Source: Fluviicola sp. (GTDB taxonomy: Bacteria; Bacteroidota; Bacteroidia; Flavobacteriales_D; Crocinitomicaceae). Taken from it: a stretch of DNA of 64,000 nucleotides. The position numbers and the translations under genes were made by a program. Where the stretch lies: NCBI GenBank assembly GCA_017983675.1, contig JAGOAZ010000003.1, positions 34,719 through 98,718 of the forward strand. Reading direction: 5' to 3'. This document shows, piece by piece, positions 1 through 64,000 of this stretch (within the stretch, counting starts at the first letter, position 1; the number at the start of each line of letters is the position of its first letter). The notes under the pieces are model-generated. The model ran no database searches and was not told the DNA's origin. It was given only the letters and a program-made list of their open reading frames with translations.

Positions 1-54
1 TACCATTCCTAAAATGGGTGGTAAAGGAATTGTAGTCGGTTAATCTCTTTCTTC

Positions 55-1452
55 ATGGCATTTTCAAGCATCACCTTTTTATATTTTTTCTTACCACTTG
101 CGCTGGGTTTCCATTACCTCTTTAAAAACATGGTTTACCGCAACATCGTTTTGTTGTTGTTTTCATTGATTTTTTATGCGTGGGGTGAGCCAATCATGAT
201 TTTGGTCTTGCTTTTTACAGCATTTTTCGACTATGGAAATGGTTTGCTCATTGAACGTTTTCGCGGTTCGCCAAAGGCAAAAGTGGTATTGGTTTTTTCA
301 ATCATTGTCAATATTGGGGCATTAGTAGCTTTCAAATACAGCGGTTTTTTATACGATAACTTGTCGCTACTTTTCGATTTACCATTTCCACGCCCGAAAG
401 TTTTCTTACCTATTGGGATTTCCTTTTATATTTTCCGGACACTTTCCTACACAGTTGATGTGTACCGAGGAACGGTTGCTGCTCAAAGAAATCCGTTTTC
501 ATATTTGCTCTACATCAGTTTGTTCCAGCTTACATTCATGGGACCAATTGCGCGCTACGAACAATTACAACCAGCGTTGGAAAGTCGGCATTTTTCTTGG
601 AGTGATTTCTCTTCGGGAATCAACCGCTTTTGTTTGGGCTTGTTCAAAAAAATACTCATTGCCAATGTTGCCGCCGAATTAACAGATAAATACTTGGTCA
701 ATGGCTTTTCCGATTTAACGGGAGCGGATGCTTGGTTTGGCATCGTCATGTTCTCCATTTATTTGTATTTCGATTTTTCTGGTTATTCCGACATGGCAAT
801 AGGAATAGGGCGGATGTTTGGCATTCACATTTTAGAAAATTTCCGTCATCCGTACGCAGCAATTTCGGTCGCTGATTTTTACCGTCGTTGGCACATTTCT
901 TTGGGAACGTTTTTCAGAGATTACGTCTACATTCCCTTGGGTGGAAACCGTAAATACCAAGACCGAAATATTTTCATTGTTTGGATGTTAACCGGTTTGT
1001 GGCATGGCGCGCAGTGGAATTATGTCTTGTGGGGTTGTTACTTTGGCGTTATCATGATTTTGGAAAAATACGCACGTTCCGTTTTGGCGGTCACACCACG
1101 TTTTTTGAAACATACGTACACCCTAATTTTAATCGTGTTTAGCCGCGCTATCTTTTATTTCGAAGATTTTGATGCCTTGTGGAACTTCATCACCATACAT
1201 TTATTTGATTTCCATACCTTCTCTAATTTGGGTATTGCAGTCGATGTCACAACACACATATACTGGCTTAGTATTGTTATTATTTTGTGTATACCATGGA
1301 ACGAATTCATCCGAAATACTGGGAAAGCTTGGCGTTTTTTCACGCAAACGTATTTGTACACAAGTCCAATCATTTCACTTGCTTTTCTAGTATTGTCAAC
1401 GATGATGATTTTAGGTTCTTCGTTTAATCCATTCTTTTATCAAAAGTTCTAA
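55..1452 (+). CDS. MBOAT family membrane-bound O-acyltransferase (AlgI/PatA/DltB-like)
   Basis: Multi-TM protein with LPIGISFYIF, YFDFSGYSDMAIG, FYRRWHISLGTFFRDYVYIPLGG and GLWHGA (catalytic His) motifs. Confidence 0.93.
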   Translation: MAFSSITFLYFFLPLALGFHYLFKNMVYRNIVLLLFSLIFYAWGEPIMILVLLFTAFFDYGNGLLIERFRGSPKAKVVLVFSIIVNIGALVAFKYSGFLYDNLSLLFDLPFPRPKVFLPIGISFYIFRTLSYTVDVYRGTVAAQRNPFSYLLYISLFQLTFMGPIARYEQLQPALESRHFSWSDFSSGINRFCLGLFKKILIANVAAELTDKYLVNGFSDLTGADAWFGIVMFSIYLYFDFSGYSDMAIGIGRMFGIHILENFRHPYAAISVADFYRRWHISLGTFFRDYVYIPLGGNRKYQDRNIFIVWMLTGLWHGAQWNYVLWGCYFGVIMILEKYARSVLAVTPRFLKHTYTLILIVFSRAIFYFEDFDALWNFITIHLFDFHTFSNLGIAVDVTTHIYWLSIVIILCIPWNEFIRNTGKAWRFFTQTYLYTSPIISLAFLVLSTMMILGSSFNPFFYQKF

Positions 1453-1454
1453 GC

Positions 1455-2780
1455 ATGATACATAAAATCAATGTCATTGTTTTTGTTGGTGCTATTTTGA
1501 TTGGTACAACTGCTTTTTTTACACTGAAAAAAGAAAAAATATCTCAGGCTGAAAAACGGGAATTGGCGGAAATGAAACCGTTTAATTGGCAAACATTCAC
1601 GGAAAAAGAATGGTCAAAAGGAACAGCAGCTTATTTGGCTGACCATTTCCCTTTTCGAACAGCACTAATTGATGGTTCTGATAAAATTAAAGCTGCAAGA
1701 GGAATTATCATCGAATCGCAAGAACGCATTTTTTTAGCGAAAAAACCGACAAAAAAGCAGAAAGAAGTGGTCGACCCGAGTATTTCTCATTTGGAATATG
1801 TGGATGATTTCGAAGAAGATTATACCGGAGATTTATTGATATTAAATGGGAAAGTCTACAATTTGACTGGAGGTTCTACCAAAATGGCAGCAGTTTTTGC
1901 TAAGATGGTCAACGAATACGCTGCAGCATTGAAAGGACACACCACAGTTTATACAGCTGTTCCACCTGTAGCTTGTGCATTTATTCCTGTTGAGAAGTAT
2001 AAAAAGTACAACACCCAAAATAGAAACACTTTAGCTGCTATTGGTGCGAATTTGAAAAACGGTGCGCTTTTTTCAGATGTATTTACCGAATTGAATAACC
2101 ACGCAGGCGAGCAATTATTTTTCGGAACAGATCACCATTGGAATGCCACTGGAGCATATTACGGTTACGTTGCTTTTTGTAAAGCAGCGGGTTTAACTCC
2201 TGTTCCCTTGGCAAAAATGGACAAGAAAATCAAATACGGTTTTTTGGGAACGATGTATCAAACAACGCGCGACCAATCGGTCAAAGAGCATGCGGATACA
2301 TTTAAATATTACATTCCAAAAGTCGCGACGAAAGCCGTTCGATACAGTGAATACAATTACAACAGTCCGCAACGTGTATCAGTATTTGCCAATTCAAATG
2401 GTGGAAACATGTATTCAACTTTTGTGAGTGGCGATCATCCTTTGATAAAAATCACAACAGGTGTCAAAAACGGACGCAAATGTGCAGTGGTAAAAAACTC
2501 CATGGGAAATGCGTTCAGTGTGTTCTTAATTAGCCATTACGAAGAAATTTACGTGGTCGATTTTCGTTATTCCAAACATAATTTGATGTCGTTAATCCGT
2601 GAAAACAAGATAGATGACTTGATTTTTGCAGTTGGATTGTACGCAACAATGAGTAATGGAACGATCAACATGATGCGTCGTTTGGCAAGTCATGCTGGAA
2701 TGGCTCCGCCTGCTCCAGTGGTTAATCCTTCAAACGATACACTCCGAAAAACAATGAACCAACAACCAGATACGTTGTGA
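1455..2780 (+). CDS. DHHW family periplasmic O-acetyltransferase (AlgJ/AlgX-like)
   Basis: N-terminal anchor, [11 protein letters not shown] motif, [12 protein letters not shown]-like block; lies 2 nt after the MBOAT gene. Confidence 0.82.
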
Positions 2781-4234
2781 TGCAAAAAACACTTTTTTTC
2801 GTCCTATCAGTATTCGTTTTTACTTATTCATTTGCTCAAGATTCTCTTTTGCAACGATTGAAAATGGACACTTCGTTCGCTTTTTTACAATATAAAAATC
2901 CAGCATTACTTGCATCCTTGCAACGCCAACTAAACAACTCCGATTCCGATAAATTTGTCATTTATCATTTTGGTGGAAGTCACATTCAAGCTGGTATGCC
3001 ACCGAATGTTGCACGAAAATACTTGCAAGATCGTTATGGTGATGGTGGACCGGGAATGATTTTCAGTTACAAGGCAGCAGACACGTATTCGTCGGTTAAC
3101 TACAAATCAACGAAAACTGGTAATTGGATTTTTGGCAAGAGTTTTCAAGGCAATCCAAAAGTTCCGCTAGGAGTTTGTGGAATGGGCGTTGAAACTACTT
3201 CAAAATCGGCTAGTTTGGGATTTCAGTTCAAACAAACGATAAGTAAAGCTGAATATTTTTTGAACGTTTTTGTTGAAAGTGACACGTTAAATCGCCCGTT
3301 TCAATTGAAAATAAACGACCAAGTTTATCTGCAAAGCCAATTACAAGAAATAGCACCTGGAAGTTGGCAATTGGCCTTTAGTGGTTCTATCGATTCCATT
3401 TCTGTTGCCATTCTTGCTGATTCAACCAATGCGAACAAACGTTTTCGTTTTTATGGCATCGATATTGAACGACAAGTAAATACGGGTGTAGTTTACCATT
3501 CTCTTGGTGTCGGTGCTGCTGCTTTTCGCTCTGTTTTGCAATTGGAAAAATTAACCGATCATTCAAAGGTATTGTTACCCGACATGGTTTTTTTAGATTT
3601 TGGCACCAATGACATTTTGTACACCAACGCGATTGATAAAAAATTACCAGCAACAGTCGAAAAAGCAATAGCTCAGTTCCGCGCAATAAATCCTAACATA
3701 CTGATTGTGTTGACAAGCACACAAGATTTATATAAAAATGGAAAGTACATCACAGCGGGTGTTGAATTTGTCCAGCTAATGGATTCATTGGCTCAGAAAA
3801 ACGATTGCTTCTTTTGGAATTGGTACGATTTAGCTGGAGGTTATGGAACCATCAATACATGGAAACAAGAAAAATACGCAAAACCTGATGGAATACATTT
3901 AACTGCGGATGGGTATGCTGTCAAAGGAGAATGGTTGTTTCGTTCGTTTCAAAATTCCCTTCAATTTGGGCAAGCCTATCCAGATGCTTCGTGTTTGATA
4001 CCAATGAAAGGATTTCCTTTGAAAGCAGCAATTGACTCATTACAAGTTCCAGTTGTCCAACCTATTCAACGTTCTCCAGAAGTTGAACGCCAACGCTATT
4101 ATACGGTTAGATCGGGCGACACCTTGGGCGAAATTGCGCAGAAACATGGTGTTTCAGTTAGCGCACTCAAACGCGCGAATGGATTGCGTTCTGATGTGTT
4201 GCAAATTGGCAAACGCTTAAAAATACCGAAATAA
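2777..4234 (+). CDS. SGNH/GDSL hydrolase or acetyltransferase with C-terminal LysM domain
   Basis: Signal peptide; FGGSHIQAG (block I), GTND (block III), DGIH (block V); C-terminal [29 protein letters not shown] LysM; 4-nt overlap with the upstream gene. Confidence 0.85.
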
Positions 4235-4246
4235 AAATGGGGGAAT

Positions 4247-4276
4247 AAAAAAAGGAGTTGTCAAACAACCCCTTTT
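4247..4276. terminator. Probable bidirectional intrinsic terminator
   Basis: aaaaggagttg-tcaaa-caacccctttt hairpin (one mismatch) between convergent genes. Confidence 0.65.
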
Positions 4277-4299
4277 CAATCTATTTATTCCACTTGCTA

Positions 4300-5460
4300 T
4301 TAAAGTGTTCCTCTTTTTTCTTGTTCTCTTTCGATGGACTCGAAAAGCGCTTTGAAGTTTCCTGCGCCAAATCCTTTTGCACCCATTCGTTGAATGATTT
4401 CAAAGAACAACGTTGGTCTGTCTTCTACAGGTTTTGTAAAGATTTGCAACAAATAACCTTCTTCATCTGCATCAACTAAAATGCTGAGTTCTTGTAATGT
4501 TGAAATCGGTTCGTTCATGATAGACATGTGTTCACCCAAACGCGCTGGGATGTCATCGTAATATGCTTGTGGTGGTGCAGATAAAAATTCCACACCGCGC
4601 GCGCGCAATTGTTTCACGGTTTCAATAATGTTGTCCGTTGCAACTGCAATGTGTTGTGCTCCTGGCCCTTCGTAAAAATCCAAGTACTCTTCAATTTGTG
4701 AACGCTTGTTTCCTTCAGCTGGCTCATTGATTGGGAACTTGATGCGCCCATTTCCGTTTGACATTACTTTTGACATCAAAGCCGAGTATTCTGTATGAAT
4801 TTGCGAGTCATCAAACGATAAGAAGTTGACAAATCCCATGACATCTTCGTACCATTTCACCCACGTATTCATTTCTCCCCAACCGACATTTCCTACCATG
4901 TGGTCGATGAATTTCAACCCTGTTGGAGCTGGATTATAGTCAGATTCCCATTTTTGGTATCCTGGTAAAAAGATTCCGTTGTAATTTTTACGTTCAACAA
5001 ACATGTGAACAGTTTCGCCATACGTGTAGATTCCTGCACGAACAACTTCTCCGTGTTCATCGGTTTCAACAGTTGGTTCCATAAATGAAACCGCACCTCT
5101 TTTGGTTGTTTCTTCCCACGCTGAACGCGCATCTTCTACCCAAAGTGCAATAACTTTCACACCATCACCATGTTTTTTTACGTGTTCACCAATTGGCGAT
5201 TCACTGTTCAAAGCAGTCGTTAAAATGATACGAATTTTATCTTGTTTCAATACATACGAAGCACGATCACGAACTCCTGTTTCCAATCCAGCGTATGCTA
5301 ATGATTGAAAACCGAAAGCTGTTTTATAATAGTGCGCTGCTTGTTTGGCATTACCCACATAAAATTCAACGTAATCTGTTCCTAATAATGGTAAGAAATC
5401 TTGAGCTCCCTCAAAGATTTTTTCCAAACCATATTCTACATTTTTAATTTCTTTACTCAT
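4300..5460 (-). CDS. hppD: 4-hydroxyphenylpyruvate dioxygenase
   Basis: IDHMVGNV, QIEEYL, GAQHIA, LLQIFTKP, FFEIIQR and GFGAGNFKALFE motifs; start moved to ATG MSKEIK at 5460. Confidence 0.97.
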   Translation of the reverse strand: MSKEIKNVEYGLEKIFEGAQDFLPLLGTDYVEFYVGNAKQAAHYYKTAFGFQSLAYAGLETGVRDRASYVLKQDKIRIILTTALNSESPIGEHVKKHGDGVKVIALWVEDARSAWEETTKRGAVSFMEPTVETDEHGEVVRAGIYTYGETVHMFVERKNYNGIFLPGYQKWESDYNPAPTGLKFIDHMVGNVGWGEMNTWVKWYEDVMGFVNFLSFDDSQIHTEYSALMSKVMSNGNGRIKFPINEPAEGNKRSQIEEYLDFYEGPGAQHIAVATDNIIETVKQLRARGVEFLSAPPQAYYDDIPARLGEHMSIMNEPISTLQELSILVDADEEGYLLQIFTKPVEDRPTLFFEIIQRMGAKGFGAGNFKALFESIEREQEKRGTL

Positions 5461-5481
5461 TGTATTGTCGTTCAACTGTAA

Positions 5482-6642
5482 TTATTTTTCTAACCAACTG
5501 TATGCATAATCAGGAATCTGCATGTCGACAGCCGCTTGTGTCAATTTTAATGGACGGAATGTATCAACCATAACAGCTAATTCCAAGGTTTCTTTTTGTC
5601 CGATACTACGCTCGTATGCGCCCGGGTGTGGACCGTGAGGTGTTCCTCCAGGATGTAAAGATAGGAAACCTTTTTCAACGTGATTGCGACTCATGAAATC
5701 TCCATCTACATAATACAACACTTCATCCGAATCGATATTGCTGTGGTTGTAAGGTGCTGGAATTGCTTTTGGGTGATAATCGTACATGCGCGGCACAAAC
5801 GAACAAACGACAAAGTTGTTTCCTTCAAACGTTTGATGAATTGGCGGTGGCATGTGCACACGTCCCGTTATTGGTTCAAAATTATGAATCGAAAACGCAT
5901 ACGGGAAATTATAGCCATCCCAACCAACGACATCAAAGGGATGCGCAGCATACGTCAACTCGTGTATTTTGTTTTCTTTTTTGATTTTAATCACAAAATC
6001 ACCTAATTCATCGTGTGTTTCCAATTCATGAGGTGCACGGATGTCGCGTTCGCAAAAGGGAGAATGTTCCAATAATTGTCCAAATTTACTGCGGTAATTA
6101 CGTGGAGTAAGAATAGGTGAAAACGACTCAACAATTAATAAACGGTTATCAGTTGTGTCAAAATCAATTTGATAAATCATTCCACGTGGAATAACCAAGT
6201 AATCTCCGTAAGAAAAATCAATGTTACCAACCAAGGTTCTTAATTTTCCACTTCCTTTGTGAATGAATAATAATTCGTCCGAATCTGCATTTTTATAAAA
6301 ATACGTTGTCATGGATTGACGAGGAGCAGCTACTGCAAGATTAATATCATTATTAAACAATACAATTTCACGGCTTTCTAAAAAATCATCTGTAGGAGCA
6401 ACGTTGAATCCTTGAATCATGCGCGCAGCAATGTTGTTTTCAACGGCAGCTTTTGGGCTAACATCAACGGGATCTTTCATCGCTTTCACCATCGTAGGAC
6501 GGTGTTCGTGATATAATAAAGAAGAAAAACCACTAAAACCTTCTGTTCCGAACAACTGTTCGTAATACAAACCACCAGAAGCTTTTTCAAACTGCGTGTG
6601 GCGTTTTGGTGGAATCTTACCTAGTTTATGATAAAAGGGCAT
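5482..6642 (-). CDS. hmgA: Homogentisate 1,2-dioxygenase
   Basis: NADSDELLFIHKG, PYNHSNIDSDEVLYY, HPGGTPHGPHP, ELAVMVDTF motifs; adjacent to hppD. Confidence 0.93.
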   Translation of the reverse strand: MPFYHKLGKIPPKRHTQFEKASGGLYYEQLFGTEGFSGFSSLLYHEHRPTMVKAMKDPVDVSPKAAVENNIAARMIQGFNVAPTDDFLESREIVLFNNDINLAVAAPRQSMTTYFYKNADSDELLFIHKGSGKLRTLVGNIDFSYGDYLVIPRGMIYQIDFDTTDNRLLIVESFSPILTPRNYRSKFGQLLEHSPFCERDIRAPHELETHDELGDFVIKIKKENKIHELTYAAHPFDVVGWDGYNFPYAFSIHNFEPITGRVHMPPPIHQTFEGNNFVVCSFVPRMYDYHPKAIPAPYNHSNIDSDEVLYYVDGDFMSRNHVEKGFLSLHPGGTPHGPHPGAYERSIGQKETLELAVMVDTFRPLKLTQAAVDMQIPDYAYSWLEK

Positions 6643-6804
6643 AATTTGTTTATTTTAATTTCGAAATAGCATTATAAAACATAGTCGAACAAAAATACCA
6701 AAAACTGTAATGACTAAAAAATGATTTTGATTAGGTTTTTTGAAGCTACAATCTTTAGTGATTTGCTGCTAAAAAAGATTATTTTTGTTCCATAGTTTGC
6801 TATT

Positions 6805-7749
6805 ATGAAGAAAATATTGGTACTTGGCTCTTGTGGTCAAATTGGAACAGAGTTGGTGTTAACCCTACGCACAAAATTCGGAAACCAACAAGTTGTTGCA
6901 GCTGATTTAAAAGATGAATGCCCAACAAACCTTGCAAATGGACCTTACGTTCGGTTGGATGCCTTGGACAAAGATGCCGTAAGAAATTATATTATTGCTG
7001 AAAAATTTGACGATGTCTATTTATTAGCAGCTTTGTTATCTGCAACTGCTGAAAAAAATCCTGAGTTTGCCTGGAAATTAAACATGGAGGGCTTGTTTAC
7101 CATTCTTGATTTAGCAAAAGAAGGTCACATTGAAAAGATTTTCTGGCCCTCATCCATTGCCGTTTTTGGACCAACAACTCCACGAGACAATACGCCACAA
7201 TACACAGTTATGGAACCGTCTACAGTTTACGGTATTTCCAAACAAGCGGGAGAACGTTGGTGTGAATATTATTTCAATAAGTTCAATGTCGATGTACGAA
7301 GCATTCGCTACCCAGGATTAATTTCTTACAAAAGTTTGCCAGGTGGAGGAACGACCGATTATGCCGTCGATATTTTCTACAAAGCAAAGGCGGGAGAACC
7401 GTTTACATGTTTCCTAAAAGAAGATACTGCACTTCCTATGATGTTCATGGATGATGCCATTCGTGCAACAATAGAATTAATGGAGGCGCCAAGTGAACAA
7501 ATTAAGATTCGCTCGAGTTATAATTTATCGGCACTATCATTCACACCAAAAACATTGTCTGAAGGAATTAAAAACAGCTTGCCAGATTTTCAAATTAGTT
7601 ATGCACCAGATTACCGACAAGCAATTGCCGATTCATGGCCAGCATCGATTGATGATAGCGCTGCTCGATCAGATTGGGGATGGAAAGAAGAATTTGACCT
7701 AAAAGCCATGATTTACGTAATGTTGGAAAATCTACCGACACCCCATTAA
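6805..7749 (+). CDS. NAD-dependent epimerase/dehydratase family; likely SDR-type L-threonine 3-dehydrogenase
   Basis: GSCGQIG Rossmann motif, YGISK (YxxxK), PGGGTTDYAVDIF, RQAIADSWP motifs typical of Flavobacterial ThrDH. Confidence 0.82.
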   Translation: MKKILVLGSCGQIGTELVLTLRTKFGNQQVVAADLKDECPTNLANGPYVRLDALDKDAVRNYIIAEKFDDVYLLAALLSATAEKNPEFAWKLNMEGLFTILDLAKEGHIEKIFWPSSIAVFGPTTPRDNTPQYTVMEPSTVYGISKQAGERWCEYYFNKFNVDVRSIRYPGLISYKSLPGGGTTDYAVDIFYKAKAGEPFTCFLKEDTALPMMFMDDAIRATIELMEAPSEQIKIRSSYNLSALSFTPKTLSEGIKNSLPDFQISYAPDYRQAIADSWPASIDDSAARSDWGWKEEFDLKAMIYVMLENLPTPH

Positions 7750-7873
7750 CGACAAATACGTAACTTTTATCGGTGTTTTTGCTGGATTTATCTAATTTAC
7801 TCGTTAATCCTGCCACACATATTTAGTTTTCAGTACCTTTAGATTGTACTACGAAAATACAAATATTGTTATC

Positions 7874-8752
7874 ATGAATAAGTGCAAAAATATCTTACTA
7901 GTCGTTTTAAATTTCTTTATCGTTCAACCAACGTTCGCTACGGGTGTAATGAACGATCAAGATGCGATTAATCAAAAATCGGAAGATGGTAAAAAACAAG
8001 GTAAATGGATTTACTTTGGAAAAGACCGTCCTGAAACTGGAACTCCTCCTGCTGGAAAAGTGGAAGAAGGCAAATACATTGACGACAGAAAAGAAGGTTT
8101 TTGGATAAAATACTACACGGATGGTGTTACGCCAAAGTTAAAAGGTGAATTTGCGAATAACCGACCAGAAGGAATGTATTATAAGTTCTATCCGAATGGG
8201 AAATTACGCGAAAAAGGCACCTATGAAAACAGTAATTACAAAGATTCATTAGTGCGTTTTCATGAAAATGGCGCTATCGAATACGAAGCAAAATACAACG
8301 AGCAAGGGAAAGAACAAGGAAAAGTAAAATACTATTATGCCAATGGGCAATGTGAATTTGTCTATTATGCAAATAACGGAACACAAGTAGGCGATGCAAT
8401 TCGTTATTGGCCAAATGGCGATATCAAGGAAATCATCACTTTTAATGCAGACGGATCGGTAGTATCGAGTACAACAAAAGATCCTGTTCATCCGATAAAC
8501 GACGCAGGAACGATTCAACAACCAGCAGAAAAGGCGCCAATCGTAGGTGCTAAACCAATTGTTTTGAGTGGGAAATGGCAATACAACGGATATAATAAAA
8601 TTTACAACTCAGAAAATGAAATTTGGCAAGATGGCGTTTTTAAAGATGGCCGTTTGTGGGACGGAAAAGTTTATGTGTACGACAAAGATGGAATCTTATT
8701 AAAAGTAAAAGTATTTAAGAATGGTGTTTATCATTCGGATGGTCAATTATAA
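7874..8752 (+). CDS. Exported MORN-variant repeat protein (YwqK-like)
   Basis: Signal peptide; repeated Y(Y/H)xNGxL/IxxxGxYxN units; start at ATG 7874 preferred over TTG 7844. Confidence 0.75.
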   Translation: MNKCKNILLVVLNFFIVQPTFATGVMNDQDAINQKSEDGKKQGKWIYFGKDRPETGTPPAGKVEEGKYIDDRKEGFWIKYYTDGVTPKLKGEFANNRPEGMYYKFYPNGKLREKGTYENSNYKDSLVRFHENGAIEYEAKYNEQGKEQGKVKYYYANGQCEFVYYANNGTQVGDAIRYWPNGDIKEIITFNADGSVVSSTTKDPVHPINDAGTIQQPAEKAPIVGAKPIVLSGKWQYNGYNKIYNSENEIWQDGVFKDGRLWDGKVYVYDKDGILLKVKVFKNGVYHSDGQL

Positions 8753-8773
8753 CTGAATCGAAATTAGACAAAA

Positions 8774-8801
8774 AAAAGGCTTGGGAGTTCCCAAGCCTTT
8801 T
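8774..8801. terminator. Bidirectional intrinsic terminator
   Basis: aaaaggcttggg-agtt-cccaagcctttt perfect hairpin between convergent genes. Confidence 0.85.
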
Positions 8802-8826
8802 CTGTTTCGTTTAAAACCGTTCTGTT

Positions 8827-9990
8827 TTATCCTTTCTTTGATTTTGTTTTCGGAGCTGGTACTGGTGTTGCTGGAGCAACTGGCGCACTTCCTGAAGTAA
8901 TATCCATTAACTCGATTTCAAAAACTAAATCACTGTATGCTGGAATAACTGGTGGTCTTCCTGCTGCACCATATGCTTTTTGATAAGGAATAATGAATCG
9001 TCCTTTCCCACCTTTTCCAAGCATGGCAACAGCTTCATCATATCCTGGAATCATTTGTCCCACATCGTGTTTGAAGTTCAACGGTTGATTTCTATCCAAC
9101 GATGAATCAAATTTTGTTCCGTTCATCAAGGTTCCTGTATAATGCGTTGAAACTTCATCTCCTTTTTTCGGTTTTTTGTTTGCGTCACCTTTTTTCTCGA
9201 TAACATACACCAATCCACTAGCAGTTTGTTGTGCTTTTGGATATGTTTTACGCACTTCTGCAAGCAAATATACTTTGTACTCTTCTTCCGTCATTTTTGC
9301 AATTTTGTCTGTACGCTCTTTTTCAATTGCATCTAAACGAGCCTTTTCAGCTTGCATAACAACGAATGCTTCTTCCATTTTACGGTAAGTTTCTTTGAAA
9401 ACTTCTGTCGCATTCCACGCTTGGTATTGATCTCCAATTCGAATAATACGAACTTGTTCCATCACATCATCTTGTACAATAGCATTGACAACATCCATTC
9501 CTGATACAACGTGACCAAAAACAGTATGCTTTCCATCTAACCAAGGTGTTTCTTTGTGCGTGATGAAAAATTGACTACCGTTTGTAGCAGGTCCACTGTT
9601 TGCCATCGATAAAATTCCTGGTCCACTGTGGCGTAAGTCTTTATTTGGTTCGTCAAAAAATTTGTAACCTGGACCACCCATTCCTGTTCCTTGTGGGTCA
9701 CCACCTTGGATCATGAAATCCTTGATAACACGGTGGAATTTTAATCCATCATAAAATGGTTTGTCAAACGAAAGTGTATCGAATGGACGAAAGTTCCCTT
9801 CAACTAACCCAACAAAATTCGCAACTGTTAAAGGTGTTTTTTCTGGTTCCAATTGAATCAAAATTTCACCTTTTGTTGTTTTGAATTGCGCATACATTCC
9901 AGGCGCTAATTCTTTGTCCTGTCCAAAAACGGTGCTACTTCCTACTAATAAAAGAAGCAAACTTGCGATGAACTGTTTTACTATTTTCAT
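8827..9990 (-). CDS. Dual-family peptidyl-prolyl isomerase (cyclophilin + FKBP)
   Basis: Signal peptide; [32 protein letters not shown] (cyclophilin); [28 protein letters not shown] (FKBP); start MKIVKQ at 9990. Confidence 0.93.
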
Positions 9991-10153
9991 AATTAATAAA
10001 TTGATATTGTTTGTTGTTATGTTATTCAAAAATCAAACCAAATTTAGCCGAAATCTTTCAAATGACGTTATCATCTCTGAAAAGTTCGCTTAAAAATTAA
10101 GATTCTCTCTTTTTTTTATCTGAATAAATCGCAGATTCAGCTAAATTTGTCAC

Positions 10154-11689
10154 ATGGAACAAAAAGAAGATCTATTAAAAGAGGTGATTTCTCATGCGAA
10201 GGAATACGGATTTGTTTTTCCCTCATCTGAAATATACGATGGTTTAGCTGCTACATATGACTACGGTCAATTGGGGTCAGAGCTGAAAAACAATATCAAA
10301 CAATATTGGTGGAAAGCGATGGTGCAAATGCACGAAAACATCGTTGGAATTGACGCTTCGATTTTTATGCACCCAACAACTTGGAAAGCTTCTGGGCATG
10401 TTGATGCTTTTAATGATCCTTTGATTGATAACAAAGATTCTAAAAAACGATACCGAGCTGATGTATTGATCGAAGAACACATCGAGAAAATCCGTCAGAA
10501 AATCAATAAAGAAGTTGAAAAAGCAGCAAAGAAATTTGCTGATGCTTTTGATGAAGCACAATTTCGTGCAACAAATCCAAATGTACTGCGCAACGAAACG
10601 AAAATCACTGAGATTGAGGATCGCATGCGCACGACGTTGGAGAACAACGATTTAGAAGGCGTAAAACAATTGATCGAAGATTTGGAAATTGTTTGTCCGA
10701 TTAGTGGTTCGCGCAATTGGACTGAAGTGCGTCAATTTAACTTGATGTTTTCGACTGAATTAGGTTCTGTTGCAGGTGATGCAGCTACGATTTATTTACG
10801 ACCTGAAACAGCACAAGGAATTTTCGTGAATTTCTTAAACGTTCAAAAAACTGGACGCATGAAAATTCCTTTTGGGATTGCTCAAATAGGGAAGGCGTTC
10901 AGAAATGAAATCGTTGCACGTCAGTTTATCTTCCGTATGCGCGAATTTGAACAAATGGAAATGCAGTTTTTCTGTCGTCCAGGTGAAGAAATGAAATGGT
11001 ACGAATACTGGAAAGATGCACGCATTAAATGGCACAAAGCTCTTGGATTGGGCGACCTGTATTACCGCGAACATGACCATATCAAATTGGCACATTATGC
11101 AAACGCAGCATGCGACATCGAATTTGATTTCCCAATGGGGTTCAAAGAATTGGAAGGAATTCACTCGCGAACAGATTTTGACTTGAAACAACACGAGCAG
11201 TTTTCAGGTAAAAAATTACAATATTTTGATCCGGAATTGAATCAAAGTTACGTGCCATTTGTTGTCGAAACGTCTGTTGGTTTAGACCGAATGTTCTTGT
11301 CAATTATGAGCGCTGCGTTCAAAAAAGAGAAATTAGAGGACGATTCAGAACGTGTTGTATTAAAAATTCCAGCAGCGCTTGCGCCTTATAAAGTAGCAAT
11401 TATGCCATTGACCAAAAAAGATGGTTTGCCAGAAAAAGCACGTGAAATAATCGCTTCGTTGAAATATGATTTTACGTGTCAATACGACGAAAAAGATTCG
11501 ATTGGAAAACGTTACCGTCGTCAAGATGCGATTGGAACGCCTTTTTCAGTGACTGTCGATCACCAGACATTGGAAGATAATACGGTGACAATTCGAGATA
11601 GAGATACGATGCAACAAGAACGTGTTGCAATAGCTGATTTGTTTGAGTTGATCAATCAAAAAGTAAGCTGGAGAACAGTGTTAGCATAA
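10154..11689 (+). CDS. glyQS: Glycine--tRNA ligase (homodimeric GlyRS-1 type)
   Basis: YLRPETAQGIF, FRNEIVARQFIFRMREFEQME, ELEGIHSRTDFDL, anticodon-binding SIGKRYRRQDAIGTP. Confidence 0.97.
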   Translation: MEQKEDLLKEVISHAKEYGFVFPSSEIYDGLAATYDYGQLGSELKNNIKQYWWKAMVQMHENIVGIDASIFMHPTTWKASGHVDAFNDPLIDNKDSKKRYRADVLIEEHIEKIRQKINKEVEKAAKKFADAFDEAQFRATNPNVLRNETKITEIEDRMRTTLENNDLEGVKQLIEDLEIVCPISGSRNWTEVRQFNLMFSTELGSVAGDAATIYLRPETAQGIFVNFLNVQKTGRMKIPFGIAQIGKAFRNEIVARQFIFRMREFEQMEMQFFCRPGEEMKWYEYWKDARIKWHKALGLGDLYYREHDHIKLAHYANAACDIEFDFPMGFKELEGIHSRTDFDLKQHEQFSGKKLQYFDPELNQSYVPFVVETSVGLDRMFLSIMSAAFKKEKLEDDSERVVLKIPAALAPYKVAIMPLTKKDGLPEKAREIIASLKYDFTCQYDEKDSIGKRYRRQDAIGTPFSVTVDHQTLEDNTVTIRDRDTMQQERVAIADLFELINQKVSWRTVLA

Positions 11690-11691
11690 AC

Positions 11692-11722
11692 AAAAAAGAG
11701 GTTGAATTTCAACCTCTTTTTT
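11692..11722. terminator. Bidirectional intrinsic terminator
   Basis: aaaaaagaggttga-att-tcaacctctttttt perfect hairpin between convergent genes. Confidence 0.85.
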
Positions 11723-12190
11723 TTATTCTAATCCTGGGAACTTCAATAGTTTCCCATCAATTGTTTTAGTTTCCTTTATGTCAACTGTTTTGGAAATTCC
11801 GTAAACACTTCCCTTCACTTTTCCTTCTAAATTCAAGGTGATTTCTTTAGCGCCCGTTAATTTCATGATTTTAAACAATGCTCCTTTTGCTAATGAAATG
11901 CTCAATGGTAATGTATAAACATGTGTTGACTTTCGTTTTACTTTGAATTTTTTACTCAGTTCAATATCACCAATTTCTATGTCATTTGCGCGAATTTGAA
12001 ACGTACTTTTTTTCACTTTCATGCCGAAGAAATTCGGATTTTCAATCGTAACATCTATTGTCGCTTCGATATGATCCCCATCTGCTTTTAATATTTTGAC
12101 ATTTTCAAATCCAGCAATTTCAGGGTCCTCAATCGAGCAACTTCCGAGTGTGAAAACTCCTATTACAAGTATATAAATGAATCCTTTCAT
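11723..12190 (-). CDS. LEA type 2 family lipoprotein
   Basis: Lipobox-like TLGSC; IDVTIENPNFFGMKV motif of LEA_2/WHy domains. Confidence 0.75.
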   Translation of the reverse strand: MKGFIYILVIGVFTLGSCSIEDPEIAGFENVKILKADGDHIEATIDVTIENPNFFGMKVKKSTFQIRANDIEIGDIELSKKFKVKRKSTHVYTLPLSISLAKGALFKIMKLTGAKEITLNLEGKVKGSVYGISKTVDIKETKTIDGKLLKFPGLE

Positions 12191-13578
12191 GATTTCATCG
12201 CTTGATTGAAGTAATGGTAAAAGTATGGAATGGTTTCAATTCCTTTGTAATAATTGAATAAACCGTAATGCTCGTTTGGCGAGTGTATCGCGTCTGAATC
12301 CAACCCGAATCCCATCATGACAGTTTTTAATCCCAATACTTTCTCAAACAAAGCAATGATTGGAATACTTCCGCCACTTCTAACTGGAATTGGTGTTTTA
12401 CCAAACGTTTCTTCGTATGCTTTTGCCGCACTTTGATACGCGATGGAGTCAATTGGTGTTACGACAGGTTCACCACCATGATGCGGATTGACAACTACAG
12501 TAACACTTTCGGGTGCAATTTTCTCAAAATGTTCTTTGAAAAGTTGTGTAATAGTTTCAGGTTGTTGATTCGGTACTAAGCGCATCGATATTTTTGCGTA
12601 AGCTTTGGATGCGATGACCGTTTTTGCACCTTCTCCGGTGTAACCTCCCCAAATTCCATTGACATCGAGTGTTGGTCGAATCGAACCTCTTTCTGGTGTT
12701 GTATATCCAGCTTCTCCTTCAACTGCGCCAATTGCCAATGCTTTTTTATAAGCTGCTTCACTGTAGGGAGCTTTAGCCATTTCAGCGCGTTCTTCCAACG
12801 ATAAATCAATTACATCTGCGTAAAATCCTGGAATGGTGATGTGGTTATCTTCATCGTGCAACGAAGCAATCATTTTTGCCAACACATTGATTGGATTTGC
12901 AACACAGCCTCCGTAAAGTCCCGAGTGTAAATCCCTGTTTGGACCAGTAACTTCTACTTCCACATAGCTTAATCCTCTCAAACCTGTCGTGATAGAAGGC
13001 GTGTCGTTGCTCAACATTCCTGTATCAGACACCAAAATGATATCGGCAGCCAAACGTGCTTTGTTTTCAGTAATAAAAACCCCTAAGTTAACAGAGCCCA
13101 CTTCTTCTTCTCCTTCGATCATGAACTTGACATTACATGGAAGTTCATCGGCAGCAATCATTGCTTCAACAGCTTTTACGTGCATGAACATTTGACCCTT
13201 GTCATCACAAGCTCCACGTGCAAAAATCGCGCCTTCTGGGTGAATTTCAGTTGTTTTAATCACCGGTTCAAATGGGGGAGAAGTCCACAAATCAATTGGA
13301 TCTGCAGGTTGTACATCGTAGTGACCATAGACCAAAACGGTTGGTAATGTTGGGTCGATTATTTTTTCACCATAAACAATAGGGTGACCAGCTGTTTTAC
13401 AAATTTCAACCGCAGTTAATCCTGCTTTGGTAAGGTATTCTGCTGTCATTTCAGCACCTTTGATCACATCTTGCGCAAAGTTCGTATCAGCAGAAACAGT
13501 AGGAATTTTTAATAATTCAATTAATTCATTGACGTATTTTTCCTTATTTTTTTGTATAATTGCCTGAGTATTTTTCAT
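12187..13578 (-). CDS. M20 family dipeptidase
   Basis: YGHYDVQP, ARGACDDKGQ, EGEEEVGS, DLHSG, IHSPNE motifs; start MKNTQA at 13578. Confidence 0.93.
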   Translation of the reverse strand: MKNTQAIIQKNKEKYVNELIELLKIPTVSADTNFAQDVIKGAEMTAEYLTKAGLTAVEICKTAGHPIVYGEKIIDPTLPTVLVYGHYDVQPADPIDLWTSPPFEPVIKTTEIHPEGAIFARGACDDKGQMFMHVKAVEAMIAADELPCNVKFMIEGEEEVGSVNLGVFITENKARLAADIILVSDTGMLSNDTPSITTGLRGLSYVEVEVTGPNRDLHSGLYGGCVANPINVLAKMIASLHDEDNHITIPGFYADVIDLSLEERAEMAKAPYSEAAYKKALAIGAVEGEAGYTTPERGSIRPTLDVNGIWGGYTGEGAKTVIASKAYAKISMRLVPNQQPETITQLFKEHFEKIAPESVTVVVNPHHGGEPVVTPIDSIAYQSAAKAYEETFGKTPIPVRSGGSIPIIALFEKVLGLKTVMMGFGLDSDAIHSPNEHYGLFNYYKGIETIPYFYHYFNQAMKS

Positions 13579-13732
13579 TGAATGAGATATTTCAACAAAA
13601 ATGCACAAAAATTAGCTCAGATTAACAGGGAATGACCGAAAAAATCAAGAAAATTAATTTTGAAAAAAATTGATCCCTCGGTGCAACGTTCACCCCCTTG
13701 AATTAGTCTTACCAAAAGAAAATAACTACAAT

Positions 13733-15954
13733 ATGAAGAAATTAGTATCCGTTTTAATTATTTGTTTGGCAACAAGTATTGCTTCATTTGCACAAATTGC
13801 AGTCCAACCTGGAATGACTCCTGCATCTTTGGTTCAAAATATTTTAGTTGGTAACGGTGTAACAGCAAGCAATGTTCGTTATAACAACAGTTTGACAAAT
13901 GCGAATGTACCACAAAACAATGTTGCAATGTTTGTTGCAAATGGGACGACATTTCCAATATCTTCTGGTATTTTAATTACAACAGGACATGCCACAGGTG
14001 CTGCAGGGCCAAATGCTAGTGGATCATTTTCATTTAATAATCCAGCACGCCAATTGTGTCTTTTGATACTGATTTGAATGCGATTGCCGCTGGAACGGTT
14101 ACGAATGGAGCAATTTTAGAGTTTGATTTCGTGCCTTCGGGAGATACTATTCAATTCCGCTATGTATTTGGTTCTGATGAATATCCTGAGTTTTTTGGAA
14201 GTTCGTTTAACGATGCATTTGGTTTCTTTTTGTCAGGTCCTGGAATAAATGGAACGTTTTCTAATAATGCAATTAATATTGCAACACTTCCCAATTCAAC
14301 CACTCCTGTAACGATTAATAATGTTGGTCCTACTGGAGCTAATTCAGCTTATTATGTAAATAATGTTGGGGGACTTGCTTATTCAACAGCGATTCAGTAT
14401 GACGGAACAACAGTGGTCTTAACAGCAAAAGCTGTTGTACAATGTTCTCAAACGTATCACATCAAGATGGCAATCTGTAATGTGCTTGACCAGTCTTATG
14501 ACTCTGGTGTTTTCATTGAGGCGGATTCATTTTCATCAGAAGCAGTAGATATTGATGTGCAAACAGTAACAGGTGACACATCTGTAGTAGAAGGTTGTAC
14601 AAATGCAATGTTTTTATTTACAAGACCATCAAATCAAATTGGAGACACGTTAATCGTTAATTACCAAATTGGAGGTAATGCGACATATGGAGTTGATTAT
14701 CTTCCAATACAAAATCCGGTAATATTTTTACCAGGAGTAGATACTGTTCCAATCTTGTTCGCTCCAATTCAAGATAACATAAATGATGGGCCAGAATTTG
14801 TAACGTTAACAGCGACTACAATTACTGTGTGTGGTGATACGATAGTTTCCACAGGTGAAATATGGATTTTTGAAGGTCCAATAATTACTATTAATGAAAC
14901 GGATCCAATTACCTATTGTATCAATGATTCTGTTTTAGCCTCTGCATTCGCATTTGGAGGATATCCTCCTTACACTTATAACTGGAATTTTGCAAATCAA
15001 ACAGGAGATACTGCGTATTTACCAATTTCTCAGAATGGTACAATAAATTATTTTGTAACAGCTACAGATGCATGTGGATTTTCTAAAACTGACACTGTAA
15101 CAGTTACCATGAATCAAACCCTTGCTGTAGACACTATGGGCTTTCAAAACTCTAATTATTGTGCCAATACTGGAGTTGTTTGGGGAATGGCACAAGGTGT
15201 AACCGGTCAACCGTTCTACAATTGGACAGGACCAAATCCATCTTCAACGTATACAATTGATGCGTCTGTTTTGCAAAACATTCCATCTGGATGGTACACG
15301 TTTACCGTTGCTGATAATGTCTGTCTTGTGGTTGATTCCATTTTTGTAGATACTGATCCAGGTCCAGTGGCGGATTTCACATCTTCGATATCTTCTGGTT
15401 GTGCTCCTTTGAGCGTAAACTTTATCAATGAAAGTTCAAATGCAACGATATTTACATGGAATTTTGGAAATGGAAATGTTGTTACGGTGAACGATATGAA
15501 TCCATTGAATCAAATTTTTACGGACACATCCATCATTACGTTAATCGCAAGTGATGGTGTGTGTAACGATACAATCACTGGATTAGTTTTAATTGAAAAT
15601 TGTGGTTGTACAGATCCATCGGCAACGAATTATAATCCTTTAGCAACTGCTTCTGATGGTTCATGTGTTTACCCAACGCCAATTATTGAAGGTCCAAATG
15701 TAATTACTCCTGATGGAGATGGTGTAAATGATCTTTTTGAATTAGATATTATCAATGCTGCAAAAGTAGAATTGGTTATTACAAACCGTTGGGGGAATAT
15801 CATGTTCAAAGGAACAAGTTTAAATCCTACTTGGGATGGAAAAGTGAATGGCAATGTCGTTTCAGATGGTGTTTACTTCTACAAATACACCGCATTCAGT
15901 GTGCAAGGTGATGAAGTTGTCGGACATGGCTTCTTCCATGTAGTATCCAAATAA
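13733..15954 (+). pseudogene. Choice-of-anchor L / PKD / T9SS type B C-terminal domain protein interrupted by a 1-nt frameshift near 14041-14056
   Basis: ORF 13733-14077 has the signal peptide and SLVQNILVGNGVTASNV; ORF 14056-15954 continues (LEFDFVP, YVFGSDEYPEF, PNVITPDGDGVND). Joined, they are colinear with the intact paralog at 38522-40906. A sequencing error cannot be excluded. Confidence 0.75.
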
Positions 15955-15973
15955 AATAATTTTAAACCCATAA

Positions 15974-16007
15974 AAAAAGAGAGATTTCAGTTGAAGTCTC
16001 TCTTTTT
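15974..16007. terminator. Bidirectional intrinsic terminator
   Basis: aaaaagagagatttc-agtt-gaagtctctcttttt hairpin between convergent genes. Confidence 0.8.
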
Positions 16008-16027
16008 GTTTCTGTTAAGTTTTTTCT

Positions 16028-17545
16028 TTATACCAAACTTTTACCATTCATTTCGATCGGAGCAGCCAAGCGCATACGTGCTAAAATGGTTGGCGCAACA
16101 TCTGCTAAAATTCCATTTGACAACTTTAATTCGGAGTTTTCTGTTACCAATACAATTGGAACAGGATTGAGTGAATGTGCCGTGTTTGGCGAGCCATCTG
16201 GATTAAAAGCAACATCTGCATTTCCATGATCAGCAATAACAATCAGTTCCATGTGTTCTTTTTTAGCAGCAGCTACAATTTCACCCAAACAACTGTCAAC
16301 TGTTTCAACAGCCTTGACAATTGCAGCATAATTTCCAGTGTGTCCTACCATATCTGGATTTGCAAAGTTCAAACAAAAGAAGTCAGGACAATTTTCATCG
16401 ATTGCCGTGATGATATTGTTTTTGACTGCTAAAGCACTCATTTCTGGCTGTAAATCATAGGTCGCTACTTTTGGTGAGTTAACAAGAATCCGCGATTCAC
16501 CTTCAAATTCTTTTTCACGTCCGCCATTAAAGAAAAAGGTGACATGCGGGTATTTCTCTGTTTCAGCAATGCGTATTTGTGTGCGTCCCATTTTTGATAA
16601 AACTTCACCCAACGTGTTTTTCAAATTGTCTTTTTCAAAGAGTACGTGTATTTTTTTGAATGATGCATCGTAATTGGTCATCGTATAATAATCCAAAGCT
16701 AGTGGCTGCATGTTGTATTCTGGAAATGCACGTTGCGTTAATGCAGTCGTAATTTCTCGAGGTCGATCAGTTCTGAAGTTAAAACTGATAACCGTATCAC
16801 CATTTTCTATTTTTCCTGGTGCATTTTCAGCGTCAAAAACAAAAGGTTCAATGAATTCATCGGTAATTCCAGCTGCATAACTTTCTGTAAAAGCTGCAGT
16901 AATAGAAGATAAATTTTTACCAAGACCATTGATCATTGCATCGTATGCAACTTTGATGCGTTCCCAACGGTTGTCACGATCCATCGCATAATAACGTCCT
17001 GTTATACTTGCTATGGTACCTGTTGTTTTGGTGATATGTTTTTCTAAAGCTTGAAAATAAGCCAATCCACTTTTTGGATCGCAATCACGTCCATCAGTAA
17101 ACGCATGGATCCATACATTTTTCAGTTCATACGCATGCGCCATCGTTAATAATGCTTCTAAATGGGCTTGTGAACTGTGAACACCTCCTTCGGAAACAAG
17201 TCCCATCAAATGAACTTTTTTACCGGTTTTTTTCGCATTGCTAAAGCAGTTTTTTAATTTTTCAATTGCAAAAAACTCACCATCACGAATTGACTTATTG
17301 ATCCGCGTTAATTCTTGGTAAACAATTCTACCTGCGCCAATATTCAAATGACCAACTTCTGAATTCCCCATTTGTCCATCAGGTAATCCGACTGCTTCGC
17401 CACAAGTTGTTAATTGTGCATTGGGATAATTTGCCAACAAACTATCCATAATAGGCGTGTTTGCATTGAAAATTGCGTCCGATTTTGATTTGTCGCCAAT
17501 TCCCCAACCATCTAAGATGATGAGTCCAACTTTTTGATTATTCAT
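16028..17545 (-). CDS. gpmI: 2,3-bisphosphoglycerate-independent phosphoglycerate mutase
   Basis: LIILDGWG, QMGNSEVGH, RIAETEKYPHVTFFF, NPDMVGHTG, ADHGNAD motifs. Confidence 0.97.
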   Translation of the reverse strand: MNNQKVGLIILDGWGIGDKSKSDAIFNANTPIMDSLLANYPNAQLTTCGEAVGLPDGQMGNSEVGHLNIGAGRIVYQELTRINKSIRDGEFFAIEKLKNCFSNAKKTGKKVHLMGLVSEGGVHSSQAHLEALLTMAHAYELKNVWIHAFTDGRDCDPKSGLAYFQALEKHITKTTGTIASITGRYYAMDRDNRWERIKVAYDAMINGLGKNLSSITAAFTESYAAGITDEFIEPFVFDAENAPGKIENGDTVISFNFRTDRPREITTALTQRAFPEYNMQPLALDYYTMTNYDASFKKIHVLFEKDNLKNTLGEVLSKMGRTQIRIAETEKYPHVTFFFNGGREKEFEGESRILVNSPKVATYDLQPEMSALAVKNNIITAIDENCPDFFCLNFANPDMVGHTGNYAAIVKAVETVDSCLGEIVAAAKKEHMELIVIADHGNADVAFNPDGSPNTAHSLNPVPIVLVTENSELKLSNGILADVAPTILARMRLAAPIEMNGKSLV

Positions 17546-18443
17546 AAGGTATAGTTATTTCAAATGTTGCTCCTTTTGATGCTTTATTGGTGATGAGTTT
17601 TAAGTTTCCTCCAAGTGCTTTTGCACATTCGAAAGCAATAAATAAGCCCAATCCGGTTCCTTTTTTTGTGCGAGTTTCTTCGTTTTCTAAACGCACAAAT
17701 TTCTTATAAATCAGTCCGTGTGCTTCAGCAGGTATTCCGTTTCCAAAATCTTGTACCACAAGCGTCAAGAGGTTGTTGGATGTGTAATAATTCAACACAA
17801 CACCTTCATCGGAGTGACCATATTTAGCTGCATTTTCAATTAAATTCTTGAGAATGGTTGCTAATAAAAACCGATCGCTATTGATTGTAAAAGGGGAGTT
17901 ATTTATAAGCTTAATCGCTATTTTTTCACGCTTTTCATGCAATGAAATTACTTCGGAAAATAGTTCTTGAAGTGCGAAAGGTTGTCGGTGGATTTCTAGG
18001 TGACTTTGTTCTAAGCGAGCAGCCGTTAATAATTGCTCCACTAAGTTTTCAAGTCGGTTCGATTCATCAATTGTTTTGTGAAGTAATTCGTTTCTTTTTT
18101 CTTCGCTAAGCGAATGTTTTAAAAGTGTTTGAGCATACAATTTACTTGCTGCGATGGGTGTTTTCAACTCATGAGTAACAGACAACATGAAGTTGTTTTG
18201 TTGACGTGCAATGGCAACTTCTTTCTTGATTGTTGCTTTTATTTTCCAAAGTCCAAAAAGTAATAAAATCAGGAAAACACTACCTTCACCAATAATCATG
18301 ATAACGCGTTTGCGAATAATTTCACTGGTGTAATGAGAGGATTCAGTAAGTTCAATCAAATGATATCCCCACCAAATAAATTGCAGTAGCACATAAGCAC
18401 CCAGTAAGTAAACAAAAACAGTTGTGGGCTTTTTGCGCATCAT
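17538..18443 (-). CDS. Membrane sensor histidine kinase
   Basis: Two N-terminal TM segments; VTHELKTP H-box, NLIENAAKY N-box, DFGNGI, KGTGLGL G-box. Confidence 0.92.
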   Translation of the reverse strand: MMRKKPTTVFVYLLGAYVLLQFIWWGYHLIELTESSHYTSEIIRKRVIMIIGEGSVFLILLLFGLWKIKATIKKEVAIARQQNNFMLSVTHELKTPIAASKLYAQTLLKHSLSEEKRNELLHKTIDESNRLENLVEQLLTAARLEQSHLEIHRQPFALQELFSEVISLHEKREKIAIKLINNSPFTINSDRFLLATILKNLIENAAKYGHSDEGVVLNYYTSNNLLTLVVQDFGNGIPAEAHGLIYKKFVRLENEETRTKKGTGLGLFIAFECAKALGGNLKLITNKASKGATFEITIPYE

Positions 18444-18452
18444 TCAAAGGTT

Positions 18453-20354
18453 TTAATAAGCTCGCTCGTTTTTCCCTTCAATATAGTTAATAAATGCCTT
18501 ATTGACAACTTTATTTCCTCCTGGAGTAGGGTAATCGCCTGTAAAGTACCAATCACCTGTATTTCCTGGACAAGCTTTGTGTAAATCTTCAACTGTTTGA
18601 TAAACAATTTGCACAGAAGCAGCGATATTTTCAGGAGTTAATAATTCAGCAATTTTTGCAGATATTTCTTCGTTGGTAAATGGTGCATATATTTCTTTCA
18701 CAAAATTGACGATTTGTTCCTTCGGAGCGTTTTCTTGCGCTTTCGATTTACGGTAAACATCGTCGATAATGTTTCCTTTTCCTTGTTCTTTTAACAAAGC
18801 GATTGCAGCATCAAATGCAATAAAATCGCCCATTTTTGCCATGTCAATTCCGTAACAATCCGGATAACGAATTTGAGGGGCTGATGAAACAATAACAATG
18901 TGCTTTGGTCCCAAACGATCCAAAATACGAAGAACAGATTGTTTCAAGGTTGTTCCTCTAACAATGCTATCGTCGATGACAACTAAGTTATCTTTTCCTC
19001 TTACAACCGAACCGTAGGTAATATCATACACTTGCGCCACCATATCGTCACGAGCATCGTCTTGTGTGATAAATGTGCGCGCTTTCGCGTCTTTTATGAT
19101 GATTTTCTCTATGCGGGCACGTTGATAAACGATTTCTTTTATTTTTTCAGGATCAGCATTGGCTCCTAACTGAACTAACGCATCAAATTTTCTATCGTTC
19201 AAATGATCTTCCAATCCCTTAATCATTCCGTAAAACGAACTTTCAGCTGTATTAGGAATAAAAGAGAAAACGGTATTGTCTAAATCAAAGTCAATCGTTT
19301 TTAAGACATTTGGAACAACAAAACGCCCTAAATTTTTACGTTCGTTGTAAATGTCTTTGTCGTTGCCTCGTGAAAAGTAAATGCGTTCAAACGAACATTT
19401 GTTTTCAATTTTAGGAGCATTGATTGCTACTTCTGAAACTGATCCGTTTTTCTTGATAATCAACGCATGTCCAGGCGTCAACTCGTGAACAGCCTCAGTG
19501 CGTAAATTAAATGCAGTTTGGATCACAGGTCGTTCGGATGCTACAACACATACTTCTTCGTCTTCGTACCAAAAAGCAGGACGGATTCCACTTGGATCAC
19601 GTAATACAAATGCATCACCGTGACCAAACAAACCAGCCATTGCATAGCCACCATCCCAATCAGCAGAAGCATTTTTCAGGATTTTTTCGATATCTAATTG
19701 ATCTGCAATTTTTTTGTAAGCTTCTTGATTCGAATAACCAAGTGATTGGTAATGACCAAGTAATTCATCGTTTTCAACATCGGAGTAATGGCCAATTTTT
19801 TCCAAAACTGTTACGGTATCCGATTTTTCTTTGGGATGTTGTCCTATTTCTAATAAGATCGAAAACAACTCATCGACATTCGTTAGATTGAAGTTTCCAG
19901 CAACAACTAAATTACGAGTAATCCAGTTGTTTTGTCGTAAAAACGGGTGGCAACTTTCAATACTGTTTCGACCAAATGTCCCGTAACGCAAATGTCCTAA
20001 AAACAATTCTCCTGTAAATCCAGCGTGTTTTTTTAAGTAAGCAACGTCTTTTAATTTTGCAGGATCTTCTTCGCCAATAACTTGAAAACGCTCGTTGATG
20101 TGTTCAAAAATATCTTGAATGGGTTTAGGATCAATACTTCTGTAACGCGAAATATAGCGTTCCCCTGGTTCCATGTCGAGTTTGATGTTGGCAACACCAG
20201 CTCCGTCTTGTCCACGGTTGTGTTGTTTTTCCATCAACAAGTGCAATTTGTTTATTCCGTAAAACGCTGTTCCGTACTTGTCTACGTAATATTGAAGGGG
20301 TTGTTTTAAACGGATAAGTGCTATCCCGCACTCGTGTTTAATTGCATCGCTCAT
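18453..20354 (-). CDS. purF: Amidophosphoribosyltransferase (long Bacteroidota form)
   Basis: HECG N-terminal nucleophile, QHNRGQDGAG, GHLRYGT, CSFERIYFSR, VVIDDSIVRGTT PRT loop. Confidence 0.92.
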   Translation of the reverse strand: MSDAIKHECGIALIRLKQPLQYYVDKYGTAFYGINKLHLLMEKQHNRGQDGAGVANIKLDMEPGERYISRYRSIDPKPIQDIFEHINERFQVIGEEDPAKLKDVAYLKKHAGFTGELFLGHLRYGTFGRNSIESCHPFLRQNNWITRNLVVAGNFNLTNVDELFSILLEIGQHPKEKSDTVTVLEKIGHYSDVENDELLGHYQSLGYSNQEAYKKIADQLDIEKILKNASADWDGGYAMAGLFGHGDAFVLRDPSGIRPAFWYEDEEVCVVASERPVIQTAFNLRTEAVHELTPGHALIIKKNGSVSEVAINAPKIENKCSFERIYFSRGNDKDIYNERKNLGRFVVPNVLKTIDFDLDNTVFSFIPNTAESSFYGMIKGLEDHLNDRKFDALVQLGANADPEKIKEIVYQRARIEKIIIKDAKARTFITQDDARDDMVAQVYDITYGSVVRGKDNLVVIDDSIVRGTTLKQSVLRILDRLGPKHIVIVSSAPQIRYPDCYGIDMAKMGDFIAFDAAIALLKEQGKGNIIDDVYRKSKAQENAPKEQIVNFVKEIYAPFTNEEISAKIAELLTPENIAASVQIVYQTVEDLHKACPGNTGDWYFTGDYPTPGGNKVVNKAFINYIEGKNERAY

Positions 20355-20531
20355 GGTATCCTAAATATAGCGCAAAATTACAGAATCTAAATCGATTCAG
20401 TAGAAGAAATTGCGAGAAAAGTTTTCACCAAAAGCAACTTTTTAGCTATTTTTCTGTTTTTATATTACAAAAACTGTTAAACCGATTTGATTCGATTCAA
20501 ATTTCATATCTTTAGTACCTTATTACAAGAA

Positions 20532-23500
20532 TTGAAAAGTATTTATTACATATTATTGCTGGTGGTTACATCTGTAGCTTACGGTCAACACCAAGGTGTT
20601 TGGTTGCATCCAAATCGCGGGCAATGGGAGGGTGACTTTTCGCACAAAATTCCCATTCAAAAAGGGAATATTTACATCAACAAAACGAGTATCACTTATC
20701 AGTTTTACGACATTGATTTACACCACAAAGCAGCAACAAGTTATCCCAGTCATGTCGTTCAACAAGTGTTTATCAATGCACAAGGAACTGAAAAAGCAAT
20801 AGAAACAAAACCATCTTCTTTTTACGCCAATTATTTTCTTGGAAACGATGCAAGTAAATGGCGCTCGGATATTCATGCATATCAACAAGTTGAATTACAA
20901 GAACGCTATCCAGGAATTCATTTGCAATTGGAAACAACACAAGAAGCATTGAAATATTCGTGGATTGTTTTGCCTGGCGCTGATGTTAATGCGATAAAGT
21001 GGCGCTACGATGGCGCGAACAATGTGTCTATCTCAAAAAAAGGACAGTTAAAAATCAACCATAGTTTAGGTTACTTTACGGAATCAAAACCAGTTGCTTG
21101 GGTGATTAGAAACGGAAAAAAAAATCCGGTAGCGTGTTCGTTTGTTCAAAAAAACAATGTGTTTTCTTTTGATTTAAAGGGAACGGATTTTGCAAACGAC
21201 ACCTTGATTATTGATCCTTCATTGACGTTCTCCACCTTTACTGGCTCGACAACTGACAACTGGGGTTTTACCGCTGCTCCTGATAATTTGGGCAACTTAT
21301 ATGCTGGTGGTATTTCTTTTGGCATTGGTTATCCAGTTACAGCCGGAGCGTTTGATTTGACATTTAATGGTGGATTTGGCAATTTTCAATTAGATGCATC
21401 GATTAGTAAGTTCAATGCGAATGGGACGAATTTGATTTATTCCACTTATTTAGGTGGAGCAGGGAATGAAACACCGCATTCAATTGTCACTGATGCAGCG
21501 GGTGATTTGTTTATTTTGGGGGTGACTAGTTCTGCCAATTTCCCGCTTTCTGGAACTCCTTTTGATGCAAGTTTTAATGGTGGACCATCTATCTCAGAAA
21601 ACTCGTTAAGCTTTGATGGTGCAGATATTTATATTGCGCGGTTAAATGCTACTGGTACGCAATTGGTTGCATCCACTTATCTTGGAGGAACAGGAACGGA
21701 TGGCATCAATAGTGGGAATTTGCATTATAATTACGGTGATCAATTTAGAGGGGAAATCATTGTCGATCAAAATTCGGTTTACATTTCAAGTGTGACCAAA
21801 TCAACGAATTTCCCCACACAAAATCCAAGTCAAGCTGCTAATGCTGGAGGACAAGATGCTGTTGTTGTGAAGTTGAACAAGACCTTGAATCAGTTAATTT
21901 GGTCGACTTATTTTGGTGGAACGGGCGATGAAACAGGAAATGGGATTCAATTAGCAACAAATGGAAATGTATATGTTGCTGGTGGAACAACAGGTGGCAA
22001 TTTAAATTTTGCCCAATCTGGTCATGATCAAACTTATGATGGTGCTCGTGATGGATATTTGGTGCGGTTCTCAGGAACTACCGGCACACCGCTTTCTGGG
22101 ACTTATATTGGAACAACGGATTATGACCAAGCCTATTTTGTGCAAATTGATAATGACGATGATGTTTATGTTTACGGACAAACAGCTGGGAATTTCCCTA
22201 TAACACAAGGATGTTATGGGAGTGTTGGATCTGGTCAATTTATTGCTAAGTACAACAACAATTTAACAAGTCGTTTGTGGATTACTACAGTAGGTGCCGG
22301 TTCGGGTAATATTGAGCTTTCTCCAACTGCGTTTCTCGTTTCCAATTGTAAGGAAATTTATTTGTCAGGTTGGGGAGGAGACATCAATCAATTTGGACAG
22401 GCAATTAACAGTACAAGTTTTGGTTTACCAGTGACATTTGATGCATACCAAGCAACAACCAATGGCAGTAATTTTTGGATTGCAGTACTGGGGGTTAATG
22501 CTTCATTTTTGAAGTACGCAACTTTTTTTGGCGGAACAAACTCATCCTCCAACCATGTAGATGGTGGAACAAGCCGTTTTGATAAAAACGGAAATATCTA
22601 TCATGCCGTTTGCGGTGCTTGTGGTGGAAATAATTTTGGATTTACCACAACACCTGGCGTTTGGTCGCAACAAAACCCAAGTCCAAACTGTAATTTGGCT
22701 GCTTTCAAATTTGAGTTGAGTTCCATAGAAGCAATTGTCAATGATCCTGCTCCTTTGATTTGCATTCCTGATCCAGTAGTTTTTCAGAATAATAGTGCAA
22801 ATGGGAATAGTTTTTTCTGGGATTTTGGTGATGGAACGACTTCAACATTGATTAATCCTTCTCATGCATATGCAGCAGCTGGGCAATACATAGTTTCACT
22901 TTTGGTTACCGATACGAATAATTGTTACGCGTCTGATTCATTAACTTTCATCGTCAATCTAGGTGATTTTCAAGGAGGTGTTGTTCAGCCCAATATCAAC
23001 GTCTGTTTGGGACAGCCAGCCCAACTAGAAGCTTTTGGCGGGTCAACCTATCTTTGGTCTCCAGCACAATTTTTGTCCAATGCAAGCATTGCGAACCCAA
23101 TTGCAACGGTAACGCAAAACACCAATTTTATATGTATTATCAGTGACAGTTGTGGAATTGATACAGTTAGCGTTCAAGTTCAAATTCTAGGCGGTTCCAT
23201 TCAATTAACAGCCGATACAAGCATTTGTTTGGGGAATTCAGTTCCATTAGCTGTACAAGGAATTGTTACACCTACTTGGTCACCCATACAGTTTTTATCG
23301 AATCCCTTGTCAATCAATCCAATTGCAACACCAACAATGACCACAAGTTATATTGTTTCAGGTAATTCACCTGCTGGCTGTTTCTTGACTGACACAGTAA
23401 CTATACAAGTGTTTAATAATCCACCAATGCCACAAATGCCCGACACGATTCAATATTGTGAAGGAACGGAACAAACTGTCACGGTGAGTGGAGCGCAATT

Positions 23501-24377
23501 GTATTCGTGGGCACCGAATACTGAAATTTCAACCGTAGTTGGACCAACAGTAACCATTTCATCTACTGTTGAGCGTTATTATTACTGCAATTTCACGAAC
23601 TCATGCGGAACGATTCAAGATTCCCTTTTTGTTGATTTGATCCAACCAACAATTACTGCTGGTAATGACACGATTGTTTGTCCAGGTGAACCTGTACTAT
23701 TAGTTGCAGCTGGTGGCGTTTCTTATGTATGGAATCCTGTTGTTCAACCCTTACAAAGCAATGGTTCTATGGCACAAGCGACTCCGTTCGTTCCTACAAA
23801 TTACCAAGTTATCGGGATTGATCAATTTGGTTGTGTTGATTCCGCTACGGTAGCAGTTAATACGTTTCCTCTACCTTTTGTACAAACAACACCCGACGTG
23901 TATGCGATTTATGGCGAGCAAGTACAACTCGGAGCAATTGCGTCAAATCCAGGTATACTGGTTTGGACACCACCGAATTACTTGAGTTGTGATTCGTGTG
24001 CGAACCCAATTGCAAGTCCTTATTTACAAACAACCTATACTGTTACATTAGTTGACCAAAACGGCTGTTCTGCCTCTGACAATGTGACTATTTATTTCGA
24101 TCCGTTAATTTATGTGCCGAATACGTTTACACCTAATGACGATGCAAACAATCGTTTTTTCTTGCCAATTGGGACAAACATTGACGATTTCCGCATAGAT
24201 ATTTATGACCGTTGGGGTGAAATTATTTTTACTGCTGAAAGTTTAGGAATTCCTTGGGATGGAACGTACAAAGGAAAAGTATGTCAAGATGGAGTGTATG
24301 GATGGAAAATCCGTTATTCACCGATAACAACAGCAGAAGTTTTTGAGTTGCTTGGTCACGTTACGTTGTTGCGCTAA
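20532..24377 (+). CDS. Large secreted protein with beta-propeller (SBBP-like) repeats, PKD domain and T9SS type B (gliding-motility-associated) C-terminal domain
   Basis: Signal peptide; IIDP-LTFSTF, STYLGG repeats, WDFGDG PKD, IYVPNTFTPN...IYDRWGEIIF...GHVTLLR; start uncertain (TTG 20487 or 20532). Confidence 0.85.
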   Translation: MKSIYYILLLVVTSVAYGQHQGVWLHPNRGQWEGDFSHKIPIQKGNIYINKTSITYQFYDIDLHHKAATSYPSHVVQQVFINAQGTEKAIETKPSSFYANYFLGNDASKWRSDIHAYQQVELQERYPGIHLQLETTQEALKYSWIVLPGADVNAIKWRYDGANNVSISKKGQLKINHSLGYFTESKPVAWVIRNGKKNPVACSFVQKNNVFSFDLKGTDFANDTLIIDPSLTFSTFTGSTTDNWGFTAAPDNLGNLYAGGISFGIGYPVTAGAFDLTFNGGFGNFQLDASISKFNANGTNLIYSTYLGGAGNETPHSIVTDAAGDLFILGVTSSANFPLSGTPFDASFNGGPSISENSLSFDGADIYIARLNATGTQLVASTYLGGTGTDGINSGNLHYNYGDQFRGEIIVDQNSVYISSVTKSTNFPTQNPSQAANAGGQDAVVVKLNKTLNQLIWSTYFGGTGDETGNGIQLATNGNVYVAGGTTGGNLNFAQSGHDQTYDGARDGYLVRFSGTTGTPLSGTYIGTTDYDQAYFVQIDNDDDVYVYGQTAGNFPITQGCYGSVGSGQFIAKYNNNLTSRLWITTVGAGSGNIELSPTAFLVSNCKEIYLSGWGGDINQFGQAINSTSFGLPVTFDAYQATTNGSNFWIAVLGVNASFLKYATFFGGTNSSSNHVDGGTSRFDKNGNIYHAVCGACGGNNFGFTTTPGVWSQQNPSPNCNLAAFKFELSSIEAIVNDPAPLICIPDPVVFQNNSANGNSFFWDFGDGTTSTLINPSHAYAAAGQYIVSLLVTDTNNCYASDSLTFIVNLGDFQGGVVQPNINVCLGQPAQLEAFGGSTYLWSPAQFLSNASIANPIATVTQNTNFICIISDSCGIDTVSVQVQILGGSIQLTADTSICLGNSVPLAVQGIVTPTWSPIQFLSNPLSINPIATPTMTTSYIVSGNSPAGCFLTDTVTIQVFNNPPMPQMPDTIQYCEGTEQTVTVSGAQLYSWAPNTEISTVVGPTVTISSTVERYYYCNFTNSCGTIQDSLFVDLIQPTITAGNDTIVCPGEPVLLVAAGGVSYVWNPVVQPLQSNGSMAQATPFVPTNYQVIGIDQFGCVDSATVAVNTFPLPFVQTTPDVYAIYGEQVQLGAIASNPGILVWTPPNYLSCDSCANPIASPYLQTTYTVTLVDQNGCSASDNVTIYFDPLIYVPNTFTPNDDANNRFFLPIGTNIDDFRIDIYDRWGEIIFTAESLGIPWDGTYKGKVCQDGVYGWKIRYSPITTAEVFELLGHVTLLR

Positions 24378-25682
24378 TTACAACAATTCGATTTTTACAA
24401 TACCATCGCGGTCAATTTCAAGTAATTTCACGTGTTGAATTGTATTGACCAAAGCAGCATCAAATGGGGTTTTTACTTTCACGTAGTTTTCAGTAAATCC
24501 ATACATGTAACCCATTTCTTCTTCCGCTTCAAACAAAACTGTTCGTGAACTACCAATTTGTTCTTCGTAAAACGCACGTTTCTTTTTGTCTGAAAGGATG
24601 TGCAATTGTTGGCTGCGTTGTTTGCGCACTGCTTGTGGGACTGCATCACCCAATTTTACTGCGGTTGTATTTGCACGTTCTGAATAGGTGAATACGTGCA
24701 AATAGGAGATAGGAAGGTCTTTTAAAAAGTCTATTGTTTCCATGAATTCTTCGTCCGTTTCTCCCGGAAAACCAACAATAACATCAACACCAATACAACA
24801 ATCTGAACGATGTGCTTTGATGGCATGAACACGTTCAGCATACAATTCACGTTCGTATTTTCTGCGCATCGCTTTTAACAAACGATTACTTCCTGATTGC
24901 AGTGGAATATGGAAATGTGGCACAAAACGTTCTGCATGAACTAAGGTGAAATCGATGATTTCATTGCTCAATAAATTTGGTTCAATCGATGAAATTCTGA
25001 AACGATCGATCCCTGTAATCGTGTCCAATTCTTTTACAAGTCCAAAGAAGTTTTCTTCTCCTCCTTGGCCAAAATCACCAATATTAACGCCAGTAAGCAC
25101 TACTTCTTTAACAGCCGTTTCAGCGATTTTTTTCGCTTCAACAATAGTTTCAGCAATTGATGCATTTCTACTTTTTCCTCGTGCTAAAGGAATGGTACAA
25201 AACGTACAGAAATAATCACAACCATCTTGCACTTTTAAAAACGAACGTGTGCGATCTCCCATTGAATGAGAAGGAATAAAATCGTTTGTGTGTTTGATGT
25301 TGTCAAACTTCACGTTTGCTTGCCCTTCTGTTACCGCTTTTTCTTCGAGGTGTTCGATAATATTGAACTTCTCATTTGCACCCAAGACCAATGAAACTCC
25401 TGGAATTGCAGCAATTTCAGTTGGTTTTAATTGTGCATAACAGCCAATTACAGCGATGTAAGTTTCCGGATTAATTTTTAATGCTTTGCGCACCAATTGC
25501 TGGCACTTTTTATCCGCATTTTCTGTAACAGAACAGGTATTGATGACCAGAATATCTGGAGTGTCTTCGAAATTCACTTTTGCAAAACCAGCATTTTCAA
25601 ATAAACGAGAAATGGTCGATGTCTCTGAAAAATTCAGTTTACATCCGAGTGTATAAAAAGCTACTTTTTTAAACTGTTGCAT
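24378..25682 (-). CDS. mtaB: tRNA threonylcarbamoyladenosine 2-methylthiotransferase
   Basis: TLGCKLN, NTCSVT, KVQDGCDYFCTFCTIPLARG radical SAM motif, HIPLQSG; start MQQFKK at 25682. Confidence 0.93.
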   Translation of the reverse strand: MQQFKKVAFYTLGCKLNFSETSTISRLFENAGFAKVNFEDTPDILVINTCSVTENADKKCQQLVRKALKINPETYIAVIGCYAQLKPTEIAAIPGVSLVLGANEKFNIIEHLEEKAVTEGQANVKFDNIKHTNDFIPSHSMGDRTRSFLKVQDGCDYFCTFCTIPLARGKSRNASIAETIVEAKKIAETAVKEVVLTGVNIGDFGQGGEENFFGLVKELDTITGIDRFRISSIEPNLLSNEIIDFTLVHAERFVPHFHIPLQSGSNRLLKAMRRKYERELYAERVHAIKAHRSDCCIGVDVIVGFPGETDEEFMETIDFLKDLPISYLHVFTYSERANTTAVKLGDAVPQAVRKQRSQQLHILSDKKKRAFYEEQIGSSRTVLFEAEEEMGYMYGFTENYVKVKTPFDAALVNTIQHVKLLEIDRDGIVKIELL

Positions 25683-25700
25683 GTGAATGTCGATTCGATT

Positions 25701-25763
25701 TGCAAAGATACGTATTTTAACAACGAGAAAAAGCAAGGTTATTCTTTTGAATTGGTATATTTG
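25701..25763. promoter_or_regulatory. Divergent Bacteroidota housekeeping promoters (-7 TAnnTTTG) for mtaB and cdd
   Basis: TATCTTTGCA on the minus strand (25701-25710) and TATATTTG on the plus strand (25756-25763). Similar boxes lie just upstream of glyQS (10142), the SDR gene (37673), the ABC gene (42874, minus), rbfA (42923) and purK (45654, minus). Confidence 0.65.
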
Positions 25764-25779
25764 TTTTCAATCGGAACAA

Positions 25780-26259
25780 ATGAAGTACACACATCAAGTA
25801 GCATATGAAATTATTGATCATTGGAACGAATTGCCAATGATTGAACAAACCTTGATTGCTGCTGCGTATAAGTGTGCTGAAACTGCTTTTGCTCCATACA
25901 GTAATTTTCATGTTGGGGCGAGCGTCTTATTAGAAGACGGCACGATTCATACAGGAAGTAATCAAGAAAACATTGCTTACCCAAGTGGTATGTGCGCTGA
26001 ACGGGTTGCTTTGTATGCGGTAGGTGCGAATTTCCCAAATAATGCAATTACTACCTTGGTTGTGGTTGCAAAAGGAGATTTGGTGAAACCTGAAGCTATG
26101 ATTTCACCTTGCGGTTCTTGCCGACAAGTGATGGCGCAAAGCGAAGCACGTCAAAACAAACCAATTCGTGTTTTATTGGTTGCGCAAAACAATGCTGTTT
26201 CTATTTTTTACCGTGCTTCGGATTTATTGATTTTCCCTTTCGGGATGAATACTGATTAA
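25780..26259 (+). CDS. cdd: Cytidine deaminase
   Basis: APYSNFHVGA, NQENIAYPSGMCAERVAL, PCGSCRQ Zn motifs; start ATG 25780. Confidence 0.93.
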   Translation: MKYTHQVAYEIIDHWNELPMIEQTLIAAAYKCAETAFAPYSNFHVGASVLLEDGTIHTGSNQENIAYPSGMCAERVALYAVGANFPNNAITTLVVVAKGDLVKPEAMISPCGSCRQVMAQSEARQNKPIRVLLVAQNNAVSIFYRASDLLIFPFGMNTD

Positions 26260-26268
26260 CGATTGACG

Positions 26269-27306
26269 ATGGACGAGTCCAAAAAAGCAGACTGGTTAGC
26301 AAGCCGTAAAAAACAACGCTCCGATCGGAATGCGCCGGAATTGTTTGCACGTATTGTAGCACAAGACAATTCAGCCTTGAGTGCAGCCATTACCTTGTTG
26401 GAAAGTACTTTGCCAGAAGATCAGCAAGCGGCGCGTGAACTAATTCGTTTGTGTTTGCCACATGCGGGGAAGAGTATCCGAATTGGGATAACAGGTGTTC
26501 CTGGTGTTGGAAAAAGCTCCTTTATCGAAGAATTTGGCCAACACATTTTAACCCAACAAAAACGTATCGCGATATTAGCAATTGATCCTTCAAGCGAGCG
26601 CACTGGTGGAAGTATTTTAGGGGATAAAACCCGCATGCAACACTTGTCGGTAGCACCAAATGTATTCATTCGACCTTCGGCTGCAGGAAGCACCTTGGGT
26701 GGCGTTGCTCGAAAAACCAGAGAAACCATTATTTTGTGTGAAGCAGCTGGTTACGATGTTATTTTAATTGAAACAGTAGGAGTAGGGCAATCCGAAACGA
26801 TGGTCCATTCAATGGTCGACTTCTTTTTGTTGTTGTTGTTGGCAGGAGCTGGCGATGAATTACAAGGAATCAAACGTGGCATCATGGAAATGGCCGATGG
26901 CTTAGCAGTAACTAAATCGGATGGCGACAATGTACAACGCACGAAATTGGCTGTTGCAGAATTGAAAAATGCCATTCATTTATTTCCGCCAACTGCGAGT
27001 AATTGGATTCCTCCTGTATTAACGTGTAGTTCGTTGGAGAAAAAGGGTGTTGACACCATCTGGGATGAAATCAATAAATACCAACGTCATACAACAACGA
27101 GTGGATTTTTTCAGCAAAAGCGAACCGAACAAGATCATTTTTGGTTGCACGAAACTTTGAAGGAATTATTGATAGCTGGTTTGACGACGAATCAAAAAGT
27201 ACAAAGTGAATTGCCACAATTGGAAGCGTTGGTGCACGATGGCAAGCTATCTGCTTTTGATGCTGCTGAAAAATTATATGCGTATTACCGCTCAACCATT
27301 CAATAA
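26269..27306 (+). CDS. meaB: Methylmalonyl-CoA mutase-associated GTPase
   Basis: IGITGVPGVGKSSF, AIDPSS, GSILGDKTRM, IETVGVGQSE, LQGIKRGIME. Confidence 0.95.
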   Translation: MDESKKADWLASRKKQRSDRNAPELFARIVAQDNSALSAAITLLESTLPEDQQAARELIRLCLPHAGKSIRIGITGVPGVGKSSFIEEFGQHILTQQKRIAILAIDPSSERTGGSILGDKTRMQHLSVAPNVFIRPSAAGSTLGGVARKTRETIILCEAAGYDVILIETVGVGQSETMVHSMVDFFLLLLLAGAGDELQGIKRGIMEMADGLAVTKSDGDNVQRTKLAVAELKNAIHLFPPTASNWIPPVLTCSSLEKKGVDTIWDEINKYQRHTTTSGFFQQKRTEQDHFWLHETLKELLIAGLTTNQKVQSELPQLEALVHDGKLSAFDAAEKLYAYYRSTIQ

Positions 27307-27324
27307 TCCACTTACTTTTACCAC

Positions 27325-27540
27325 ATGCAAGAAATTGAATTCAAAATCAATGGCGACTACATTGAATTGTTGGCGTTGTTAAAAGCAACAGGAATAGCAG
27401 AAACAGGCGGTCACGCAAAGTTTATTGTCGAAGACGAAGCAATTATTCGCAATGGCGAAATAGAGCTTAGAAAGCGCGCAAAATTGATTCCTGGTGACAT
27501 CATCGAAGTTGGTGATGAGGTCAAAATAGTTTTGTCTTAG
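27325..27540 (+). CDS. S4 domain RNA-binding protein (YbcJ/YaaA-like)
   Basis: YIELLALLKATGIAETGGHAK...RKRAKL. Confidence 0.88.
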   Translation: MQEIEFKINGDYIELLALLKATGIAETGGHAKFIVEDEAIIRNGEIELRKRAKLIPGDIIEVGDEVKIVLS

Positions 27541-27551
27541 TCTTAATTAGG

Positions 27552-28073
27552 TTAAAATAACTGTTGCAGCTCTTTTTTCAAGAAAGCAGTTGCGATTTCA
27601 GTAGGCAATTCCCCAATTTCAGCAGTTAGCTCTAATAATTTTCCAGCAAGATCCGTTCCGGTAGCTGTTGCGTCCGTTTGACTACCAGCAAGGTTGATGA
27701 TTTTAATCGTTTCTTCTTTTGCATTACGCACCAATTCCCAAGCTTGAGGTGATACAAACAATAGTTGGGAGATGTTGTGGTCAAATTCTTCACGAATCGC
27801 TGACAACAATTCCGTTTGAAGCATTTTAGCGGGTTTAGCGGGATTGTGCAAGCGCATCACTAAATTACCTGGATGAATACGATCCATCAACAACACAATG
27901 CGTTGATACGCATCTACACGCATGGGTAGAAAATGTTTTTGACGGTCTTTCTTTAATTGACTTTGCAAATCGATGATTGCTTTTTCTGCATTCTTTTTCA
28001 AGAAAAAATAAGTCAGGATTAACATTCCACTTGTTGGAATGAGGATTACGAGAATCAAAAGTAATTCGTGCAT
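27552..28073 (-). CDS. Conserved hypothetical membrane-anchored protein
   Basis: N-terminal TM; AYQRIVLLMDRIHP...IREEFDHNISQLLFVS; start MHELLL at 28073 avoids overlap with nbaC. Confidence 0.65.
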   Translation of the reverse strand: MHELLLILVILIPTSGMLILTYFFLKKNAEKAIIDLQSQLKKDRQKHFLPMRVDAYQRIVLLMDRIHPGNLVMRLHNPAKPAKMLQTELLSAIREEFDHNISQLLFVSPQAWELVRNAKEETIKIINLAGSQTDATATGTDLAGKLLELTAEIGELPTEIATAFLKKELQQLF

Positions 28074-28081
28074 GATAGTTG

Positions 28082-28606
28082 TTAAATAAATCGTTCGTCC
28101 GCTTCCATTACATGTCCACATTCGGTACACGTACGCATTGCTTCCGAAGTGTAAAATTCTTTGAAGCGTGGTAAGAAATCTTTTTCGATATTGTCTAAAT
28201 CAAAACGGTAATGTTTTAATTCGTGGTTACATTTTTCGCAGAACCAGAATAAGCCATCACGTAAAGTTGTTTCTTTTCGTACACGTTCGATGACTAATCC
28301 AACCGTATTTTCACCTCGGATAGGAGAGTGAGGAACATTTGCTGGTAATAAAAATAGTTCGCCTTCTTTTATTGTAATGTCTTTGGCTTTTCCTTCGTGT
28401 TGAATGCGCACGGTGATATCTCCTTCGATTTGGTAAAAGAGTTCTTCACTTTCGTTGTAGTGGTAATCTTTGCGCGCATTTGGTCCGCCAACAATCATCA
28501 CAATAAAGTCACCTGCTTCTTTGTACAAGTTTTTATTTCCAACGGGTGGTTTCAACAGGTCTCTGTTTTCTTCGATCCATTGGTGTAAATTAAAGGGCAT
28601 CAACAT
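28082..28606 (-). CDS. nbaC: 3-hydroxyanthranilate 3,4-dioxygenase
   Basis: LLKPPVGNK, GGPNARKDYH, EELFYQ, VPHSP cupin motifs plus rubredoxin-like CEKC...CTECG. Confidence 0.95.
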   Translation of the reverse strand: MLMPFNLHQWIEENRDLLKPPVGNKNLYKEAGDFIVMIVGGPNARKDYHYNESEELFYQIEGDITVRIQHEGKAKDITIKEGELFLLPANVPHSPIRGENTVGLVIERVRKETTLRDGLFWFCEKCNHELKHYRFDLDNIEKDFLPRFKEFYTSEAMRTCTECGHVMEADERFI

Positions 28607-28687
28607 ACAGTCATATTTTTTTCAAATGTACCGAATCAAAAAGGTATTTGCAATAGTTTGATCGGTTGAATAAAAGTTCCTAGAAAC

Positions 28688-28722
28688 AAAAAACCCTTCC
28701 ACCGAAGTGAAAGGGTCTTTTT
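28688..28722 (-). terminator. Intrinsic terminator after the giant T9SS gene
   Basis: Imperfect hairpin aaaaaacccttccac-cgaa-gtgaaagggtctttt just downstream of the stop. Confidence 0.6.
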
Positions 28723-28741
28723 GTATGATTATCAGTTATTC

Positions 28742-31700
28742 TTATTGAACAACGATACGGTATACTTTTTTAGCATTTGCATTCGATAATTGAATGAAGT
28801 AAACTCCAGTTTCAACTTTCGATAAGTCGATGCTTGTTGTAGCAGCAGCTGTTACACCGTTGATTGCCTCAGCAATAACACGGCCATTAGCGTCAGTTAC
28901 TTCGTAAGAGAAGTTACCAGCGTTCATTGAAGCAGCAACAAATACAACACCATTTGTAGGGTTAGGGTAAACCTCAACACCAGCAAATGTTTCTTCCGTA
29001 ATATCTAACCAGTTACATGTACCAACTGTGATAACAACGTTAGCTGTATCATCTGGACAAACACCATTTCCTACGATGTAGTCAAAGTTGTAAGCTCCAG
29101 GGAAGTTAGCAGTTGTAACTTGTGATGTAGCTAATGCATTGTTTGAAGGGTCAAACCAGTTACCACCGAAGTCAGCATTTACAGTCAAACCACTCAATAA
29201 ATCAACAGGCTCATTTCTACAAGCAATGATAGTTCCATCTTGTCCTGCATTTGAAGGAGCGAAGATTTTCACTTGAGAGATAATAGAATCGTACGCACAA
29301 CCATCAACAACACGGTATTCGAAGTTGAAAGTTTGGTATGCTAAACCTGTAGATGTAAATAATGAATCGTTGTAAATTGATGCATTAGAAGATGCTAATG
29401 GAGCAGACCAAGATCCACCTAATTCATTATTATTAATTGTAGTGTACAAGTTAATAGTATCTCCGTAACAGATATCAGAAACTGGGTTACTAGCACCTGC
29501 TTCTAAAACGATTTCTGTTATTTTGATAGCATAGTTTCCAGCAGTTGCTGTAAATCCATCATGCATAATGTAGTAAGTGTTACCTGGAGTCAAACCACAA
29601 ACTGTATAGTTTGGAGCTAAACTTGTTCCACCGATTGCATTATCATTAGCTGCTAATAAATCGAAGTTGTTATTAAAGTCAGAACACAATGCTACGTCAT
29701 AAACAGCTGACTGTCCATTGTAGTTAGTACCTGTACTATTAATACGAACTGATCCACTGTTTGGTGCAACGAATTTGAACCAAGTTGTTCCATTTAATGT
29801 TGAATTAATCCAACCATCAGTTGTTTGAGCACCAGTTGCTGGAGGAGCGATGTTGATTTCGTCCAAAGAAACTGTAGCACCTGTGTTATTGAACATGTAG
29901 TTTGTATTCAAACTTAACATTTCAGCACCACAAACTGTATCATTATCAACTGGCATAACTACTGTGAAAGGACCTGCGTATCCAGATGTATCACCTGAGA
30001 AACAAACCGCTTGCACGTATACTTGGTAAACACCACCAGCTAATAAATTCGCATCACTAACAATTAAATCTTCGTTAGGACTTCCAGTTGAATTTTCTGT
30101 ACCTGCATAAACATTGTTACCCATCATAACGTGTGTAACATTGAAATCTACTGCTGGATACAATGTTGTATCAACAGCTGTCCAATCCCAATCTACTGTC
30201 AATGTATCTGTAGATGCAATTGCAGTAATGTTTGTAGGGTATGCACAGTAAGGCAACGTTGTGAAGTTATAGAAGAAACCATCTGAAGTTAAGTTATCAG
30301 TTGTACATTCTGAGTAGATGTAAACATCGTAAGAAGTTAACTGAGTTAAACCTGTGATTAAATCATCAGATGAAGTTAAATTGTTTGTATCAATTGCTTG
30401 ACCTGCTACTGAAGGATCAAATCCTGCAGGACCATAAACAACTGTCCAAGCAGTTTCATTATACAATCCTGGGTTCCAATCTAACGATGCAGTTGTTTGA
30501 TCAACAACAGCAGAGAAGTTAGTTACGTTTGGACACAAAGCAGAGTAGAAGTGAATACAAGAGTTATTTGCAAAATAAGTTGTCGTGTTCATCGAAACGA
30601 ACGCACTACCATTTGGTGTAATCATTGCAACTTCTGCATCAGCTCCGTTGTCATCTGCATTACCCATAGTTAAATCACCGTATAAGTAGTAAACCTCATT
30701 GGTAGCTTCCATAACAACGATCTCAAATGTAGCACCATTTGCAGGTGTTGCAGATCCATAGTTTGCAATATTATTCCAGTGAATAACAAACATTCTATTT
30801 GGAGCAGTTCCAATTGATTGGTAGTAAATACCACCATTCGTAATTGTTGCAAGATCCTGAACAAAAGGGAACAAACCATTACCAGTTGCTGTATATCCAA
30901 CTGCACCAGTTAAGGTATTAAATAACACACCACCATTGTTTCCGATAGTAACTGTATTCACAGTAGTACCACCAATTAACCAAGGCCAAGGTAATGTTAA
31001 ACCAAATTCAGAGTCATCTGTGATTCCTTGAATTTGTGTACCTGTAGATGAGATGTCAATGAAACCAGGTCCACATGAGTTATCCCATGCTAAGAAACCA
31101 GGATCTGTATTGAATGTATACGTTGCACTAGGAATAGCATTATTTCCACAAATTGCAGTAACAGTTACATTGTAGAATGTATTTGCACTTAAGCCTGTGA
31201 AATTGTAATTTGTTACACCAGTTGCTGTATCTGTCATTGGTGTTCCACCTACTGTTGAATAATTAATTACCCAAGACGTTTCATTACCTGTAGTTGACCA
31301 ACTTAAGTCAGCTGTAAAGTAATTCACGTTAGTAGCAATTAAGTTAGCAGGAGGAGCTGGTTGTGTTACTGTAATAACGATAGGTGCACTTTGGTTACCC
31401 AATGCATCTTGCATTACAATTGAATACGTTCCAGCTGTTAAGTTGGTAGGAATCGCATTAAATGTTCCAGCAGTTTGACCTGTAGGTGTTGGAGTAACTT
31501 GGTATGTAAATGGACCAGTACCACAAGCTACAGTTCCTAACGTAAATGAACCATTATCACCACCGTTACAAGTAACGTTTACTGGAGTTAAGACTGCATT
31601 TACAGGAGCAACGTTTACTGTAACTAATGTACGAGCAGCACTTTGACAACCTTCTGACAATGCACCTGCGTAGAATGGATAAGCTCCATTTGTTGTTGTG

Positions 31701-34700
31701 TTTGGTAAAACTGTTGTACCAACTGTTTCAAACGGTGTACCTGCACCTACTGGAGAACCTCCTGTTGCAGCTGCATACCATTGAATTGTTGAAGGAACGA
31801 TTTTATTGTAAAAAATACCACCAACTAAAGCACTTGGCGTAGCATTTACACCAGTAAACAAACCTGTTAAACGTGTACCATTTGAGATTTTCACGTTATC
31901 ATTCGTATTTGTGTAGACCATTGGCACGTTTACTTGTGTATACGTGTACATTTTTACAAACACACCAATTGTAGTATAAGCAGGAATAATAACACTACTT
32001 CCTTGTGCTTGCAAATCCAAATAAACCATTGTGTTAGATAAAGTTGGATTTGTCGACACAACTGATGCATTTGTAAATGGAACTCCTAAAATTGAGTTTG
32101 GCCATGCAGAAGCTGTAGTAGCTGATCCAACATGTGTTCCTTGTTTCCAGTAGATATCTGCAGAAGCTGATGTAGTGTAGTATCTCCAAATTTGAATGGA
32201 ATCTAACGAGATTGCATTTTGACCTGTTGTGATATCAAACATAATACCTCCAGAAGTGTACGTTGTTCCACTTTGTGCAGACAATACATTTCCATTAGCA
32301 GTAGTAGAAACAGCAGCATTGATAATAGCAGTTGTATCACCGTTACATACATTCAAGTAGTTTGTTGGAACTGTTGGCGTAGCAGGTATAGTTGTGTTAG
32401 TAACAACTACAACTGTATCTGTAGCAATACAAATACCGTTAGATCCTGTAACAACATACGTATATGTTCCACCTGCAGTAGGAGTAATAGTTTGAGCAGC
32501 ACCAGTCAATGGAGCTGTAACACCTGAGTTTGTTGCTGTAACAGCATCCCAAGTAAAGCTATAAGCTGGAGTTGCAACAGAAGAAGCACCAACAGTTGTT
32601 GAATTGTTCAAACAAATGATTGTATCTGTAATTGTTGCAATAACAGGAGATGGAACTAATGAAGTAACCAACACCGGTGTTAATGGACTACTCACACAAC
32701 CGTTTGTTCCAATTTCATTTACATAGAATGTAGAAGTTGTTCCAACAGGAATTGTTAATGAGTCATTTCCAGCAATAACAGAAGCAGTTTTGATGACGAT
32801 ATCATCTAAAACTACACCACTAGCAATACCACCTGAACGTCCTTTGAATACATATGCCCAGTTTGCTTTGTTTGCATTCACGAATGCAGCTGGTAATTGA
32901 ACATTAGTAAATACTGCCGTACCATTGATTGTCATGTTGAAACGACCAATCGAGTCAATGTTCATTAAAACGTTAGCTGTATCAGCTTGCCATAATGCAT
33001 TGTTCGTATTGTCGTATGCTAACACACCTGTAGTTGTTGGTGTTTGTTCGTTAGTAGTTGAATTGTACATTAAGTACAAACCATTCGTACTTGCACCATT
33101 GGTGTAATAGTTGAAAGATACTTTCAATTTAGAACCTGTACCATTTTCTGCATTCATTGCTCCTTCTGGAGTAGCGACTACGTCGTCACCAAAAGAGAAA
33201 CTAACTCCATCAGCCATGTTACCAAGTGCACCTTGTGTAATCATTTTGAAACCAACTTGGTACTTGTTTGATGTTGCACCAGAAGCATTGATTCTCAATG
33301 CACCATATTGAGCAGTTGCATTTGCATACAATGTTAACTCGTTGTTTGTAGTATTTACAACTGTATTTCCAAATGCAGCAGCATTTGTTAATGTTGCAGT
33401 TGTAAAGTCATTTGAATAGTAGTTTGTCAAAGCTCCAAAGCTGTATGGTTGAGCTGGAGTTGTACCTGTACTATCTGTGTACCAGTTGAAAACTTGCGTC
33501 CCAGCTGTTCCAGAAGTAGCAGTTACGCTAGCTCCAGGCACTTGTAAACCACAGTGTGTACTTGCAGTTGCAGTAGGAGCACTTGGCAATGCCAATACGT
33601 TTACTGTAACGTTGTTGGAAGTTGAAGGACAACCAGAAACAATTAAGTTTGCATTGTATGTTGTAGTGGTTGTTGGGTTAACTGTTTGAGGATTATTTGA
33701 TCCAATTGAAGTTACGTTACCCACTTCAAACCAGTTTACACCATTTGGTGCACCTGCCATACTGATAGCGTACTCTTCGTATTCACCATAGAAAGATGTA
33801 GAAGAAGCAGAAGTAATCAATGTTTCCAAAGCTTGAACACGCATACGCGTTAAACCTGCTTGTGCACCAGCTGGCACTGTAAATGTTCCTGTTACTGTGT
33901 GCGGTCCAGAAGTAGTTGCAGTTGGTTGGTAAACCATTTCACCAGCATCAGCATAATCTCCATCACGGTTAAAATCAATGAAAATTGCCATAGAATTTAA
34001 ATAAAACGAACCTGTTGTCAATGATGACATAGAGATAGAATACTGTTGACCAGCAATCATTGCATATGGACCAAAAGCAGTAAAGTTAGAGTAACTTCCT
34101 GCAGTACCTGTTGCTGTACCAATCGTACCCACTAATGAGTTAATCGGAGTCGTATTGCTCAAGATAGTAGTTCCTGCAGCATCTTTTAACGTAATGTTAC
34201 CAAAGTCTTCATCTGCTGTAGGTGAACCCACTGATAATGCAGGATAATTTGTTGGTGCAGGACTAGGAGTAGAGTAATATGCAGTTAAAGCAACTGGTTG
34301 ACCTGCACAAGATGTTGTATTGTTTGCACTGATAGAAGCAGTAGCACCCAACCATGGATCATCTTGGTAAGGAGTACCTACGAATCCTGTAACGAAAGCA
34401 GCTGAGTTAGTTGCTTGAATATCCCAAGTTACTGTAGCATTTGAAGGCGTAACTACTGGAATAGTACCAGCCCAGTCATTACCTGTTGTGTTTGCCATTG
34501 TAATTGGTGTTTGCGCAACACCGTTCACTGCATAGTTCAATACAGCACCAGTAATTGTACCAGCGTTTGTTGTAATTGCAGCAGTAATAACACGTGCAGT
34601 AGTTGTACATTGTACAGCAGCAGGAACGAATGATGTAAAGTTAATTACTGGAGCAGGAGTTGTTCCAGCGAACTCATCAGCACCAATGTCGTAACGGTTA

Positions 34701-37462
34701 CCTGTTCCAACATATCCTGTATTCCCAGCACGTGTTTGACCGTCGAAGTCAGTTGAATAGTTTGTTAAAACTTGTCCACCACTTTCTGCTAAAGTTACTG
34801 TTGCAGGGTCAATGTGTAAGTAGTTTACGTTTGCAGGTGTTGTACTTAAATAAGTAGGAGCAAAGCTGAATGATTGTGCATCAGCAACAGCAATACCAGC
34901 TTGCATGTTTGCAAGTGTTTGGAAAGCTGAAGCAGGAGCAGCACCGTTGTACGTTAAATTAGTTGCACTTGGTGTACCAACAAAGAATATGTTGTTATTT
35001 GATGTAGTCAAATAATTGTTATTATTTGTTGCATTTGCATTTTGGATTGCTGCTGTTTTTGCAGTACCTGTAGCAGTTGACGTATTGTGGATGATGTTAT
35101 TTCTAAAATCACCAAATGACGTAGCTGAGTTCAAATACAATCCTGCAGTTCCAAAGTTAGCACCTGTACTCGTTGAATTTAAGTATACAGTATTGTTGTA
35201 TGCTTTCAACGTACCCCCAGTATTGTAAATACCATAAATGGATGCTGGAGTAGTAGATGTCATTGCACCTGTAGCTTTCAAATCACCGATGTAGTTGTTG
35301 TGAACCAAATAAGTGTTTGAACCAGTGTAAACACCATAAATTTTACCAGTTGTCCCAGCGTATGAGATATTAGCAAATTTATTTTTGTACACTCGGTATT
35401 CAGACTGACCACCAGAAGCTGCATACACTCCGTACATTGAAAGTGTAGAAGCCGTGTTTGCGTTGGTAATATTTGTAACAGTATTATTGTACACGTCTAC
35501 TGAAGGACCTTGAGAAGGACTTGTCAAGTAAAAGAAGTAACTAGTACCATTGTACGTAATGTTGTTAAATACATTGTTGTACATAGATGAACCAGTAGTT
35601 GTTCCACCAGTACCCCAATAGTAACCATAGACACCATACATCGTACCTGTACCTAACCAAGTAATGTTTTCAAACGTATTGTTGAAAATATTTTTTTGAA
35701 CATAAGCACCAGATGCTTGGTATCCACCAAAATCATATACAACATACATTGATCCAGATCCTGCAGCTGCCGTAATAATGTTTGACAAGTTGTTATTAGA
35801 AACTGTTTGAATACATGTTGATGCATCAGCACCTGTTAAGTATAACCAATAAATTGAACCATTCGCTATTGGTTTATTAAATGCTGTAACAATTGAATTG
35901 TTATTACAATTAGAAACAAGTGTATTCGCATTTGCATTATAGAAACCATAAATCGTACCAGTCGCATTGATGGTCAAGTTATTCAATTGGTTATTATTCA
36001 TATTAGTACTTCCAACAGTTGCAGAAGTATAAAAGAAATAAAATGTTGTAGTACCAGCAAATGAATGCGTAATGTTTGCTAAGATGTTGTTGTTAATATT
36101 AACAGTAGCATTCGCTCCACCACCATTGTTACGAACAAAATAGAAAGTTCCACCTTGAGCAGTAGCCTTATTGAACGTTTGGCTCAATGAGTTACCGTTC
36201 ATATTAATTGTACCGTTACATGAACCTGTATTGTAAAGTAACGAATAAGAGGTTGTTGCAGCTCTAGATTTGTTATTTACAAAGTTATTACCGTTCATGT
36301 TCAAATTGAATGCATTAGCAGTATTATAAATCCCATAAAAAGTATGAGAAGTTGCTAAGTCATTTGTACAGTCAGTAATCAAGTTGTTATTGATATTAAG
36401 CGTATTTGAAGTACCAGCACCTGCTGTACATTCAATTGCAGAAACCTGAGTTGTCGTTCCGTTAAATTTCAATGAAACCGTATTGTTGTTTACATTGATA
36501 TCACTGTTGTTACCTCCACCATTTAAAAAGATACCTCTTAAAGTAACGATATGGTTCACACCAGCTCCAGTAGGATTGTTGTCAATCGTGTTGTAAGAAA
36601 CATTAGTTGCCCATTGATTACGAGCAATCACACCAACAGAAGGATTAGTTGCTGAAGCAGCACCACCAAAGTTGATAATTGTGTTTCCTGTTGTTAATGA
36701 TGTACCTCCAACGTCGTTTCCAGTATCAACTAAAACATATGGTGAAGGAGTAGCAAAACCAAATAAAGCAATACCAGTATTAGCATTGTCAATTGTGTTG
36801 CTGTAAAATTTGTTGTTTGAATTAGTCCCTGATACAGCTGTAGGCGTAATTGCAGCAATTGCATTCGCAGCACTGTTCAAGGTAATAATTCCCACTGAAC
36901 CGTCAGGCCCTGGAGTTGTCCAAGCTGTGTTTTGAAGACGGTTTAATGTGATGTAACAATTCTTAATTGTATTGTTTTGACATCCGTCTGTATCACTTGC
37001 AGCGAACAAACCATAACCAAATTCCATAACTGAAAGTGCCGATGTATTTGCACTGCTTTCAGTTAAGTTAATTCCATCAATTGTGACATAGTCACTTCCT
37101 GATAGAACAAAAAATCCATCAGCAATGGAAGAAGGAGTTGCGTTTGTTCCTACATAAGATGTAAGAACAGGATTGGCTCCTGTACCATTTTTTTGGATGA
37201 CGATTGGATTGGCTGCTGTACCTGTAGCAGTCATCACAATACGTGCGGTAAGTGTCTCTGTGTATCCCGCAGGAACATTCAAAGTTACACCACCTGCGCC
37301 GACACCATTCGTGTTCACATCTGTAACAAAAGCTGTAATTGACGCATAGTCAGTTGGGATGGTTTTAACCCCACTGACCTGTGCAAATAAGCCCTTGAAA
37401 AGAAACACAAAGGCGAAAGCAGCTAAATGCTTTAAGCGCCATAGACTCGTAAATTTCTTCAT
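28742..37462 (-). CDS. Giant (2,906 aa) secreted protein with beta-helix region, GEVED-like, lectin-like and FN3-like domains and a T9SS type A C-terminal domain
   Basis: Signal peptide; Asn/Thr-rich repeats; FIDFNRDGDY...GLTRMRV...YGEYEEY (GEVED-like); ADGVSFSFG; C-terminal VEVYPNPTNG...GVYFIQL. Confidence 0.85.
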   Translation of the reverse strand: MKKFTSLWRLKHLAAFAFVFLFKGLFAQVSGVKTIPTDYASITAFVTDVNTNGVGAGGVTLNVPAGYTETLTARIVMTATGTAANPIVIQKNGTGANPVLTSYVGTNATPSSIADGFFVLSGSDYVTIDGINLTESSANTSALSVMEFGYGLFAASDTDGCQNNTIKNCYITLNRLQNTAWTTPGPDGSVGIITLNSAANAIAAITPTAVSGTNSNNKFYSNTIDNANTGIALFGFATPSPYVLVDTGNDVGGTSLTTGNTIINFGGAASATNPSVGVIARNQWATNVSYNTIDNNPTGAGVNHIVTLRGIFLNGGGNNSDINVNNNTVSLKFNGTTTQVSAIECTAGAGTSNTLNINNNLITDCTNDLATSHTFYGIYNTANAFNLNMNGNNFVNNKSRAATTSYSLLYNTGSCNGTINMNGNSLSQTFNKATAQGGTFYFVRNNGGGANATVNINNNILANITHSFAGTTTFYFFYTSATVGSTNMNNNQLNNLTINATGTIYGFYNANANTLVSNCNNNSIVTAFNKPIANGSIYWLYLTGADASTCIQTVSNNNLSNIITAAAGSGSMYVVYDFGGYQASGAYVQKNIFNNTFENITWLGTGTMYGVYGYYWGTGGTTTGSSMYNNVFNNITYNGTSYFFYLTSPSQGPSVDVYNNTVTNITNANTASTLSMYGVYAASGGQSEYRVYKNKFANISYAGTTGKIYGVYTGSNTYLVHNNYIGDLKATGAMTSTTPASIYGIYNTGGTLKAYNNTVYLNSTSTGANFGTAGLYLNSATSFGDFRNNIIHNTSTATGTAKTAAIQNANATNNNNYLTTSNNNIFFVGTPSATNLTYNGAAPASAFQTLANMQAGIAVADAQSFSFAPTYLSTTPANVNYLHIDPATVTLAESGGQVLTNYSTDFDGQTRAGNTGYVGTGNRYDIGADEFAGTTPAPVINFTSFVPAAVQCTTTARVITAAITTNAGTITGAVLNYAVNGVAQTPITMANTTGNDWAGTIPVVTPSNATVTWDIQATNSAAFVTGFVGTPYQDDPWLGATASISANNTTSCAGQPVALTAYYSTPSPAPTNYPALSVGSPTADEDFGNITLKDAAGTTILSNTTPINSLVGTIGTATGTAGSYSNFTAFGPYAMIAGQQYSISMSSLTTGSFYLNSMAIFIDFNRDGDYADAGEMVYQPTATTSGPHTVTGTFTVPAGAQAGLTRMRVQALETLITSASSTSFYGEYEEYAISMAGAPNGVNWFEVGNVTSIGSNNPQTVNPTTTTTYNANLIVSGCPSTSNNVTVNVLALPSAPTATASTHCGLQVPGASVTATSGTAGTQVFNWYTDSTGTTPAQPYSFGALTNYYSNDFTTATLTNAAAFGNTVVNTTNNELTLYANATAQYGALRINASGATSNKYQVGFKMITQGALGNMADGVSFSFGDDVVATPEGAMNAENGTGSKLKVSFNYYTNGASTNGLYLMYNSTTNEQTPTTTGVLAYDNTNNALWQADTANVLMNIDSIGRFNMTINGTAVFTNVQLPAAFVNANKANWAYVFKGRSGGIASGVVLDDIVIKTASVIAGNDSLTIPVGTTSTFYVNEIGTNGCVSSPLTPVLVTSLVPSPVIATITDTIICLNNSTTVGASSVATPAYSFTWDAVTATNSGVTAPLTGAAQTITPTAGGTYTYVVTGSNGICIATDTVVVVTNTTIPATPTVPTNYLNVCNGDTTAIINAAVSTTANGNVLSAQSGTTYTSGGIMFDITTGQNAISLDSIQIWRYYTTSASADIYWKQGTHVGSATTASAWPNSILGVPFTNASVVSTNPTLSNTMVYLDLQAQGSSVIIPAYTTIGVFVKMYTYTQVNVPMVYTNTNDNVKISNGTRLTGLFTGVNATPSALVGGIFYNKIVPSTIQWYAAATGGSPVGAGTPFETVGTTVLPNTTTNGAYPFYAGALSEGCQSAARTLVTVNVAPVNAVLTPVNVTCNGGDNGSFTLGTVACGTGPFTYQVTPTPTGQTAGTFNAIPTNLTAGTYSIVMQDALGNQSAPIVITVTQPAPPANLIATNVNYFTADLSWSTTGNETSWVINYSTVGGTPMTDTATGVTNYNFTGLSANTFYNVTVTAICGNNAIPSATYTFNTDPGFLAWDNSCGPGFIDISSTGTQIQGITDDSEFGLTLPWPWLIGGTTVNTVTIGNNGGVLFNTLTGAVGYTATGNGLFPFVQDLATITNGGIYYQSIGTAPNRMFVIHWNNIANYGSATPANGATFEIVVMEATNEVYYLYGDLTMGNADDNGADAEVAMITPNGSAFVSMNTTTYFANNSCIHFYSALCPNVTNFSAVVDQTTASLDWNPGLYNETAWTVVYGPAGFDPSVAGQAIDTNNLTSSDDLITGLTQLTSYDVYIYSECTTDNLTSDGFFYNFTTLPYCAYPTNITAIASTDTLTVDWDWTAVDTTLYPAVDFNVTHVMMGNNVYAGTENSTGSPNEDLIVSDANLLAGGVYQVYVQAVCFSGDTSGYAGPFTVVMPVDNDTVCGAEMLSLNTNYMFNNTGATVSLDEINIAPPATGAQTTDGWINSTLNGTTWFKFVAPNSGSVRINSTGTNYNGQSAVYDVALCSDFNNNFDLLAANDNAIGGTSLAPNYTVCGLTPGNTYYIMHDGFTATAGNYAIKITEIVLEAGASNPVSDICYGDTINLYTTINNNELGGSWSAPLASSNASIYNDSLFTSTGLAYQTFNFEYRVVDGCAYDSIISQVKIFAPSNAGQDGTIIACRNEPVDLLSGLTVNADFGGNWFDPSNNALATSQVTTANFPGAYNFDYIVGNGVCPDDTANVVITVGTCNWLDITEETFAGVEVYPNPTNGVVFVAASMNAGNFSYEVTDANGRVIAEAINGVTAAATTSIDLSKVETGVYFIQLSNANAKKVYRIVVQ

Positions 37463-37684
37463 ACATTTATAATTTTAGTAACCACAAATATATATTTATA
37501 TCAATACAAACGCAACACGATTTACAAATTCATTGTGTTTGAATTACCATTTAAGTGCTGTGACCTTATATATGCACCCATTCTGTTATCAACAATAGTC
37601 TGTTAGCAATTGGTTTTTTCACTTCTTTATTAGGTAATGTTGAATATTTAACAACCTTTCGTTTTGAAGCATTATCTTTGTATC

Positions 37685-38473
37685 GTGGATTTACGATTAA
37701 CAAATAAAAGAGCCTTGGTTTGCGGGAGCACTCAAGGAATTGGTAAAGCAGTAGCGGAAGAATTGGCTGCGATGGGAGCTTCCATTGTATTGGTTGCACG
37801 AAACGAGGAAAAATTAAAAGCGGTTCAACAAGCGTTGCCAACTTCGGATACGCAAACGCATGAATATATTGCGGTTGATTTTTCGGATTACCATGCGGTC
37901 AAATCGGCAATTGCTGATTATTTGGCTTCGGGTAATTTGATTGATATTTTAATCAACAATACAGGCGGACCAAAAGGCGGGCCGATTATCGATGCAGACA
38001 TCACCGAATTTATCAATACGTTCAATCAACATTTGATTTGTAATCACTTATTGGTTCAGGCGCTCGTTCCTGGAATGAAAACTTTGGGCGGTGGTAGTAT
38101 CGTCAATATCATTTCGACGAGTGTCAAACAACCGCTTCCTGGATTAGGTGTTTCGAATACCATTCGCGGAGCAGTTGCTAGTTGGAGTAAATCGTTGGCA
38201 AATGAATTGGGCGGATTTAATATTCGTGTCAATAATGTATTGCCAGGCGCAACCAACACGATTCGTTTACAAGGAATTGCGGAAGCGAAGTCCGAAAAAA
38301 CAGGCGAACAAGTCGCTGACATTTTTAGTGACATGGCCAAAGAATCGCCGATGAAACGAATTGCTGAAGCGGAAGAAATTGCTGCTGCAGTTGCCTTTTT
38401 GGTTTCACCAGCTGCGAGTTACATCAATGGTATCAATGTACCTGTCGATGGCGGACGCACAAAATCGTTGTAA
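37685..38473 (+). CDS. Short-chain dehydrogenase/reductase
   Basis: GSTQGIG, LINNTGGP, SNTIR in place of YxxxK, NNVLPG, YINGINVPVDGG; GTG start at 37685 just after TATCTTTG. Confidence 0.9.
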   Translation: MDLRLTNKRALVCGSTQGIGKAVAEELAAMGASIVLVARNEEKLKAVQQALPTSDTQTHEYIAVDFSDYHAVKSAIADYLASGNLIDILINNTGGPKGGPIIDADITEFINTFNQHLICNHLLVQALVPGMKTLGGGSIVNIISTSVKQPLPGLGVSNTIRGAVASWSKSLANELGGFNIRVNNVLPGATNTIRLQGIAEAKSEKTGEQVADIFSDMAKESPMKRIAEAEEIAAAVAFLVSPAASYINGINVPVDGGRTKSL

Positions 38474-38521
38474 TACCTTAGTATATAAGGTAGGCTTTTT
38501 GACAACAAATATTAACAAGGA

Positions 38522-40906
38522 TTATTTTAAGATATTGACATGCCCATAAAGCGTGTTCTCTATCTTAGACTTGGTTGTGTAACTTACTTTGTAGGCATAA
38601 GTTCCATCCGGAATTAATTTCCCTTCGTATTTCCCATCCCAATGAAAAGAGACATCATTGGTTTCAAAAATGATTTCACCCCAACGGTTGAAAATTGTCG
38701 TAGTCATTTTTTCGATGTTGATCGTACTGATCCAAAACGTATTGTTGTAACGTCCTTCATCTGGCGTAAATGTATTTGGAATATACACCCAATACTCTTC
38801 TAAAATAATAAGCGGTTTTGTGATTGTATCGACACAGCCAGAAGCATTGGTTGCAATCAATGTAATGTAAAAAGTATCTGGAGTAAAATAGGTGTTTGAT
38901 GGATGAACCATTGTGGAAGTTGAACCATCGCCAAGATCCCATTGATAACTGACAGCACCTGTACTCAAGTTTTGGAAGGTTACGGGTAAATCTTCGAAGA
39001 ATGTTGAACTCAACGCAACGAAATCGGCATTTGGTTTGATAACCGTAACTGTTACATTACCATTGACAGTAAACGTTTGACATTCGTCCGAAACTTTCAC
39101 TAAGTAAGATGTTGTTACACCAGGAGAAACAGTAACCGAAGATGTTGTTTCACCCGAATGTGTCCACAAGTAAAAGTATTGCCCAAATCCACCTGTTGCA
39201 GTAGCAGCTATTGTCACTGGTTGAAACGGACAAATTTCTGGCGGATTATTCATTGTCACAACAAGTGGTGGACTCGTAATGGTATAGAAAACCGTATCTA
39301 TTTTGGTGTTGTTACAAAAATCTGTTACTTGAACGACATAAAATGTTGATGCACTAGGCGTAACAGTAATCAATGAATCCGTTGTTAAGACCATTCCATT
39401 TTGGTCCGTCCAACTATATTCGTATGAACCAGCACCTCCACTTGGAACAACGGATAAATCTTTTGCGACATAAGGGCAAATTTCAGTTATATCTGGAGTT
39501 GTGGAAATTGTAAGTGGAACAAACACAGGAACAGTTATGGTGCTACTTGCCGTTGCTGATTGATTCAAACAATCATCGGTAATAGTAACCGTAAAGGTTT
39601 GGGTACTTGTCGGATTAACAAATATCGAACTAGTGGTTGCGCCCGTATTCCATAAATACGTGTAAGGTCCAACACCACCAGCGGGAATTGCACTAATTTC
39701 AACATTTTCTCCTGGACAAGATAACGTAGAGGAATTAACAGTTACAGAAACGGGTTGAACGTCATTGATTTTTAAATTCAGTGTTACGGGAGTTGTTCCA
39801 CCACAGGGATCAGGAATTTGAAAAATGATATTTACTGTTTCCACCCCTTCAACCAATCCATCAGCAAGCGATGAGAAATTAAAACTTGTTTGTGCTTGAC
39901 CAGCTGGAAAAGTTATACTAGTTGGAATGGCCGTATAATCGATAGCAGTTGAAGCTGTTCCGGTAACTGTGATTGGTATTGTCAACGGGACATTTAAGTT
40001 TCCAGTATTTCGTTTTAGGTTAACAGTTGTTGTCACACAACCTTCTGCCATTGTTTGACCGTCTCCAAAAGCATCAAAAGATAAATCGTAATCGACTTCA
40101 ACAGGAACTTTCGAGCTCAAACTATTTGCTTGCAAGAAAATCCCAGAATCATAGATACCATCTAACGCATCGGCAATAGCAATAACCAAGTGATACGTTT
40201 GTCCACATTGTACTTTTGAAACAGCTTCTAATACTTTTGTAAAGCCATCGTATTGAATGTAAGTAGCGCTAGTATTATACGGATTTTCTCCACCATTTCC
40301 ATTGTATACAAAGTAATTTGCATTTGCAGGAGGGGTGTTTGGAGGGACACCATTGTTAACATTATTAATTGCAACGGTTTGTCCATTGGGTAATTTCGCT
40401 ATGTTTTGTAGTCCAACGATACCAGGACCAGAAATGAAAAACGCAAACACATCGTTAAAGTCTGAACCAACAAATTCGGGATATTCTTCTGAACCAAAGA
40501 CATATTTAAAACGAACAGTATCAGCGTAGGGTACAAAATCAAATTCAAGAATAGCTGCATTATAAGTTGCAATATTTCCTATTAAGTTTGATAATTGATT
40601 ATATCCACCGATACCGTTGTTAATACCAGAGGTGCCAGAATTATTTGGTCCGTGAGGGCCAGTTCCACCAGGAGCGATTGTCCCAGTTGTTATAACGATT
40701 CCTTCATCAATTCCTAAGTTCGTGTTTGCTCCATTGAAATAACCAATTGCATTGGGTGAACCTGAATAAAAAATATTGGAGACAGTAACTCCAGGCCCAA
40801 GCAACACATTTTGAACGAGTGAACTTGGGTTTTGAGAATTAGTTATTAATTGACCAACAACTTGTCGCGAAAAAAGAAGCACAAAAAGAACCAAGACATT
40901 TTTCAT
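38522..40906 (-). CDS. Choice-of-anchor L / Calx-like / PKD protein with T9SS type B C-terminal domain
   Basis: SLVQNVLLGPGV, ILEFDFVP, YVFGSEEYPEF, WDLGDG, YIPNTFTP...IFNRWGEIIF...GHVNILK; start MKNVLV at 40906. Confidence 0.85.
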   Translation of the reverse strand: MKNVLVLFVLLFSRQVVGQLITNSQNPSSLVQNVLLGPGVTVSNIFYSGSPNAIGYFNGANTNLGIDEGIVITTGTIAPGGTGPHGPNNSGTSGINNGIGGYNQLSNLIGNIATYNAAILEFDFVPYADTVRFKYVFGSEEYPEFVGSDFNDVFAFFISGPGIVGLQNIAKLPNGQTVAINNVNNGVPPNTPPANANYFVYNGNGGENPYNTSATYIQYDGFTKVLEAVSKVQCGQTYHLVIAIADALDGIYDSGIFLQANSLSSKVPVEVDYDLSFDAFGDGQTMAEGCVTTTVNLKRNTGNLNVPLTIPITVTGTASTAIDYTAIPTSITFPAGQAQTSFNFSSLADGLVEGVETVNIIFQIPDPCGGTTPVTLNLKINDVQPVSVTVNSSTLSCPGENVEISAIPAGGVGPYTYLWNTGATTSSIFVNPTSTQTFTVTITDDCLNQSATASSTITVPVFVPLTISTTPDITEICPYVAKDLSVVPSGGAGSYEYSWTDQNGMVLTTDSLITVTPSASTFYVVQVTDFCNNTKIDTVFYTITSPPLVVTMNNPPEICPFQPVTIAATATGGFGQYFYLWTHSGETTSSVTVSPGVTTSYLVKVSDECQTFTVNGNVTVTVIKPNADFVALSSTFFEDLPVTFQNLSTGAVSYQWDLGDGSTSTMVHPSNTYFTPDTFYITLIATNASGCVDTITKPLIILEEYWVYIPNTFTPDEGRYNNTFWISTINIEKMTTTIFNRWGEIIFETNDVSFHWDGKYEGKLIPDGTYAYKVSYTTKSKIENTLYGHVNILK

Positions 40907-41028
40907 GGTTTTAAAACGATAAAAAGAAAGAATCGTTGTTTGATTGTTCATGTACTTTGTTGTTGTAGTAATCTCTAATTTACACAAAATTAGTCTATTC
41001 GTGCTGAAAAGAAAAAAATTAACACATT

Positions 41029-42867
41029 TTAGTCTTTTATACCTTGTAGCGAGCAGAGATTAAAATAGACACCTTTTAAGTCGAGTAATGATTGATGCGT
41101 GCCGCGTTCAACAATTTCACCTTTCGATAGTACAAGGATTTCATCTGCATGTTGAATGGTCGATAAGCGGTGTGCAATGATCAACGAAGTTCTGTCTTTC
41201 ATCAAGGTATCTAAAGCTTCTTGCACATAACGTTCGCTTTCCGTATCCAATGCTGAAGTTGCTTCGTCCAAAATCAAGATCGATGGATTTTTTAATACCG
41301 CACGAGCAATGCTGATGCGTTGTTTTTGGCCGCCAGATAATTTATTGCCACGTTCGCCAATGATGGTGTCGTAACCCTTTTCAAGTTGTTCAATAAAATG
41401 GTGCGCATGGGCAATTTTCGCTGCTTCGACAACTTGTTCCATTGTCATATCTTCTCGACCAAACGCAATGTTATTTTTGATCGTGTCGTTGAACAAAATC
41501 GATTCTTGCGAAACAATACCAATTGCTTTGTGTAAGTCTTCTAATTTGTACGATTTAAGATCAATTCCATCAACTTCAATGACTCCTTCTGAAACATCGT
41601 AAAAGCGTGGCAATAAATCGGCAATAGTCGATTTTCCACTTCCTGATTCACCTACTAGGGCAATTGTTTTTCCTTTTTTCAATGAAAAAGAAACCGATTT
41701 TAATACAAATGCATCTTTGTATTTGAAGCTGACGTTTTTGACGGTAACTTCTTCATTAAGTGATGTTAATGAACGGGCATTCTCCATTTCGGTAATTGCT
41801 TCGTCGGTGTCTAAAATTGCATTGATGCGGTCGAGTGACGGTTCCGCTTTGTTTAAATTTGCAACGGAGGTTGAAATACCTTGAATGGGGCGCAATAATT
41901 GCGAAAAGATAATAATGAAGGCAATGAATTGTTCGCCTGTTAGCCCTGTTTTTTCTTTGTTCAAAATCATGATTCCACCAAACCAAACCAAACACAGCAT
42001 GACGCCTGCACCCAGTAATTCATTTAATGGTGCTGATAAATCACGTTTTCTAAATGCTTTTGTAATTAATTGTTGGTGTTTCAGATTGATTTTCTGGAAG
42101 CGTGAAACAATAAAAGGAATGGCATTAAACGCTTTGATTACTTTCACGCCGCTCAATGCTTCATCAATTGCCGAGAAAACAATTCCATTTTGTTCTTGAC
42201 CAGCGCGGGCAGTTCGTTTCAAACTTTTACCAATGCGCGAAATAACAAATGCAGAAACAGGCAATAAAATAAAAGAAATCAATGTTAGTTTTGGACTAAT
42301 GTAAATCAACCCGCCAATTGACGTGATGATTGCAAAAGGCTCTCTAAATATCAATTCAAGTATGGCAATGACCGCCAATTCAATTTCACCAACATCACTG
42401 TTCATCCGTGACATTAAGTCACCTTTTCGTTCATCCGAATAATACGACAAGGGCAAGCGCATCGCTTTGCTAAATAGTTTGTTTTTGATGTCTCTTACGA
42501 CAGCCATTCTCAATTGCGACTGATGCCAAATTGCTCCGTATCTAAAAATATTTTTCAATAAGAAAGCAGCGAAAACCGAAACACAAACAAAAAATAACGC
42601 TTGTTTTGGATCTTCTTGGACCATTTGTTGCATGGAGAAATTGTAGTAATCCTTGCAATACTCAATGAGCGAGGATGCTTTTTCCCAAATTGGTTTTTTG
42701 AGTGAAGTAGTTGTCGAATTGGTATTAAAAATAAGTTGTAAAAATGGAATAAATAATACCATAGATACTAAGTTGAAAATAACAAAAAGTGTATTGTACA
42801 CGATTGTTAAAATCGCCTGACCTTTATAGGAAAAGGTATATTTATAAAAAGCTAAAATCGACTTCAT
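41029..42867 (-). CDS. ABC transporter permease/ATP-binding protein (MsbA-like)
   Basis: TM domain; GESGSGKST Walker A, LSGGQKQR, ILILDEATSALD; start MKSILA at 42867. Confidence 0.92.
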   Translation of the reverse strand: MKSILAFYKYTFSYKGQAILTIVYNTLFVIFNLVSMVLFIPFLQLIFNTNSTTTSLKKPIWEKASSLIEYCKDYYNFSMQQMVQEDPKQALFFVCVSVFAAFLLKNIFRYGAIWHQSQLRMAVVRDIKNKLFSKAMRLPLSYYSDERKGDLMSRMNSDVGEIELAVIAILELIFREPFAIITSIGGLIYISPKLTLISFILLPVSAFVISRIGKSLKRTARAGQEQNGIVFSAIDEALSGVKVIKAFNAIPFIVSRFQKINLKHQQLITKAFRKRDLSAPLNELLGAGVMLCLVWFGGIMILNKEKTGLTGEQFIAFIIIFSQLLRPIQGISTSVANLNKAEPSLDRINAILDTDEAITEMENARSLTSLNEEVTVKNVSFKYKDAFVLKSVSFSLKKGKTIALVGESGSGKSTIADLLPRFYDVSEGVIEVDGIDLKSYKLEDLHKAIGIVSQESILFNDTIKNNIAFGREDMTMEQVVEAAKIAHAHHFIEQLEKGYDTIIGERGNKLSGGQKQRISIARAVLKNPSILILDEATSALDTESERYVQEALDTLMKDRTSLIIAHRLSTIQHADEILVLSKGEIVERGTHQSLLDLKGVYFNLCSLQGIKD

Positions 42868-42934
42868 TTCGTACAAAGATATGTTTTTGTCCGTCAAGGT
42901 GGTTAAACGTGTATACATTTGTTAACTTTGTACC

Positions 42935-43273
42935 ATGAGTTCGATTAGACAAAGTAGAGTTGAAGGCGTAATTCAAGAAGAATTATCGACTTATTTTCAG
43001 CGTAATGCCCGAGATATTTGTTTGGGAGCAATGGTCAGTGTTACCATCGTTCGTGTGACATCCGATTTGTCATTGGCGCGTATTTATTTGAGTGTTTTTG
43101 CCGGACCAGACAAAAAAGTGGTGTTGCAATCCATTCATGAAAACAGCAAGAAAATTCGCGGTGAAGTTGGGCGTCGTTTGAAAAACATGCACAAAATTCC
43201 TGAGTTGCTTTTTTACATTGATGATTCACTGGATTATGCAATGGAAATTGACCAATTATTGAAATCCCATTAA
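42935..43273 (+). CDS. rbfA: 30S ribosome-binding factor RbfA
   Basis: VSVTIVRVTSDLSLARIYLSV...KIPELLFYIDDSLD. Confidence 0.95.
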   Translation: MSSIRQSRVEGVIQEELSTYFQRNARDICLGAMVSVTIVRVTSDLSLARIYLSVFAGPDKKVVLQSIHENSKKIRGEVGRRLKNMHKIPELLFYIDDSLDYAMEIDQLLKSH

Positions 43274-44510
43274 AGTTCCGTTTTTCATAGCGCTACGTTA
43301 CCTTCGGCATACGCGGAAACAGCGTACCTTAGTGCATTGGATTACACGCGTTTCAGTTATAGGAATCACTGTTATTACTGCAGCATTAGTCATCTTAATC
43401 GCAGCGTTTAATGGCATTGAACAAATGGTTGCACAATTGTACTCAGCGTATGATGCGCCCATAACCATTCGTTCAACGCAAGGAAAAACCTTTTTGGAAA
43501 ACACCCTAGATCTTGCTGCTATCCGTTCAACACCAGGTGTAAAAAATGTCAGCAGAGCAGTTGAGGAAACAGTTATACTAAAGAAACAGAAAAAATGGGT
43601 CAATGCGCATTTGGTAGGCGTTGATGCGGGTTACTTAAAAGACTGCGCTTTAGACAAACACCTTGTCGATGGAATCCCAGCTTTTTTAGACGATCAACAA
43701 GCGACAGCCATCATTGGTGCAACACTCTTGGATAAACTCGATGGTTATATTTCTGAATTAGACGGCAAAGAAGAATTATTGCTGTATACGCCTTTGCGGG
43801 AAGCGAAGATTGGCAGCCGCAAAAGTCCGTTTATGATTGCACCTTTGACAGTTGTTGGAAAAATGAATTACAACCGAGAAGTGAATGCTTCTGAACTATT
43901 GGTTCCTTTAGATTTTGCGCGCAACCAATTGAATTATACAACAGATTTAACGGCCTTATTTGTTGCGGTGGATTCGACAGCAGATCCGATGGAAATAAAA
44001 GAAGCGCTTCAACAACAATTAGGTTCTAAATTTGAGGTGAAGACAGCAGCGGAGAAAAACGAATTAATTTTCAAAACAAGTCGCTCGGAAAAACGCATTG
44101 TGGTATTGATTTTGATTTTCATCTTCATTTTAGCAGCGTTCAATTTAGTGGCTTCGTTAACCATGTTGTTCATCGAAAAAAAGGAAAACATTCAAACATT
44201 GATCCGTATTGGAGCGACCAATCAATTTATTTTCCGCATTTTCTTTTTTGAAGGTTTGTTAATTGCCGCTAAAGGAATTGTCATAGGTTTGGCTTTAGGA
44301 ATCACAATCTGTGCATTACAGCTGAATTTTGCTTTCTTAGCAATGCCAAATTCGAACGGAGAAGCATTTCCCATTGCTTTCAATTGGAAAGACGGCTTAT
44401 TGATTTTAAGCTTGGTAAGTTCGTTGAGTTTTGCAGCTTCTTATCTACCAGTTTGGTATTTAATCAAAAAAGCTTCTTACTTCAAAGCTACGTTGAACGC
44501 GAATGACTAA
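43269..44510 (+). CDS. LolC/E (FtsX-like) ABC permease
   Basis: The frame is open upstream of the called GTG to an ATT at 43269, giving (M)KVPFFIALRYLRH...WITRVSVIG, the typical LolC/E N-terminus; also ILAAFNLVASLTML, EKKENIQTL. Confidence 0.85.
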   Translation: MKVPFFIALRYLRHTRKQRTLVHWITRVSVIGITVITAALVILIAAFNGIEQMVAQLYSAYDAPITIRSTQGKTFLENTLDLAAIRSTPGVKNVSRAVEETVILKKQKKWVNAHLVGVDAGYLKDCALDKHLVDGIPAFLDDQQATAIIGATLLDKLDGYISELDGKEELLLYTPLREAKIGSRKSPFMIAPLTVVGKMNYNREVNASELLVPLDFARNQLNYTTDLTALFVAVDSTADPMEIKEALQQQLGSKFEVKTAAEKNELIFKTSRSEKRIVVLILIFIFILAAFNLVASLTMLFIEKKENIQTLIRIGATNQFIFRIFFFEGLLIAAKGIVIGLALGITICALQLNFAFLAMPNSNGEAFPIAFNWKDGLLILSLVSSLSFAASYLPVWYLIKKASYFKATLNAND

Positions 44511-45649
44511 GCGATTACCTTCAAGGTTTGCGCCACTTTTCTTCCTGTATTTTTAATCGTTTCTAGGTCCTCACCAATGATGGTAACATGACCCATTTTT
44601 CGAAATGGTTTAGTCTTTTGTTTTCCATACAAATGGATGTAAACACCTTTCCATGAAAGTACTTCATTACTGTTTAGATAAACTGCATCACCTTCGTAAC
44701 CAGCTTCACCCAATAAATTGATCATCACACCTGGGCAGCGCAAATCGGTAGCGCCAAGCGGCATGTTTAAAACACTTCTCATGTGTTGTTCAAACTGTGA
44801 TGTCAAACAACATTCTATCGTGTGATGTCCGCTATTGTGTGGGCGAGGAGCAATTTCATTGATGATTAATTCACCTGTTTTCGTCAAGAACAATTCTACT
44901 GCTAAAATTCCGACCATGTCAATCGCATCAATGACTTTAACAGCTAATTCTTGTGCGTTTTTTTCAATTTCGTTTGCAATTTCAGCAGGAGAGAACAAGA
45001 ATTCGACCAAGTTAGCTGTTGGGCTAAATTCGCATTCAACACTCGGGTAAACAGCAGTTTCACCTGATTCGTTTCGGGCTACAATTACCGATAATTCTTT
45101 TTCAAAGGGAATTAATGTTTCGATGACACACGGCGCATCGAAAGCTGTTTCAAGGTCTTTTTCGTTTTTAATGATTTGAACACCTTTTCCATCATAACCA
45201 CCTTTGCGCAATTTTAAAACAAAAGGAAATGCAGGATGTGCTTGTATCAATTCAGCTTTGTTTTCGATCAGTTGAAAAGGAGCGGTTGGGAGTTGGTGCG
45301 CAGCGTAAAACTGTTTTTGTAAGCCTTTGTCTTGGACAATAGAAAGTACTTTTGATTGAGGAAATACTTTCACGCCAGCTTGTTCAAGCGCAGCGAGTGC
45401 TTCGACATTCACGTGTTCAATTTCAACCGTTACCACATCTTTGTCTTTTCCAAAATCAACGATTGTTTGGTAATCAGTTAGGCTTCCAACTTTGAAACTT
45501 GCAGCAATTTTTTCACAAGGAGCAGTAGGATCTGGATCAATGCAATGCACGTGTACATCGTAATTCAACGCAGATTGAATGAACATTCTTCCAAGTTGTC
45601 CACCACCTAACATGCCCAATTTAAAGTTACTCCCGTTCCAATTTTTCAT
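44507..45649 (-). CDS. purK: N5-carboxyaminoimidazole ribonucleotide synthase
   Basis: GMLGGGQLGRM, TVEIEHV, GYDGKG, NEIAPRPHNSGHHT, RKMGHVT; start at 45649. Confidence 0.96.
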   Translation of the reverse strand: MKNWNGSNFKLGMLGGGQLGRMFIQSALNYDVHVHCIDPDPTAPCEKIAASFKVGSLTDYQTIVDFGKDKDVVTVEIEHVNVEALAALEQAGVKVFPQSKVLSIVQDKGLQKQFYAAHQLPTAPFQLIENKAELIQAHPAFPFVLKLRKGGYDGKGVQIIKNEKDLETAFDAPCVIETLIPFEKELSVIVARNESGETAVYPSVECEFSPTANLVEFLFSPAEIANEIEKNAQELAVKVIDAIDMVGILAVELFLTKTGELIINEIAPRPHNSGHHTIECCLTSQFEQHMRSVLNMPLGATDLRCPGVMINLLGEAGYEGDAVYLNSNEVLSWKGVYIHLYGKQKTKPFRKMGHVTIIGEDLETIKNTGRKVAQTLKVIA

Positions 45650-45822
45650 GGGACAAAGATACAAAAGGAACGTTTTTAAAAAAGTCTCCGTGCGGATAAA
45701 AACAAAAAGCGCCTAAAAGCTCAAAAAATTGCTAAATAACTATAGTTTTTATGACCTTTCAGCGATTCAAATTGTTTCCTTTCGTTGAAAATCTTATTTT
45801 TGTAATCAATTAAACAAACAAA

Positions 45823-46353
45823 GTGCTTCAATTACACGATAAGACATTTGAGATTTTTATCCAGGAAGAAGAAATTCTCTCAGCTATTGGTCAGATGGCC
45901 GATAAGTTGAATGCTGATTATGCAGGGAAAGATGTCATTTTTATCGCAGTGTTGAATGGCGCATTTATGTTTGCGGCAGATTTGATGAAGCACATTGGTT
46001 TTGATGCGGAGATTTCATTTGTAAAGATGAGTAGTTATCACGGATTGAATTCGACAGGACGTGTCGACGAGGTCATTGGATTAAATCGACCGATAAAAGG
46101 CAAGCACGTTGTTGTTTTGGAAGACATAGTTGACACAGGCGTAACGATGGAAAAATTGTTCAGTTTATTGCAAGCAGAACATCCGGCGCATGTTGAAATA
46201 GCAACTTTGTTGTACAAGCCAGCAGCATTTAAAGGAAAACACACCCCAAAATATATTGGGTTTTCGATTCCAGACAAATTTGTTGTCGGCTACGGCTTAG
46301 ATTACAACGAGTTAGGAAGAAACACCAAGCACATTTATCAACTAAAGGGTTAA
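45823..46353 (+). CDS. hpt: Hypoxanthine phosphoribosyltransferase
   Basis: VLNGAFMFAADL, VVLEDIVDTG, FVVGYGLDY...GRN. Confidence 0.93.
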   Translation: MLQLHDKTFEIFIQEEEILSAIGQMADKLNADYAGKDVIFIAVLNGAFMFAADLMKHIGFDAEISFVKMSSYHGLNSTGRVDEVIGLNRPIKGKHVVVLEDIVDTGVTMEKLFSLLQAEHPAHVEIATLLYKPAAFKGKHTPKYIGFSIPDKFVVGYGLDYNELGRNTKHIYQLKG

Positions 46354-46368
46354 ACCCGCAGAAAAGGT

Positions 46369-46941
46369 ATGTTGAACATTGTATTATTTGGCCCTCCAGG
46401 AGCAGGGAAAGGAACACAATCAGAGCGATTGATTGAGCAGTATGGACTTGTTCACTTGTCAACAGGTGACATTTTTAGAGCAAACATTAAAGGCGCGACG
46501 GAATTAGGGCTTTTAGCGAAAAGTTACATGGATGCTGGGAATTTAGTTCCAGACGAAGTGACAATCAATATGTTGAAAAGTGAAGTAATGAAACACACTT
46601 CGCCCAAAGGATTTATTTTTGATGGTTTCCCTCGTACAACAGCACAAGCGGAAGCGTTGGATGCTTTTTTAACCTCGATCAGCACATCCATCTCGATGAT
46701 GGTTGGTTTGGAAGTTGCAGAAGATGAATTGCGTGAGCGCTTGAAAAAACGTGCAGAAGTGAGTGGCAGACCAGATGATGCAAATCCAGAAATAATACAA
46801 AATCGCATCAACGTTTACAAAAACGAAACAGCACCTGTGAAAGATTTTTATCAATCACAAGGCAAATATAAATCGGTTGATGGTATTGGTACCATTGACG
46901 AAATTACTAACCGTTTATTTGCGGTAATAGAGGAGAAATAA
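46369..46941 (+). CDS. adk: Adenylate kinase (short LID form)
   Basis: GPPGAGKGTQ, HLSTGDIFR, GNLVPDE, DGFPRT. Confidence 0.96.
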   Translation: MLNIVLFGPPGAGKGTQSERLIEQYGLVHLSTGDIFRANIKGATELGLLAKSYMDAGNLVPDEVTINMLKSEVMKHTSPKGFIFDGFPRTTAQAEALDAFLTSISTSISMMVGLEVAEDELRERLKKRAEVSGRPDDANPEIIQNRINVYKNETAPVKDFYQSQGKYKSVDGIGTIDEITNRLFAVIEEK

Positions 46942-46944
46942 AAA

Positions 46945-47937
46945 ATGGCTTCAGACAACTTCGTTGATTATGTAAAAATTCACTGTACTTCTGGAAATGG
47001 AGGTGGCGGTTCAGCGCATTTTCGACGAGAAAAATACATCCCACAAGGAGGTCCAGACGGTGGAGATGGCGGTCGTGGAGGACATATTATATTGCGTGGA
47101 AACAAGCAACTTTGGACCTTGTTGCACTTAAAATTCCACAAACACATCAAAGCTGGTCACGGTGGTCATGGTTCTGCTCAGAATCAAAAAGGAAAACAAG
47201 GACAAGACAAGTACATTGATGTACCACTTGGGACGTTGGCACGTGACTCTGAAACGGGCGAAATCTTGTTTGAAATCACCGAAGAAGGCGAAGAAAAAGT
47301 TTTGGTTCCTGGAGGACGTGGTGGTTTGGGTAACGATCAATTCAAGTCGTCAACCTACCAAACTCCGCGTTTTGCACAACCGGGTGAACCTGGGATTGAG
47401 AACTGGATGGTACTAGAGATGAAAGTCCTTGCTGATGTAGGATTGGTTGGTTTTCCAAATGCAGGAAAAAGCACCTTGTTATCCGTTATGTCATCGGCTA
47501 AACCAGAAATTGGCGATTATCCATTTACAACAGTGCGTCCCAATTTAGGTATCATCAAGTACCGTGATTACCGTTCGTTTGTAATGGCAGATATTCCTGG
47601 AATTATCGAAGGAGCGCATTTGGGTAAAGGATTGGGATTACGCTTTTTGCGTCATATCGAACGCAATGCTTGTTTGTTGTTCATGATTCCAGCTGATTCG
47701 CCAGATATTCACGAAGAATACCGCATTTTATTAAACGAATTAAAACAATATAATCCGGAGTTATTGCACAAAGAACGCTTGTTGGCAATCACGAAATCGG
47801 ATATGTTAGACGATGAATTGAAAGCAGCAATTGCGTTGGATTTACCAACAATTCCATACTTGTTCATTTCAGCTGTTGCGCAACAAGGTTTGTCGGAATT
47901 AAAAGATTTGATTTGGTCAAAATTGTCAGATGATTGA
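46945..47937 (+). CDS. obgE: GTPase ObgE/CgtA
   Basis: [45 protein letters not shown]. Confidence 0.97.
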
Positions 47938-48517
47938 ATGGTTAAAGGCAATTGACAGCAGTATCGTTTTAGCGATAAACGGAACACATAATCACTTCCT
48001 CGATACCTTATTTTGGTTGTTTTCAGGCAAACTTACTTGGATTCCGCTGTATTTATTGTTGTTGTTTTTTGTTTGGAAATACCTAGGCTTTCGAAAGATG
48101 TTGCTTTTTTTGGTCATAGTAGCTGCAACAATTGCTGTTGTCGATATCACATCTGTTCACTTGTTTAAAGAAACATTTCAGCGTTACCGACCTTCGCATC
48201 ACTTAATTCTTTCCCAACAATTACATTATCATGTCACTGAATCGGGTGAATTATACAAAGGCGGTCAATATGGTTTTGTGAGTTCGCATGCTGCTAATTT
48301 CTTTTCGTTAACAGTTTTAGCAGGAATGACGTTACGGGCTTACCGCAAAAATTTAATTTGGTTATTGCTCATTATTGCTTGTATGGTCAGTTTGAGCCGG
48401 GTGTATTTGGGCGTTCACTACCCAAGTGATGTCATCGTTGGAGGTTTATGGGGAGCAACAATCAGTTATTTCAGCTTTCGTTACCTGTTACAACCCTTAT
48501 TATTGACCAAAAAGTAA
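47930..48517 (+). CDS. PAP2 family membrane phosphatase
   Basis: [29 protein letters not shown] motifs. Confidence 0.92.
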
Positions 48518-48523
48518 GTTGAT

Positions 48524-48880
48524 ATGGCAGCGATTCTTGTTTTTCTAGGAGGAGGAATTGGCGCTTTGTTGCGTTATTTGATTTCACAATTGACGGACAA
48601 AGTAACGACAACGACCTTACCTATTGCAACTTTTGTTTCCAATTTATTAGCATCCGTATTACTCGGCGTTTTCATTGCGCTTTTACGGGATAAAGTCCAA
48701 CATTCTGATTACTGGTATGCCTTTTTGGTGATAGGTGTTTGCGGCGGATTCAGCACTTTTTCATCTTTTGCAAAAGAAAATTTAGCCTTGATTGAAAAGG
48801 GACAATACGTGTATGCAGGATTGAACATCATCGTTTCTGTTGTCCTTTGTATACTTGCTGTTTATCTTGGGAAACGGTAA
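48524..48880 (+). CDS. crcB: Fluoride efflux channel Fluc/CrcB
   Basis: GGGIGALLRY, GVCGGFSTFSSF. Confidence 0.93.
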   Translation: MAAILVFLGGGIGALLRYLISQLTDKVTTTTLPIATFVSNLLASVLLGVFIALLRDKVQHSDYWYAFLVIGVCGGFSTFSSFAKENLALIEKGQYVYAGLNIIVSVVLCILAVYLGKR

Positions 48881-48963
48881 AATTATGCCACCGGAACTAA
48901 TTCATCAATTTGTTGCGCCAATTGTTGACGTTTCGTTACAATCTTTGTTGAGTTTGCATTTTG

Positions 48964-49160
48964 CACCTTTATCACTGAATCACAATTAAAACTTCTAGCA
49001 ACAACCAAAAATAATTGTATATTTAGCTTAACCAATTACCGAGTTATTGCAACACTCACAACCAAACACTCCTACGATTCGAATTTTTCTTGGTACAAAG
49101 ACTGTTCATCCAACTAAAACATTTGGACGAAACAGGAATTGAATTGCTTGTTGTGATTCA
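48964..49160 (+). repeat. Promoter/leader repeat, copy A (5' part only)
   Basis: 48976-49160 aligns to 50611-50794 with about 7 differences in 185 nt; contains TATATTTA at 49018. Confidence 0.92.
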
Positions 49161-49201
49161 TGATTAGAATAGTCATTTGTACGAACTCTATGCATTATAA
49201 T

Positions 49202-50518
49202 ATGAAACAATTTTATTTAGTGCTATTTTTTATTATTAATTGGGGAACCTCATTTACTCAATACAATAAAAAAAAACTGTTTATAGATGAAAACTTAAAC
49301 ACCATTAAAACAGCAATTTACATTGCGTTTCAAAAGCCTGACACAACAATAAATGCAACTGTTTTCAATGCTATTAATGTAACAGATTCTGCTCAAATAA
49401 TAAAAATAATATCCGTTGGTTATGAAGAGACCTTGATGTATTATCATAGTTTTTTGACTACGGATACAATACAATTATACCGACAAGCGAATCAAATAGA
49501 TGAAATAATTATTTCTTCTAATCCCATTAGAAAAGAATCTGAAGATTCAATGCATGTTGTTGATTTTCATTTTATTAATGGCAAATCAGTTGTATTACAA
49601 AAGTCAATTTATCATCACAAAGAAAAGTTTATATGCTATGAGAATAACTGTTTTCATACCAATGAAAAATCGAAACTATATTATCATCATATAAATGGAC
49701 AACAAGTGGTTGAAATTAAAGACTCGATATTTTTATTTGATGGGGTAATACTTTATCCCGTTGAAAGTAAATTATTATACGATTTAAAATTAAAATCTAT
49801 AATAGATTCAAATGACAGCCTTTACTATTTTAAAAATAATTTTTTTTATGAGCTTATAGATGAATATTCATGTCTGGATTTAGAAAACAATAAGGAAAAG
49901 AGTTTACACTTAACTTATGATAGTTTATCATTTATTTTTATTGCAAATTTCTACAAGCAATTCGCTAGAACCCCTCCAATATTTTTATATTACAAGTATC
50001 CACATAGAAATGCGAATAAAAAATTTACTAATCAAGAAAAAATTTCTATAAAAAATTTAAATGTTGAAACAGGTCAATTGTTTAAATACTTAGCTGGGAA
50101 CCCCGGTTTTGTTGATCAAGCAGCTATCCTTGAAAAATCAAGAAGCGAAGCCTGTCTATTAGATTCCACCTTTTATATCTTTGATTTTAACACTAAAAAA
50201 GTATACGCATATCACCGAGATCAATTAATCCAGACAATAAGTTTGAACTTAAAAAATGAATGGTATAAAAATGAATATAAATTGGATGAAACTTTAAAAA
50301 AAGCATATTTTTTATTTAAAACAGAAGAAGGATTAAAGCTTTTTGAAATTGATCTTAATTCAGGGAAATCTTCATTTATAGAGGCTCCCGATGCACTTAA
50401 TTCGTATCATCATTGGGAAATATCTGGAGGTCGTTTGTATTTTTTAAAGACGAATCCAGATTTAGATTGGCAACGAAAATTATTTTCTATTAGTATGGAT
50501 GAATTTAGAACCAAATGA
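49202..50518 (+). CDS. Hypothetical exported protein (possible carboxypeptidase-regulatory-like N-terminus)
   Basis: Long AT-rich ORF; signal peptide MKQFYLVLFF; ISVGYEE...QIDEIIISS resembles CarboxypepD_reg-like ends. Confidence 0.6.
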   Translation: MKQFYLVLFFIINWGTSFTQYNKKKLFIDENLNTIKTAIYIAFQKPDTTINATVFNAINVTDSAQIIKIISVGYEETLMYYHSFLTTDTIQLYRQANQIDEIIISSNPIRKESEDSMHVVDFHFINGKSVVLQKSIYHHKEKFICYENNCFHTNEKSKLYYHHINGQQVVEIKDSIFLFDGVILYPVESKLLYDLKLKSIIDSNDSLYYFKNNFFYELIDEYSCLDLENNKEKSLHLTYDSLSFIFIANFYKQFARTPPIFLYYKYPHRNANKKFTNQEKISIKNLNVETGQLFKYLAGNPGFVDQAAILEKSRSEACLLDSTFYIFDFNTKKVYAYHRDQLIQTISLNLKNEWYKNEYKLDETLKKAYFLFKTEEGLKLFEIDLNSGKSSFIEAPDALNSYHHWEISGGRLYFLKTNPDLDWQRKLFSISMDEFRTK

Positions 50519-50591
50519 ATTCCCATTTACCATAACCCGTTATAAATTGCGGGCCAACTTGCATTTGAATTGTAGCAAAATAGTACAATCG

Positions 50592-50985
50592 TTTCAATCA
50601 CCTTTTAAACTGAATCACAATTAAAACTTCTAGCAACAACCAAAAATAATTGTATATTTAGCTTAACCAATTACCGAGTTATTGCAATACTCACAACCCA
50701 ACACACGTACGATTCGATTTTTCTTGGTACAAAGACTGTTTATCCAACTAAAACATTTGGCCGAAACAGGAATTGAATTGCTTGTTGTGATTCAATTTTA
50801 GATTTATAAAGGAAGTGTTGGAACAGCTCAACTTAATAAAGACGCAAAAGATCTGTTTTTAAGAGCTGTTTGATTGCGCGTCTTTGTTTCTCGTTAGCAC
50901 GATGCGAATTACAAAGGTAGTTGTCTTTTCGTGCTGGAGGATCCGAAAAACGAGTATGAGTAGGGAAAATTTAAATATTCTACAA
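50592..50985 (+). repeat. Promoter/leader repeat, copy B (precedes precursor 1)
   Basis: Shares its 5' 185 nt with copy A and the 3' structured block (aaagac...gagtatgagtaggg, 50838-50965) with copies C and D. Confidence 0.9.
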
Positions 50986-51219
50986 ATGGCAAAAAAGAAA
51001 GAAAACTTACGAGAAAAATTTTCTAAAAATCAGATTGAATTAAGAAAAGTGTTTGGTGGAAGACGAAATAGTGAGCCATCATATTCTGAATGTGCAGGTA
51101 CAGGTTGTTCCATTATAACTAGTCAATCTGAATCTGGTATAATAATTAGAGATTGGGAAGATATTGAATGTGGTGATGATATGTATATGGGGGATGTAAT
51201 ATGTGCCCCAGTTGCCTAA
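50986..51219 (+). CDS. RiPP precursor peptide 1 (77 aa, double-glycine leader)
   Basis: MAKKKENLREKFSKNQIELRKVFGG|RRNSEPSYSECAGTGCSIITSQSESGIIIRDWEDIECGDD...; Lys-rich leader, GG site, Ser/Thr- then Asp/Glu-rich core with 4 Cys. Confidence 0.75.
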   Translation: MAKKKENLREKFSKNQIELRKVFGGRRNSEPSYSECAGTGCSIITSQSESGIIIRDWEDIECGDDMYMGDVICAPVA

Positions 51220-51239
51220 ACAAATTTATTTTATAAAAG

Positions 51240-51265
51240 ATGCAGCAATCAGAAGATTGTCGCAT
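51240..51265 (+). terminator. Hairpin after precursor 1
   Basis: atgc-a-gcaatc-agaa-gattgt-c-gcat imperfect stem; no U-tract. Confidence 0.4.
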
Positions 51266-51287
51266 TGAAAATCCTTAAAGAATTATT

Positions 51288-52175
51288 ATGAAGAATCTAA
51301 TATTTTTTTTGTTTTTGGTTTGCCTTCAAAATATTGCAAGAACACAGGTGTATCAGCACTTTATAACTTTTAAACATCCAGATATGGTTGAAATTCAATT
51401 TTATGCAGAAAAAGCTATTGATTTTTACTATTTAGAAAAGTATGATAGTTCAATTGTTTATAACTATAAAGTGAATAGTGTTCTTCCAGAATACTGGCAA
51501 TCATATTATAACTCGGCAGTTTGTTTTGCAAAGAAAAATCAAAAAGATAGTTGTTTTAAGTACCTAACAAAATATGTAACGTTAGCAAAAGAAAAGGTTA
51601 ATCTTGGTTATTTAAAGAATGAAAATTTAAATGTTTTGAGTCATGATTCGTTAAGTAAATTACAAAGTCTAGCTAAGTCAAATTTAGTATTAGATATCAC
51701 GAAAAATTATGATTTAATCAGCAATCTTGAATTATTAGATGGAAAAGAACAGGAAATACTAGGAAATGGATTTGGAAGAGATCGTAAAAAAGATTCATTG
51801 TTACTAAATAATTTCATTAAATTCTGTTCAATTATTGACACAAACAATTTCCCTTCAACAAGTGAAATAGGCATAGCAACAGGAGCAATACACAGATTGA
51901 TATTACACCTTGATTATGCACCAAATATGCAGTTTAGTTTAGGAAAAAAACTGTTAAAGCAACATAAAAAAGGATACAATAAAAAAGGAAGTGCTTACAT
52001 CATAGATCGATCTTTAAAAAATTTAGGAAAGCCTCAATTATATGGAACAATTTTAGAAAACAATACAAATTCTTTGTATGTGGTAGATGATATGAAAAAA
52101 GTAATTAAAAGAAGAAAAAAACTAAAATTTCAGCGTATTGAGGACTATTTACAAAATAAAAGCATTACCAAATGA
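51288..52175 (+). CDS. Exported TPR + DUF6624-like protein
   Basis: Signal peptide; YYNSAVCFA TPR-like helix; AYIIDRSLKNLGKPQLYGT resembles the DUF6624 C-terminal signature. Confidence 0.65.
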   Translation: MKNLIFFLFLVCLQNIARTQVYQHFITFKHPDMVEIQFYAEKAIDFYYLEKYDSSIVYNYKVNSVLPEYWQSYYNSAVCFAKKNQKDSCFKYLTKYVTLAKEKVNLGYLKNENLNVLSHDSLSKLQSLAKSNLVLDITKNYDLISNLELLDGKEQEILGNGFGRDRKKDSLLLNNFIKFCSIIDTNNFPSTSEIGIATGAIHRLILHLDYAPNMQFSLGKKLLKQHKKGYNKKGSAYIIDRSLKNLGKPQLYGTILENNTNSLYVVDDMKKVIKRRKKLKFQRIEDYLQNKSITK

Positions 52176-52240
52176 CCCTGATATTATCCAATCCATTTGT
52201 TCAAGTTTCTATGAATGAGGTGATTGAATGGTTGTGTTTT
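52172..52240 (+). pseudogene. 5' stub of an ATP-grasp maturase gene
   Basis: An ATGA-coupled ORF reads MTLILSNPFVQVSMNEVIEWL, matching MILILSSYMDASTNVVIDWL of the intact gene at 53929, then runs into repeat copy C and stops. Confidence 0.65.
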
Positions 52241-52672
52241 CAATCACCTTATAAACTGAACCACAAGTTAAAACTACTTGCAACAGCGAAAAATAATTAA
52301 AAAAATCATCAAGATAATTTGGATTTTAGAAAATTAGTTGTATATTTAGTTTAACAATTTACCGAGTTATTGCGACTCCACAACCAAACACACTTACGAC
52401 TCTTTTTTTTGATATCCCCATTGTTCATTATTTGTTAATGATCAATTATTGATTGAAATAATCTCACATTTAGTGAAGTTATCATAAAAAAAATAAGAGC
52501 TTGCTGCAACAAGCCCTTACCCAAAGACACAGGATCTGATGATTGCAGTCCTCTTTGAATGTGCGTCTTTGTTTCTCGCTTGCACGAAGCGATTCACAAA
52601 GATAGTTAATTACTTCGTGCTGGCGGTAACCGAAAAGCGAGTATGAGTAGGGAAGATTTAAACTAAATTTTT
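52238..52672 (+). repeat. Promoter/leader repeat, copy C (precedes precursor 2)
   Basis: The first ~60 nt resemble copy B; 52310-52672 closely matches copy D; promoter TTTG(52318)-19 nt-TATATTTA(52341). Confidence 0.92.
52486..52592 (-). ncRNA. Predicted cis-antisense small RNA (~105 nt) within leader C
   Basis: Minus-strand TATCTTTG at 52597-52604 and a minus-strand terminator gggcttg-ttgcag-caagctc-ttatttttttt ending near 52486; inferred only, no expression data. Confidence 0.45.
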
Positions 52673-52888
52673 ATGAAAAAAAAATCATTAAAAAAGTTGT
52701 CTGAATCATTGATGAAACAACAACTAAACTCAAAATCAATGGGAAATGTATTCGCGGGTGCGGATGGAACATGTGGAACGATCGTATCGACTGACACAAA
52801 ATCAGGAACAAAACTAACATCTGATGATTGTGATTACGATAACGATTGTACTCCAATTGTAGTCCCAGATACAACAATTGTTGTGTAA
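52673..52888 (+). CDS. RiPP precursor peptide 2 (grasp-with-SPASM substrate candidate)
   Basis: MKKKSLKKLSESLMKQQLNSKSMGNVFAG|ADGTCGTIVSTDTKSGTKLTSDDCDYDNDC...; Thr/Ser/Lys followed by an Asp-rich core, upstream of the ATP-grasp gene. Confidence 0.82.
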   Translation: MKKKSLKKLSESLMKQQLNSKSMGNVFAGADGTCGTIVSTDTKSGTKLTSDDCDYDNDCTPIVVPDTTIVV

Positions 52889-52907
52889 TTTTTTATAATA
52901 TAATAAT

Positions 52908-52943
52908 TAGAGTGTGTGAATAATTATATGTTCACACACTCTA
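52908..52943 (+). terminator. Perfect 13-bp hairpin after precursor 2
   Basis: tagagtgtgtgaa-taattatatg-ttcacacactcta. Confidence 0.65.
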
Positions 52944-52963
52944 TTCTTCCAATTTGATCAAAC

Positions 52964-53932
52964 ATGATAAATATTGTCAAACTATTTATTTTTATTCCTT
53001 TTTTCACTTTCACACAGTTTAATGAAAATGAATTAATGAAGTATATTGATACTAAAATTATCATTGATTCGCTTGCAAATGAAAATAAAGTAAATAAAAA
53101 GCAACTATTACACTATTATTCCTCTATTGAGAATAATATCTTATTTAGCAGAAAAGATTATCTTAATCAAGCTGTTGTATATTTAGATGAAAAAGAGTAC
53201 AAAAATGCTGAAAAATCGTTGGAACAGTGTTTGAAATATCAACCTCGACTATTTAATTTAAGTGATTCTTTACAAATAAGAAATAGTGCCTTTTATAAAA
53301 AATTTGAACCGAATGGATTATTAGACAGATTAATGGATAGTCTGATATCAAATACAAAAGAGTATTCATCCTACCGATCTCATTCGGATACTTCAATTCA
53401 TGTTTTTTATGAAACACTTTATCAGCATGATCAATTCATGCGAAGCAATGATGTCCAGATAAAATCTCTCATTTCTTTAAAATATTGGGAAATAGTTGAA
53501 AGCGATCTTTTTAAAATGCAAAATAAGTTTGATAGTATTAATCGTATAGAACTTCAAAATTTTACTAATGATCTAAAGAATATTGATTTTTATCATTTAG
53601 ATGAAAGCGACAAATATACTTTATTTTTGGTGGGCCAACACAGTGATTTTGATCTTGATTTTCAAAAAAGAATACTGGATATTTTTTTTAATAATTATCA
53701 TACCGGATCCATCAAACTTGAAAATCTAGTATATCTCATTGATCGTTATTTACTAAATACAAAAGGATATCAATTATTTGGTTCTCAGTTTGAATTTTTT
53801 GATAAAAAAATAGTATCAAAAAATTTACTTTATCCTATTTCTAAAGTTAACCAAATGCGAAAAATAGCCAGTCTACCCTCGCTAGAATCTTACCTTATTG
53901 ATGCAGATAACCTAATCGACGAAAAAAAATGA
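52964..53932 (+). CDS. DUF6624-like exported protein with TPR-like segment
   Basis: LYQHDQFMRS, LVGQHSD, VYLIDRYLLNTKGYQLFGSQF match the DUF6624 pattern (DQxxR...QH.D...YL.DR...Q.YG.Q). Confidence 0.7.
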   Translation: MINIVKLFIFIPFFTFTQFNENELMKYIDTKIIIDSLANENKVNKKQLLHYYSSIENNILFSRKDYLNQAVVYLDEKEYKNAEKSLEQCLKYQPRLFNLSDSLQIRNSAFYKKFEPNGLLDRLMDSLISNTKEYSSYRSHSDTSIHVFYETLYQHDQFMRSNDVQIKSLISLKYWEIVESDLFKMQNKFDSINRIELQNFTNDLKNIDFYHLDESDKYTLFLVGQHSDFDLDFQKRILDIFFNNYHTGSIKLENLVYLIDRYLLNTKGYQLFGSQFEFFDKKIVSKNLLYPISKVNQMRKIASLPSLESYLIDADNLIDEKK

Positions 53933-54930
53933 TATTGATATTATCTTCCTATATGGATGCTTCTACTAATGTAGTTATTGACTGGTTAAAAGCATTAGGT
54001 CATCAATATATACGAATCAACGCATTTGATGAATTGTCCAATAATATTAATTCCTTAAATATTACAAACGAAAATTCTGATGTGATAATTGAGAGTATGG
54101 GTATTACATTTAATCTGAAAGATATTCATGTAATATGGTACCGTCGTTCTGATATGGAGCATGATTCCTTGATACCAGTAACGACACCGTTTTCTTCATT
54201 AAAAATGGAAATTAATCATTTTTTGATCGAAGAATTTCGTGAATTTAGATCCAGTTTTTACAGTATTTTACGGAATAAATATTGGTTGGGACATCCTAAA
54301 TTAAGTCATGTAAATAAAATACTTCAATTGGAAATTGCCCGAGAAGTTGGTCTAAAAATTCCAGAAACGATCATCACCACAAAAAAGCAGGAATTATATA
54401 ATTTTCTTACACTTCACACGAAAATTATTTGTAAACCAGTAAAACATATTAAGCATTTTGATATTGAAGATAAAATGTTAACAGTTTATACAATAGGAAT
54501 AAACGCTGATGATATTTCAAAATTACCAGATAAATTACCACCTTCGATTATTCAAAAAAACATTGAAAAATCGATCGAATTACGTATTTTTTATCTTGAT
54601 GGAAAATGTTATTCAATGGGTATTGATTCTCAAAAAATGGAAAGTTCAGTTATCGATTTCAGAAATCTGGATGATAACGAAATAACGCGACGTTTTCCAA
54701 TTAAAATCAGTTCATCACTAGAAAAAAAAATAGATCTTTTGATGAAAAAATTAAACCTTAACACTGGGTCTCTGGATATAATAATTTCTAAGGATGATGA
54801 AGCTTATTTTCTTGAGGTAAACCCAGTGGGACAATTTGGAATGATATCACATCCCTGTGGATACAATCTAGAGAAAAAAATTGCAGAATTTTTAGTTGAA
54901 AAAGATAAACAATATGAGCAAAAAAATTGA
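53929..54930 (+). CDS. gwsG: Grasp-with-SPASM system ATP-grasp peptide maturase (graspetide synthetase)
   Basis: MILILS...VIDWL, VIWYRR, NKILQLEIAREVGLKIPETII, ICKP, QKNIEKSIELRIFYL, IDFR, FLEVNPVGQFGMIS. Confidence 0.88.
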   Translation: MILILSSYMDASTNVVIDWLKALGHQYIRINAFDELSNNINSLNITNENSDVIIESMGITFNLKDIHVIWYRRSDMEHDSLIPVTTPFSSLKMEINHFLIEEFREFRSSFYSILRNKYWLGHPKLSHVNKILQLEIAREVGLKIPETIITTKKQELYNFLTLHTKIICKPVKHIKHFDIEDKMLTVYTIGINADDISKLPDKLPPSIIQKNIEKSIELRIFYLDGKCYSMGIDSQKMESSVIDFRNLDDNEITRRFPIKISSSLEKKIDLLMKKLNLNTGSLDIIISKDDEAYFLEVNPVGQFGMISHPCGYNLEKKIAEFLVEKDKQYEQKN

Positions 54931-55132
54931 CGAAATAATTGATGATTTAAGTATGCATAAATTACCACTTAATGTACTTTTTGGAGAAATTAAAGAAAAA
55001 AAGATGAGGTATATTCCAGTTTCTAATTTTGGAAATAACGGCGGTAAGATTATTGCTGAAAATTTTTATAAACCTTTATCAAACTTAACTTTTGATTATG
55101 AAAGATTTAAAGAAATGGAGTCTATATCCTAA
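54914..55132 (+). CDS. Small hypothetical protein (72 aa) between the two maturases
   Basis: MSKKIDEIIDDL...; overlaps both neighbours on the same strand. Confidence 0.55.
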   Translation: MSKKIDEIIDDLSMHKLPLNVLFGEIKEKKMRYIPVSNFGNNGGKIIAENFYKPLSNLTFDYERFKEMESIS

Positions 55133-56201
55133 CTGCATTATTGTACAAGGATACTCTAATAGCATTGTTCTGGATATTTACAGACAACGGATGTTTCGTT
55201 TTGATTCAGAATTAGTACCTTGTTTTGAAGATTTAGATTTATTGCAAGTGCTAGAAACAAAGGCTTTGTTAGAAAATTCTATCATAAAAAGATTAGTTGA
55301 ATTAGATTACCTTACAAGCTCTTCAAGTCACTTTGAATCGACAAACAGTTTTACTGAATACGAATCACCTTTTCCAGTTGATTGTTGGATTGTTGAATTA
55401 AAAGGTGAAGATTCACTGATTTCAAATTTATTAGTGACTTATTTACAGAAAGTAGGTGCGATAGCAATACAATTAATCTTTTCCGAATCCTCCATTGATA
55501 CGATCAAGAAAAACCTGCTGTATATAAAACAAACCAATGTAGATTATGTTGAAGTTGTTGTAAAAGAAGGAAAGAAGTATGAGGCTGATTTTGAGAATAT
55601 TTTTAAGTTAGATGATCGGGTTAGGTTGATTTTTTCTGAAGATCAAGCTTATCTTAATAGAAAAGTAGAATTTGTTAAAAAACAAAACTTCAGTGGTTGG
55701 GTTATTCGACAAAATTCTGCGAGCAATATTTCAGATAAATCTTTCGACATTAATGAAATAGTGTACCTTGAATCTCTGAATCATCATCCATTTTATAACA
55801 AAAGATTTTTTTTGGATGCATCTGGTTTTTTTATGTCCTATCAAGATAGTAGACAGACATTGTTTAACATTAATAGTATGAAATCTATTTCAGATATACA
55901 AGATGTTGTACAGGATATAGATATGATAAAATTCTGGGATGTTAGCACAAAAAAAATTGAAGTTTGTATGGATTGTGAATTTAGAAATTGCTGTATTACC
56001 GATAAAATACCGATGAATAGGAATGGTGATAATTGGTATTATTATGAAGAATGCAACTACAACCCATATATTGCAAAATGGGAAGGAGAAGATGGTTACT
56101 TAACCTTAGCTGAATGTGGCGTAATATCAAATGAAAATGAGTTTTCAATTGACCACGAAAACATCGCATTAATTAATAAAGAGTTGTGGGGAGATGAGTA
56201 A
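55092..56201 (+). CDS. gwsS: Grasp-with-SPASM system SPASM-domain peptide maturase
   Basis: N-terminal NCIIVQGYSNSIVLDIYR; C-terminal IEVCMDCEFRNCCITD...CNYNPY SPASM cysteines; no CxxxCxxC radical-SAM motif visible. Confidence 0.85.
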   Translation: MIMKDLKKWSLYPNCIIVQGYSNSIVLDIYRQRMFRFDSELVPCFEDLDLLQVLETKALLENSIIKRLVELDYLTSSSSHFESTNSFTEYESPFPVDCWIVELKGEDSLISNLLVTYLQKVGAIAIQLIFSESSIDTIKKNLLYIKQTNVDYVEVVVKEGKKYEADFENIFKLDDRVRLIFSEDQAYLNRKVEFVKKQNFSGWVIRQNSASNISDKSFDINEIVYLESLNHHPFYNKRFFLDASGFFMSYQDSRQTLFNINSMKSISDIQDVVQDIDMIKFWDVSTKKIEVCMDCEFRNCCITDKIPMNRNGDNWYYYEECNYNPYIAKWEGEDGYLTLAECGVISNENEFSIDHENIALINKELWGDE

Positions 56202-56302
56202 ATTCTATTTCTACCAACAAACATACATTATTGTTGGTCCAAAGTCTTATTATTGATGATTAATTAAAAGTTTATTTGCATATAAATGCGAAATTAAATT
56301 AC

Positions 56303-56665
56303 AAGATAACTTGTCATTTAAAAAATTAATTGTATATTCGATTAACCATTTACCGATTTATTGCAATACAAACATCCAAACACACGTACGACTCTTTTTT
56401 TTTGATATGCCCATTGCTCATTATTTGCTAATGAACAATTTTTTATTTCAATAATCTCACATTTGGTGAAGTTATCATAAAAAAAATAAGAGCTTGCTGC
56501 AACAAGCCCTTACCCAAAGACACAGGATCTGAAGATTGCAGTCCTATTTGAATGTGCGTCTTTGTTTCTCGCTTGCACGAAGCGATTTTCAAAGATAGTT
56601 ATTTTTTCGTGCTGGCGATTCCGAAAAGCGAGTATGAGTAGGGAAAATTTAAACTAAAATTTAGT
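56303..56665 (+). repeat. Promoter/leader repeat, copy D (precedes precursor 3)
   Basis: Closely matches 52310-52672; promoter TTG(56311)-19 nt-TATATTCG(56333). Confidence 0.92.
56479..56585 (-). ncRNA. Predicted cis-antisense small RNA within leader D
   Basis: Minus-strand TATCTTTG at 56590-56597 and the same terminator hairpin plus T-tract ending near 56479; inferred only. Confidence 0.45.
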
Positions 56666-56869
56666 ATGAAAAATTCAAAAATGAGTTTGGAGGCTTTCAA
56701 AGCTAAAGCTGAAAACCAAAATGTAGAAATTGCAATGGATAATATTCAAGGCGGAAATTTGTTTAATTGTCATGGAGAATCCGGACAAGCTGGAAAGAAA
56801 ATAGGCAGATGGATTACTGATAGAGTTGACAATTGGTTAAATGGGCCAAATGGACCACAGTTACCATAA
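56666..56869 (+). CDS. RiPP/bacteriocin-like precursor peptide 3 (double-glycine leader)
   Basis: MKNSKMSLEAFKAKAENQNVEIAMDNIQGG|NLFNCHGESGQAGKKIGRWITDRVDNWLNGPNGPQLP. Confidence 0.8.
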   Translation: MKNSKMSLEAFKAKAENQNVEIAMDNIQGGNLFNCHGESGQAGKKIGRWITDRVDNWLNGPNGPQLP

Positions 56870-56884
56870 ACAATTTTGAAATAG

Positions 56885-56921
56885 AATCTAGTAGTTAGCT
56901 TTCAGTTAACTACTAGGTTTT
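56885..56921 (+). terminator. Hairpin/terminator after precursor 3
   Basis: aatctagtagttagct-ttc-agttaactactaggtt: 16 bp with two G.U pairs, followed by T residues. Confidence 0.7.
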
Positions 56922-56936
56922 TAATGCATTTTTATT

Positions 56937-58082
56937 ATGAAAATATTTTTTTCCTTTTTTTTTCTTCTAATAAGTTCATGTTCTTTGATGAAGAACAAAT
57001 TGTTTAAATATTTTTATTATGAACCAAAAATAAAATATGAATTTTATAGCGAAATTCCCTACGAAATAAAAAATGGACTAATTCTAATTCATCTTAATAT
57101 AGACGGTTCTGATTGTAAATTTGTTTTTGATACAGGTTCTAAAAGCTATATCAAAAATCAAATTCAAAAAAAAATGGATTTGCGGCACTATTTTAATTCC
57201 GCATCAACTGATGCTAATAAAATTAAAGTAGAATCTGAAATAGTTTTAGGAAATTTAGCTTTGGGAGACTTGAAAGTTAATAATTTTAAATTTCACACTA
57301 AAGAATCATTCCCTTTTGATTGTCATAATACAATAGACGGAATATTGGGTAATGACATATTGAACCAAGGTGTTTTCTTTTTCGATAATGATGCGAAAAA
57401 ACTAATTGTTACAAACTCAATTAATAAAATTGATGATTTGAAAGAATTTAAAAGGTTACCAATTAAAATAAATTTAGGTGACATTATATTAAAAAAAAAT
57501 AAAGAAGTTTTTACATTAGATTCGGGATATTCATATGGTTTCATTTTAACAAATCGAAAGTCTTTTTTATATAATGATACTTGTGAAAGCAAGATTTTTA
57601 TGCAGAATATAAACGCATTAAATTCTTCTCGACTTAAAGAGACAATTTATCAAAACGGAGATTTATGTCTTGCAGGAAATAAATACTCAGGAATAATCCA
57701 ATTTACAGATGGTTTTGATACAAATATTTTAGGTAGCTATTGGTTTTTTGCTAATAATATTATTATTGACATAGATAAAAAGGTTATCTATTTAAAGAAA
57801 AAAAAAATATACAGCATTAACCAAATATCAAATATATTAAACATTAATTTTTCTTTCTTAAATGGTAACGTTGTTATTTCTGGAATTTCGAATAGTATTT
57901 CAAGTGTAAAGTTGTATGATCATGTTTTGAAAGTTAACAATGTTGATTTAAAAGACATTCACAGTGAATGTGAACTACAAGAAGTTCTTAAATCTCAAGA
58001 TAAAGAATTAGGATTTAACCTTGATTTAAAGCGAGATAGAGATACTATTAGCGTTTTTTTATCAAAGGAAGATCTATACTAA
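56937..58082 (+). CDS. Lipoprotein with tandem retropepsin-like aspartyl protease domains and a probable C-terminal PDZ
   Basis: Lipobox LISSC; FVFDTGS and FTLDSGY catalytic-type motifs; DGILGNDIL; HVLKVNNVD PDZ-like. Confidence 0.72.
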   Translation: MKIFFSFFFLLISSCSLMKNKLFKYFYYEPKIKYEFYSEIPYEIKNGLILIHLNIDGSDCKFVFDTGSKSYIKNQIQKKMDLRHYFNSASTDANKIKVESEIVLGNLALGDLKVNNFKFHTKESFPFDCHNTIDGILGNDILNQGVFFFDNDAKKLIVTNSINKIDDLKEFKRLPIKINLGDIILKKNKEVFTLDSGYSYGFILTNRKSFLYNDTCESKIFMQNINALNSSRLKETIYQNGDLCLAGNKYSGIIQFTDGFDTNILGSYWFFANNIIIDIDKKVIYLKKKKIYSINQISNILNINFSFLNGNVVISGISNSISSVKLYDHVLKVNNVDLKDIHSECELQEVLKSQDKELGFNLDLKRDRDTISVFLSKEDLY

Positions 58083-58092
58083 ACATTTTAAT

Positions 58093-59310
58093 ATGCAAAA
58101 GGAAATATATTTTGAACAAAATATTCAAACAGGCAGAGAAGCCTTAATAGAAAACATTAAATTAGTGCTTTACAACAAAACCCCTTCAATTTTTGAACTC
58201 TTGGATTTTGAAAACGACAAAATTTACACTGATTCGTTTGTGTTTGCTGCTCTAAATTCAAAACAAAAGGTAGAAGTAATGGATGTTTTGTGGGGATATA
58301 AGTCAACTTTTTTGCAAGAACAACCAGTTCATTTAGTTACTGACGAAATTGGTAGAATTTACTTGCCAAATTTAGGATATTTCAACACGGATAAAATATT
58401 AACTCCGTTAGACATATCGTTCAAATCTGAATCTTATGTTTTAAAAGACGAGAAGCAACAAGAAGTAAATTTTTCATTCGAGCCACCTTTGTTAATTCAT
58501 GGTCTATTTGAAGTTATAAAACATCCTCATAATTTACTCTACGAACATTTTTTTAAATCTGAAGGAGATCTTGTAACAGTAGAAGTCTCAGAGATAACAC
58601 AAAGGCATTTGGAACATGTAACCCTTGCATTTGACCATATAAGAGATTATTCTTATGAATTTTATGTAATGTTAAAGATTTGTTTGAGAAATATTATGAT
58701 TTTTAAATCTAATGCCTATGAATTTATGAACACTGAAGTTGTTGATAGAAATTCGTTTGCAACGCTGTCTGTTCACGGTTGTGCCTTTTTTAATGCTTTC
58801 CAGGATGAATATAACGAAGTTTTTTTCATTGAAGATATTGCCCATCAAGGTGGACACGTGATTTTCAATACTTTTTTAGCTGCAAAACCTGATATTTTTA
58901 AGATTGATCAACATGTAAATATCGCATCGCAAGAGGAAGTTGAATTTTATGAAGAGGAAAGAAGTTTATTTGTTGTTATGCACGCAATGTTTACGTATGA
59001 TTCAATAATTACCTGCTTAAGTAATTGTATAGATAACAAGGTGTTTGAAGGTCATAAATTGCACGAATTGTTAGGGAGACTTGCTTTTAATTGTTATAAA
59101 TTCGGTCAAGATTTTGAATTGTTGTCTCAATTGGATAATGAAGGAAATAGTATCTTTTTTAAAGATGAGGGAAAATTATTACTCACCCAGTTTTTAGAAA
59201 CGTATAAAGGTGTATTATTGAAACATAGAAAATTAATTCAACCCCTTAATTTAAGCAATCAACCGTACAACTTTTCTTACAAAATTTTTCTAAAGAATAA
59301 TCCAATATAA
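58093..59310 (+). CDS. aKG-HExxH-like peptide-modifying enzyme with HQGGH variant motif
   Basis: NSFATLSVHGCAFF, EDIAHQGGHVIF (58843-58857) and downstream VMHAMFTY (His at 58981) are spaced as in HExxH-domain proteins; no signal peptide. Confidence 0.62.
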   Translation: MQKEIYFEQNIQTGREALIENIKLVLYNKTPSIFELLDFENDKIYTDSFVFAALNSKQKVEVMDVLWGYKSTFLQEQPVHLVTDEIGRIYLPNLGYFNTDKILTPLDISFKSESYVLKDEKQQEVNFSFEPPLLIHGLFEVIKHPHNLLYEHFFKSEGDLVTVEVSEITQRHLEHVTLAFDHIRDYSYEFYVMLKICLRNIMIFKSNAYEFMNTEVVDRNSFATLSVHGCAFFNAFQDEYNEVFFIEDIAHQGGHVIFNTFLAAKPDIFKIDQHVNIASQEEVEFYEEERSLFVVMHAMFTYDSIITCLSNCIDNKVFEGHKLHELLGRLAFNCYKFGQDFELLSQLDNEGNSIFFKDEGKLLLTQFLETYKGVLLKHRKLIQPLNLSNQPYNFSYKIFLKNNPI

Positions 59311-59311
59311 A

Positions 59312-59761
59312 ATGAAAAAAACAATTTTATTTTTTTTATTGCTCTTACTAAATAGAACAGGCAATAGTCAAGTTAATGATTTCAAACTTTGTGGAGATCA
59401 AAAAACGTACCCCTATTATTATCCCGAATTAATTTATAAAGGTGGATTTTATGAAGTAAAATCTCAAATTTTAATCAAATTGAATCAAACTTTTTTAAAT
59501 AATAATATTAATGGAATTATAACTATTCAATTTCATGTAAACTGTGAAGGACAGACAGGTAATTTTAATGTAAAACAAACAGATTTGGATTATAATGATA
59601 CAGTATTAGATGAAAAATTGTCTCAAGATTTATTAGAAATTGTTAAAAATCTAAATGGTTGGATTCCAGCCAAAAATGAAAACGGAGAGATTGTTAATAG
59701 TCATAAATTTCTTTCTTTCCGTATCGAAAACGGTGTTTTAACAGAAATTCTCCCAAAATAG
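59312..59761 (+). CDS. Exported TonB C-terminal-like domain protein
   Basis: Signal peptide; GIITIQFHVNCEGQTGNF...LNGWIPAK...FRIENG pattern of energy-transducer TonB_C-like domains. Confidence 0.55.
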   Translation: MKKTILFFLLLLLNRTGNSQVNDFKLCGDQKTYPYYYPELIYKGGFYEVKSQILIKLNQTFLNNNINGIITIQFHVNCEGQTGNFNVKQTDLDYNDTVLDEKLSQDLLEIVKNLNGWIPAKNENGEIVNSHKFLSFRIENGVLTEILPK

Positions 59762-59767
59762 TATTTT

Positions 59768-60640
59768 ATGAATAAACTAAAAATAATTGTCATTTGTTGT
59801 TGTTTTTTAAACAGTATTGATTGTTTGTCACAGGAAAAAACAAAAATTGTTTTATCACAAGAAGAACAAAATTTTGTTAATTCCCATAAAGATAGTATTC
59901 CCATTGAAAATCCATACGGTCTTATCAGTATTGGCTATCAAGACATATATATGGGGAATAATTTGCGAGGAAATAAAATTATGGCTTTGGGGCTAGAAAG
60001 GATAAAAAAAAAGGATTATGAATTATTACATGAGTTATCTGTACAAAACACAAAAAACGGAAATTATTCAATCGCATATGATTATCTGAAAGAAGCAGCA
60101 AATTTGAATCCAGAAGTTTATGGTTATTTTGGTTGGGTCATGCTTTATTATTACAGGGATTACAAAAGAGCTTTGAATTATTTGACCATCTATGACTCAT
60201 TAACTCCAAATTTTAGTGATTTTCCTGCAGGTGAAAACCTTTATATGCTAAAAGGATTAAGTTACCTCATGCAAAAGGATTATGAAAATGCAATTTTAGA
60301 ATTTTCAAAATACATTAAGGAAACTACAATTACAATTGGTGAAAAATGGGTAGATGTAAGTACGTTTTATTATATGGGAATAGCAATGTTAAATTCTGGA
60401 AATGACAAAGCGGCTATCAACTATTTTAATTTGGCTATAAAATATAATCCACACTTTTTAGAAGCCTTTTATGAAAGAGGAAAATGTTTTAACAGATTAG
60501 GAAAAAAGAAAAAAGGACTAAAAAACTTTCAAATTGCGAAACAATTATTTATTCAGGGTTATCAAAAAACAGATGTTTATGTTGAAATATTTTACCCTGT
60601 TTATTTACAAGATATAGTCAAGGAAATTGCGAAGTATTAA
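59768..60640 (+). CDS. Exported tetratricopeptide repeat protein
   Basis: Signal peptide; YENAILEFSKYI, AAINYFNLAIKYNPHFLEAFYERG TPR units. Confidence 0.8.
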   Translation: MNKLKIIVICCCFLNSIDCLSQEKTKIVLSQEEQNFVNSHKDSIPIENPYGLISIGYQDIYMGNNLRGNKIMALGLERIKKKDYELLHELSVQNTKNGNYSIAYDYLKEAANLNPEVYGYFGWVMLYYYRDYKRALNYLTIYDSLTPNFSDFPAGENLYMLKGLSYLMQKDYENAILEFSKYIKETTITIGEKWVDVSTFYYMGIAMLNSGNDKAAINYFNLAIKYNPHFLEAFYERGKCFNRLGKKKKGLKNFQIAKQLFIQGYQKTDVYVEIFYPVYLQDIVKEIAKY

Positions 60641-60643
60641 AAA

Positions 60644-62833
60644 ATGAAAAAATTCCCATTCTACAAACAACCTGACGCAATGGATTGCGGCCCAACCTGC
60701 CTTCGCATGGTCGCTAAGTACCATGGCCGATCTATTTCCTTGCAAAAACTGCGCTTCAACTCAGAAACAACGAGAGCTGGCAGTAGTCTAAAAGGCATCA
60801 GCGAGGCGGCGGAAAACATCGGGTTTCGGACTTTGGGTGTTAAGGTAGATTTTATCAATTTGACAGAAAATGCACCTTTACCTTGTATAGTTTTTTGGAA
60901 TGAAAAGCATTTCGTTGTTGTTTATAAAATTAAAAAAGACAAAATATATATTTCAGACCCAGCACATGGTTTATTGGTCTACTCCAAACAAGAATTTATA
61001 GATAACTGGATAGGATCAACAGCCAATGAATTAACCCAAGAAGGGATAGCTTTGCTATTAGAACCGACACCCAAACTCAAGGAGACAGAAGAAGACGATA
61101 AAGCACCAAAAGAAGGTTTTTCTTTTCTGTTTTCGTATGTGAAAGGTCACCGAAAATTGATGGTACAGTTGGGGCTTGGTTTATTGGTAGTTAGTATCTT
61201 ACAACTTATTTTTCCATTCTTGACCCAAAGTGTGGTCGACATCGGTATCCAAAACAAAGACATGAGTTTTTTGTATTTGGTACTCGTTGGGCAATTATTT
61301 GTTTTTTTGGGTAGAACGTTTGTAGAAATTATTCGGGGTTGGATATTGCTTCACATGAGCGCACGTATCAATATTGCTCTGGTTTCCGATTTTCTCATTA
61401 AACTGATGAAATTGCCTTTGTCTTTCTTCGACATAAAAATGACAGGCGATATTTTGCAACGCATACAAGACCATCAACGTATTGAGAATCTTTTGACCAG
61501 TCAATCGCTCAATGTGTTGTTTTCGGCAATCAATTTTATTGTTTTCGGTATCGTTTTGTCCATATACAACATTCCAGTTTTTTTGGTCTTTTTAGCTGGA
61601 ACAGTTCTTTACTTTGTCTGGGTTAGTTTTTTCTTGAAAAAGCGAAAAGATTTAGATCACAAACGCTTCTTCCAAATGCGAGATGAGCAATCCAAAGTAT
61701 TGGAATTGATAGCGGGCATGCAAGAGATAAAACTACACAATGCTGAACGAAGCAAACGTTGGAATTGGGAACATATCCAAGTCAAATTGTTCAAGATTCA
61801 ACTTTCTAGCTTGCGCTTGGAACAATTGCAGACCAATGGCGCCAATTTCATCAACGAATTAAAAAACATCATTATCAGTTTTTTAACCGCTAAATTGGTT
61901 ATCGAAGGTCAATTAACCTTAGGAATGATGCTTTCAGTTTCCTATATCATTGGACAGTTAAATGCTCCTATTGCTCAATTTTTAGGATTCATTTACTCTT
62001 TGCAAGACGCAAAAATATCGTTGGAACGATTAGCAGAAATTCATAACAAAGAAGACGAAGAACCGATGCCAGAAAATTTAGCACATGAATTACCTGAAAA
62101 TAAGACGCTTACATTAGATCGTGTAAGTTTTCGGTACACAGGGTCTGCATCCAACGTACTAGAAAATATTTCATTGACCATTCCAGAAAACAAAATAACG
62201 GCTATTGTTGGAGCAAGTGGGAGCGGAAAAACTACTTTAATGAAACTATTACTCCGTTTTTATGAACCTACAGAAGGAAAATTAAAAATCGGCGAAAGTG
62301 AATTGAACAGCATTCGTCAATATACGTGGCGTGCGCATTGTGGCTCTGTCATGCAAGATGGCTTTTTGTTCAGCGATACTATTGCAAATAATATTGCTGT
62401 TGCAGATGAATATATAGATAAAACAAAACTAAAGAAAGCAGCACACATTGCTAATATTCGAGATTTTGTGGATAGTTTACCACTCAATTTCAATACAAAG
62501 ATTGGCTCAGACGGAATGGGAATAAGTGGAGGTCAAAAACAGCGGATTTTGATAGCACGTGCAGTGTATAAAACCCCTGATTTTTTATTTTTTGATGAAG
62601 CAACGAGTGCTTTAGATGCCAACAACGAAAAAGTAATTATGGAGAATTTGAATGACTTTTTTCAAGGAAGAACAGCTGTTGTGATTGCTCATCGATTAAG
62701 TACTGTAAAAAATGCGGATCAAATTATTGTGTTGGATCATGGAAAAATTATTGAACAAGGCACGCATATTGAGTTAATTGAGTTGAAAGGTAGTTATTTT
62801 CATTTGGTAAAGAATCAGTTGGAGTTGAATTAA
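60644..62833 (+). CDS. Peptidase C39-containing ABC transporter (PCAT, leader-cleaving exporter)
   Basis: QPDAMDCGPTCL (catalytic Cys), WNEKHFVV (His), SDPA (Asp); TM domain; GASGSGKTT, ISGGQKQR, FFDEATSALD. Confidence 0.96.
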   Translation: MKKFPFYKQPDAMDCGPTCLRMVAKYHGRSISLQKLRFNSETTRAGSSLKGISEAAENIGFRTLGVKVDFINLTENAPLPCIVFWNEKHFVVVYKIKKDKIYISDPAHGLLVYSKQEFIDNWIGSTANELTQEGIALLLEPTPKLKETEEDDKAPKEGFSFLFSYVKGHRKLMVQLGLGLLVVSILQLIFPFLTQSVVDIGIQNKDMSFLYLVLVGQLFVFLGRTFVEIIRGWILLHMSARINIALVSDFLIKLMKLPLSFFDIKMTGDILQRIQDHQRIENLLTSQSLNVLFSAINFIVFGIVLSIYNIPVFLVFLAGTVLYFVWVSFFLKKRKDLDHKRFFQMRDEQSKVLELIAGMQEIKLHNAERSKRWNWEHIQVKLFKIQLSSLRLEQLQTNGANFINELKNIIISFLTAKLVIEGQLTLGMMLSVSYIIGQLNAPIAQFLGFIYSLQDAKISLERLAEIHNKEDEEPMPENLAHELPENKTLTLDRVSFRYTGSASNVLENISLTIPENKITAIVGASGSGKTTLMKLLLRFYEPTEGKLKIGESELNSIRQYTWRAHCGSVMQDGFLFSDTIANNIAVADEYIDKTKLKKAAHIANIRDFVDSLPLNFNTKIGSDGMGISGGQKQRILIARAVYKTPDFLFFDEATSALDANNEKVIMENLNDFFQGRTAVVIAHRLSTVKNADQIIVLDHGKIIEQGTHIELIELKGSYFHLVKNQLELN

Positions 62834-62885
62834 AGAAAAAATAAATTGCAGATGATGAAATCTGTCCTCAGAAATTAAAAATAAC

Positions 62886-64000
62886 ATGCAAGAAATTAAA
62901 GACATTGATATATCACTTAAAAGCGAACCAATGAATGAAATGCTTTCGCATCCACCTTCATGGATAGTTCGTTCTGGAAATTCTATATTTTTCTTAATCA
63001 TTTTTTTAATGCTTACACTTTCATGGATAATAAAATACCCAGATGAAATCAATGGCAATGCTTTAGTAACAACAAAACAACCACCAATTGAAATTGTCAA
63101 TCAATCGTATGCACAACTCATTGCAATTAATGTAAAATCGGAACAAAAAGTAAAAAAAGGACAGTTATTGATTCAATTTGATAACAAAGCAGCTAAAAAA
63201 GACATTGAATTTATTACAACATATTTATCAGAATTAAAATTAGAAGAAAGCAAACAAATTCCAACAGAATCTAAGTTGTTACAATTAGGTACATTTCAAG
63301 ATTCATGGATCAATTTACAAACAAAAATAAATGAATGGAATACAAACTTATCTTCTAATTTATTCAATGAACAAATCAATTCAATACAACGAGAAATAAT
63401 TTATCGACAACGATTACAAACTATTTCGAGTAGAAAAATCAAACTTTCTGAATCGGAATATAACCTGATTGCTGAAGATTTAAAAGCAAGTCAAAAATTA
63501 CTCGAACAAAATGCAATTTCGAAACAAAATTTGAATCAAGACAAACGCAATGAAACACAAGCAATGCAAAGTGTTCAATCTCAAAAAGAACAATATGTTC
63601 AAAATCTGATTCAATTGAATACCCTCAAAAGTCAATTACTCAATTTGAAAATTGAAAATCAAACGAAACTACGTGAATTGAAATCTATGATTGAATCAGC
63701 TGTTTCTAATTTAAAAAGTCAATTATACGATTGGACTAAAAACGCCATTTGGACATCTCCATGTGATGGCAAAGTATTGTTCAATAAAATCTTGCAAAAA
63801 GATAAGTTTTACAAACCAAATGAGGCTTCTATAGTTGTTGTCCCTAATGGAAGTAAATATATTGCTTTTGCAAAAATAACCTCAATCGGAGCAGGGAAAG
63901 TAAAAACTGGACAACAAGTTTTTATTGAATTGGAAGATTTTCCAAAAAATGAATTTGGTATGATTGAAGGCTTTGTTTCAAGTATTACACCAATAGAAAA
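62886..64000 (+). CDS. HlyD family membrane fusion protein (partial, runs off the window)
   Basis: Not in the ORF track because it has no stop. Translates MQEIKDIDISLKSEPMNEMLSHPPSWIVRSGN-TM-KYPDEINGNA...SPCDGKV...GKVKTGQQVFIELEDFPKNEFGMIEG. Confidence 0.92.
   Translation, partial: MQEIKDIDISLKSEPMNEMLSHPPSWIVRSGNSIFFLIIFLMLTLSWIIKYPDEINGNALVTTKQPPIEIVNQSYAQLIAINVKSEQKVKKGQLLIQFDNKAAKKDIEFITTYLSELKLEESKQIPTESKLLQLGTFQDSWINLQTKINEWNTNLSSNLFNEQINSIQREIIYRQRLQTISSRKIKLSESEYNLIAEDLKASQKLLEQNAISKQNLNQDKRNETQAMQSVQSQKEQYVQNLIQLNTLKSQLLNLKIENQTKLRELKSMIESAVSNLKSQLYDWTKNAIWTSPCDGKVLFNKILQKDKFYKPNEASIVVVPNGSKYIAFAKITSIGAGKVKTGQQVFIELEDFPKNEFGMIEGFVSSITPIE

Follow-up and report, generated by a model that had tools for sequence, protein, structure and literature searches.

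Three putative peptide precursors, two kinds of predicted chemistry and a single exporter lie behind four related repeats at the end of the window (the whole stretch of DNA that was analysed, 64,000 nt), and the question is whether they form a modular peptide-diversification platform, with cassettes added or swapped at a shared repeat and feeding a common secretion route as the initial annotation proposed, or have come together in some other way. The region is an island of 16.6 kb in a freshwater Bacteroidota genome, situated between crcB and an acyltransferase gene, with a GC content of 28–30% compared to 37–41% in the flanks, and it runs beyond the window with the remainder of the HlyD gene and a TolC-like gene (Table 1). 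A 66-nt direct repeat encloses it; in relatives this sequence is present in a single copy and the island is absent. When the region downstream of crcB was compared, nine syntenic contigs of relatives (81–92% nucleotide identity) were found to lack the island as a whole, so the gain or loss of single cassettes among relatives was not borne out. The comparison marks the island as a strain-specific, horizontally acquired insertion, and no recombinase, integrase or transposase gene was found within it. Taken as a whole, it is probably a horizontally acquired, strain-specific bacteriocin/RiPP island in which peptide cassettes have been stacked before a resident exporter. The hybrid stacking layout is its informative part, the individual parts being of known or computationally predicted kinds.

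Table 1. Features of the island in order of position, counted from the first nucleotide of the window
Feature	Position	Strand	Basis or remarks
66-nt direct repeat, left copy	48880..48945	.	Duplicates 3' end of acyltransferase gene; 63/66 bases identical to right copy
Repeat R1	48957..49168	+	Sequence comparison; stub tail, promoter-like TTGTATATTTAG segment and variable part
Unit A, orphan exported protein	49160..50518	+	Likely start M15 at 49202; signal-peptide-like N-terminus
Repeat R2	50592..50985	+	Sequence comparison; promoter and 5' leader of precursor 1
DUF805b-like core of R2	50934..50967	+	Ends 18 nt 5' of ATG
Precursor 1, 77 aa	50986..51219	+	Leader end VFGG; core with 4 Cys, rich in Ser, Thr, Asp, Glu
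Hairpin 3' of precursor 1	51239..51266	+	-11.5 kcal/mol, z = -2.1
Unit B exported TPR protein, divergent DUF6624 domain	51288..52175	+	PF20329 E 0.019
ATP-grasp stub	52172..52300	+	~21 codons homologous to ligase N-terminus; ORF then enters R3
Repeat R3	52238..52672	+	Sequence comparison; promoter and 5' leader of precursor 2
DUF805b-like core of R3	52620..52654	+	Ends 18 nt 5' of ATG; RF02914 15.7 bits
Precursor 2, 71 aa	52673..52888	+	Leader end VFAG; core rich in Thr, Ser, Asp, Lys; 3 Cys
Hairpin 3' of precursor 2	52908..52943	+	-21.7 kcal/mol, z = -5.2
Unit C exported TPR + DUF6624 protein ("cluster 23" type)	52964..53932	+	PF20329 28.3 bits, cut-off 27
ATP-grasp peptide ligase	53929..54930	+	TIGR04192 272.3 bits, cut-off 230, aligned full length
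Small "LPL"-type protein, 78 aa	54896..55132	+	...HKLPLNVLF...; directly 5' of SPASM gene; motif and position per PMC8939145
SPASM-domain protein, divergent	55092..56201	+	TIGR04193 73.4 bits, cut-off 175; sole family match
Repeat R4	56292..56665	+	Sequence comparison; promoter and 5' leader of precursor 3
DUF805b-like core of R4	56612..56645	+	Ends 20 nt 5' of ATG
Precursor 3, 67 aa	56666..56869	+	Leader ...SLEAFKAKAEN...IQGG; core NLFNCHG...GK
Terminator-like hairpin and U-run, 3' of precursor 3	56883..56921	+	-20.6 kcal/mol, z = -5.1
Retropepsin-like lipoprotein	56937..58082	+	Lipobox LISSC; PF13650 (Asp_protease_2) E 5e-7
HQxxH enzyme, predicted aKG-HExxH oxygenase fold	58093..59310	+	AlphaFold2 and Foldseek
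Exported 149-aa protein, TonB-CTD-like fold	59312..59761	+	Predicted fold
Exported TPR protein of D	59768..60640	+	Pfam match
C39-peptidase ABC transporter (PCAT)	60644..62833	+	Full-length alignments to three TIGRFAMs
HlyD-type adaptor	62886..64000 in window, ends 64166	+	TIGR01843 E 2e-28
TolC-like gene, outside window	64163-65437	+	L134 counterpart: faint PF02321 OEP match
66-nt direct repeat, right copy, outside window	65525-65590	.	

Pairwise alignments confirmed that a repeat stands at the head of each of the four units A–D, the aligned blocks being 61–372 nt long and 69–94% identical. R1 and R2 share 93.7% identity over 205 nt (48964–49168 and 50599–50802); for R3 and R4, which lead C and D, the figure is 88.7% over 372 nt (52310–52677 and 56302–56670). 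R2 shares 110 nt with R4 (86.4%; 50866–50975 and 56544–56653) and 61 nt with R3 (88.5%; 50592–50651 and 52238–52298), together with a looser match to R3 of 69% across 354 alignment columns, 41 gaps included (50642–50975 and 52330–52662). R1 lacks the last, precursor-proximal part and with it the RNA core described below. A blastn search of the entire 2.85-Mb genome gave no copy of R1–R4 outside the island. No perfect Bacteroidota -7 motif (TAnnTTTG) was found in the plus-strand repeat sequence, only a best candidate, TATATTTA, at 49018, 50653 and 52341, and the promoter assignment is therefore tentative, as is that of TATATTTAG, the presumed promoter sequence in R2, R3 and R4. A scan for sigma-70 promoters gave 81 sites against 85 expected, the sigma-70 model being uninformative for Bacteroidota. 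Within the leaders a minus-strand transcript is also predicted.

The final ~35 nt of the precursor leaders (R2, R3 and R4) consist of a diverged DUF805b RNA core. Scanning the island against Rfam at E <= 1 gave no match, and the link was reached only via a pattern search in other genomes. The 19-base pattern used (CCGAAAAGC, 5–6 free bases and GAGTAGGGAA) occurs at >119 sites in Bacteroidota; R3 and R4 match it exactly, R2 is off by one base, and all eight pattern sites tested scored either as Rfam DUF805 or as sub-threshold DUF805b. With RF02914 the R3 core reached E 0.028 in a 141-nt search, its score lying well under the gathering score of 35.6, and R2 and R4 were not reported at E <= 10. 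True DUF805b motifs (40–49 bits, threshold 35.6) were found immediately 5' of the orthologous D precursors in four of the seven loci tested (L138, L152, L156 and L158), and the core form specific to the window, CCGAAAANCNAGTATGAGTAGG, gave 0 matches in the metagenome scan.

Regarding the units themselves, A was confirmed as an orphan exported gene, with no Pfam or NCBIfam match and with homologues in only five clusters among 5.8 billion proteins, none of the five in a RiPP context. Cassette C has every gene of the "branch 5" Bacteroidetes graspetide loci, arranged as reported for them (GG-type precursor, secreted cluster-23/DUF6624 protein, ATP-grasp, LPL and SPASM), a computationally described class (Makarova et al. 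2022, PMC8939145; TIGR04192/TIGR04193), and judged by these genes it is a "grasp-with-spasm" or "branch 5" module. The claim that the composite is not recognisable as characterised thus fails for this part. The same complete set occurs in L134, an unrelated metagenome locus, and its first three genes in L010, a locus of the same genus. The ligase exceeds its family cut-off and the LPL and DUF6624 proteins are present, but unlike in branch 5 the SPASM partner scores far under the family cut-off. The CxxxCxxC radical-SAM motif is absent from this protein, as it is from the L134 homologue, and the C-terminal Cys cluster is present in shortened form (CxxCxxxxCC). Because of the low score and the shortened motif, cassette C may be partly degenerate. 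By analogy with the class, side-chain ester or amide links are predicted and may form macrocycles on its core. Two further differences from branch 5 are the presence of a second, ligase-less copy (B) and the joining of the cassette, by a common leader, to another chemistry and an exporter, the latter usually missing from branch 5 loci.

Cassette B is, from gene comparison, a diverged copy of the C kind without a ligase. The labelling of its exported protein as DUF6624-like stood through its homologues, six of ten sampled being true DUF6624 proteins, but not through its own PF20329 match. The ATP-grasp stub claimed for B, too short for BLASTP and tested by shuffling, was upheld by a Smith-Waterman score of 46 against 26 +/- 4 for shuffles (9 of 5000 reaching 46) and by a 4-nt overlap with the preceding gene (ATGA), as is also seen for the ATP-grasp gene in C. 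The start codon of precursor 1 is most likely the one at 50986 and not a TTG at 50884. This precursor may be processed in trans, a suggestion that is speculative because its resemblance to precursor 2 is marginal (234 of 5000 shuffles score equally well).

Cassette D is a candidate for a new RiPP class, a widespread and unnamed module with >100 metagenome loci; the family of precursor 3 was found in 19 loci, and the retropepsin-like gene is kept adjoining the HQxxH gene across loci. The composition given to this unit in the initial annotation was largely corroborated, the aspartyl protease by its Asp_protease_2 match, the TPR, PCAT and HlyD proteins by profile matches and the HQGGH enzyme by its motif: in 34 homologues HQxxH (H251, Q252 and H255) is invariant, together with H297, E325 and R329. 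Only the naming of the 149-aa protein as TonB_C-like stood in part: TonB C-terminal domains are its best fold match (probability 0.98–0.99), but with E values of only 0.014–0.03 and no sequence-family match. The AlphaFold2 model of the HQxxH enzyme (pLDDT 94.2) gave two Foldseek matches, 22ob (E 5e-8) and 8s5f (E 1e-6), both at probability 1.0 and TM 0.5–0.6, the next match having E > 1; searches of Pfam and NCBIfam gave no match and a PDB profile search no relevant one. These structures belong to the aKG-dependent HExxH RiPP oxygenases, represented by the HExxH domain of ChlB (8s5f), SjiH (22ob) and PflC/PosC (PMC12636437). The predicted fold is alike and in both cases a short GG-leader precursor adjoins the enzyme gene, whereas the sequence models of that group do not recognise the enzyme, an invariant Gln gives HQxxH in place of HExxH, and the gene is accompanied by those for a retropepsin-like lipoprotein, a TonB-CTD-like protein and a TPR protein. 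Judging from the fold, the enzyme may be an Fe(II)/2-oxoglutarate-dependent oxygenase.

All parts expected of PCAT export are present, namely the C39 domain (PF03412 is annotated on homologues), ABC permease and ATPase, HlyD adaptor and outer-membrane factor. The transporter scores 460 bits with TIGR03796, 437 with TIGR01846 and 421 with TIGR01193, and because each score is under the curated cut-off it is assigned a PCAT architecture and not a named equivalog. In 45 of 83 HQxxH loci a PCAT gene is located downstream on the same strand, most of the others being contigs that end too soon. From this gene context the exporter, put forward initially as a common route, is not a neutral one but native to D, with the graspetide cassettes stacked onto it. 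As had been claimed, GG or AG terminates each of the three leader peptides; hydrophobic residues also occupy positions -4 and -7. We infer that one PCAT may export all three peptides and that the units may be co-regulated via the common leader.

Stacking is also seen outside the window. In L134 the same two cassette types occur in reverse order, with the graspetide cassette between the TPR and PCAT genes. The junction there begins with a C39 stub of 286 nt, which shares 96% identity with the 5' end of the PCAT gene, and continues into a second copy, ~650 nt long, of the leader region located upstream. In the island a junction of ATP-grasp 5' stub and leader is seen three times, and other loci of the D type have additional peptide genes that are likewise preceded by repeated leaders. 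The view of the units as separable cassettes meeting at a common leader is supported, the gene stubs being marks of the joins. Since only two of the 83 HQxxH loci are stacked (the window and L134/L144), stacking is rare. The reading as a modular platform is partly supported: separable cassettes at a common leader stood, but cassette-wise variation among relatives and a neutral exporter did not.

If cassettes were stacked before a resident exporter, the founding module would be D, consisting of a GG-leader CHG precursor, the HQxxH enzyme, periplasmic accessories and PCAT-HlyD-TolC. Graspetide-type cassettes (C intact, B ligase-less) and the unrelated A would have been joined upstream of it by recombination or duplication, with the 5' remnant of an ATP-grasp gene fused at each junction to a further copy of promoter and leader. 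Every precursor would be transcribed from its own copy of the common leader, and the DUF805b-like core, 18–20 nt upstream of the start codon, would set or regulate translation. Stable hairpins are located downstream of all three precursors and could hold precursor levels above those of the enzymes. The ATP-grasp ligase, together with the LPL and SPASM proteins, would cross-link precursor 2 and possibly, in trans, precursor 1, and the HQxxH enzyme would oxidise precursor 3, after which all three precursors would be cleaved after GG/AG and exported through the single PCAT system. A more far-reaching version, which we regard as rather doubtful, is that the leader, taken as promoter, structured 5' UTR and DUF805b-type core together, serves along with the 5' ends conserved in the ATP-grasp and PCAT genes as recombination handles and as a plug-in expression signal, whole cassettes being captured, stacked and swapped by Bacteroidota before the resident exporter. 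If true, modified peptides would have their own counterpart of an integron, one that works without a recombinase, and the DUF805-type RNA would be a portable translation or regulation module of the cassettes.

The repeats could also be duplication scars without a common regulatory role, with A and B inert and only C and D, or D alone, productive. This appears unlikely, even if B lacks a ligase, the few homologues of A, a gene with no relation to peptide biosynthesis, occur in other contexts, R1 is without the RNA core, the SPASM protein of C reaches 73 bits against a cut-off of 175 and stacking is seldom seen in D-type loci. Precursor 1 and the DUF6624-like gene of B are, however, intact ORFs with no frameshift, and the leader of precursor 1 retains the core, its spacing and the downstream hairpin. 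Moreover, leaders are 83–94% identical between units whereas B and C can hardly be aligned in their coding parts, which argues for selection or gene conversion on the leader.

Were C and D independent neighbours, the PCAT would serve precursor 3 only and the graspetides would leave by another route or be kept in or on the cell. Graspetide loci are typically without a C39 transporter of their own (PMC8939145) and most loci with the HQxxH module have the PCAT-HlyD pair alongside it, which would fit such an arrangement. Nevertheless it is quite improbable, as precursors 1 and 2 end VFGG and VFAG with hydrophobic residues at -4 and -7 like PCAT substrates, a graspetide cassette lies directly against a D-type exporter in two independent loci, and C and D have leaders with 88.7% identity along 372 nt. 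The direct repeat around the island would suit a mobile element, the repeats then being MITEs or integron attC-like sites and not regulatory leaders. The MITE or mobile-repeat reading was rejected because of the zero further copies in the genome, and a mobile origin in general is highly improbable: the island holds no integrase or transposase, the repeats are always gene-oriented and three of four end at a fixed distance from the start codon, and the junctions are gene stubs and not attC-like hairpins.

Loci with several cassettes, regulatory repeats and one PCAT are already known in Firmicutes, which also goes against the supposed novelty of the layout; in the pneumococcal blp locus a variable bacteriocin-immunity region is found with the BlpAB exporter (PMC3171984, PMC6422914, PMC6016807). 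As in the island, several variable peptide cassettes each stand behind a common regulatory sequence beside one C39-ABC transporter, and the content differs strongly among strains. In contrast, the blp peptides are unmodified class II peptides of Gram-positive bacteria while those of the island are predicted to be enzyme-modified and belong to Bacteroidota, the common element in blp is a response-regulator site in the DNA while here it includes a 5'-UTR RNA motif, and no regulator gene was found in the island. The pln locus of Lactobacillus plantarum is comparable to blp. Arrays of orphan toxin-immunity cassettes are found in CDI and Rhs systems. These arrays likewise carry silent or partial cassettes beside an active one and keep a stub of a conserved gene at the junctions, a possible recombination handle (polymorphic toxins are reviewed in PMC3482391). 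They differ in swapping protein toxin tips within one large gene, whereas here whole peptide-plus-enzyme operons with their own leaders are involved. The two independent loci suggest that hybrid peptide arsenals are built by stacking different chemistries at a common leader beside one exporter, and to our knowledge such a route to peptide diversification has not been laid out before for Bacteroidota.

The DUF805 (RF03081) and DUF805b (RF02914) motifs of clan CL00115 reportedly stem from the survey of Weinberg et al. 2017; we know of no function for either, and a literature search found no functional study of DUF805 RNA. Both share with the window leaders the core GGCGG..CCGAAAAGC-N5-6-GAGUAGGGAA and a similar spacing from core to start codon (18, 18 and 20 nt in R2, R3 and R4; family median 17, n = 109), but the window copies score <=15.7 bits, have a longer nested stem-loop in place of the canonical first hairpin and carry the core inside a repeated leader of ~330 nt. 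The island thus offers, for an unexplained RNA motif, three diverging paralogous leaders of the DUF805b type before three small, easily assayed genes, and the canonical copies before orthologous precursors elsewhere give a further handle. The extended leader may adopt a secondary structure, which is put forward as a candidate, not as proven: RNAalifold on four sequences gave only one compensatory pair and single-sequence folds were modest (z -2.5 to +0.2). By eye, P1 and the inner hairpin of the first stem-loop are both compensatorily changed between the window and L010 of the same genus.

When the region downstream of crcB was compared with that of related organisms, nine contigs were found to be collinear on both flanks, the seven that were aligned showing 81–92% nucleotide identity to the flanks. 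In all nine (9/9) the stop codons of crcB and of the convergent acyltransferase gene lie within ~10 nt of each other, and the same two stops are 16.6 kb apart in the window. The intervening island has a GC content of 28–30%, compared to 37–41% in the flanks, and is bounded by a direct repeat of the acyltransferase 3' end (Table); no integrase or transposase gene was found within it. Judging from these comparisons the island is evidently an insertion. The initial annotation had proposed comparing this locus among relatives for gain or loss of single cassettes; since none of the nine collinear contigs carries any insert (0/9), the comparison shows presence or absence of the island as a whole. 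The 66-nt boundary repeat resembles an integration site that restores the gene end.

The proposal of four repeat-headed units was borne out, four related intergenic repeats (R1–R4, heading units A–D) being present with 69–93.7% identity depending on the aligned pair, and a blastn search against the whole 2.85-Mb assembly showed that the four blocks are confined to the island. The repeats are mosaics in which four parts can be told apart: the short tail left of a truncated gene, a segment resembling a promoter (TTGTATATTTAG), a variable middle of one type in R1 and R2 and of another in R3 and R4, and a ~110-nt block adjoining the precursor, which is found in R2, R3 and R4 and is absent in R1.

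Table. Repeats and predicted transcription signals of the island, and elements of the metagenome scaffold L134 in their order.
Feature	Position	Strand	Identity	Remark
R1 / R2	48964-49168 / 50599-50802		93.7%	205 nt aligned
R3 / R4	52310-52677 / 56302-56670		88.7%	372 nt aligned
R2 / R4	50866-50975 / 56544-56653		86.4%	110 nt aligned
R2 / R3	50592-50651 / 52238-52298		88.5%	61 nt aligned
R2 / R3	50642-50975 / 52330-52662		69%	354 columns, 41 gaps
66-nt direct repeat of acyltransferase 3' end	window 48880-48945 and 65525-65590; C12 (contig of the window) 83598-83663 and 100243-100308		63/66	bounds island
Perfect Bacteroidota -7 motif (TAnnTTTG)	50912-50919, 52597-52604, 56590-56597	minus		one per precursor-proximal leader
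Terminator-like hairpin with T-run	52491-52522 (R3), 56484-56515 (R4)	minus		~100 nt beyond -7 motif on same strand
L134 element 1, D module			HQxxH 47%, PCAT 74%	
L134 element 2, 86-codon C39 stub			96% to 5' end of real PCAT	
L134 element 3, ~650-nt duplicate			94-100%	ppa 3' end and leader
L134 element 4, complete graspetide cassette				57-aa precursor, 178-aa exported protein, ligase, small protein, SPASM
L134 element 5				full PCAT, HlyD, outer-membrane factor

A survey of 83 loci carrying a relative of the HQGGH protein of unit D revealed PCAT and HlyD usually downstream, the retropepsin-like lipoprotein often upstream and the genes of the 149-aa and TPR proteins often downstream, and in 19 loci the precursor family of D was found, with the leader ...RLSLDAFKAKAEN...VLEKVQGG and the core x(3-5)-CHG-xWG...K. 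This recurrence of gene set and precursor argues that D is a self-contained, widespread, unnamed and uncharacterised module owning the exporter, which runs past the window end with the rest of HlyD and a TolC-like gene. The HQGGH protein has 78 homologue clusters and the invariant residues H251, Q252, H255, H297, E325 and R329; it has no Pfam domain, and a PDB sequence-profile search gave nothing relevant. Its AlphaFold2 model (pLDDT 94) matches only aKG-dependent HExxH oxygenases (probability 1.0, TM 0.5–0.6), namely SjiH (22ob, E 5e-8) and the HExxH domain of ChlB (8s5f, E 1e-6); the enzyme is a variant form within a fold family that has been characterised only recently. The 149-aa protein showed no family match, and its earlier label, TonB_C-like, keeps weak to moderate support: TonB C-terminal domains are the top structural matches to its model (pLDDT 86), with probability 0.98–0.99 but E values of only 0.014–0.03. 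In the D-type loci L149 (3323-3544) and L152 (9352-9573) a 73-aa helix-turn-helix gene, possibly encoding a dedicated regulator, is located just 5' of the precursor; it is absent in the island of the window.

In cassette C the ATP-grasp ligase matches TIGR04192 with 272 bits (cut-off 230), while the sole match of the SPASM protein is TIGR04193 with 73 bits (cut-off 175); its C-terminal Cys cluster is shortened and the CxxxCxxC motif is absent, as it is in the homologue of L134. The cassette also encodes a TPR + DUF6624 protein and, immediately 5' of the SPASM gene, a 78-aa ORF containing ...KLPLNVLF.... Gene set and order are like those of the Bacteroidetes-specific 'branch 5' graspetide loci, consisting of ATP-grasp, SPASM, secreted 'cluster 23' and small 'LPL' (Makarova et al. 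2022, PMC8939145), and DUF6624 and SPASM are described as uncharacterised co-occurring partners of graspetide groups (Carter et al. 2026, PMC13097080). Cassette C is a new member of this computationally described class.

Besides its precursor, cassette B encodes an exported protein of 295 aa. By itself this protein matches the Pfam family DUF6624 only weakly (E 0.019); of ten homologues sampled, six are true DUF6624 proteins. The ORF at 52172-52300, overlapping the gene before by ATGA as in C, aligns to residues 1-20 of the intact ligase with a score of 46 (shuffles 26 +/- 4; 9/5000 as high), and its DNA is ~67% identical to the C ligase across 60 nt and at background thereafter. The divergence of stub and DUF6624 protein argues for B as a diverged sister of C and against a recent copy. 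For the exported protein of unit A only five homologue clusters were found among 5.8 billion sequences, none of the five in a peptide-biosynthesis context. One of them (L224, 3656-4996) is located directly after NamZ and FtsX-type genes. The same genes border the island on its right side in the genome of the window, so that a local origin of unit A is possible.

The leader peptides of precursors 1, 2 and 3 end with VFGG, VFAG and IQGG and have hydrophobic residues at -4 and -7, a pattern consistent with cleavage by a C39 peptidase. A short motif is common to precursors 1 and 2, the overall similarity being marginal (234/5000 shuffles with equal score). The three precursors are followed by stable hairpins of -11.5, -21.7 and -20.6 kcal/mol (z -2.1, -5.2 and -5.1), the third carrying a U-run; such a hairpin is the usual means of keeping the precursor in excess over the enzymes.

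The final ~35 nt of R2, R3 and R4 have the sequence (G)GCG(G/A)..CCGAAAAGC-N6-GAGTAGGGAA, with a one-base deviation in R2; from the end of this leader core to the ATG the distance is 18, 18 and 20 nt, respectively. Exact matches to CCGAAAAGC-N5-6-GAGTAGGGAA occur at more than 119 loci across Bacteroidota, nearly always 14–22 nt (median 17) 5' of the start codon of highly diverse genes encoding for the most part exported or membrane proteins. Because the spacing to the start codon is fixed, the leader core most likely acts on translation initiation. Seven of eight canonical loci tested gave 70–86 bits to the Rfam family DUF805 (RF03081) and the remaining one a sub-threshold 30 bits to DUF805b (RF02914). 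The leader cores of the window fall below the DUF805b gathering score of 35.6 (R3 15.7 bits, R2 and R4 less), and its genome contains no above-threshold DUF805 match. True DUF805b motifs (40–49 bits) are located directly 5' of orthologous D-type precursors in L138, L152, L156 and L158, and in a same-genus genome the leader variant of the window precedes a gene for a graspetide-type GG-leader peptide, followed by those of a 322-aa exported protein and an ATP-grasp ligase. The leader core of the window is read as a putative diverged member of the DUF805 class. In place of the canonical first hairpin the variant has a nested stem-loop (pairs in the window TCTTTG/CAAAGA and TCGCTT/AAGCGA). It is predicted for R3, for R4 and for the copy of the same-genus genome, the arms being altered yet complementary, which in a comparison of four sequences is no more than suggestive. 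A functional study of the DUF805-type motif was not found in the literature. Canonical DUF805 leaders on genome contigs (L015–L133) precede diverse genes, mainly for exported, lipoprotein and membrane proteins and including TM2-domain, aquaporin and rhodopsin-like ones, hinting at a connection between the motif and envelope proteins.

A hairpin with variable stem and conserved loop (CTGCAA or CTACAA) is situated 5' of the leader core at 52480-52530 and 56473-56523, with an A-run on its 5' side and AAAGAC(G/A) on its 3' side; it is common to R3, R4, the same-genus locus and L134 (near 8100-8150 and 13565-13615), while R2 retains only the AAAGACGC part of this region. From the minus-strand signals (Table) an antisense RNA of ~100 nt is predicted, which could base-pair with every one of the near-identical leaders. 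At the Gaetbulibacter locus L138 a Flavo-1 RNA (RF01705, 60 bits) is present at 7990-8075 on the minus strand, ~1.6 kb 5' of the D-type precursor.

A junction consisting of an ATP-grasp 5' end and a leader precedes A, B and C, so that the scar at the end of each unit is the same. The ENA metagenome scaffold L134, with ppa, sulfatase and glycosyltransferases as neighbours, is independent of the window and arranges the two cassette types the other way round (Table; its 178-aa exported protein was placed as cluster-23/DUF6624 by gene position alone). Such a layout would result if two versions of one locus had been joined by an illegitimate or unequal event. Among the 83 HQxxH loci, stacking that involves a graspetide cassette was confined to the window and L134/L144, which argues that it is real but rare. 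Other D-type loci likewise carry repeated upstream regions 3' of HlyD. One of them is L153 (16134-16586), where HlyD is followed by a copy of the region upstream of the precursor (145 nt, 87.6% identity) and, ~120 nt further on, by the gene of a 62-aa Cys/Thr-rich peptide (MTFGQANAMN...CGCGTS...), a further case of a repeated leader ahead of a different peptide.

The pneumococcal blp locus combines a series of peptide cassettes, each with its own copy of a common regulatory sequence, with a single C39-ABC exporter, and it varies strongly between strains (PMC3171984, PMC6422914, PMC6016807); in these respects its overall logic is like that of the island. The island differs in the phylum of its host, in mixing two enzyme chemistries, in having the shared element at the RNA level, of the DUF805 class, and in the explicit stub-and-leader junctions, found in two independent loci.

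Follow-up and report, generated by a model that had tools for sequence, protein, structure and literature searches.

A structured, partly new RNA leader element ahead of grasp-with-spasm RiPP precursors in Fluviicola and its relationship to the DUF805 motifs

DUF805-type leader motifs and the precursor leaders of the island

The DUF805 and DUF805b motifs are among the commonest leader motifs of the Bacteroidota, a phylum in which Shine-Dalgarno-based initiation is largely missing. They reportedly stem from the comparative screen of Weinberg et al. 2017, and to our knowledge their function has never been put to experimental test. Rfam types both DUF805b (RF02914) and DUF805 (RF03081) as 'Cis-reg', and neither motif is discussed in the main text of the paper on that screen (PMC5737381). 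Canonical members carry the ATG 11-28 nt 3' of a GAGUAGG tail (27 other copies), and their stem covaries (GGC/GCC, CGC/GCG, AGC/GCU, UGC/GCA); the spacing from core to GAGUAGG varies from 4 to 12 nt. In another grasp-with-spasm cluster (L054), canonical DUF805b copies (34.3 and 28 bits) stand ahead of two small ORFs.

The window analysed here is a stretch of 64,000 nt from Fluviicola sp. (GCA_017983675.1 JAGOAZ010000003.1:34719-98718), which contains an island of RiPP precursors, grasp-with-spasm maturases and a C39-peptidase exporter with four promoter/leader repeats, A to D (Table 1). The original prediction, that a conserved structured element precedes every precursor, is supported by 55-76% leader nucleotide identity across four genomes and by several covarying helices, although the true 5' start lies ~30 nt further 5' than proposed, at hairpin Pa. 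This expanded ~170-nt form is found in six copies in four Fluviicola/Crocinitomicaceae genomes only (covariance model R1, 140-196 bits): B, C and D here, beyond which a search of the genome found no additional copies, and a single copy in each of the relatives L020, L021 and L022. Each of the six heads the same operon, composed of the leader, a GG-leader precursor, a DUF6624-like protein and a grasp-with-spasm ATP-grasp enzyme, and the adjacent ATP-grasp proteins are merely 33-38% identical. Judging from the reading frames, the element is non-coding: compared with B and D, copy C carries a frameshift, and a stop codon interrupts that frame in L022. Copy B is without the Pa hairpin and the antisense terminator discussed below but keeps the remainder.

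The last ~35 nt ahead of the precursors, CGGnAACCGAAAAGC…AUGAGUAGGG, match the DUF805/DUF805b leader motif (clan CL00115), with 21-23 nt from GAGUAGG to ATG in the window copies. The Rfam covariance-model scan, which had been proposed as a check on novelty, thus found a known family, but in copy C the match to RF02914, whose gathering score is 35.6, reaches 15.7 bits, in copy B the tail alone is matched (DUF805, 12.4 bits), for copy D no DUF805/DUF805b match was reported in the one scan spanning it (8.2 kb), and nothing in the window scored at or above gathering. Copy C stays below threshold because its local 4-bp stem is degenerate, two of the four model pairs being non-standard in the Rfam alignment; by the helix table, three of four pairs form in C, D, L021 and L022 and two of four in B and L020. 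In the window copies, the 3' strand of this stem pairs instead with a distal CUCGC (P1). The 12-nt DUF805b loop GGAAgCCGAAAA is present as GGUAACCGAAAA in C, GAUUCCGAAAA in D and GGAUCCGAAAA in B, and the tail UAUGAGUAGG, invariant in all six expanded copies, agrees with the DUF805b model consensus. BLAST with copy C gave matches in 36 of 400 other family genomes, at query positions ~107-153 only, and loci linked in this way score 74.4 and 70.6 bits for DUF805 and up to 43.7 bits for DUF805b.

By its core and tail, the start-codon-proximal part is a sub-threshold relative of the DUF805/DUF805b leader motif and does not lack a name; the upstream elaboration has no Rfam match. With both motifs the window form has in common the core GG(n)AnCCGAAAAGC, the tail (A)UGAGUAGG, a Bacteroidota host, a place shortly before the start codon on the gene's own strand, and an arrangement of one copy per gene in multi-gene arrays; a possible counterpart of the DUF805 hairpin, P2, lies 5' of the core. 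In contrast, its local 3-4 bp closing stem is degenerate (two of four pairs in C, fewer in B); its 5' hairpin has a loop of 23-30 nt, is much larger than that of DUF805 (GUGG...CCAC) and unrelated to it in sequence, and UGG takes the place of the A-rich linker; ~100 nt of conserved structure are added upstream; and the form is tied specifically to grasp-with-spasm RiPP precursors in one small lineage. As delimited with model R1, the new part is a ~170-nt elaboration found only ahead of such precursors in four genomes. The feature is real and partly new, and it is not a new riboswitch class.

Table 1. Positions of the leader elements, their parts and neighbouring genes in the window
Feature	Position	Strand	Remarks
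Sense -7-like box	A 49018-49025; B 50653-50660; C 52341-52348; D 56333-56340	+	B TATATTTA; D TATATTCG; sequence only
65-nt promoter-proximal block, copy B	50658-50722	+	family D2, 60-92% identity
65-nt block equivalents	A 49023-49087; C 52345-52409; D 56337-56401
Leader element, copy B	50806-50976	+	model R1, 163.6 bits
Parts of copy B	P2 50897-50902 with 50929-50934; P1 50890-50894 with 50950-50954; GAGUAGG tail 50958-50964
Leader element, copy C (reference copy)	52492-52663	+	model R1, 195.5 bits
Hairpin Pa, copy C	52499-52514	+	GCUUG-CUGCAA-CAAGC; covaries CUUG/CAAG, GAUG/CAUC, GGUA/UACC
Kissing contact K1, copy C	52504-52548	+	Pa loop CUGCAA (52504-52509) with UUGCAG (52543-52548) inside P0
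Inner P0 helix, copy C	52528-52563	+	CACA (52528-52531) with UGUG (52560-52563), around a small hairpin
Helix Px and capping hairpin Ph, copy C	52565-52603	+	Px 52565-52572 with 52596-52603; Ph 52576-52581 with 52587-52592
Helix P2, copy C	52582-52620	+	GCACGAAG (52582-52589) with CUUCGUGC (52613-52620)
DUF805b-like core and tail, copy C	52620-52653	+	CUGGCGGUAACCGAAAAGCGAGUAUGAGUAGGGA; RF02914 match, end to end
Inside core/tail, copy C	GAGUAGG tail 52645-52651; AUG of short upstream ORF 52643-52645
Leader element, copy D	56485-56654	+	model R1, 189.4 bits
Parts of copy D	P2 56575-56580 with 56607-56612; P1 56568-56572 with 56628-56632; tail 56636-56642
Perfect Bacteroidota -7 box, copy C	52597-52604	-	TATCTTTG; inside P2 loop; sequence signal
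-7 box equivalents	B 50919→50912; D 56597→56590	-	B TACCTTTG
Putative ~105-nt antisense sRNA, copy C	52483-52591	-	three hairpins, the last a terminator with U-run
Putative antisense sRNA, copy D	56476-56584	-	equivalent of the copy C unit
Terminator-like hairpin at Pa and flanks, copy C	52522→52491	-	13-14 bp, then eight U (52490→52483)
Antisense terminator, copy D	56515→56484	-	terminator call
Precursor B	50986-51219	+	77 aa
Precursor C	52673-52888	+	71 aa
Precursor D	56666-56869	+	67 aa
Grasp-with-spasm maturases	53929-56201	+	TIGR04192 272 bits, TIGR04193 73 bits
Maturase parts	ATP-grasp enzyme 53929-54930; small ORF; SPASM protein 55092-56201
C39-peptidase ABC exporter	60644-62833		Pfam C39 and ABC domains

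Helices and covariation

Across genomes, support was obtained for P2, inner P0, Ph, Px, Pa and the kissing contact K1 between the loops of Pa and P0. The sample consists of five independent lineages, which gives the covariation low statistical power, and the alignment was fitted to a model with Pa, P0, P1 and P2, from which K1 and Px were absent. The revised model comprises Pa, K1, inner P0, Px and P2; 96% of its cells are paired and 12 of its 29 pairs are changed on both sides, which none of 500 shuffles equals, and slid controls pair at 31-48%. K1 was recovered by unbiased helix enumeration in four lineages (97% paired), and in L020 it reads CGGUAA/UUACCG, two double changes from CUGCAA/UUGCAG.

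The compensation first seen in P0 within the window, CACA/UGUG against CGCA/UGCG, is real for the inner helix, where CGCU/AGCG is a further type and all cells pair, whereas the outer part (AAAGA/UCUUU) shows zero covariation and competes with the better supported Px (GUCUUUGU/ACAAAGAU). In Px, U:A is replaced by A:U in L021 and L022 and G:C by A:U in L021, with G-U on the plus strand only. The alternative local hairpin that had been pointed out corresponds to Ph; it exists and covaries across genomes, with CUGCAU/AUGCAG in L022 and UUCCA/UGGAA in L021. The proposed P2 likewise is present in the window and covaries elsewhere: one position is G:C, A:U, U:A and C:G over four lineages, three pairs (positions 3, 4 and 5) are changed on both sides in L021, the first four pairs form in 100% of cases and the next two in 92%, and the two arms are separated by 23 to about 30 nt, depending on the copy. 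P1 fared less well, since the compensation CUCGC/GCGAG versus CUCGU/ACGAG is real in the window but the helix is not conserved outside it (73% paired): three of five pairs form in L020 and L022, and the three of five in L021, two of them G-U, are scattered and non-contiguous, so no P1 helix exists there. The small P3 (GG..CC) is no helix at all but the conserved DUF805 core, and in copy B GGAUCC would leave a 2-nt loop.

Both Px/Ph and P2 covary, and they overlap in C, D and B. With RNAfold, Px with Ph is the favoured fold of C, D, L020 and L022, and copy B folds into P2, which suggests two states close in energy. The Ph loop of L021 and L022 contains the whole 5' arm of P2, so that P2 and Ph could coexist there as a pseudoknot.

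Signals on the opposite strand and the competing explanations

In Bacteroides, DonS-type cis-antisense sRNAs lie opposite the 5' regions of polysaccharide-utilisation loci. The minus strand of the leader carries comparable signals. A box conserved as TAnCTTT(G/A), TAACTTTA in L021, occupies the same place in all six copies, and C, D, L020 and L021 each have a minus-strand terminator-like site called at Pa, with seven U recognised by eye 3' of the minus-strand hairpin in L022; promoter box and terminator thus bracket ~100 nt of the opposite strand in these five copies, while B is without the terminator. For copy C, the minus strand folds at -35.5 kcal/mol (z -3.4, 0/200 shuffles) and the plus strand at -25.6 kcal/mol (z -1.6). 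The minus strand is ~10-13 kcal/mol better than the plus in C, D and L022, and its z of -3.4 to -3.8 is matched by 0/200 shuffles in C, D, L021 and L022; D, L021 and L022 thus share the asymmetry of C, L020 has it weakly, its antisense fold falling short of significance (z -1.2), and in copy B it is missing. In three lineages, the extended Pa stem pairs G with U on the minus strand at a position where the plus strand has an A-C mismatch. On the other hand, the 3' arm of P2 lies upstream of the antisense promoter and the G-U pairs of Px and P2 are on the plus strand, which marks these two as sense helices. It should be noted that no -33 TTTG element accompanies the antisense promoter. Moreover, the box falls on the 3' arm of Px, and the sense helix alone could account for the conservation of the box.

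In the front half of the element, the box, hairpins and terminator on the minus strand suggest a putative ~105-nt antisense sRNA gene. The unit is most likely, from these signals, a cis-antisense sRNA gene present in C, D and the three relatives and lost in copy B. The resemblance to the DonS type would comprise a Bacteroidota -7-box promoter, a short RNA antisense to an operon 5' region, an end at an intrinsic terminator and presumed repression in cis; it differs in that a structured sense leader harbours the promoter in one of its hairpin loops, a RiPP precursor leader replaces the susC-type gene as target, and no sequence relationship exists, Rfam having found nothing on either strand. For about half of the 3' block (Pa, P0, Ph), a minus-strand sRNA gene is at least as good an explanation as a sense RNA.

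That the likeness of B, C and D merely records a recent duplication of promoter and leader with the precursor cassettes, for which the 94% identity of C and D over the element (93% over 209 nt) would speak, is scarcely credible and already contradicted by the cross-genome data: a single-copy element is kept in three other genomes whose neighbouring enzymes are down to 33-38% identity, and its substitutions concentrate in compensatory pairs. A conservation of DNA signals, whether a palindromic operator, a promoter for an alternative sigma factor or a recombination/cassette junction reused in the shuffling of precursor cassettes, might draw on the repeats that delimit cassettes in the island and on the scarcity of strict TAnnTTTG boxes, found within 150 nt upstream in only 3 of 28 canonical DUF805b copies. 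It is nevertheless very unlikely, given that every one of the four Watson-Crick pair types occurs among the covarying stem pairs, with G-U on one strand only, that gaps of 4-12 nt (core to GAGUAGG) and 23 to ~30 nt (P2 arms) are unfit for a -35/-10 promoter or a dimer operator, and that the supposed -35 'AAC' is missing from B, D and several canonical members.

A single ~170-nt sense RNA, in which an aptamer (Pa, K1, P0, Px/Ph) senses a ligand or factor, toggles Px/Ph against P1/P2 and gates the DUF805 core, with the minus-strand signals as by-products, is possible though doubtful. P2 and the competing Ph/Px hairpin both covary, the kissing loop with its compensatory change is typical of folded aptamers, RNAfold divides the copies between the two folds, and the 3' arm of Px would account for the conserved CAAAGnUA without an antisense promoter. 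Riboswitches that combine a kissing-loop aptamer with alternative expression-platform helices are also similar in their ~170 nt, covarying loop-loop contact, overlapping helices and 5'-UTR place; they differ from this leader, which has no ligand, Rfam riboswitch match, terminator or start-codon-sequestering helix and whose 'aptamer' is in part better explained by the opposite strand. Furthermore, the sense front domain is no better than shuffles (z -0.7 in L022, +0.8 in L020, -0.8 in B), whereas its minus-strand counterpart does beat them; four lineages share an A-run before Pa, read as a U-run after it on the minus strand, which would serve no purpose in a sense aptamer; copy B is without Pa entirely; and the gene context suggests no ligand. 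As to the predicted RNA switch, two covarying folds overlap in C, D and B, but P1 is unconserved beyond the window, and hairpin and P2, being compatible as a pseudoknot in L021 and L022, are not exclusive there.

The preferred reading, to which we give an even chance, is that the 3' block consists of two overlapping RNA elements, a sense DUF805-type module and an antisense sRNA, and not of one new riboswitch. Conservation, covariation, the strand asymmetry of folding, the sequence signals and the link to RiPP operons are observed; the synthesis of either RNA, the direction of regulation and any switch are inferred. The sense module would occupy the last ~70 nt, namely P2, the short UGG linker, the core and the tail, and in it the short local DUF805 stem would have decayed, with a lineage-specific P2 (plus the long-range P1 in this genome) as its substitute. 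By analogy with DUF805, it may work in cis, either by affecting the initiation of translation or by making the precursor mRNA more or less stable, an output step for which the model is itself an unexplained motif. The antisense unit would cover the upstream ~105 nt, with its -7 box in the P2 loop followed by three hairpins (Ph, P0 and Pa in reverse complement), and its RNA would be fully complementary to the leader from Pa through the 5' arm of P2. Antisense pairing or convergent transcription could then block the formation of P2, and without P2 the DUF805 module would change and less precursor would be expressed; a sense-only Px with Ph might compete with P2 likewise. That the two form a composite riboregulator, in which the sense RNA (kissing loop, P2, DUF805 core) controls precursor translation with its folding set by the cis-antisense sRNA, is rather unlikely. 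As an antisense RNA from one cassette would also match the other cassettes' leaders (70-94% identity), it could coordinate all precursors of the island.

The three paralogous leaders of one island, each ahead of an easily assayed small gene, represent a natural experiment, with copy B as the leader that has no antisense unit and favours the P2 fold. If sense and antisense are coupled, this would be a new control of RiPP (graspetide-type) precursor dosage, and the composite regulator, if true, would provide the first functional handle on the widespread DUF805/DUF805b motif and its core; if the coupling is false, what is left is one more instance of a known motif, decorated in a lineage-specific way.

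Leader repeats and their spacing

Among the four promoter/leader repeats, only B, C and D have the 3' block. Recounted from the final base of the -7 box, the distances to the precursor ATG are those reported, 326 (B), 325 (C) and 326 (D) nt, and the middle of copy B is indeed unlike C and D, resembling A in the repeat comparison. Since the element of C is 94% identical to that of D, the spacing represents just two independent lengths, and the 'fixed length' is not a general rule, because the candidate box-to-ATG distances of relatives are ~272 nt in L020 and ~336 nt in L022. The 65-nt promoter-proximal block was not found in the leaders of relatives; it is common to all four repeats and includes the palindrome TATTGCAATA. 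The repeats delimit cassettes in this island.

The start-proximal module and its carriers

The ~170-nt folded leader in front of the RiPP precursor genes B, C and D is a real and conserved feature, and its core is an already known motif. Judged from sequence patterns, the best reading of the block is a DUF805-type leader module on the sense strand, composed of helix P2, the core and the tail, overlapped by a stretch of ~105 nt that is likely a cis-antisense sRNA gene. At the gathering threshold, Rfam gave no match anywhere in the window, and at E ≤ 10 the matches other than DUF805b were at chance level (BTnc231 on the minus strand, 20.7 bits, E 0.99; RAGATH-33; mir-785). When copy C, the reference copy, was compared by BLAST with 400 genomes of the family, 36 were matched, almost always over query positions ~107–153 only; the matched loci share GGCGGnAACCGAAAAGC-N(4-12)-GAGUAGGGAAA, with an ATG 11–28 nt further on, and many of the proteins encoded downstream carry signal peptides or lipoboxes. 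These loci are recognized by Rfam as DUF805 (RF03081, 74.4 and 70.6 bits) or DUF805b (RF02914, up to 43.7 bits), both of which belong to clan CL00115. Copy C aligns end to end with RF02914 but scores 15.7 bits against a gathering threshold of 35.6, because two of its four stem pairs are mismatched, and copy B was aligned by its tail only. By the gathering score the window copies are not members, while their core, tail, position and host clearly mark them as the same kind. The original prediction of an unnamed RNA is thereby narrowed: the start-proximal part is a sub-threshold example of a known motif kind, and what is new, at the variant level, is the elaboration, the putative antisense unit and the association with RiPP genes. 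Searches of the literature on DUF805 and on grasp-with-spasm turned up nothing on the RNA. Canonical DUF805b elements are also found in runs of two or three at five other loci (L031, L045, L028, L035 and L025), one per gene of small arrays, as in the island of the window.

The expanded form is known from the window genome and three others. Two of these are MAGs, one of Crocinitomicaceae (L020, whose stretch is also L051) and one of Fluviicola sp. (L021, whose stretch is also L049); the third, L022, is a complete genome from the same genus. A covariance model (R1) trained on the window's three copies and on three relatives scores the six expanded copies at 140–196 bits and canonical DUF805b loci at no more than 30 bits. 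Pattern scans of 185,579 species genomes revealed no further expanded copies, returning two already-known relatives and one chance match (L050); a pattern scan of JGI metagenomes gave no expanded copy and one canonical DUF805b before a lipoprotein gene. In all carriers the order is the element, a GG-leader peptide, a DUF6624-like protein and a grasp-with-spasm ATP-grasp enzyme. Given that leader nucleotide identity across carriers is 55–76%, whereas the relatives' ATP-grasp enzymes are 38% and 33% identical to that of the window, the leader is more constrained than its neighbours. The nearest ATP-grasp homologues (40–44% identity) lie in L053, L057, L060 and L054; the grasp-with-spasm clusters of the first three have no such leader and no DUF805b. 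L054 (GCA_031553195.1), a distant grasp-with-spasm cluster, carries near-threshold canonical DUF805b copies at 3611–3643 and 7610–7642 (34.3 and 28 bits); the first stands immediately in front of an 88-aa ORF, and the second immediately in front of a 112-aa ORF that has a radical-SAM gene after it.

Several other explanations of the block have been weighed. In canonical members, the short stem covaries through all four Watson–Crick pair types and the core-to-tail spacing varies, which favours an RNA over a promoter; a core acting as an ECF-sigma or sigma-54 promoter was rejected on the same two features and on the missing AAC. A protein-coding block was likewise rejected, since copy C carries a frameshift with respect to B and D, and in L022 the same frame is interrupted by a stop codon. 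Nor does the motif rest on a leader peptide opened by the AUG of AUGAGUAGG, because canonical members (AGAGUAGG, ACGAGUAGG) do not keep this AUG. The short ORF that it opens is in frame with the precursor in copy B and in L020, where it would extend the N-terminus by 9–10 residues; in L022 the ORF ends at a stop codon overlapping the ATG of the precursor. As for the leader length, proposed to be fixed, the -7-like box and the ATG are indeed 326, 325 and 326 nt apart in B, C and D, counted from the final base of the box, but C and D share 94% identity across the element, so the window offers only two independent lengths, and the candidate distances in relatives differ (~272 nt in L020, ~336 nt in L022). 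The leaders are all long, and their length is not fixed.

Helices of the expanded leader

The compensatory changes first listed within the window are real. P2 is strong, with G:C, A:U, U:A and C:G at one position in four lineages and, in L021, three pairs (positions 3, 4 and 5) changed on both sides. The inner helix of P0 holds as well (CACA/UGUG, CGCA/UGCG, CGCU/AGCG), whereas its outer helix is without covariation and competes for the same strand with Px, a helix named here. P1 is supported in the window only, with 73% of cells paired overall, and P3 is not a helix but the conserved DUF805 core. The local alternative hairpin, here termed Ph, is borne out by CUGCAU/AUGCAG in L022 and UUCCA/UGGAA in L021. 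Px (GUCUUUGU/ACAAAGAU) extends Ph and holds; it includes G-U pairs, and two of its pairs differ on both sides. A new hairpin, Pa, lies ~30 nt upstream of the block originally delimited and covaries; its loop, CUGCAA, complements UUGCAG inside P0, and this pairing (K1) also holds, as CGGUAA/UUACCG in L020. Together, Pa, K1, inner P0, Px and P2 have 96% of cells paired, and 12 of their 29 pairs differ on both sides, compared with 90% and five pairs for the helices as first drawn; none of 500 shuffles was as good, slid controls were 31–48% paired, and K1 and Px were outside the model used for alignment. Drawn from five lineages, these covariation figures are indicative and not proof. In L020 (1470–1639; L051 700–868), the changed Pa loop CGGUAAC complements both the P0 partner UUACCG and the DUF805 core GUUACCG, which suggests a possible third contact, between loop and core.

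Whether Ph would exclude P2 differs among the copies. In B, C and D, the 5′ arm of P2 shares bases with both the loop and the 3′ arm of Ph, and RNAfold prefers Px with Ph in C, D, L020 and L022 and P2 in B; in L021 and L022, the 5′ arm lies wholly within the Ph loop, so that a pseudoknot containing both helices could form. An RNA switch in which Ph alternates with P1/P2, as initially proposed, is therefore no more than possible, given these predicted folds. Px/Ph as the terminator of an attenuator was rejected, as the U-rich tract begins 5–6 nt past the A/U-rich stem base, and P2 is excluded as its antiterminator because the P2 3′ arm lies downstream of that tract.

The minus strand of the leader

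The conserved CAAAGnUA in the P2 loop reads on the minus strand as a perfect Bacteroidota -7 box (TAnCTTTG), kept in six of six copies, with TAACTTTA as the form in L021. Three hairpins lie downstream of the box on this strand and correspond to Ph, P0 and Pa as reverse complements. The final one has a stem of 9–14 bp and then a U-run, with eight U in copies C and D and seven in L022; a terminator scan called this site in C, D, L020 and L021. Over a stretch of ~110 nt, the fold energies of the minus and plus strands are -35.5 versus -25.6 kcal/mol in C, -35.5 versus -25.3 in D and -38.5 versus -25.4 in L022, with minus-strand z-scores of -3.4 to -3.8 and none of 200 shuffles as stable (C, D, L021 and L022). 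In three lineages, the extended Pa stem has an A-C mismatch on the plus strand where the minus strand has a G-U pair, and no minus-strand gene that the Pa terminator could serve lies nearby. Copy B is without Pa, the minus-strand terminator and any strand asymmetry. Px and P2 belong to the sense RNA, since the P2 3′ arm is upstream of the minus-strand promoter and both helices contain plus-strand G-U pairs.

The putative antisense RNA would match, as its complement, the part of the leader between Pa and the P2 5′ arm, so that either sense/antisense pairing or convergent transcription should keep P2 from forming, and loss of P2 would in turn alter the state of the DUF805 module. We infer the existence of both transcripts, their coupling and the direction of regulation from this arrangement.

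The RiPP island and its repeats

The RiPP island spans 48.9–64 kb of the window, starting after crcB, and also encodes DUF6624/TPR-like proteins.

Coordinates of leader and island features in the window
Feature	Position	Detail
Leader element, copy B	50806-50976	
Leader element, copy C	52492-52663	reference copy
Leader element, copy D	56485-56654	
65-nt block, repeat A	49023-49087	directly 3′ of sense -7-like box
65-nt block, repeat B	50658-50722	directly 3′ of sense -7-like box
65-nt block, repeat C	52345-52409	directly 3′ of sense -7-like box
65-nt block, repeat D	56337-56401	directly 3′ of sense -7-like box
Short ORF, copy B	50956-50985	
Short ORF, copy C	52643-52666	MSREDLN*
Short ORF, copy D	56634-56657	MSRENLN*
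Precursor B	50986-51219	small gene
Precursor C	52673-52888	small gene
Precursor D	56666-56869	small gene
42-aa ORF	52172-52300	end of cassette B
Grasp-with-spasm ATP-grasp maturase	53929-54930	TIGR04192, 272 bits
SPASM partner of the maturase	55092-56201	TIGR04193, 73 bits
C39-peptidase ABC exporter	60644-62833	

The promoter-like box and leader are present as four repeats (A–D), and repeat A, without the 3′ block, continues directly into a 452-aa ORF. No further copy of the promoter-proximal block or the 3′ block was found elsewhere in the 2.85-Mb assembly, and the other weak BLAST loci of this genome contain no DUF805b. The 65-nt block, common to all four repeats including A, contains a 10-bp palindrome (TATTGCAATA) in copies B and D and is not recognisable in the leaders of relatives; an operator and a 5′ RNA element are both possible roles for it. 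On another contig of the same genome (L006, 1172–1279), the ribosomal protein L20 leader (RF00558) is matched below threshold, at 33.8 bits where gathering requires 58.7. The 42-aa ORF (MTLILSNPFVQVSMNEVIEWL...) resembles the N-terminus of the ATP-grasp maturase and stops where repeat C starts.

Follow-up and report, generated by a model that had tools for sequence, protein, structure and literature searches.

The regulation of RiPP precursors in Bacteroidota is essentially uncharted. The 64,000-nt stretch of Fluviicola sp. DNA analysed here (the window) contains three leaders of such precursors whose minus strand carries an 8-mer that reads as a Bacteroidota -7 promoter element. An earlier note on this DNA placed the 8-mer in a free loop and proposed that it starts an antisense RNA of ~105 nt, which would refold the leader and subject the precursor genes to a control of the type I toxin-antitoxin kind. 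The question raised by this locus is whether the 8-mer promotes such an antisense RNA, whether it is part of a structured RNA made from the opposite strand, or both.

Leader cassettes in the window and in other genomes

Between positions 48964 and 56660, a promoter/upstream module is repeated four times (repeats A to D). Only repeats B, C and D run on into a conserved leader of ~170 nt, and the genes behind these leaders encode hydrophilic Gly-Gly-type precursors of 67-77 aa (Table 1). The ATP-grasp maturase of cassette C is a grasp-with-spasm protein (TIGR04192, 272 bits for a cut-off of 230), and its SPASM partner matches TIGR04193 more weakly (73 bits for a cut-off of 175).

A BLAST search of 401 genomes of the family found the full leader in just three further genomes (L007, L008 and L009). 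No further full leaders came from pattern scans of a metagenome collection and of 185,579 species genomes, the sole returns from the latter being L036 and L037, which are the L008 and L007 loci, respectively. A looser scan of metagenome contigs returned 34 loci, all with the general 3' module and without the 5' domain described below, and four loci found through maturase homologues had the general module alone (L072) or nothing. Exact-protein look-ups with precursors C and D brought back identical DNA, and a regular-expression search over all of the retrieved loci found no additional leaders of the P0 or S1 type. The comparison covers six leaders (B, C, D, L007, L008 and L009), which were counted as five independent lineages, with C and D taken as one. 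The gene order is identical in L036 and L009 (leader, Gly-Gly precursor, a DUF6624-like gene and ATP-grasp), and the L036 locus, which was read further than that of L009, continues with a SPASM gene and a C39 exporter. Since the lineages are old, with the ATP-grasp maturases of L036 and of the window being 38% identical, the features kept in the non-coding leader are under selection.

The upstream module common to repeats A to D (TAATTGTATATTTAG..TTACCGAGTTATTGCAA..ACACACGTACGA, at 49000-49090, 50635-50725, 52322-52410 and 56314-56402) contains only an imperfect sense -7 box, TATATTTA, together with a near-palindrome, GAGTTATTGCAATACTC. The orthologues have perfect TAAGTTTG boxes at the matching place, at -108 from H1 in L037 and at -173 in L009. 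The shared module is probably the sense promoter with an operator. On the sense strand, hairpins lie directly 3' of precursors C (52905-52946) and D (56888-56918), the latter with a T-run and terminator-like, and in L037 the precursor is likewise followed by a strong terminator (1063-1086). Each precursor may form a short monocistronic unit ahead of the maturase genes. Just upstream of the island there is an ORF for a CrcB/FluC-like fluoride channel (48524-48880), and Rfam detected no fluoride riboswitch in the window. Candidate small ORFs within the leader were rejected for both strands, as they are conserved neither between C and D nor in the orthologues.

Table 1. Coordinates of the leader elements, the precursor genes and the proposed antisense unit in the window.
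Feature	Position	Strand	Remarks
Precursor B gene, Gly-Gly-type	50986-51219		Behind leader B
Precursor C gene, Gly-Gly-type, 71 aa	52673-52888	+	Behind leader C; leader end VFAG
Precursor D gene, Gly-Gly-type	56666-56869		Behind leader D
U-rich tail, copy C	52486-52496	-	Reads UUAUUUUUUUU on minus, A-run on plus
H1, copy C	52497-52516	-	Proposed terminator stem-loop; minus GGGCUUG-UUGCAG-CAAGCUC with G.U, plus GAGCUUG-CUGCAA-CAAGCCC with A.C
H1 loop CTGCAA (PK1)	52504-52509	.	Pairs with TTGCAG at 52543-52548; all Watson-Crick, strand not assignable
PK1 partner of H1 loop, TTGCAG	52543-52548	.	~35 nt from the H1 loop
P0 5' arm, CAAAGACAC	52522-52530	.	CAC/GTG in C and D, CGC/GCG elsewhere (compensatory)
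P0 3' arm, GTGCGTCTTTG	52561-52571	.	Last 7 nt (52565-52571) double as S1 5' arm
S2 hairpin, TCGCTT-GCACG-AAGCGA	52576-52592	+	Nested in S1; also would-be 5' hairpin of the antisense RNA
P2 5' arm, GCACGAAG	52582-52589	+	S2 loop and part of S2 3' arm
P2 3' arm, CTTCGTGC	52613-52620	+	
Antisense start site, predicted	52592-52593	-	Outer base of S2; from the spacing in PMC9723704
-7 box, copy B, TACCTTTG	50912-50919	-	
-7 box, copy C, TATCTTTG	52597-52604	-	Match to Bacteroidota sigma-A -7 box; plus strand reads CAAAGATA
-7 box, copy D, TATCTTTG	56590-56597	-	
3' module, copy C, CTGGCGGTAACCGAAAAGCGAGTATGAGTAGG	52620-52651	+	Member of a widespread Bacteroidota 5'-UTR motif
3' module, copies B and D	50934-50964; 56612-56642		
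Copy D unit	56479-56597	-	Tail 56479-56489, H1 56490-56509, box 56590-56597
Copy B unit	50806-50919	-	Box 50912-50919 kept; H1 reduced to GTTG/CAAC (50817-50832); T-run absent

The sense strand of the leader forms a covarying pseudoknot

The 8-mer does not lie in a free loop, contrary to the earlier note: positions 52597-52603 (CAAAGAT) form the 3' arm of a helix, S1, with 52565-52571 (GTCTTTG), which encloses the hairpin S2. On the plus strand, all six leaders pair CAAAG(N)T with an upstream G/A(N)CTTTG at a distance of ~25 nt. S1 is 100% paired in all six, with two compensatory pairs (T-A to A-T in L008 and L009, and G-C to A-T in L008), and an A-to-G change in B turns one pair into a plus-strand U.G wobble. 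The stem of S2 has been wholly replaced between lineages (TCGCTT/AAGCGA, TTCCA/TGGAA and CTGCAT/ATGCAG), and its loop (GCAC..) pairs with ..GTGC just upstream of the 3' module to form P2, whose 4-bp core is 100% paired in the six leaders with two compensatory pairs (at least four compensatory changes overall). Since P2 spans the 8-mer, it can form only in an RNA that exceeds the proposed antisense RNA in length, and the 8-mer is one arm of an H-type pseudoknot helix rather than a free loop. The structure as a whole has 14 pairs with double changes, compared to 5.1 in shuffled alignments (0 of 500 reached this number), and 88% of its cells are paired, compared to 34-44% when the partners were slid. 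All wobbles of the helices S1, S2 and P2 (7 of 7) read G.U on the plus strand and on that strand alone. It is hence well supported by the comparison that the plus-strand 5' leader of the grasp-with-spasm precursors is a covarying pseudoknotted RNA, and equally that the 8-mer consists of the S1 3' arm with one further base.

The helix P0 (AAAGACRC with GYGCGTCTTT) competes with S1 for the same 7 nt. In copy C, the near-copies CAAAGAC (in the P0 5' arm, 52522-52530) and CAAAGAT (the S1 3' arm, 52597-52603) vie for GTCTTTG at 52565-52571. This competition looks like the layout of a two-state switch on the sense strand, for which the antisense RNA is not required. As leader B keeps the P0 and PK1 pairings without a terminator, these helices are maintained without the antisense unit in at least one copy. 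An alternative also exists for GCGAG, which can pair with an upstream CTCGC (the P1 of the earlier note) or locally with CTGGC, in the style of the general module; P1 is compensated between B (CTCGT/ACGAG) and C/D (CTCGC/GCGAG), and is not kept in L007 or L008. Two long-range pairings were rejected: one of the A-run with the U-rich P2 loop, which reaches 9 bp in D and has no compensating change in C, and one of the invariant UAGUU with AACUA, which is present in four of the six leaders only. The 5' domain made up of H1, P0 and PK1 is confined to a few Crocinitomicaceae leaders.

The 3' module of the leader has the consensus CTGGC-GG-loop-CCGAAAA-GCGAG-N-ATGAGTAGG (CUGGC-GG-loop-CCGAAAA-GCGAG-UAUGAGUAGG as RNA). 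It was found in the window and at L010-L035, L038-L071 and L072, that is, in Crocinitomicaceae, other Bacteroidota and metagenomes, where it precedes many genes for lipoproteins, exported proteins and RiPP precursors; in L072, another grasp-with-spasm island, it stands before three precursor-like genes (at 2678, 6620 and 10619). Its closing stem covaries (GC in 15 cases, CG in 7, AU in 4 and UA in 2). As the module is always on the strand of the gene, ~18-24 nt upstream of the ATG, the 3' half of the leader is read as a sense-strand RNA. The general form of the motif can be written xGC-GG-loop-CCGAAAA-GCx'-N3-6-(A/G)AGUAGG, and a P2-like helix (...GTGC/ATTGC) often abuts its TGG.

Judged from these loci, the 3' module may be an undescribed and widespread cis-regulatory element. 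It was rejected as a promoter of the ECF sigma type, the would-be -35 AAC being in the variable hairpin loop, as well as of the sigma-54 type, with a GG-to-GC spacing of 9 to 11. Rfam gave no match at gathering thresholds on either strand of the window. Relaxing the cut-off to E ≤ 1 over 48900-57000 gave two hits below threshold: one to BTnc231 that crosses the leader on the minus strand (E 0.97; 20.7 bits, with 80.4 required) and one to Plastid-psbM beyond the leader, at 52881-52946 (E 0.59; 28.9 bits, with 52.7 required). A literature search on the module sequence and on grasp-with-spasm regulation found nothing relevant.

The promoter-like 8-mer and its conservation

The three minus-strand TAnnTTTG 8-mers lie exactly where they had been placed before (Table 1). 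This motif occurs 102 times in the window, compared to 94.3 ± 8.7 times in shuffled sequences, and one box on one strand of a ~170-nt leader has a chance expectation of ~13%. As its frequency is no lower than chance, the motif by itself carries no weight. Its conservation in homologous leaders was confirmed in part: it is perfect in B, C, D, L007 and L009, and reads TAACTTTA in L008/L036, where the G-C to A-T change in S1 removes the otherwise highly conserved G of the box and is compensated in the helix. The view that the 8-mer is conserved while its flanks vary needs to be corrected, since the invariant block across the six leaders is AAAGnTAGTT, which is offset from the box; the G position of the box varies, and three bases outside the box are invariant. 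The pairing of S1 by itself accounts for most of the conservation of the box.

The G of the box is 95-101 nt from H1 in five of the six leaders, and the positions of the other antisense boxes vary. A -33 box is missing, as the earlier note had also observed: no TTG occurs at -33 spacing in any of the six leaders, positions -19 to -23 read ACCGC/CCAGC in all six, and the nearest T-run (TTTTCGG) is 27 nt away. The box is expected at -12 to -5 relative to the transcription start site, with the start ~5 nt after it (PMC9723704). This spacing places the predicted antisense start at the outer base of S2, where each of the six leaders would have a pyrimidine at +1. L009 has in addition a perfect box on the sense strand, TAGTTTTG, 19 nt before H1. 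A further perfect antisense box occurs in each lineage at 208-450 nt from H1, and for L036, with its degenerate S1 box, it is the sole one (offset 215, just within the precursor gene).

A terminator-like hairpin recurs on the minus strand

The hairpin with a T-run that had been reported ~105 nt downstream of the box was confirmed in C (52522 to 52491) and D (56515 to 56484). These sites are the two best among six terminator-like sites in 10 kb, and rank 7th-8th among the 61 hairpin sites with T-runs found by a scan of the whole window (-13.2 kcal/mol, T8). The other high-ranking intergenic sites that could be placed by an ORF filter lie 26-55 nt after an ORF on the same strand and are ordinary gene terminators; one further site of the whole-window scan is behind precursor D. 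No minus-strand gene ends at H1, and the proposed antisense RNA is the sole candidate unit there. For copy B, in which a weak equivalent had been seen, the reduced H1 stem is present and there is neither a terminator-like site nor a T-run.

In the orthologues, the H1 equivalent of L037 is one of only two terminator-like sites in 3.9 kb, and that of L036 is the only one in 5 kb; both equivalents are on the antisense strand. L009 was missed by the scan, presumably because a greedy stem extension tolerating G-T pairs consumes the T-run; read directly, its antisense strand is UGGGGAUG-UUGCAG-CAUCUCCA-UUUUUUU. A terminator-like hairpin is thus found on the minus strand, ~100 nt from the box, in four of the five independent leader lineages. 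The minus-strand tail behind H1 given for C in Table 1 is shared by D and is matched by UUUUUUU in L009; the tails of L008 (UCUUUU) and L007 (UAAUUCUUUAUUUUU) are only moderately U-rich. On the plus strand, H1 is immediately preceded by a purine- and A-rich tract, which has persisted through very deep divergence. The stems of H1 come in three unrelated, covarying versions (GAGCTTG/CAAGCCC, GCAGAGGGTA/TACCCCCTGC and TGGAGATG/CATCCCCA), each with exactly one non-Watson-Crick pair; in five of five sequences, the minus strand has G.U at this pair and the plus strand A.C. The contact of the H1 loop, PK1, also covaries in three versions (CTGCAA/TTGCAG, CGGTAA/TTACCG in L007 and AACAGCT/AGCTGTT in B), and H1 therefore belongs to a folded RNA.

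We compared the folding of both strands over the 107-nt stretch of the proposed antisense RNA. The minus strand folds better than the plus strand in four of the five lineages: in C, it reaches -37.1 kcal/mol (z -3.7), compared to -27.5 kcal/mol (z -2.0) for the plus strand, and the z scores for minus and plus are -4.5 and -2.2 in L009, -4.9 and -3.8 in L008, and -1.6 and 0 in L007. Leader B has no stable minus-strand fold (z about 0, compared to -0.6 for plus). The polarity of the wobbles flips between S2 and the 3' arm of S1, and the start predicted from the box (~52592) falls at the same point; this asymmetry was noticed post hoc and concerns five independent lineages.

Leaders C and D differ at two positions of the 107-nt stretch. 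Over H1-P0-S2 and the preceding 30 nt (52456-52594 and 56449-56587), three differences are seen in ~140 nt, with flanks of 83-90% identity on either side. The near-identity of C and D at H1-P0-S2 reflects either an extra constraint or a recent gene conversion.

Discussion

The sense leader is the solid result of this sequence analysis, and the antisense unit is a hypothesis whose chances are roughly even. In the mechanism that we propose, two overlapping RNA elements, the sense leader and an antisense RNA, would be encoded by one DNA segment. The 8-mer of C, D and most of the orthologues would double as a sigma-A -7 box of the minus strand, from which transcription would start ~5 nt past the box, at the base of S2, and end at H1 and its U-tract. 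The product would be an RNA of ~105 nt with three hairpins (S2', P0' and H1'), the terminator loop contacting that of the middle hairpin by base pairing. Its sequence would be fully complementary to the 5' half of the leader (H1, P0, the 5' arm of S1, S2 and the 5' arm of P2), and a duplex of the two would block the formation of S1, S2, P2 and P0, leading either to an altered presentation of the 3' module and the start region or to a substrate for RNase III. The antisense RNA could also shift the balance of GCGAG between its CTCGC and CTGGC pairings, and the convergent transcription might interfere directly. As C and D differ at only two of the 107 positions, the antisense RNA of each could act on the leader of the other. 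Copy B probably makes no discrete antisense RNA.

What speaks for the antisense unit suggested by the earlier note is the recurrent covarying terminator, the minus-strand fold and the fixed offset of the box in five of the six leaders; what has to be given up is the box as an element apart from the leader fold, given that it is an arm of S1. The case against an antisense RNA consists of the chance-level frequency of the 8-mer, a conservation that S1 explains, the loss of the G in L008/L036, the pyrimidine at +1 and the lack of a -33 box. Several of these points, namely the frequency, the full pairing of S1 including the compensatory change that destroys the box G, the offset of the conserved block and the lack of a -33 box, would be expected if the box were incidental and the sense leader the sole functional RNA, with H1, P0 and PK1 as its parts, an A-tract that has a sense role or none, and minus-strand transcripts that are noise. 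Leader B, with P0 and PK1 and no terminator, and the switch-like competition of P0 and S1 also agree with an incidental box, and the sense-strand box of L009 before H1 would allow the A-run to be the sense 5' end. However, an incidental box requires that three independently evolved H1 stems each acquired an A.C mismatch and never a plus-strand G.U; nor does it sit easily with the A-rich tract so deeply kept 5' of H1, the canonical minus-strand terminators in four of five lineages and minus-strand folds that are consistently more stable than shuffles. We consider an incidental box to be a serious possibility, although a rather doubtful one.

H1 could also be a genuine minus-strand terminator for transcripts that start elsewhere, for instance at the variable boxes in or after the precursor gene, with the S1 box playing a minor part. 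Such transcripts would be longer antisense RNAs that cover the start codon, or a pervasive antisense transcription that H1 keeps off the sense promoter. Every lineage offers a second box for such starts, which in L036 is the only one, and in Flavobacterium psychrophilum, non-canonical initiation or read-through gives rise to most antisense RNAs (PMC9723704). However, the alternative boxes shift in position between lineages, and S1 and P2 would be present as complements in a longer minus-strand RNA, with their wobbles turned into A.C mismatches. In addition, the flip of wobble polarity falls at the start that the S1 box predicts. A start elsewhere is therefore unlikely in our view, in either of its two forms. 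To return to the proposed unit, an antisense RNA of ~105 nt that overlaps the folded leader and starts at the box embedded in S1 has, in our estimate, a chance only just short of even, and that some minus-strand RNA ends at H1 is roughly an even matter. More tentatively, and at somewhat less than even, we propose a conserved three-hairpin cis-antisense sRNA of ~105 nt in Crocinitomicaceae grasp-with-spasm leaders, with a box made of sense-helix nucleotides and a loop-loop contact, which would set the output of the precursors and let C and D cross-regulate. These estimates start from a low prior, weighted by approximate likelihood ratios for the box and its incomplete conservation, the lack of a -33 box, the conserved terminator, the wobble polarity and the exception of B.

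Even alone, the sense leader represents an undescribed structured RNA, resting on a 5'-UTR module for which Rfam has no family. Should the antisense RNA be made, the locus would be a clear case of RNA structure coded on both strands, with a promoter embedded in an RNA helix of the opposite strand and the two strands of one ~120-bp segment encoding two interlocked structured RNAs. It would then be, to our knowledge, the first antisense control of a RiPP precursor, and it would offer a handle for switching on silent clusters in heterologous hosts. If it is not made, the locus serves as a warning that a perfect -7 box in AT-rich Bacteroidota DNA can be a by-product of RNA pairing.

Comparison with known systems

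Countertranscripts control plasmid replication in several systems, such as CopA/CopT of R1, RNAI/RNAII of ColE1, RNAIII of pIP501 and RNAI of pT181. The proposed antisense RNA would resemble them as a short (~60-110 nt) structured RNA that has its promoter inside the target leader, ends at an intrinsic terminator, matches the 5' part of the folded leader by full complementarity and refolds the leader. Unlike them, it would belong to a chromosomal RiPP precursor cassette and to a promoter that shares its bases with a sense helix, and it is predicted from sequence. The analogy with replication attenuators drawn earlier does not extend to the mode of action: no plus-strand hairpin with a T-run lies between H1 and the precursor ATG, and pT181-type attenuation is therefore excluded.

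With the type I toxin-antitoxin systems (hok/sok, fst/RNAII and txpA/ratA), the locus would share a small cis-encoded antisense RNA that overlaps the folded 5' region of a short-peptide mRNA. Since the targets are not toxins, the likeness to type I control claimed in the earlier note does not amount to membership: instead of short hydrophobic membrane toxins, the leaders precede hydrophilic Gly-Gly-type precursors of 67-77 aa with dedicated maturases (TIGR04192 and its SPASM partner). The locus gives no sign of toxicity or of the arrangement of a stable mRNA with an unstable antisense RNA.

Closer in phylogeny are the cis-antisense sRNAs of Bacteroides polysaccharide utilisation loci and the antisense and independent transcripts mapped in Flavobacterium psychrophilum (PMC7366714; PMC9723704). 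They come from the same phylum, share the TAnnTTTG -7 grammar and lie at the 5' ends of regulated operons. Whereas these RNAs were mapped as transcripts, the present one is predicted from its sequence and would lie inside a covarying sense structure, with which it is conserved.

The sense leader itself can be compared to the pseudoknotted, riboswitch-like RNAs of 5'-UTRs. Unlike those, it matches no Rfam family, and its 5' domain of H1, P0 and PK1 occurs in few Crocinitomicaceae; like them, it combines covarying helices, a pseudoknot of the S2 loop in P2, competing pairings (P0 with S1, and CTCGC or CTGGC with GCGAG) and a module close to the start codon.
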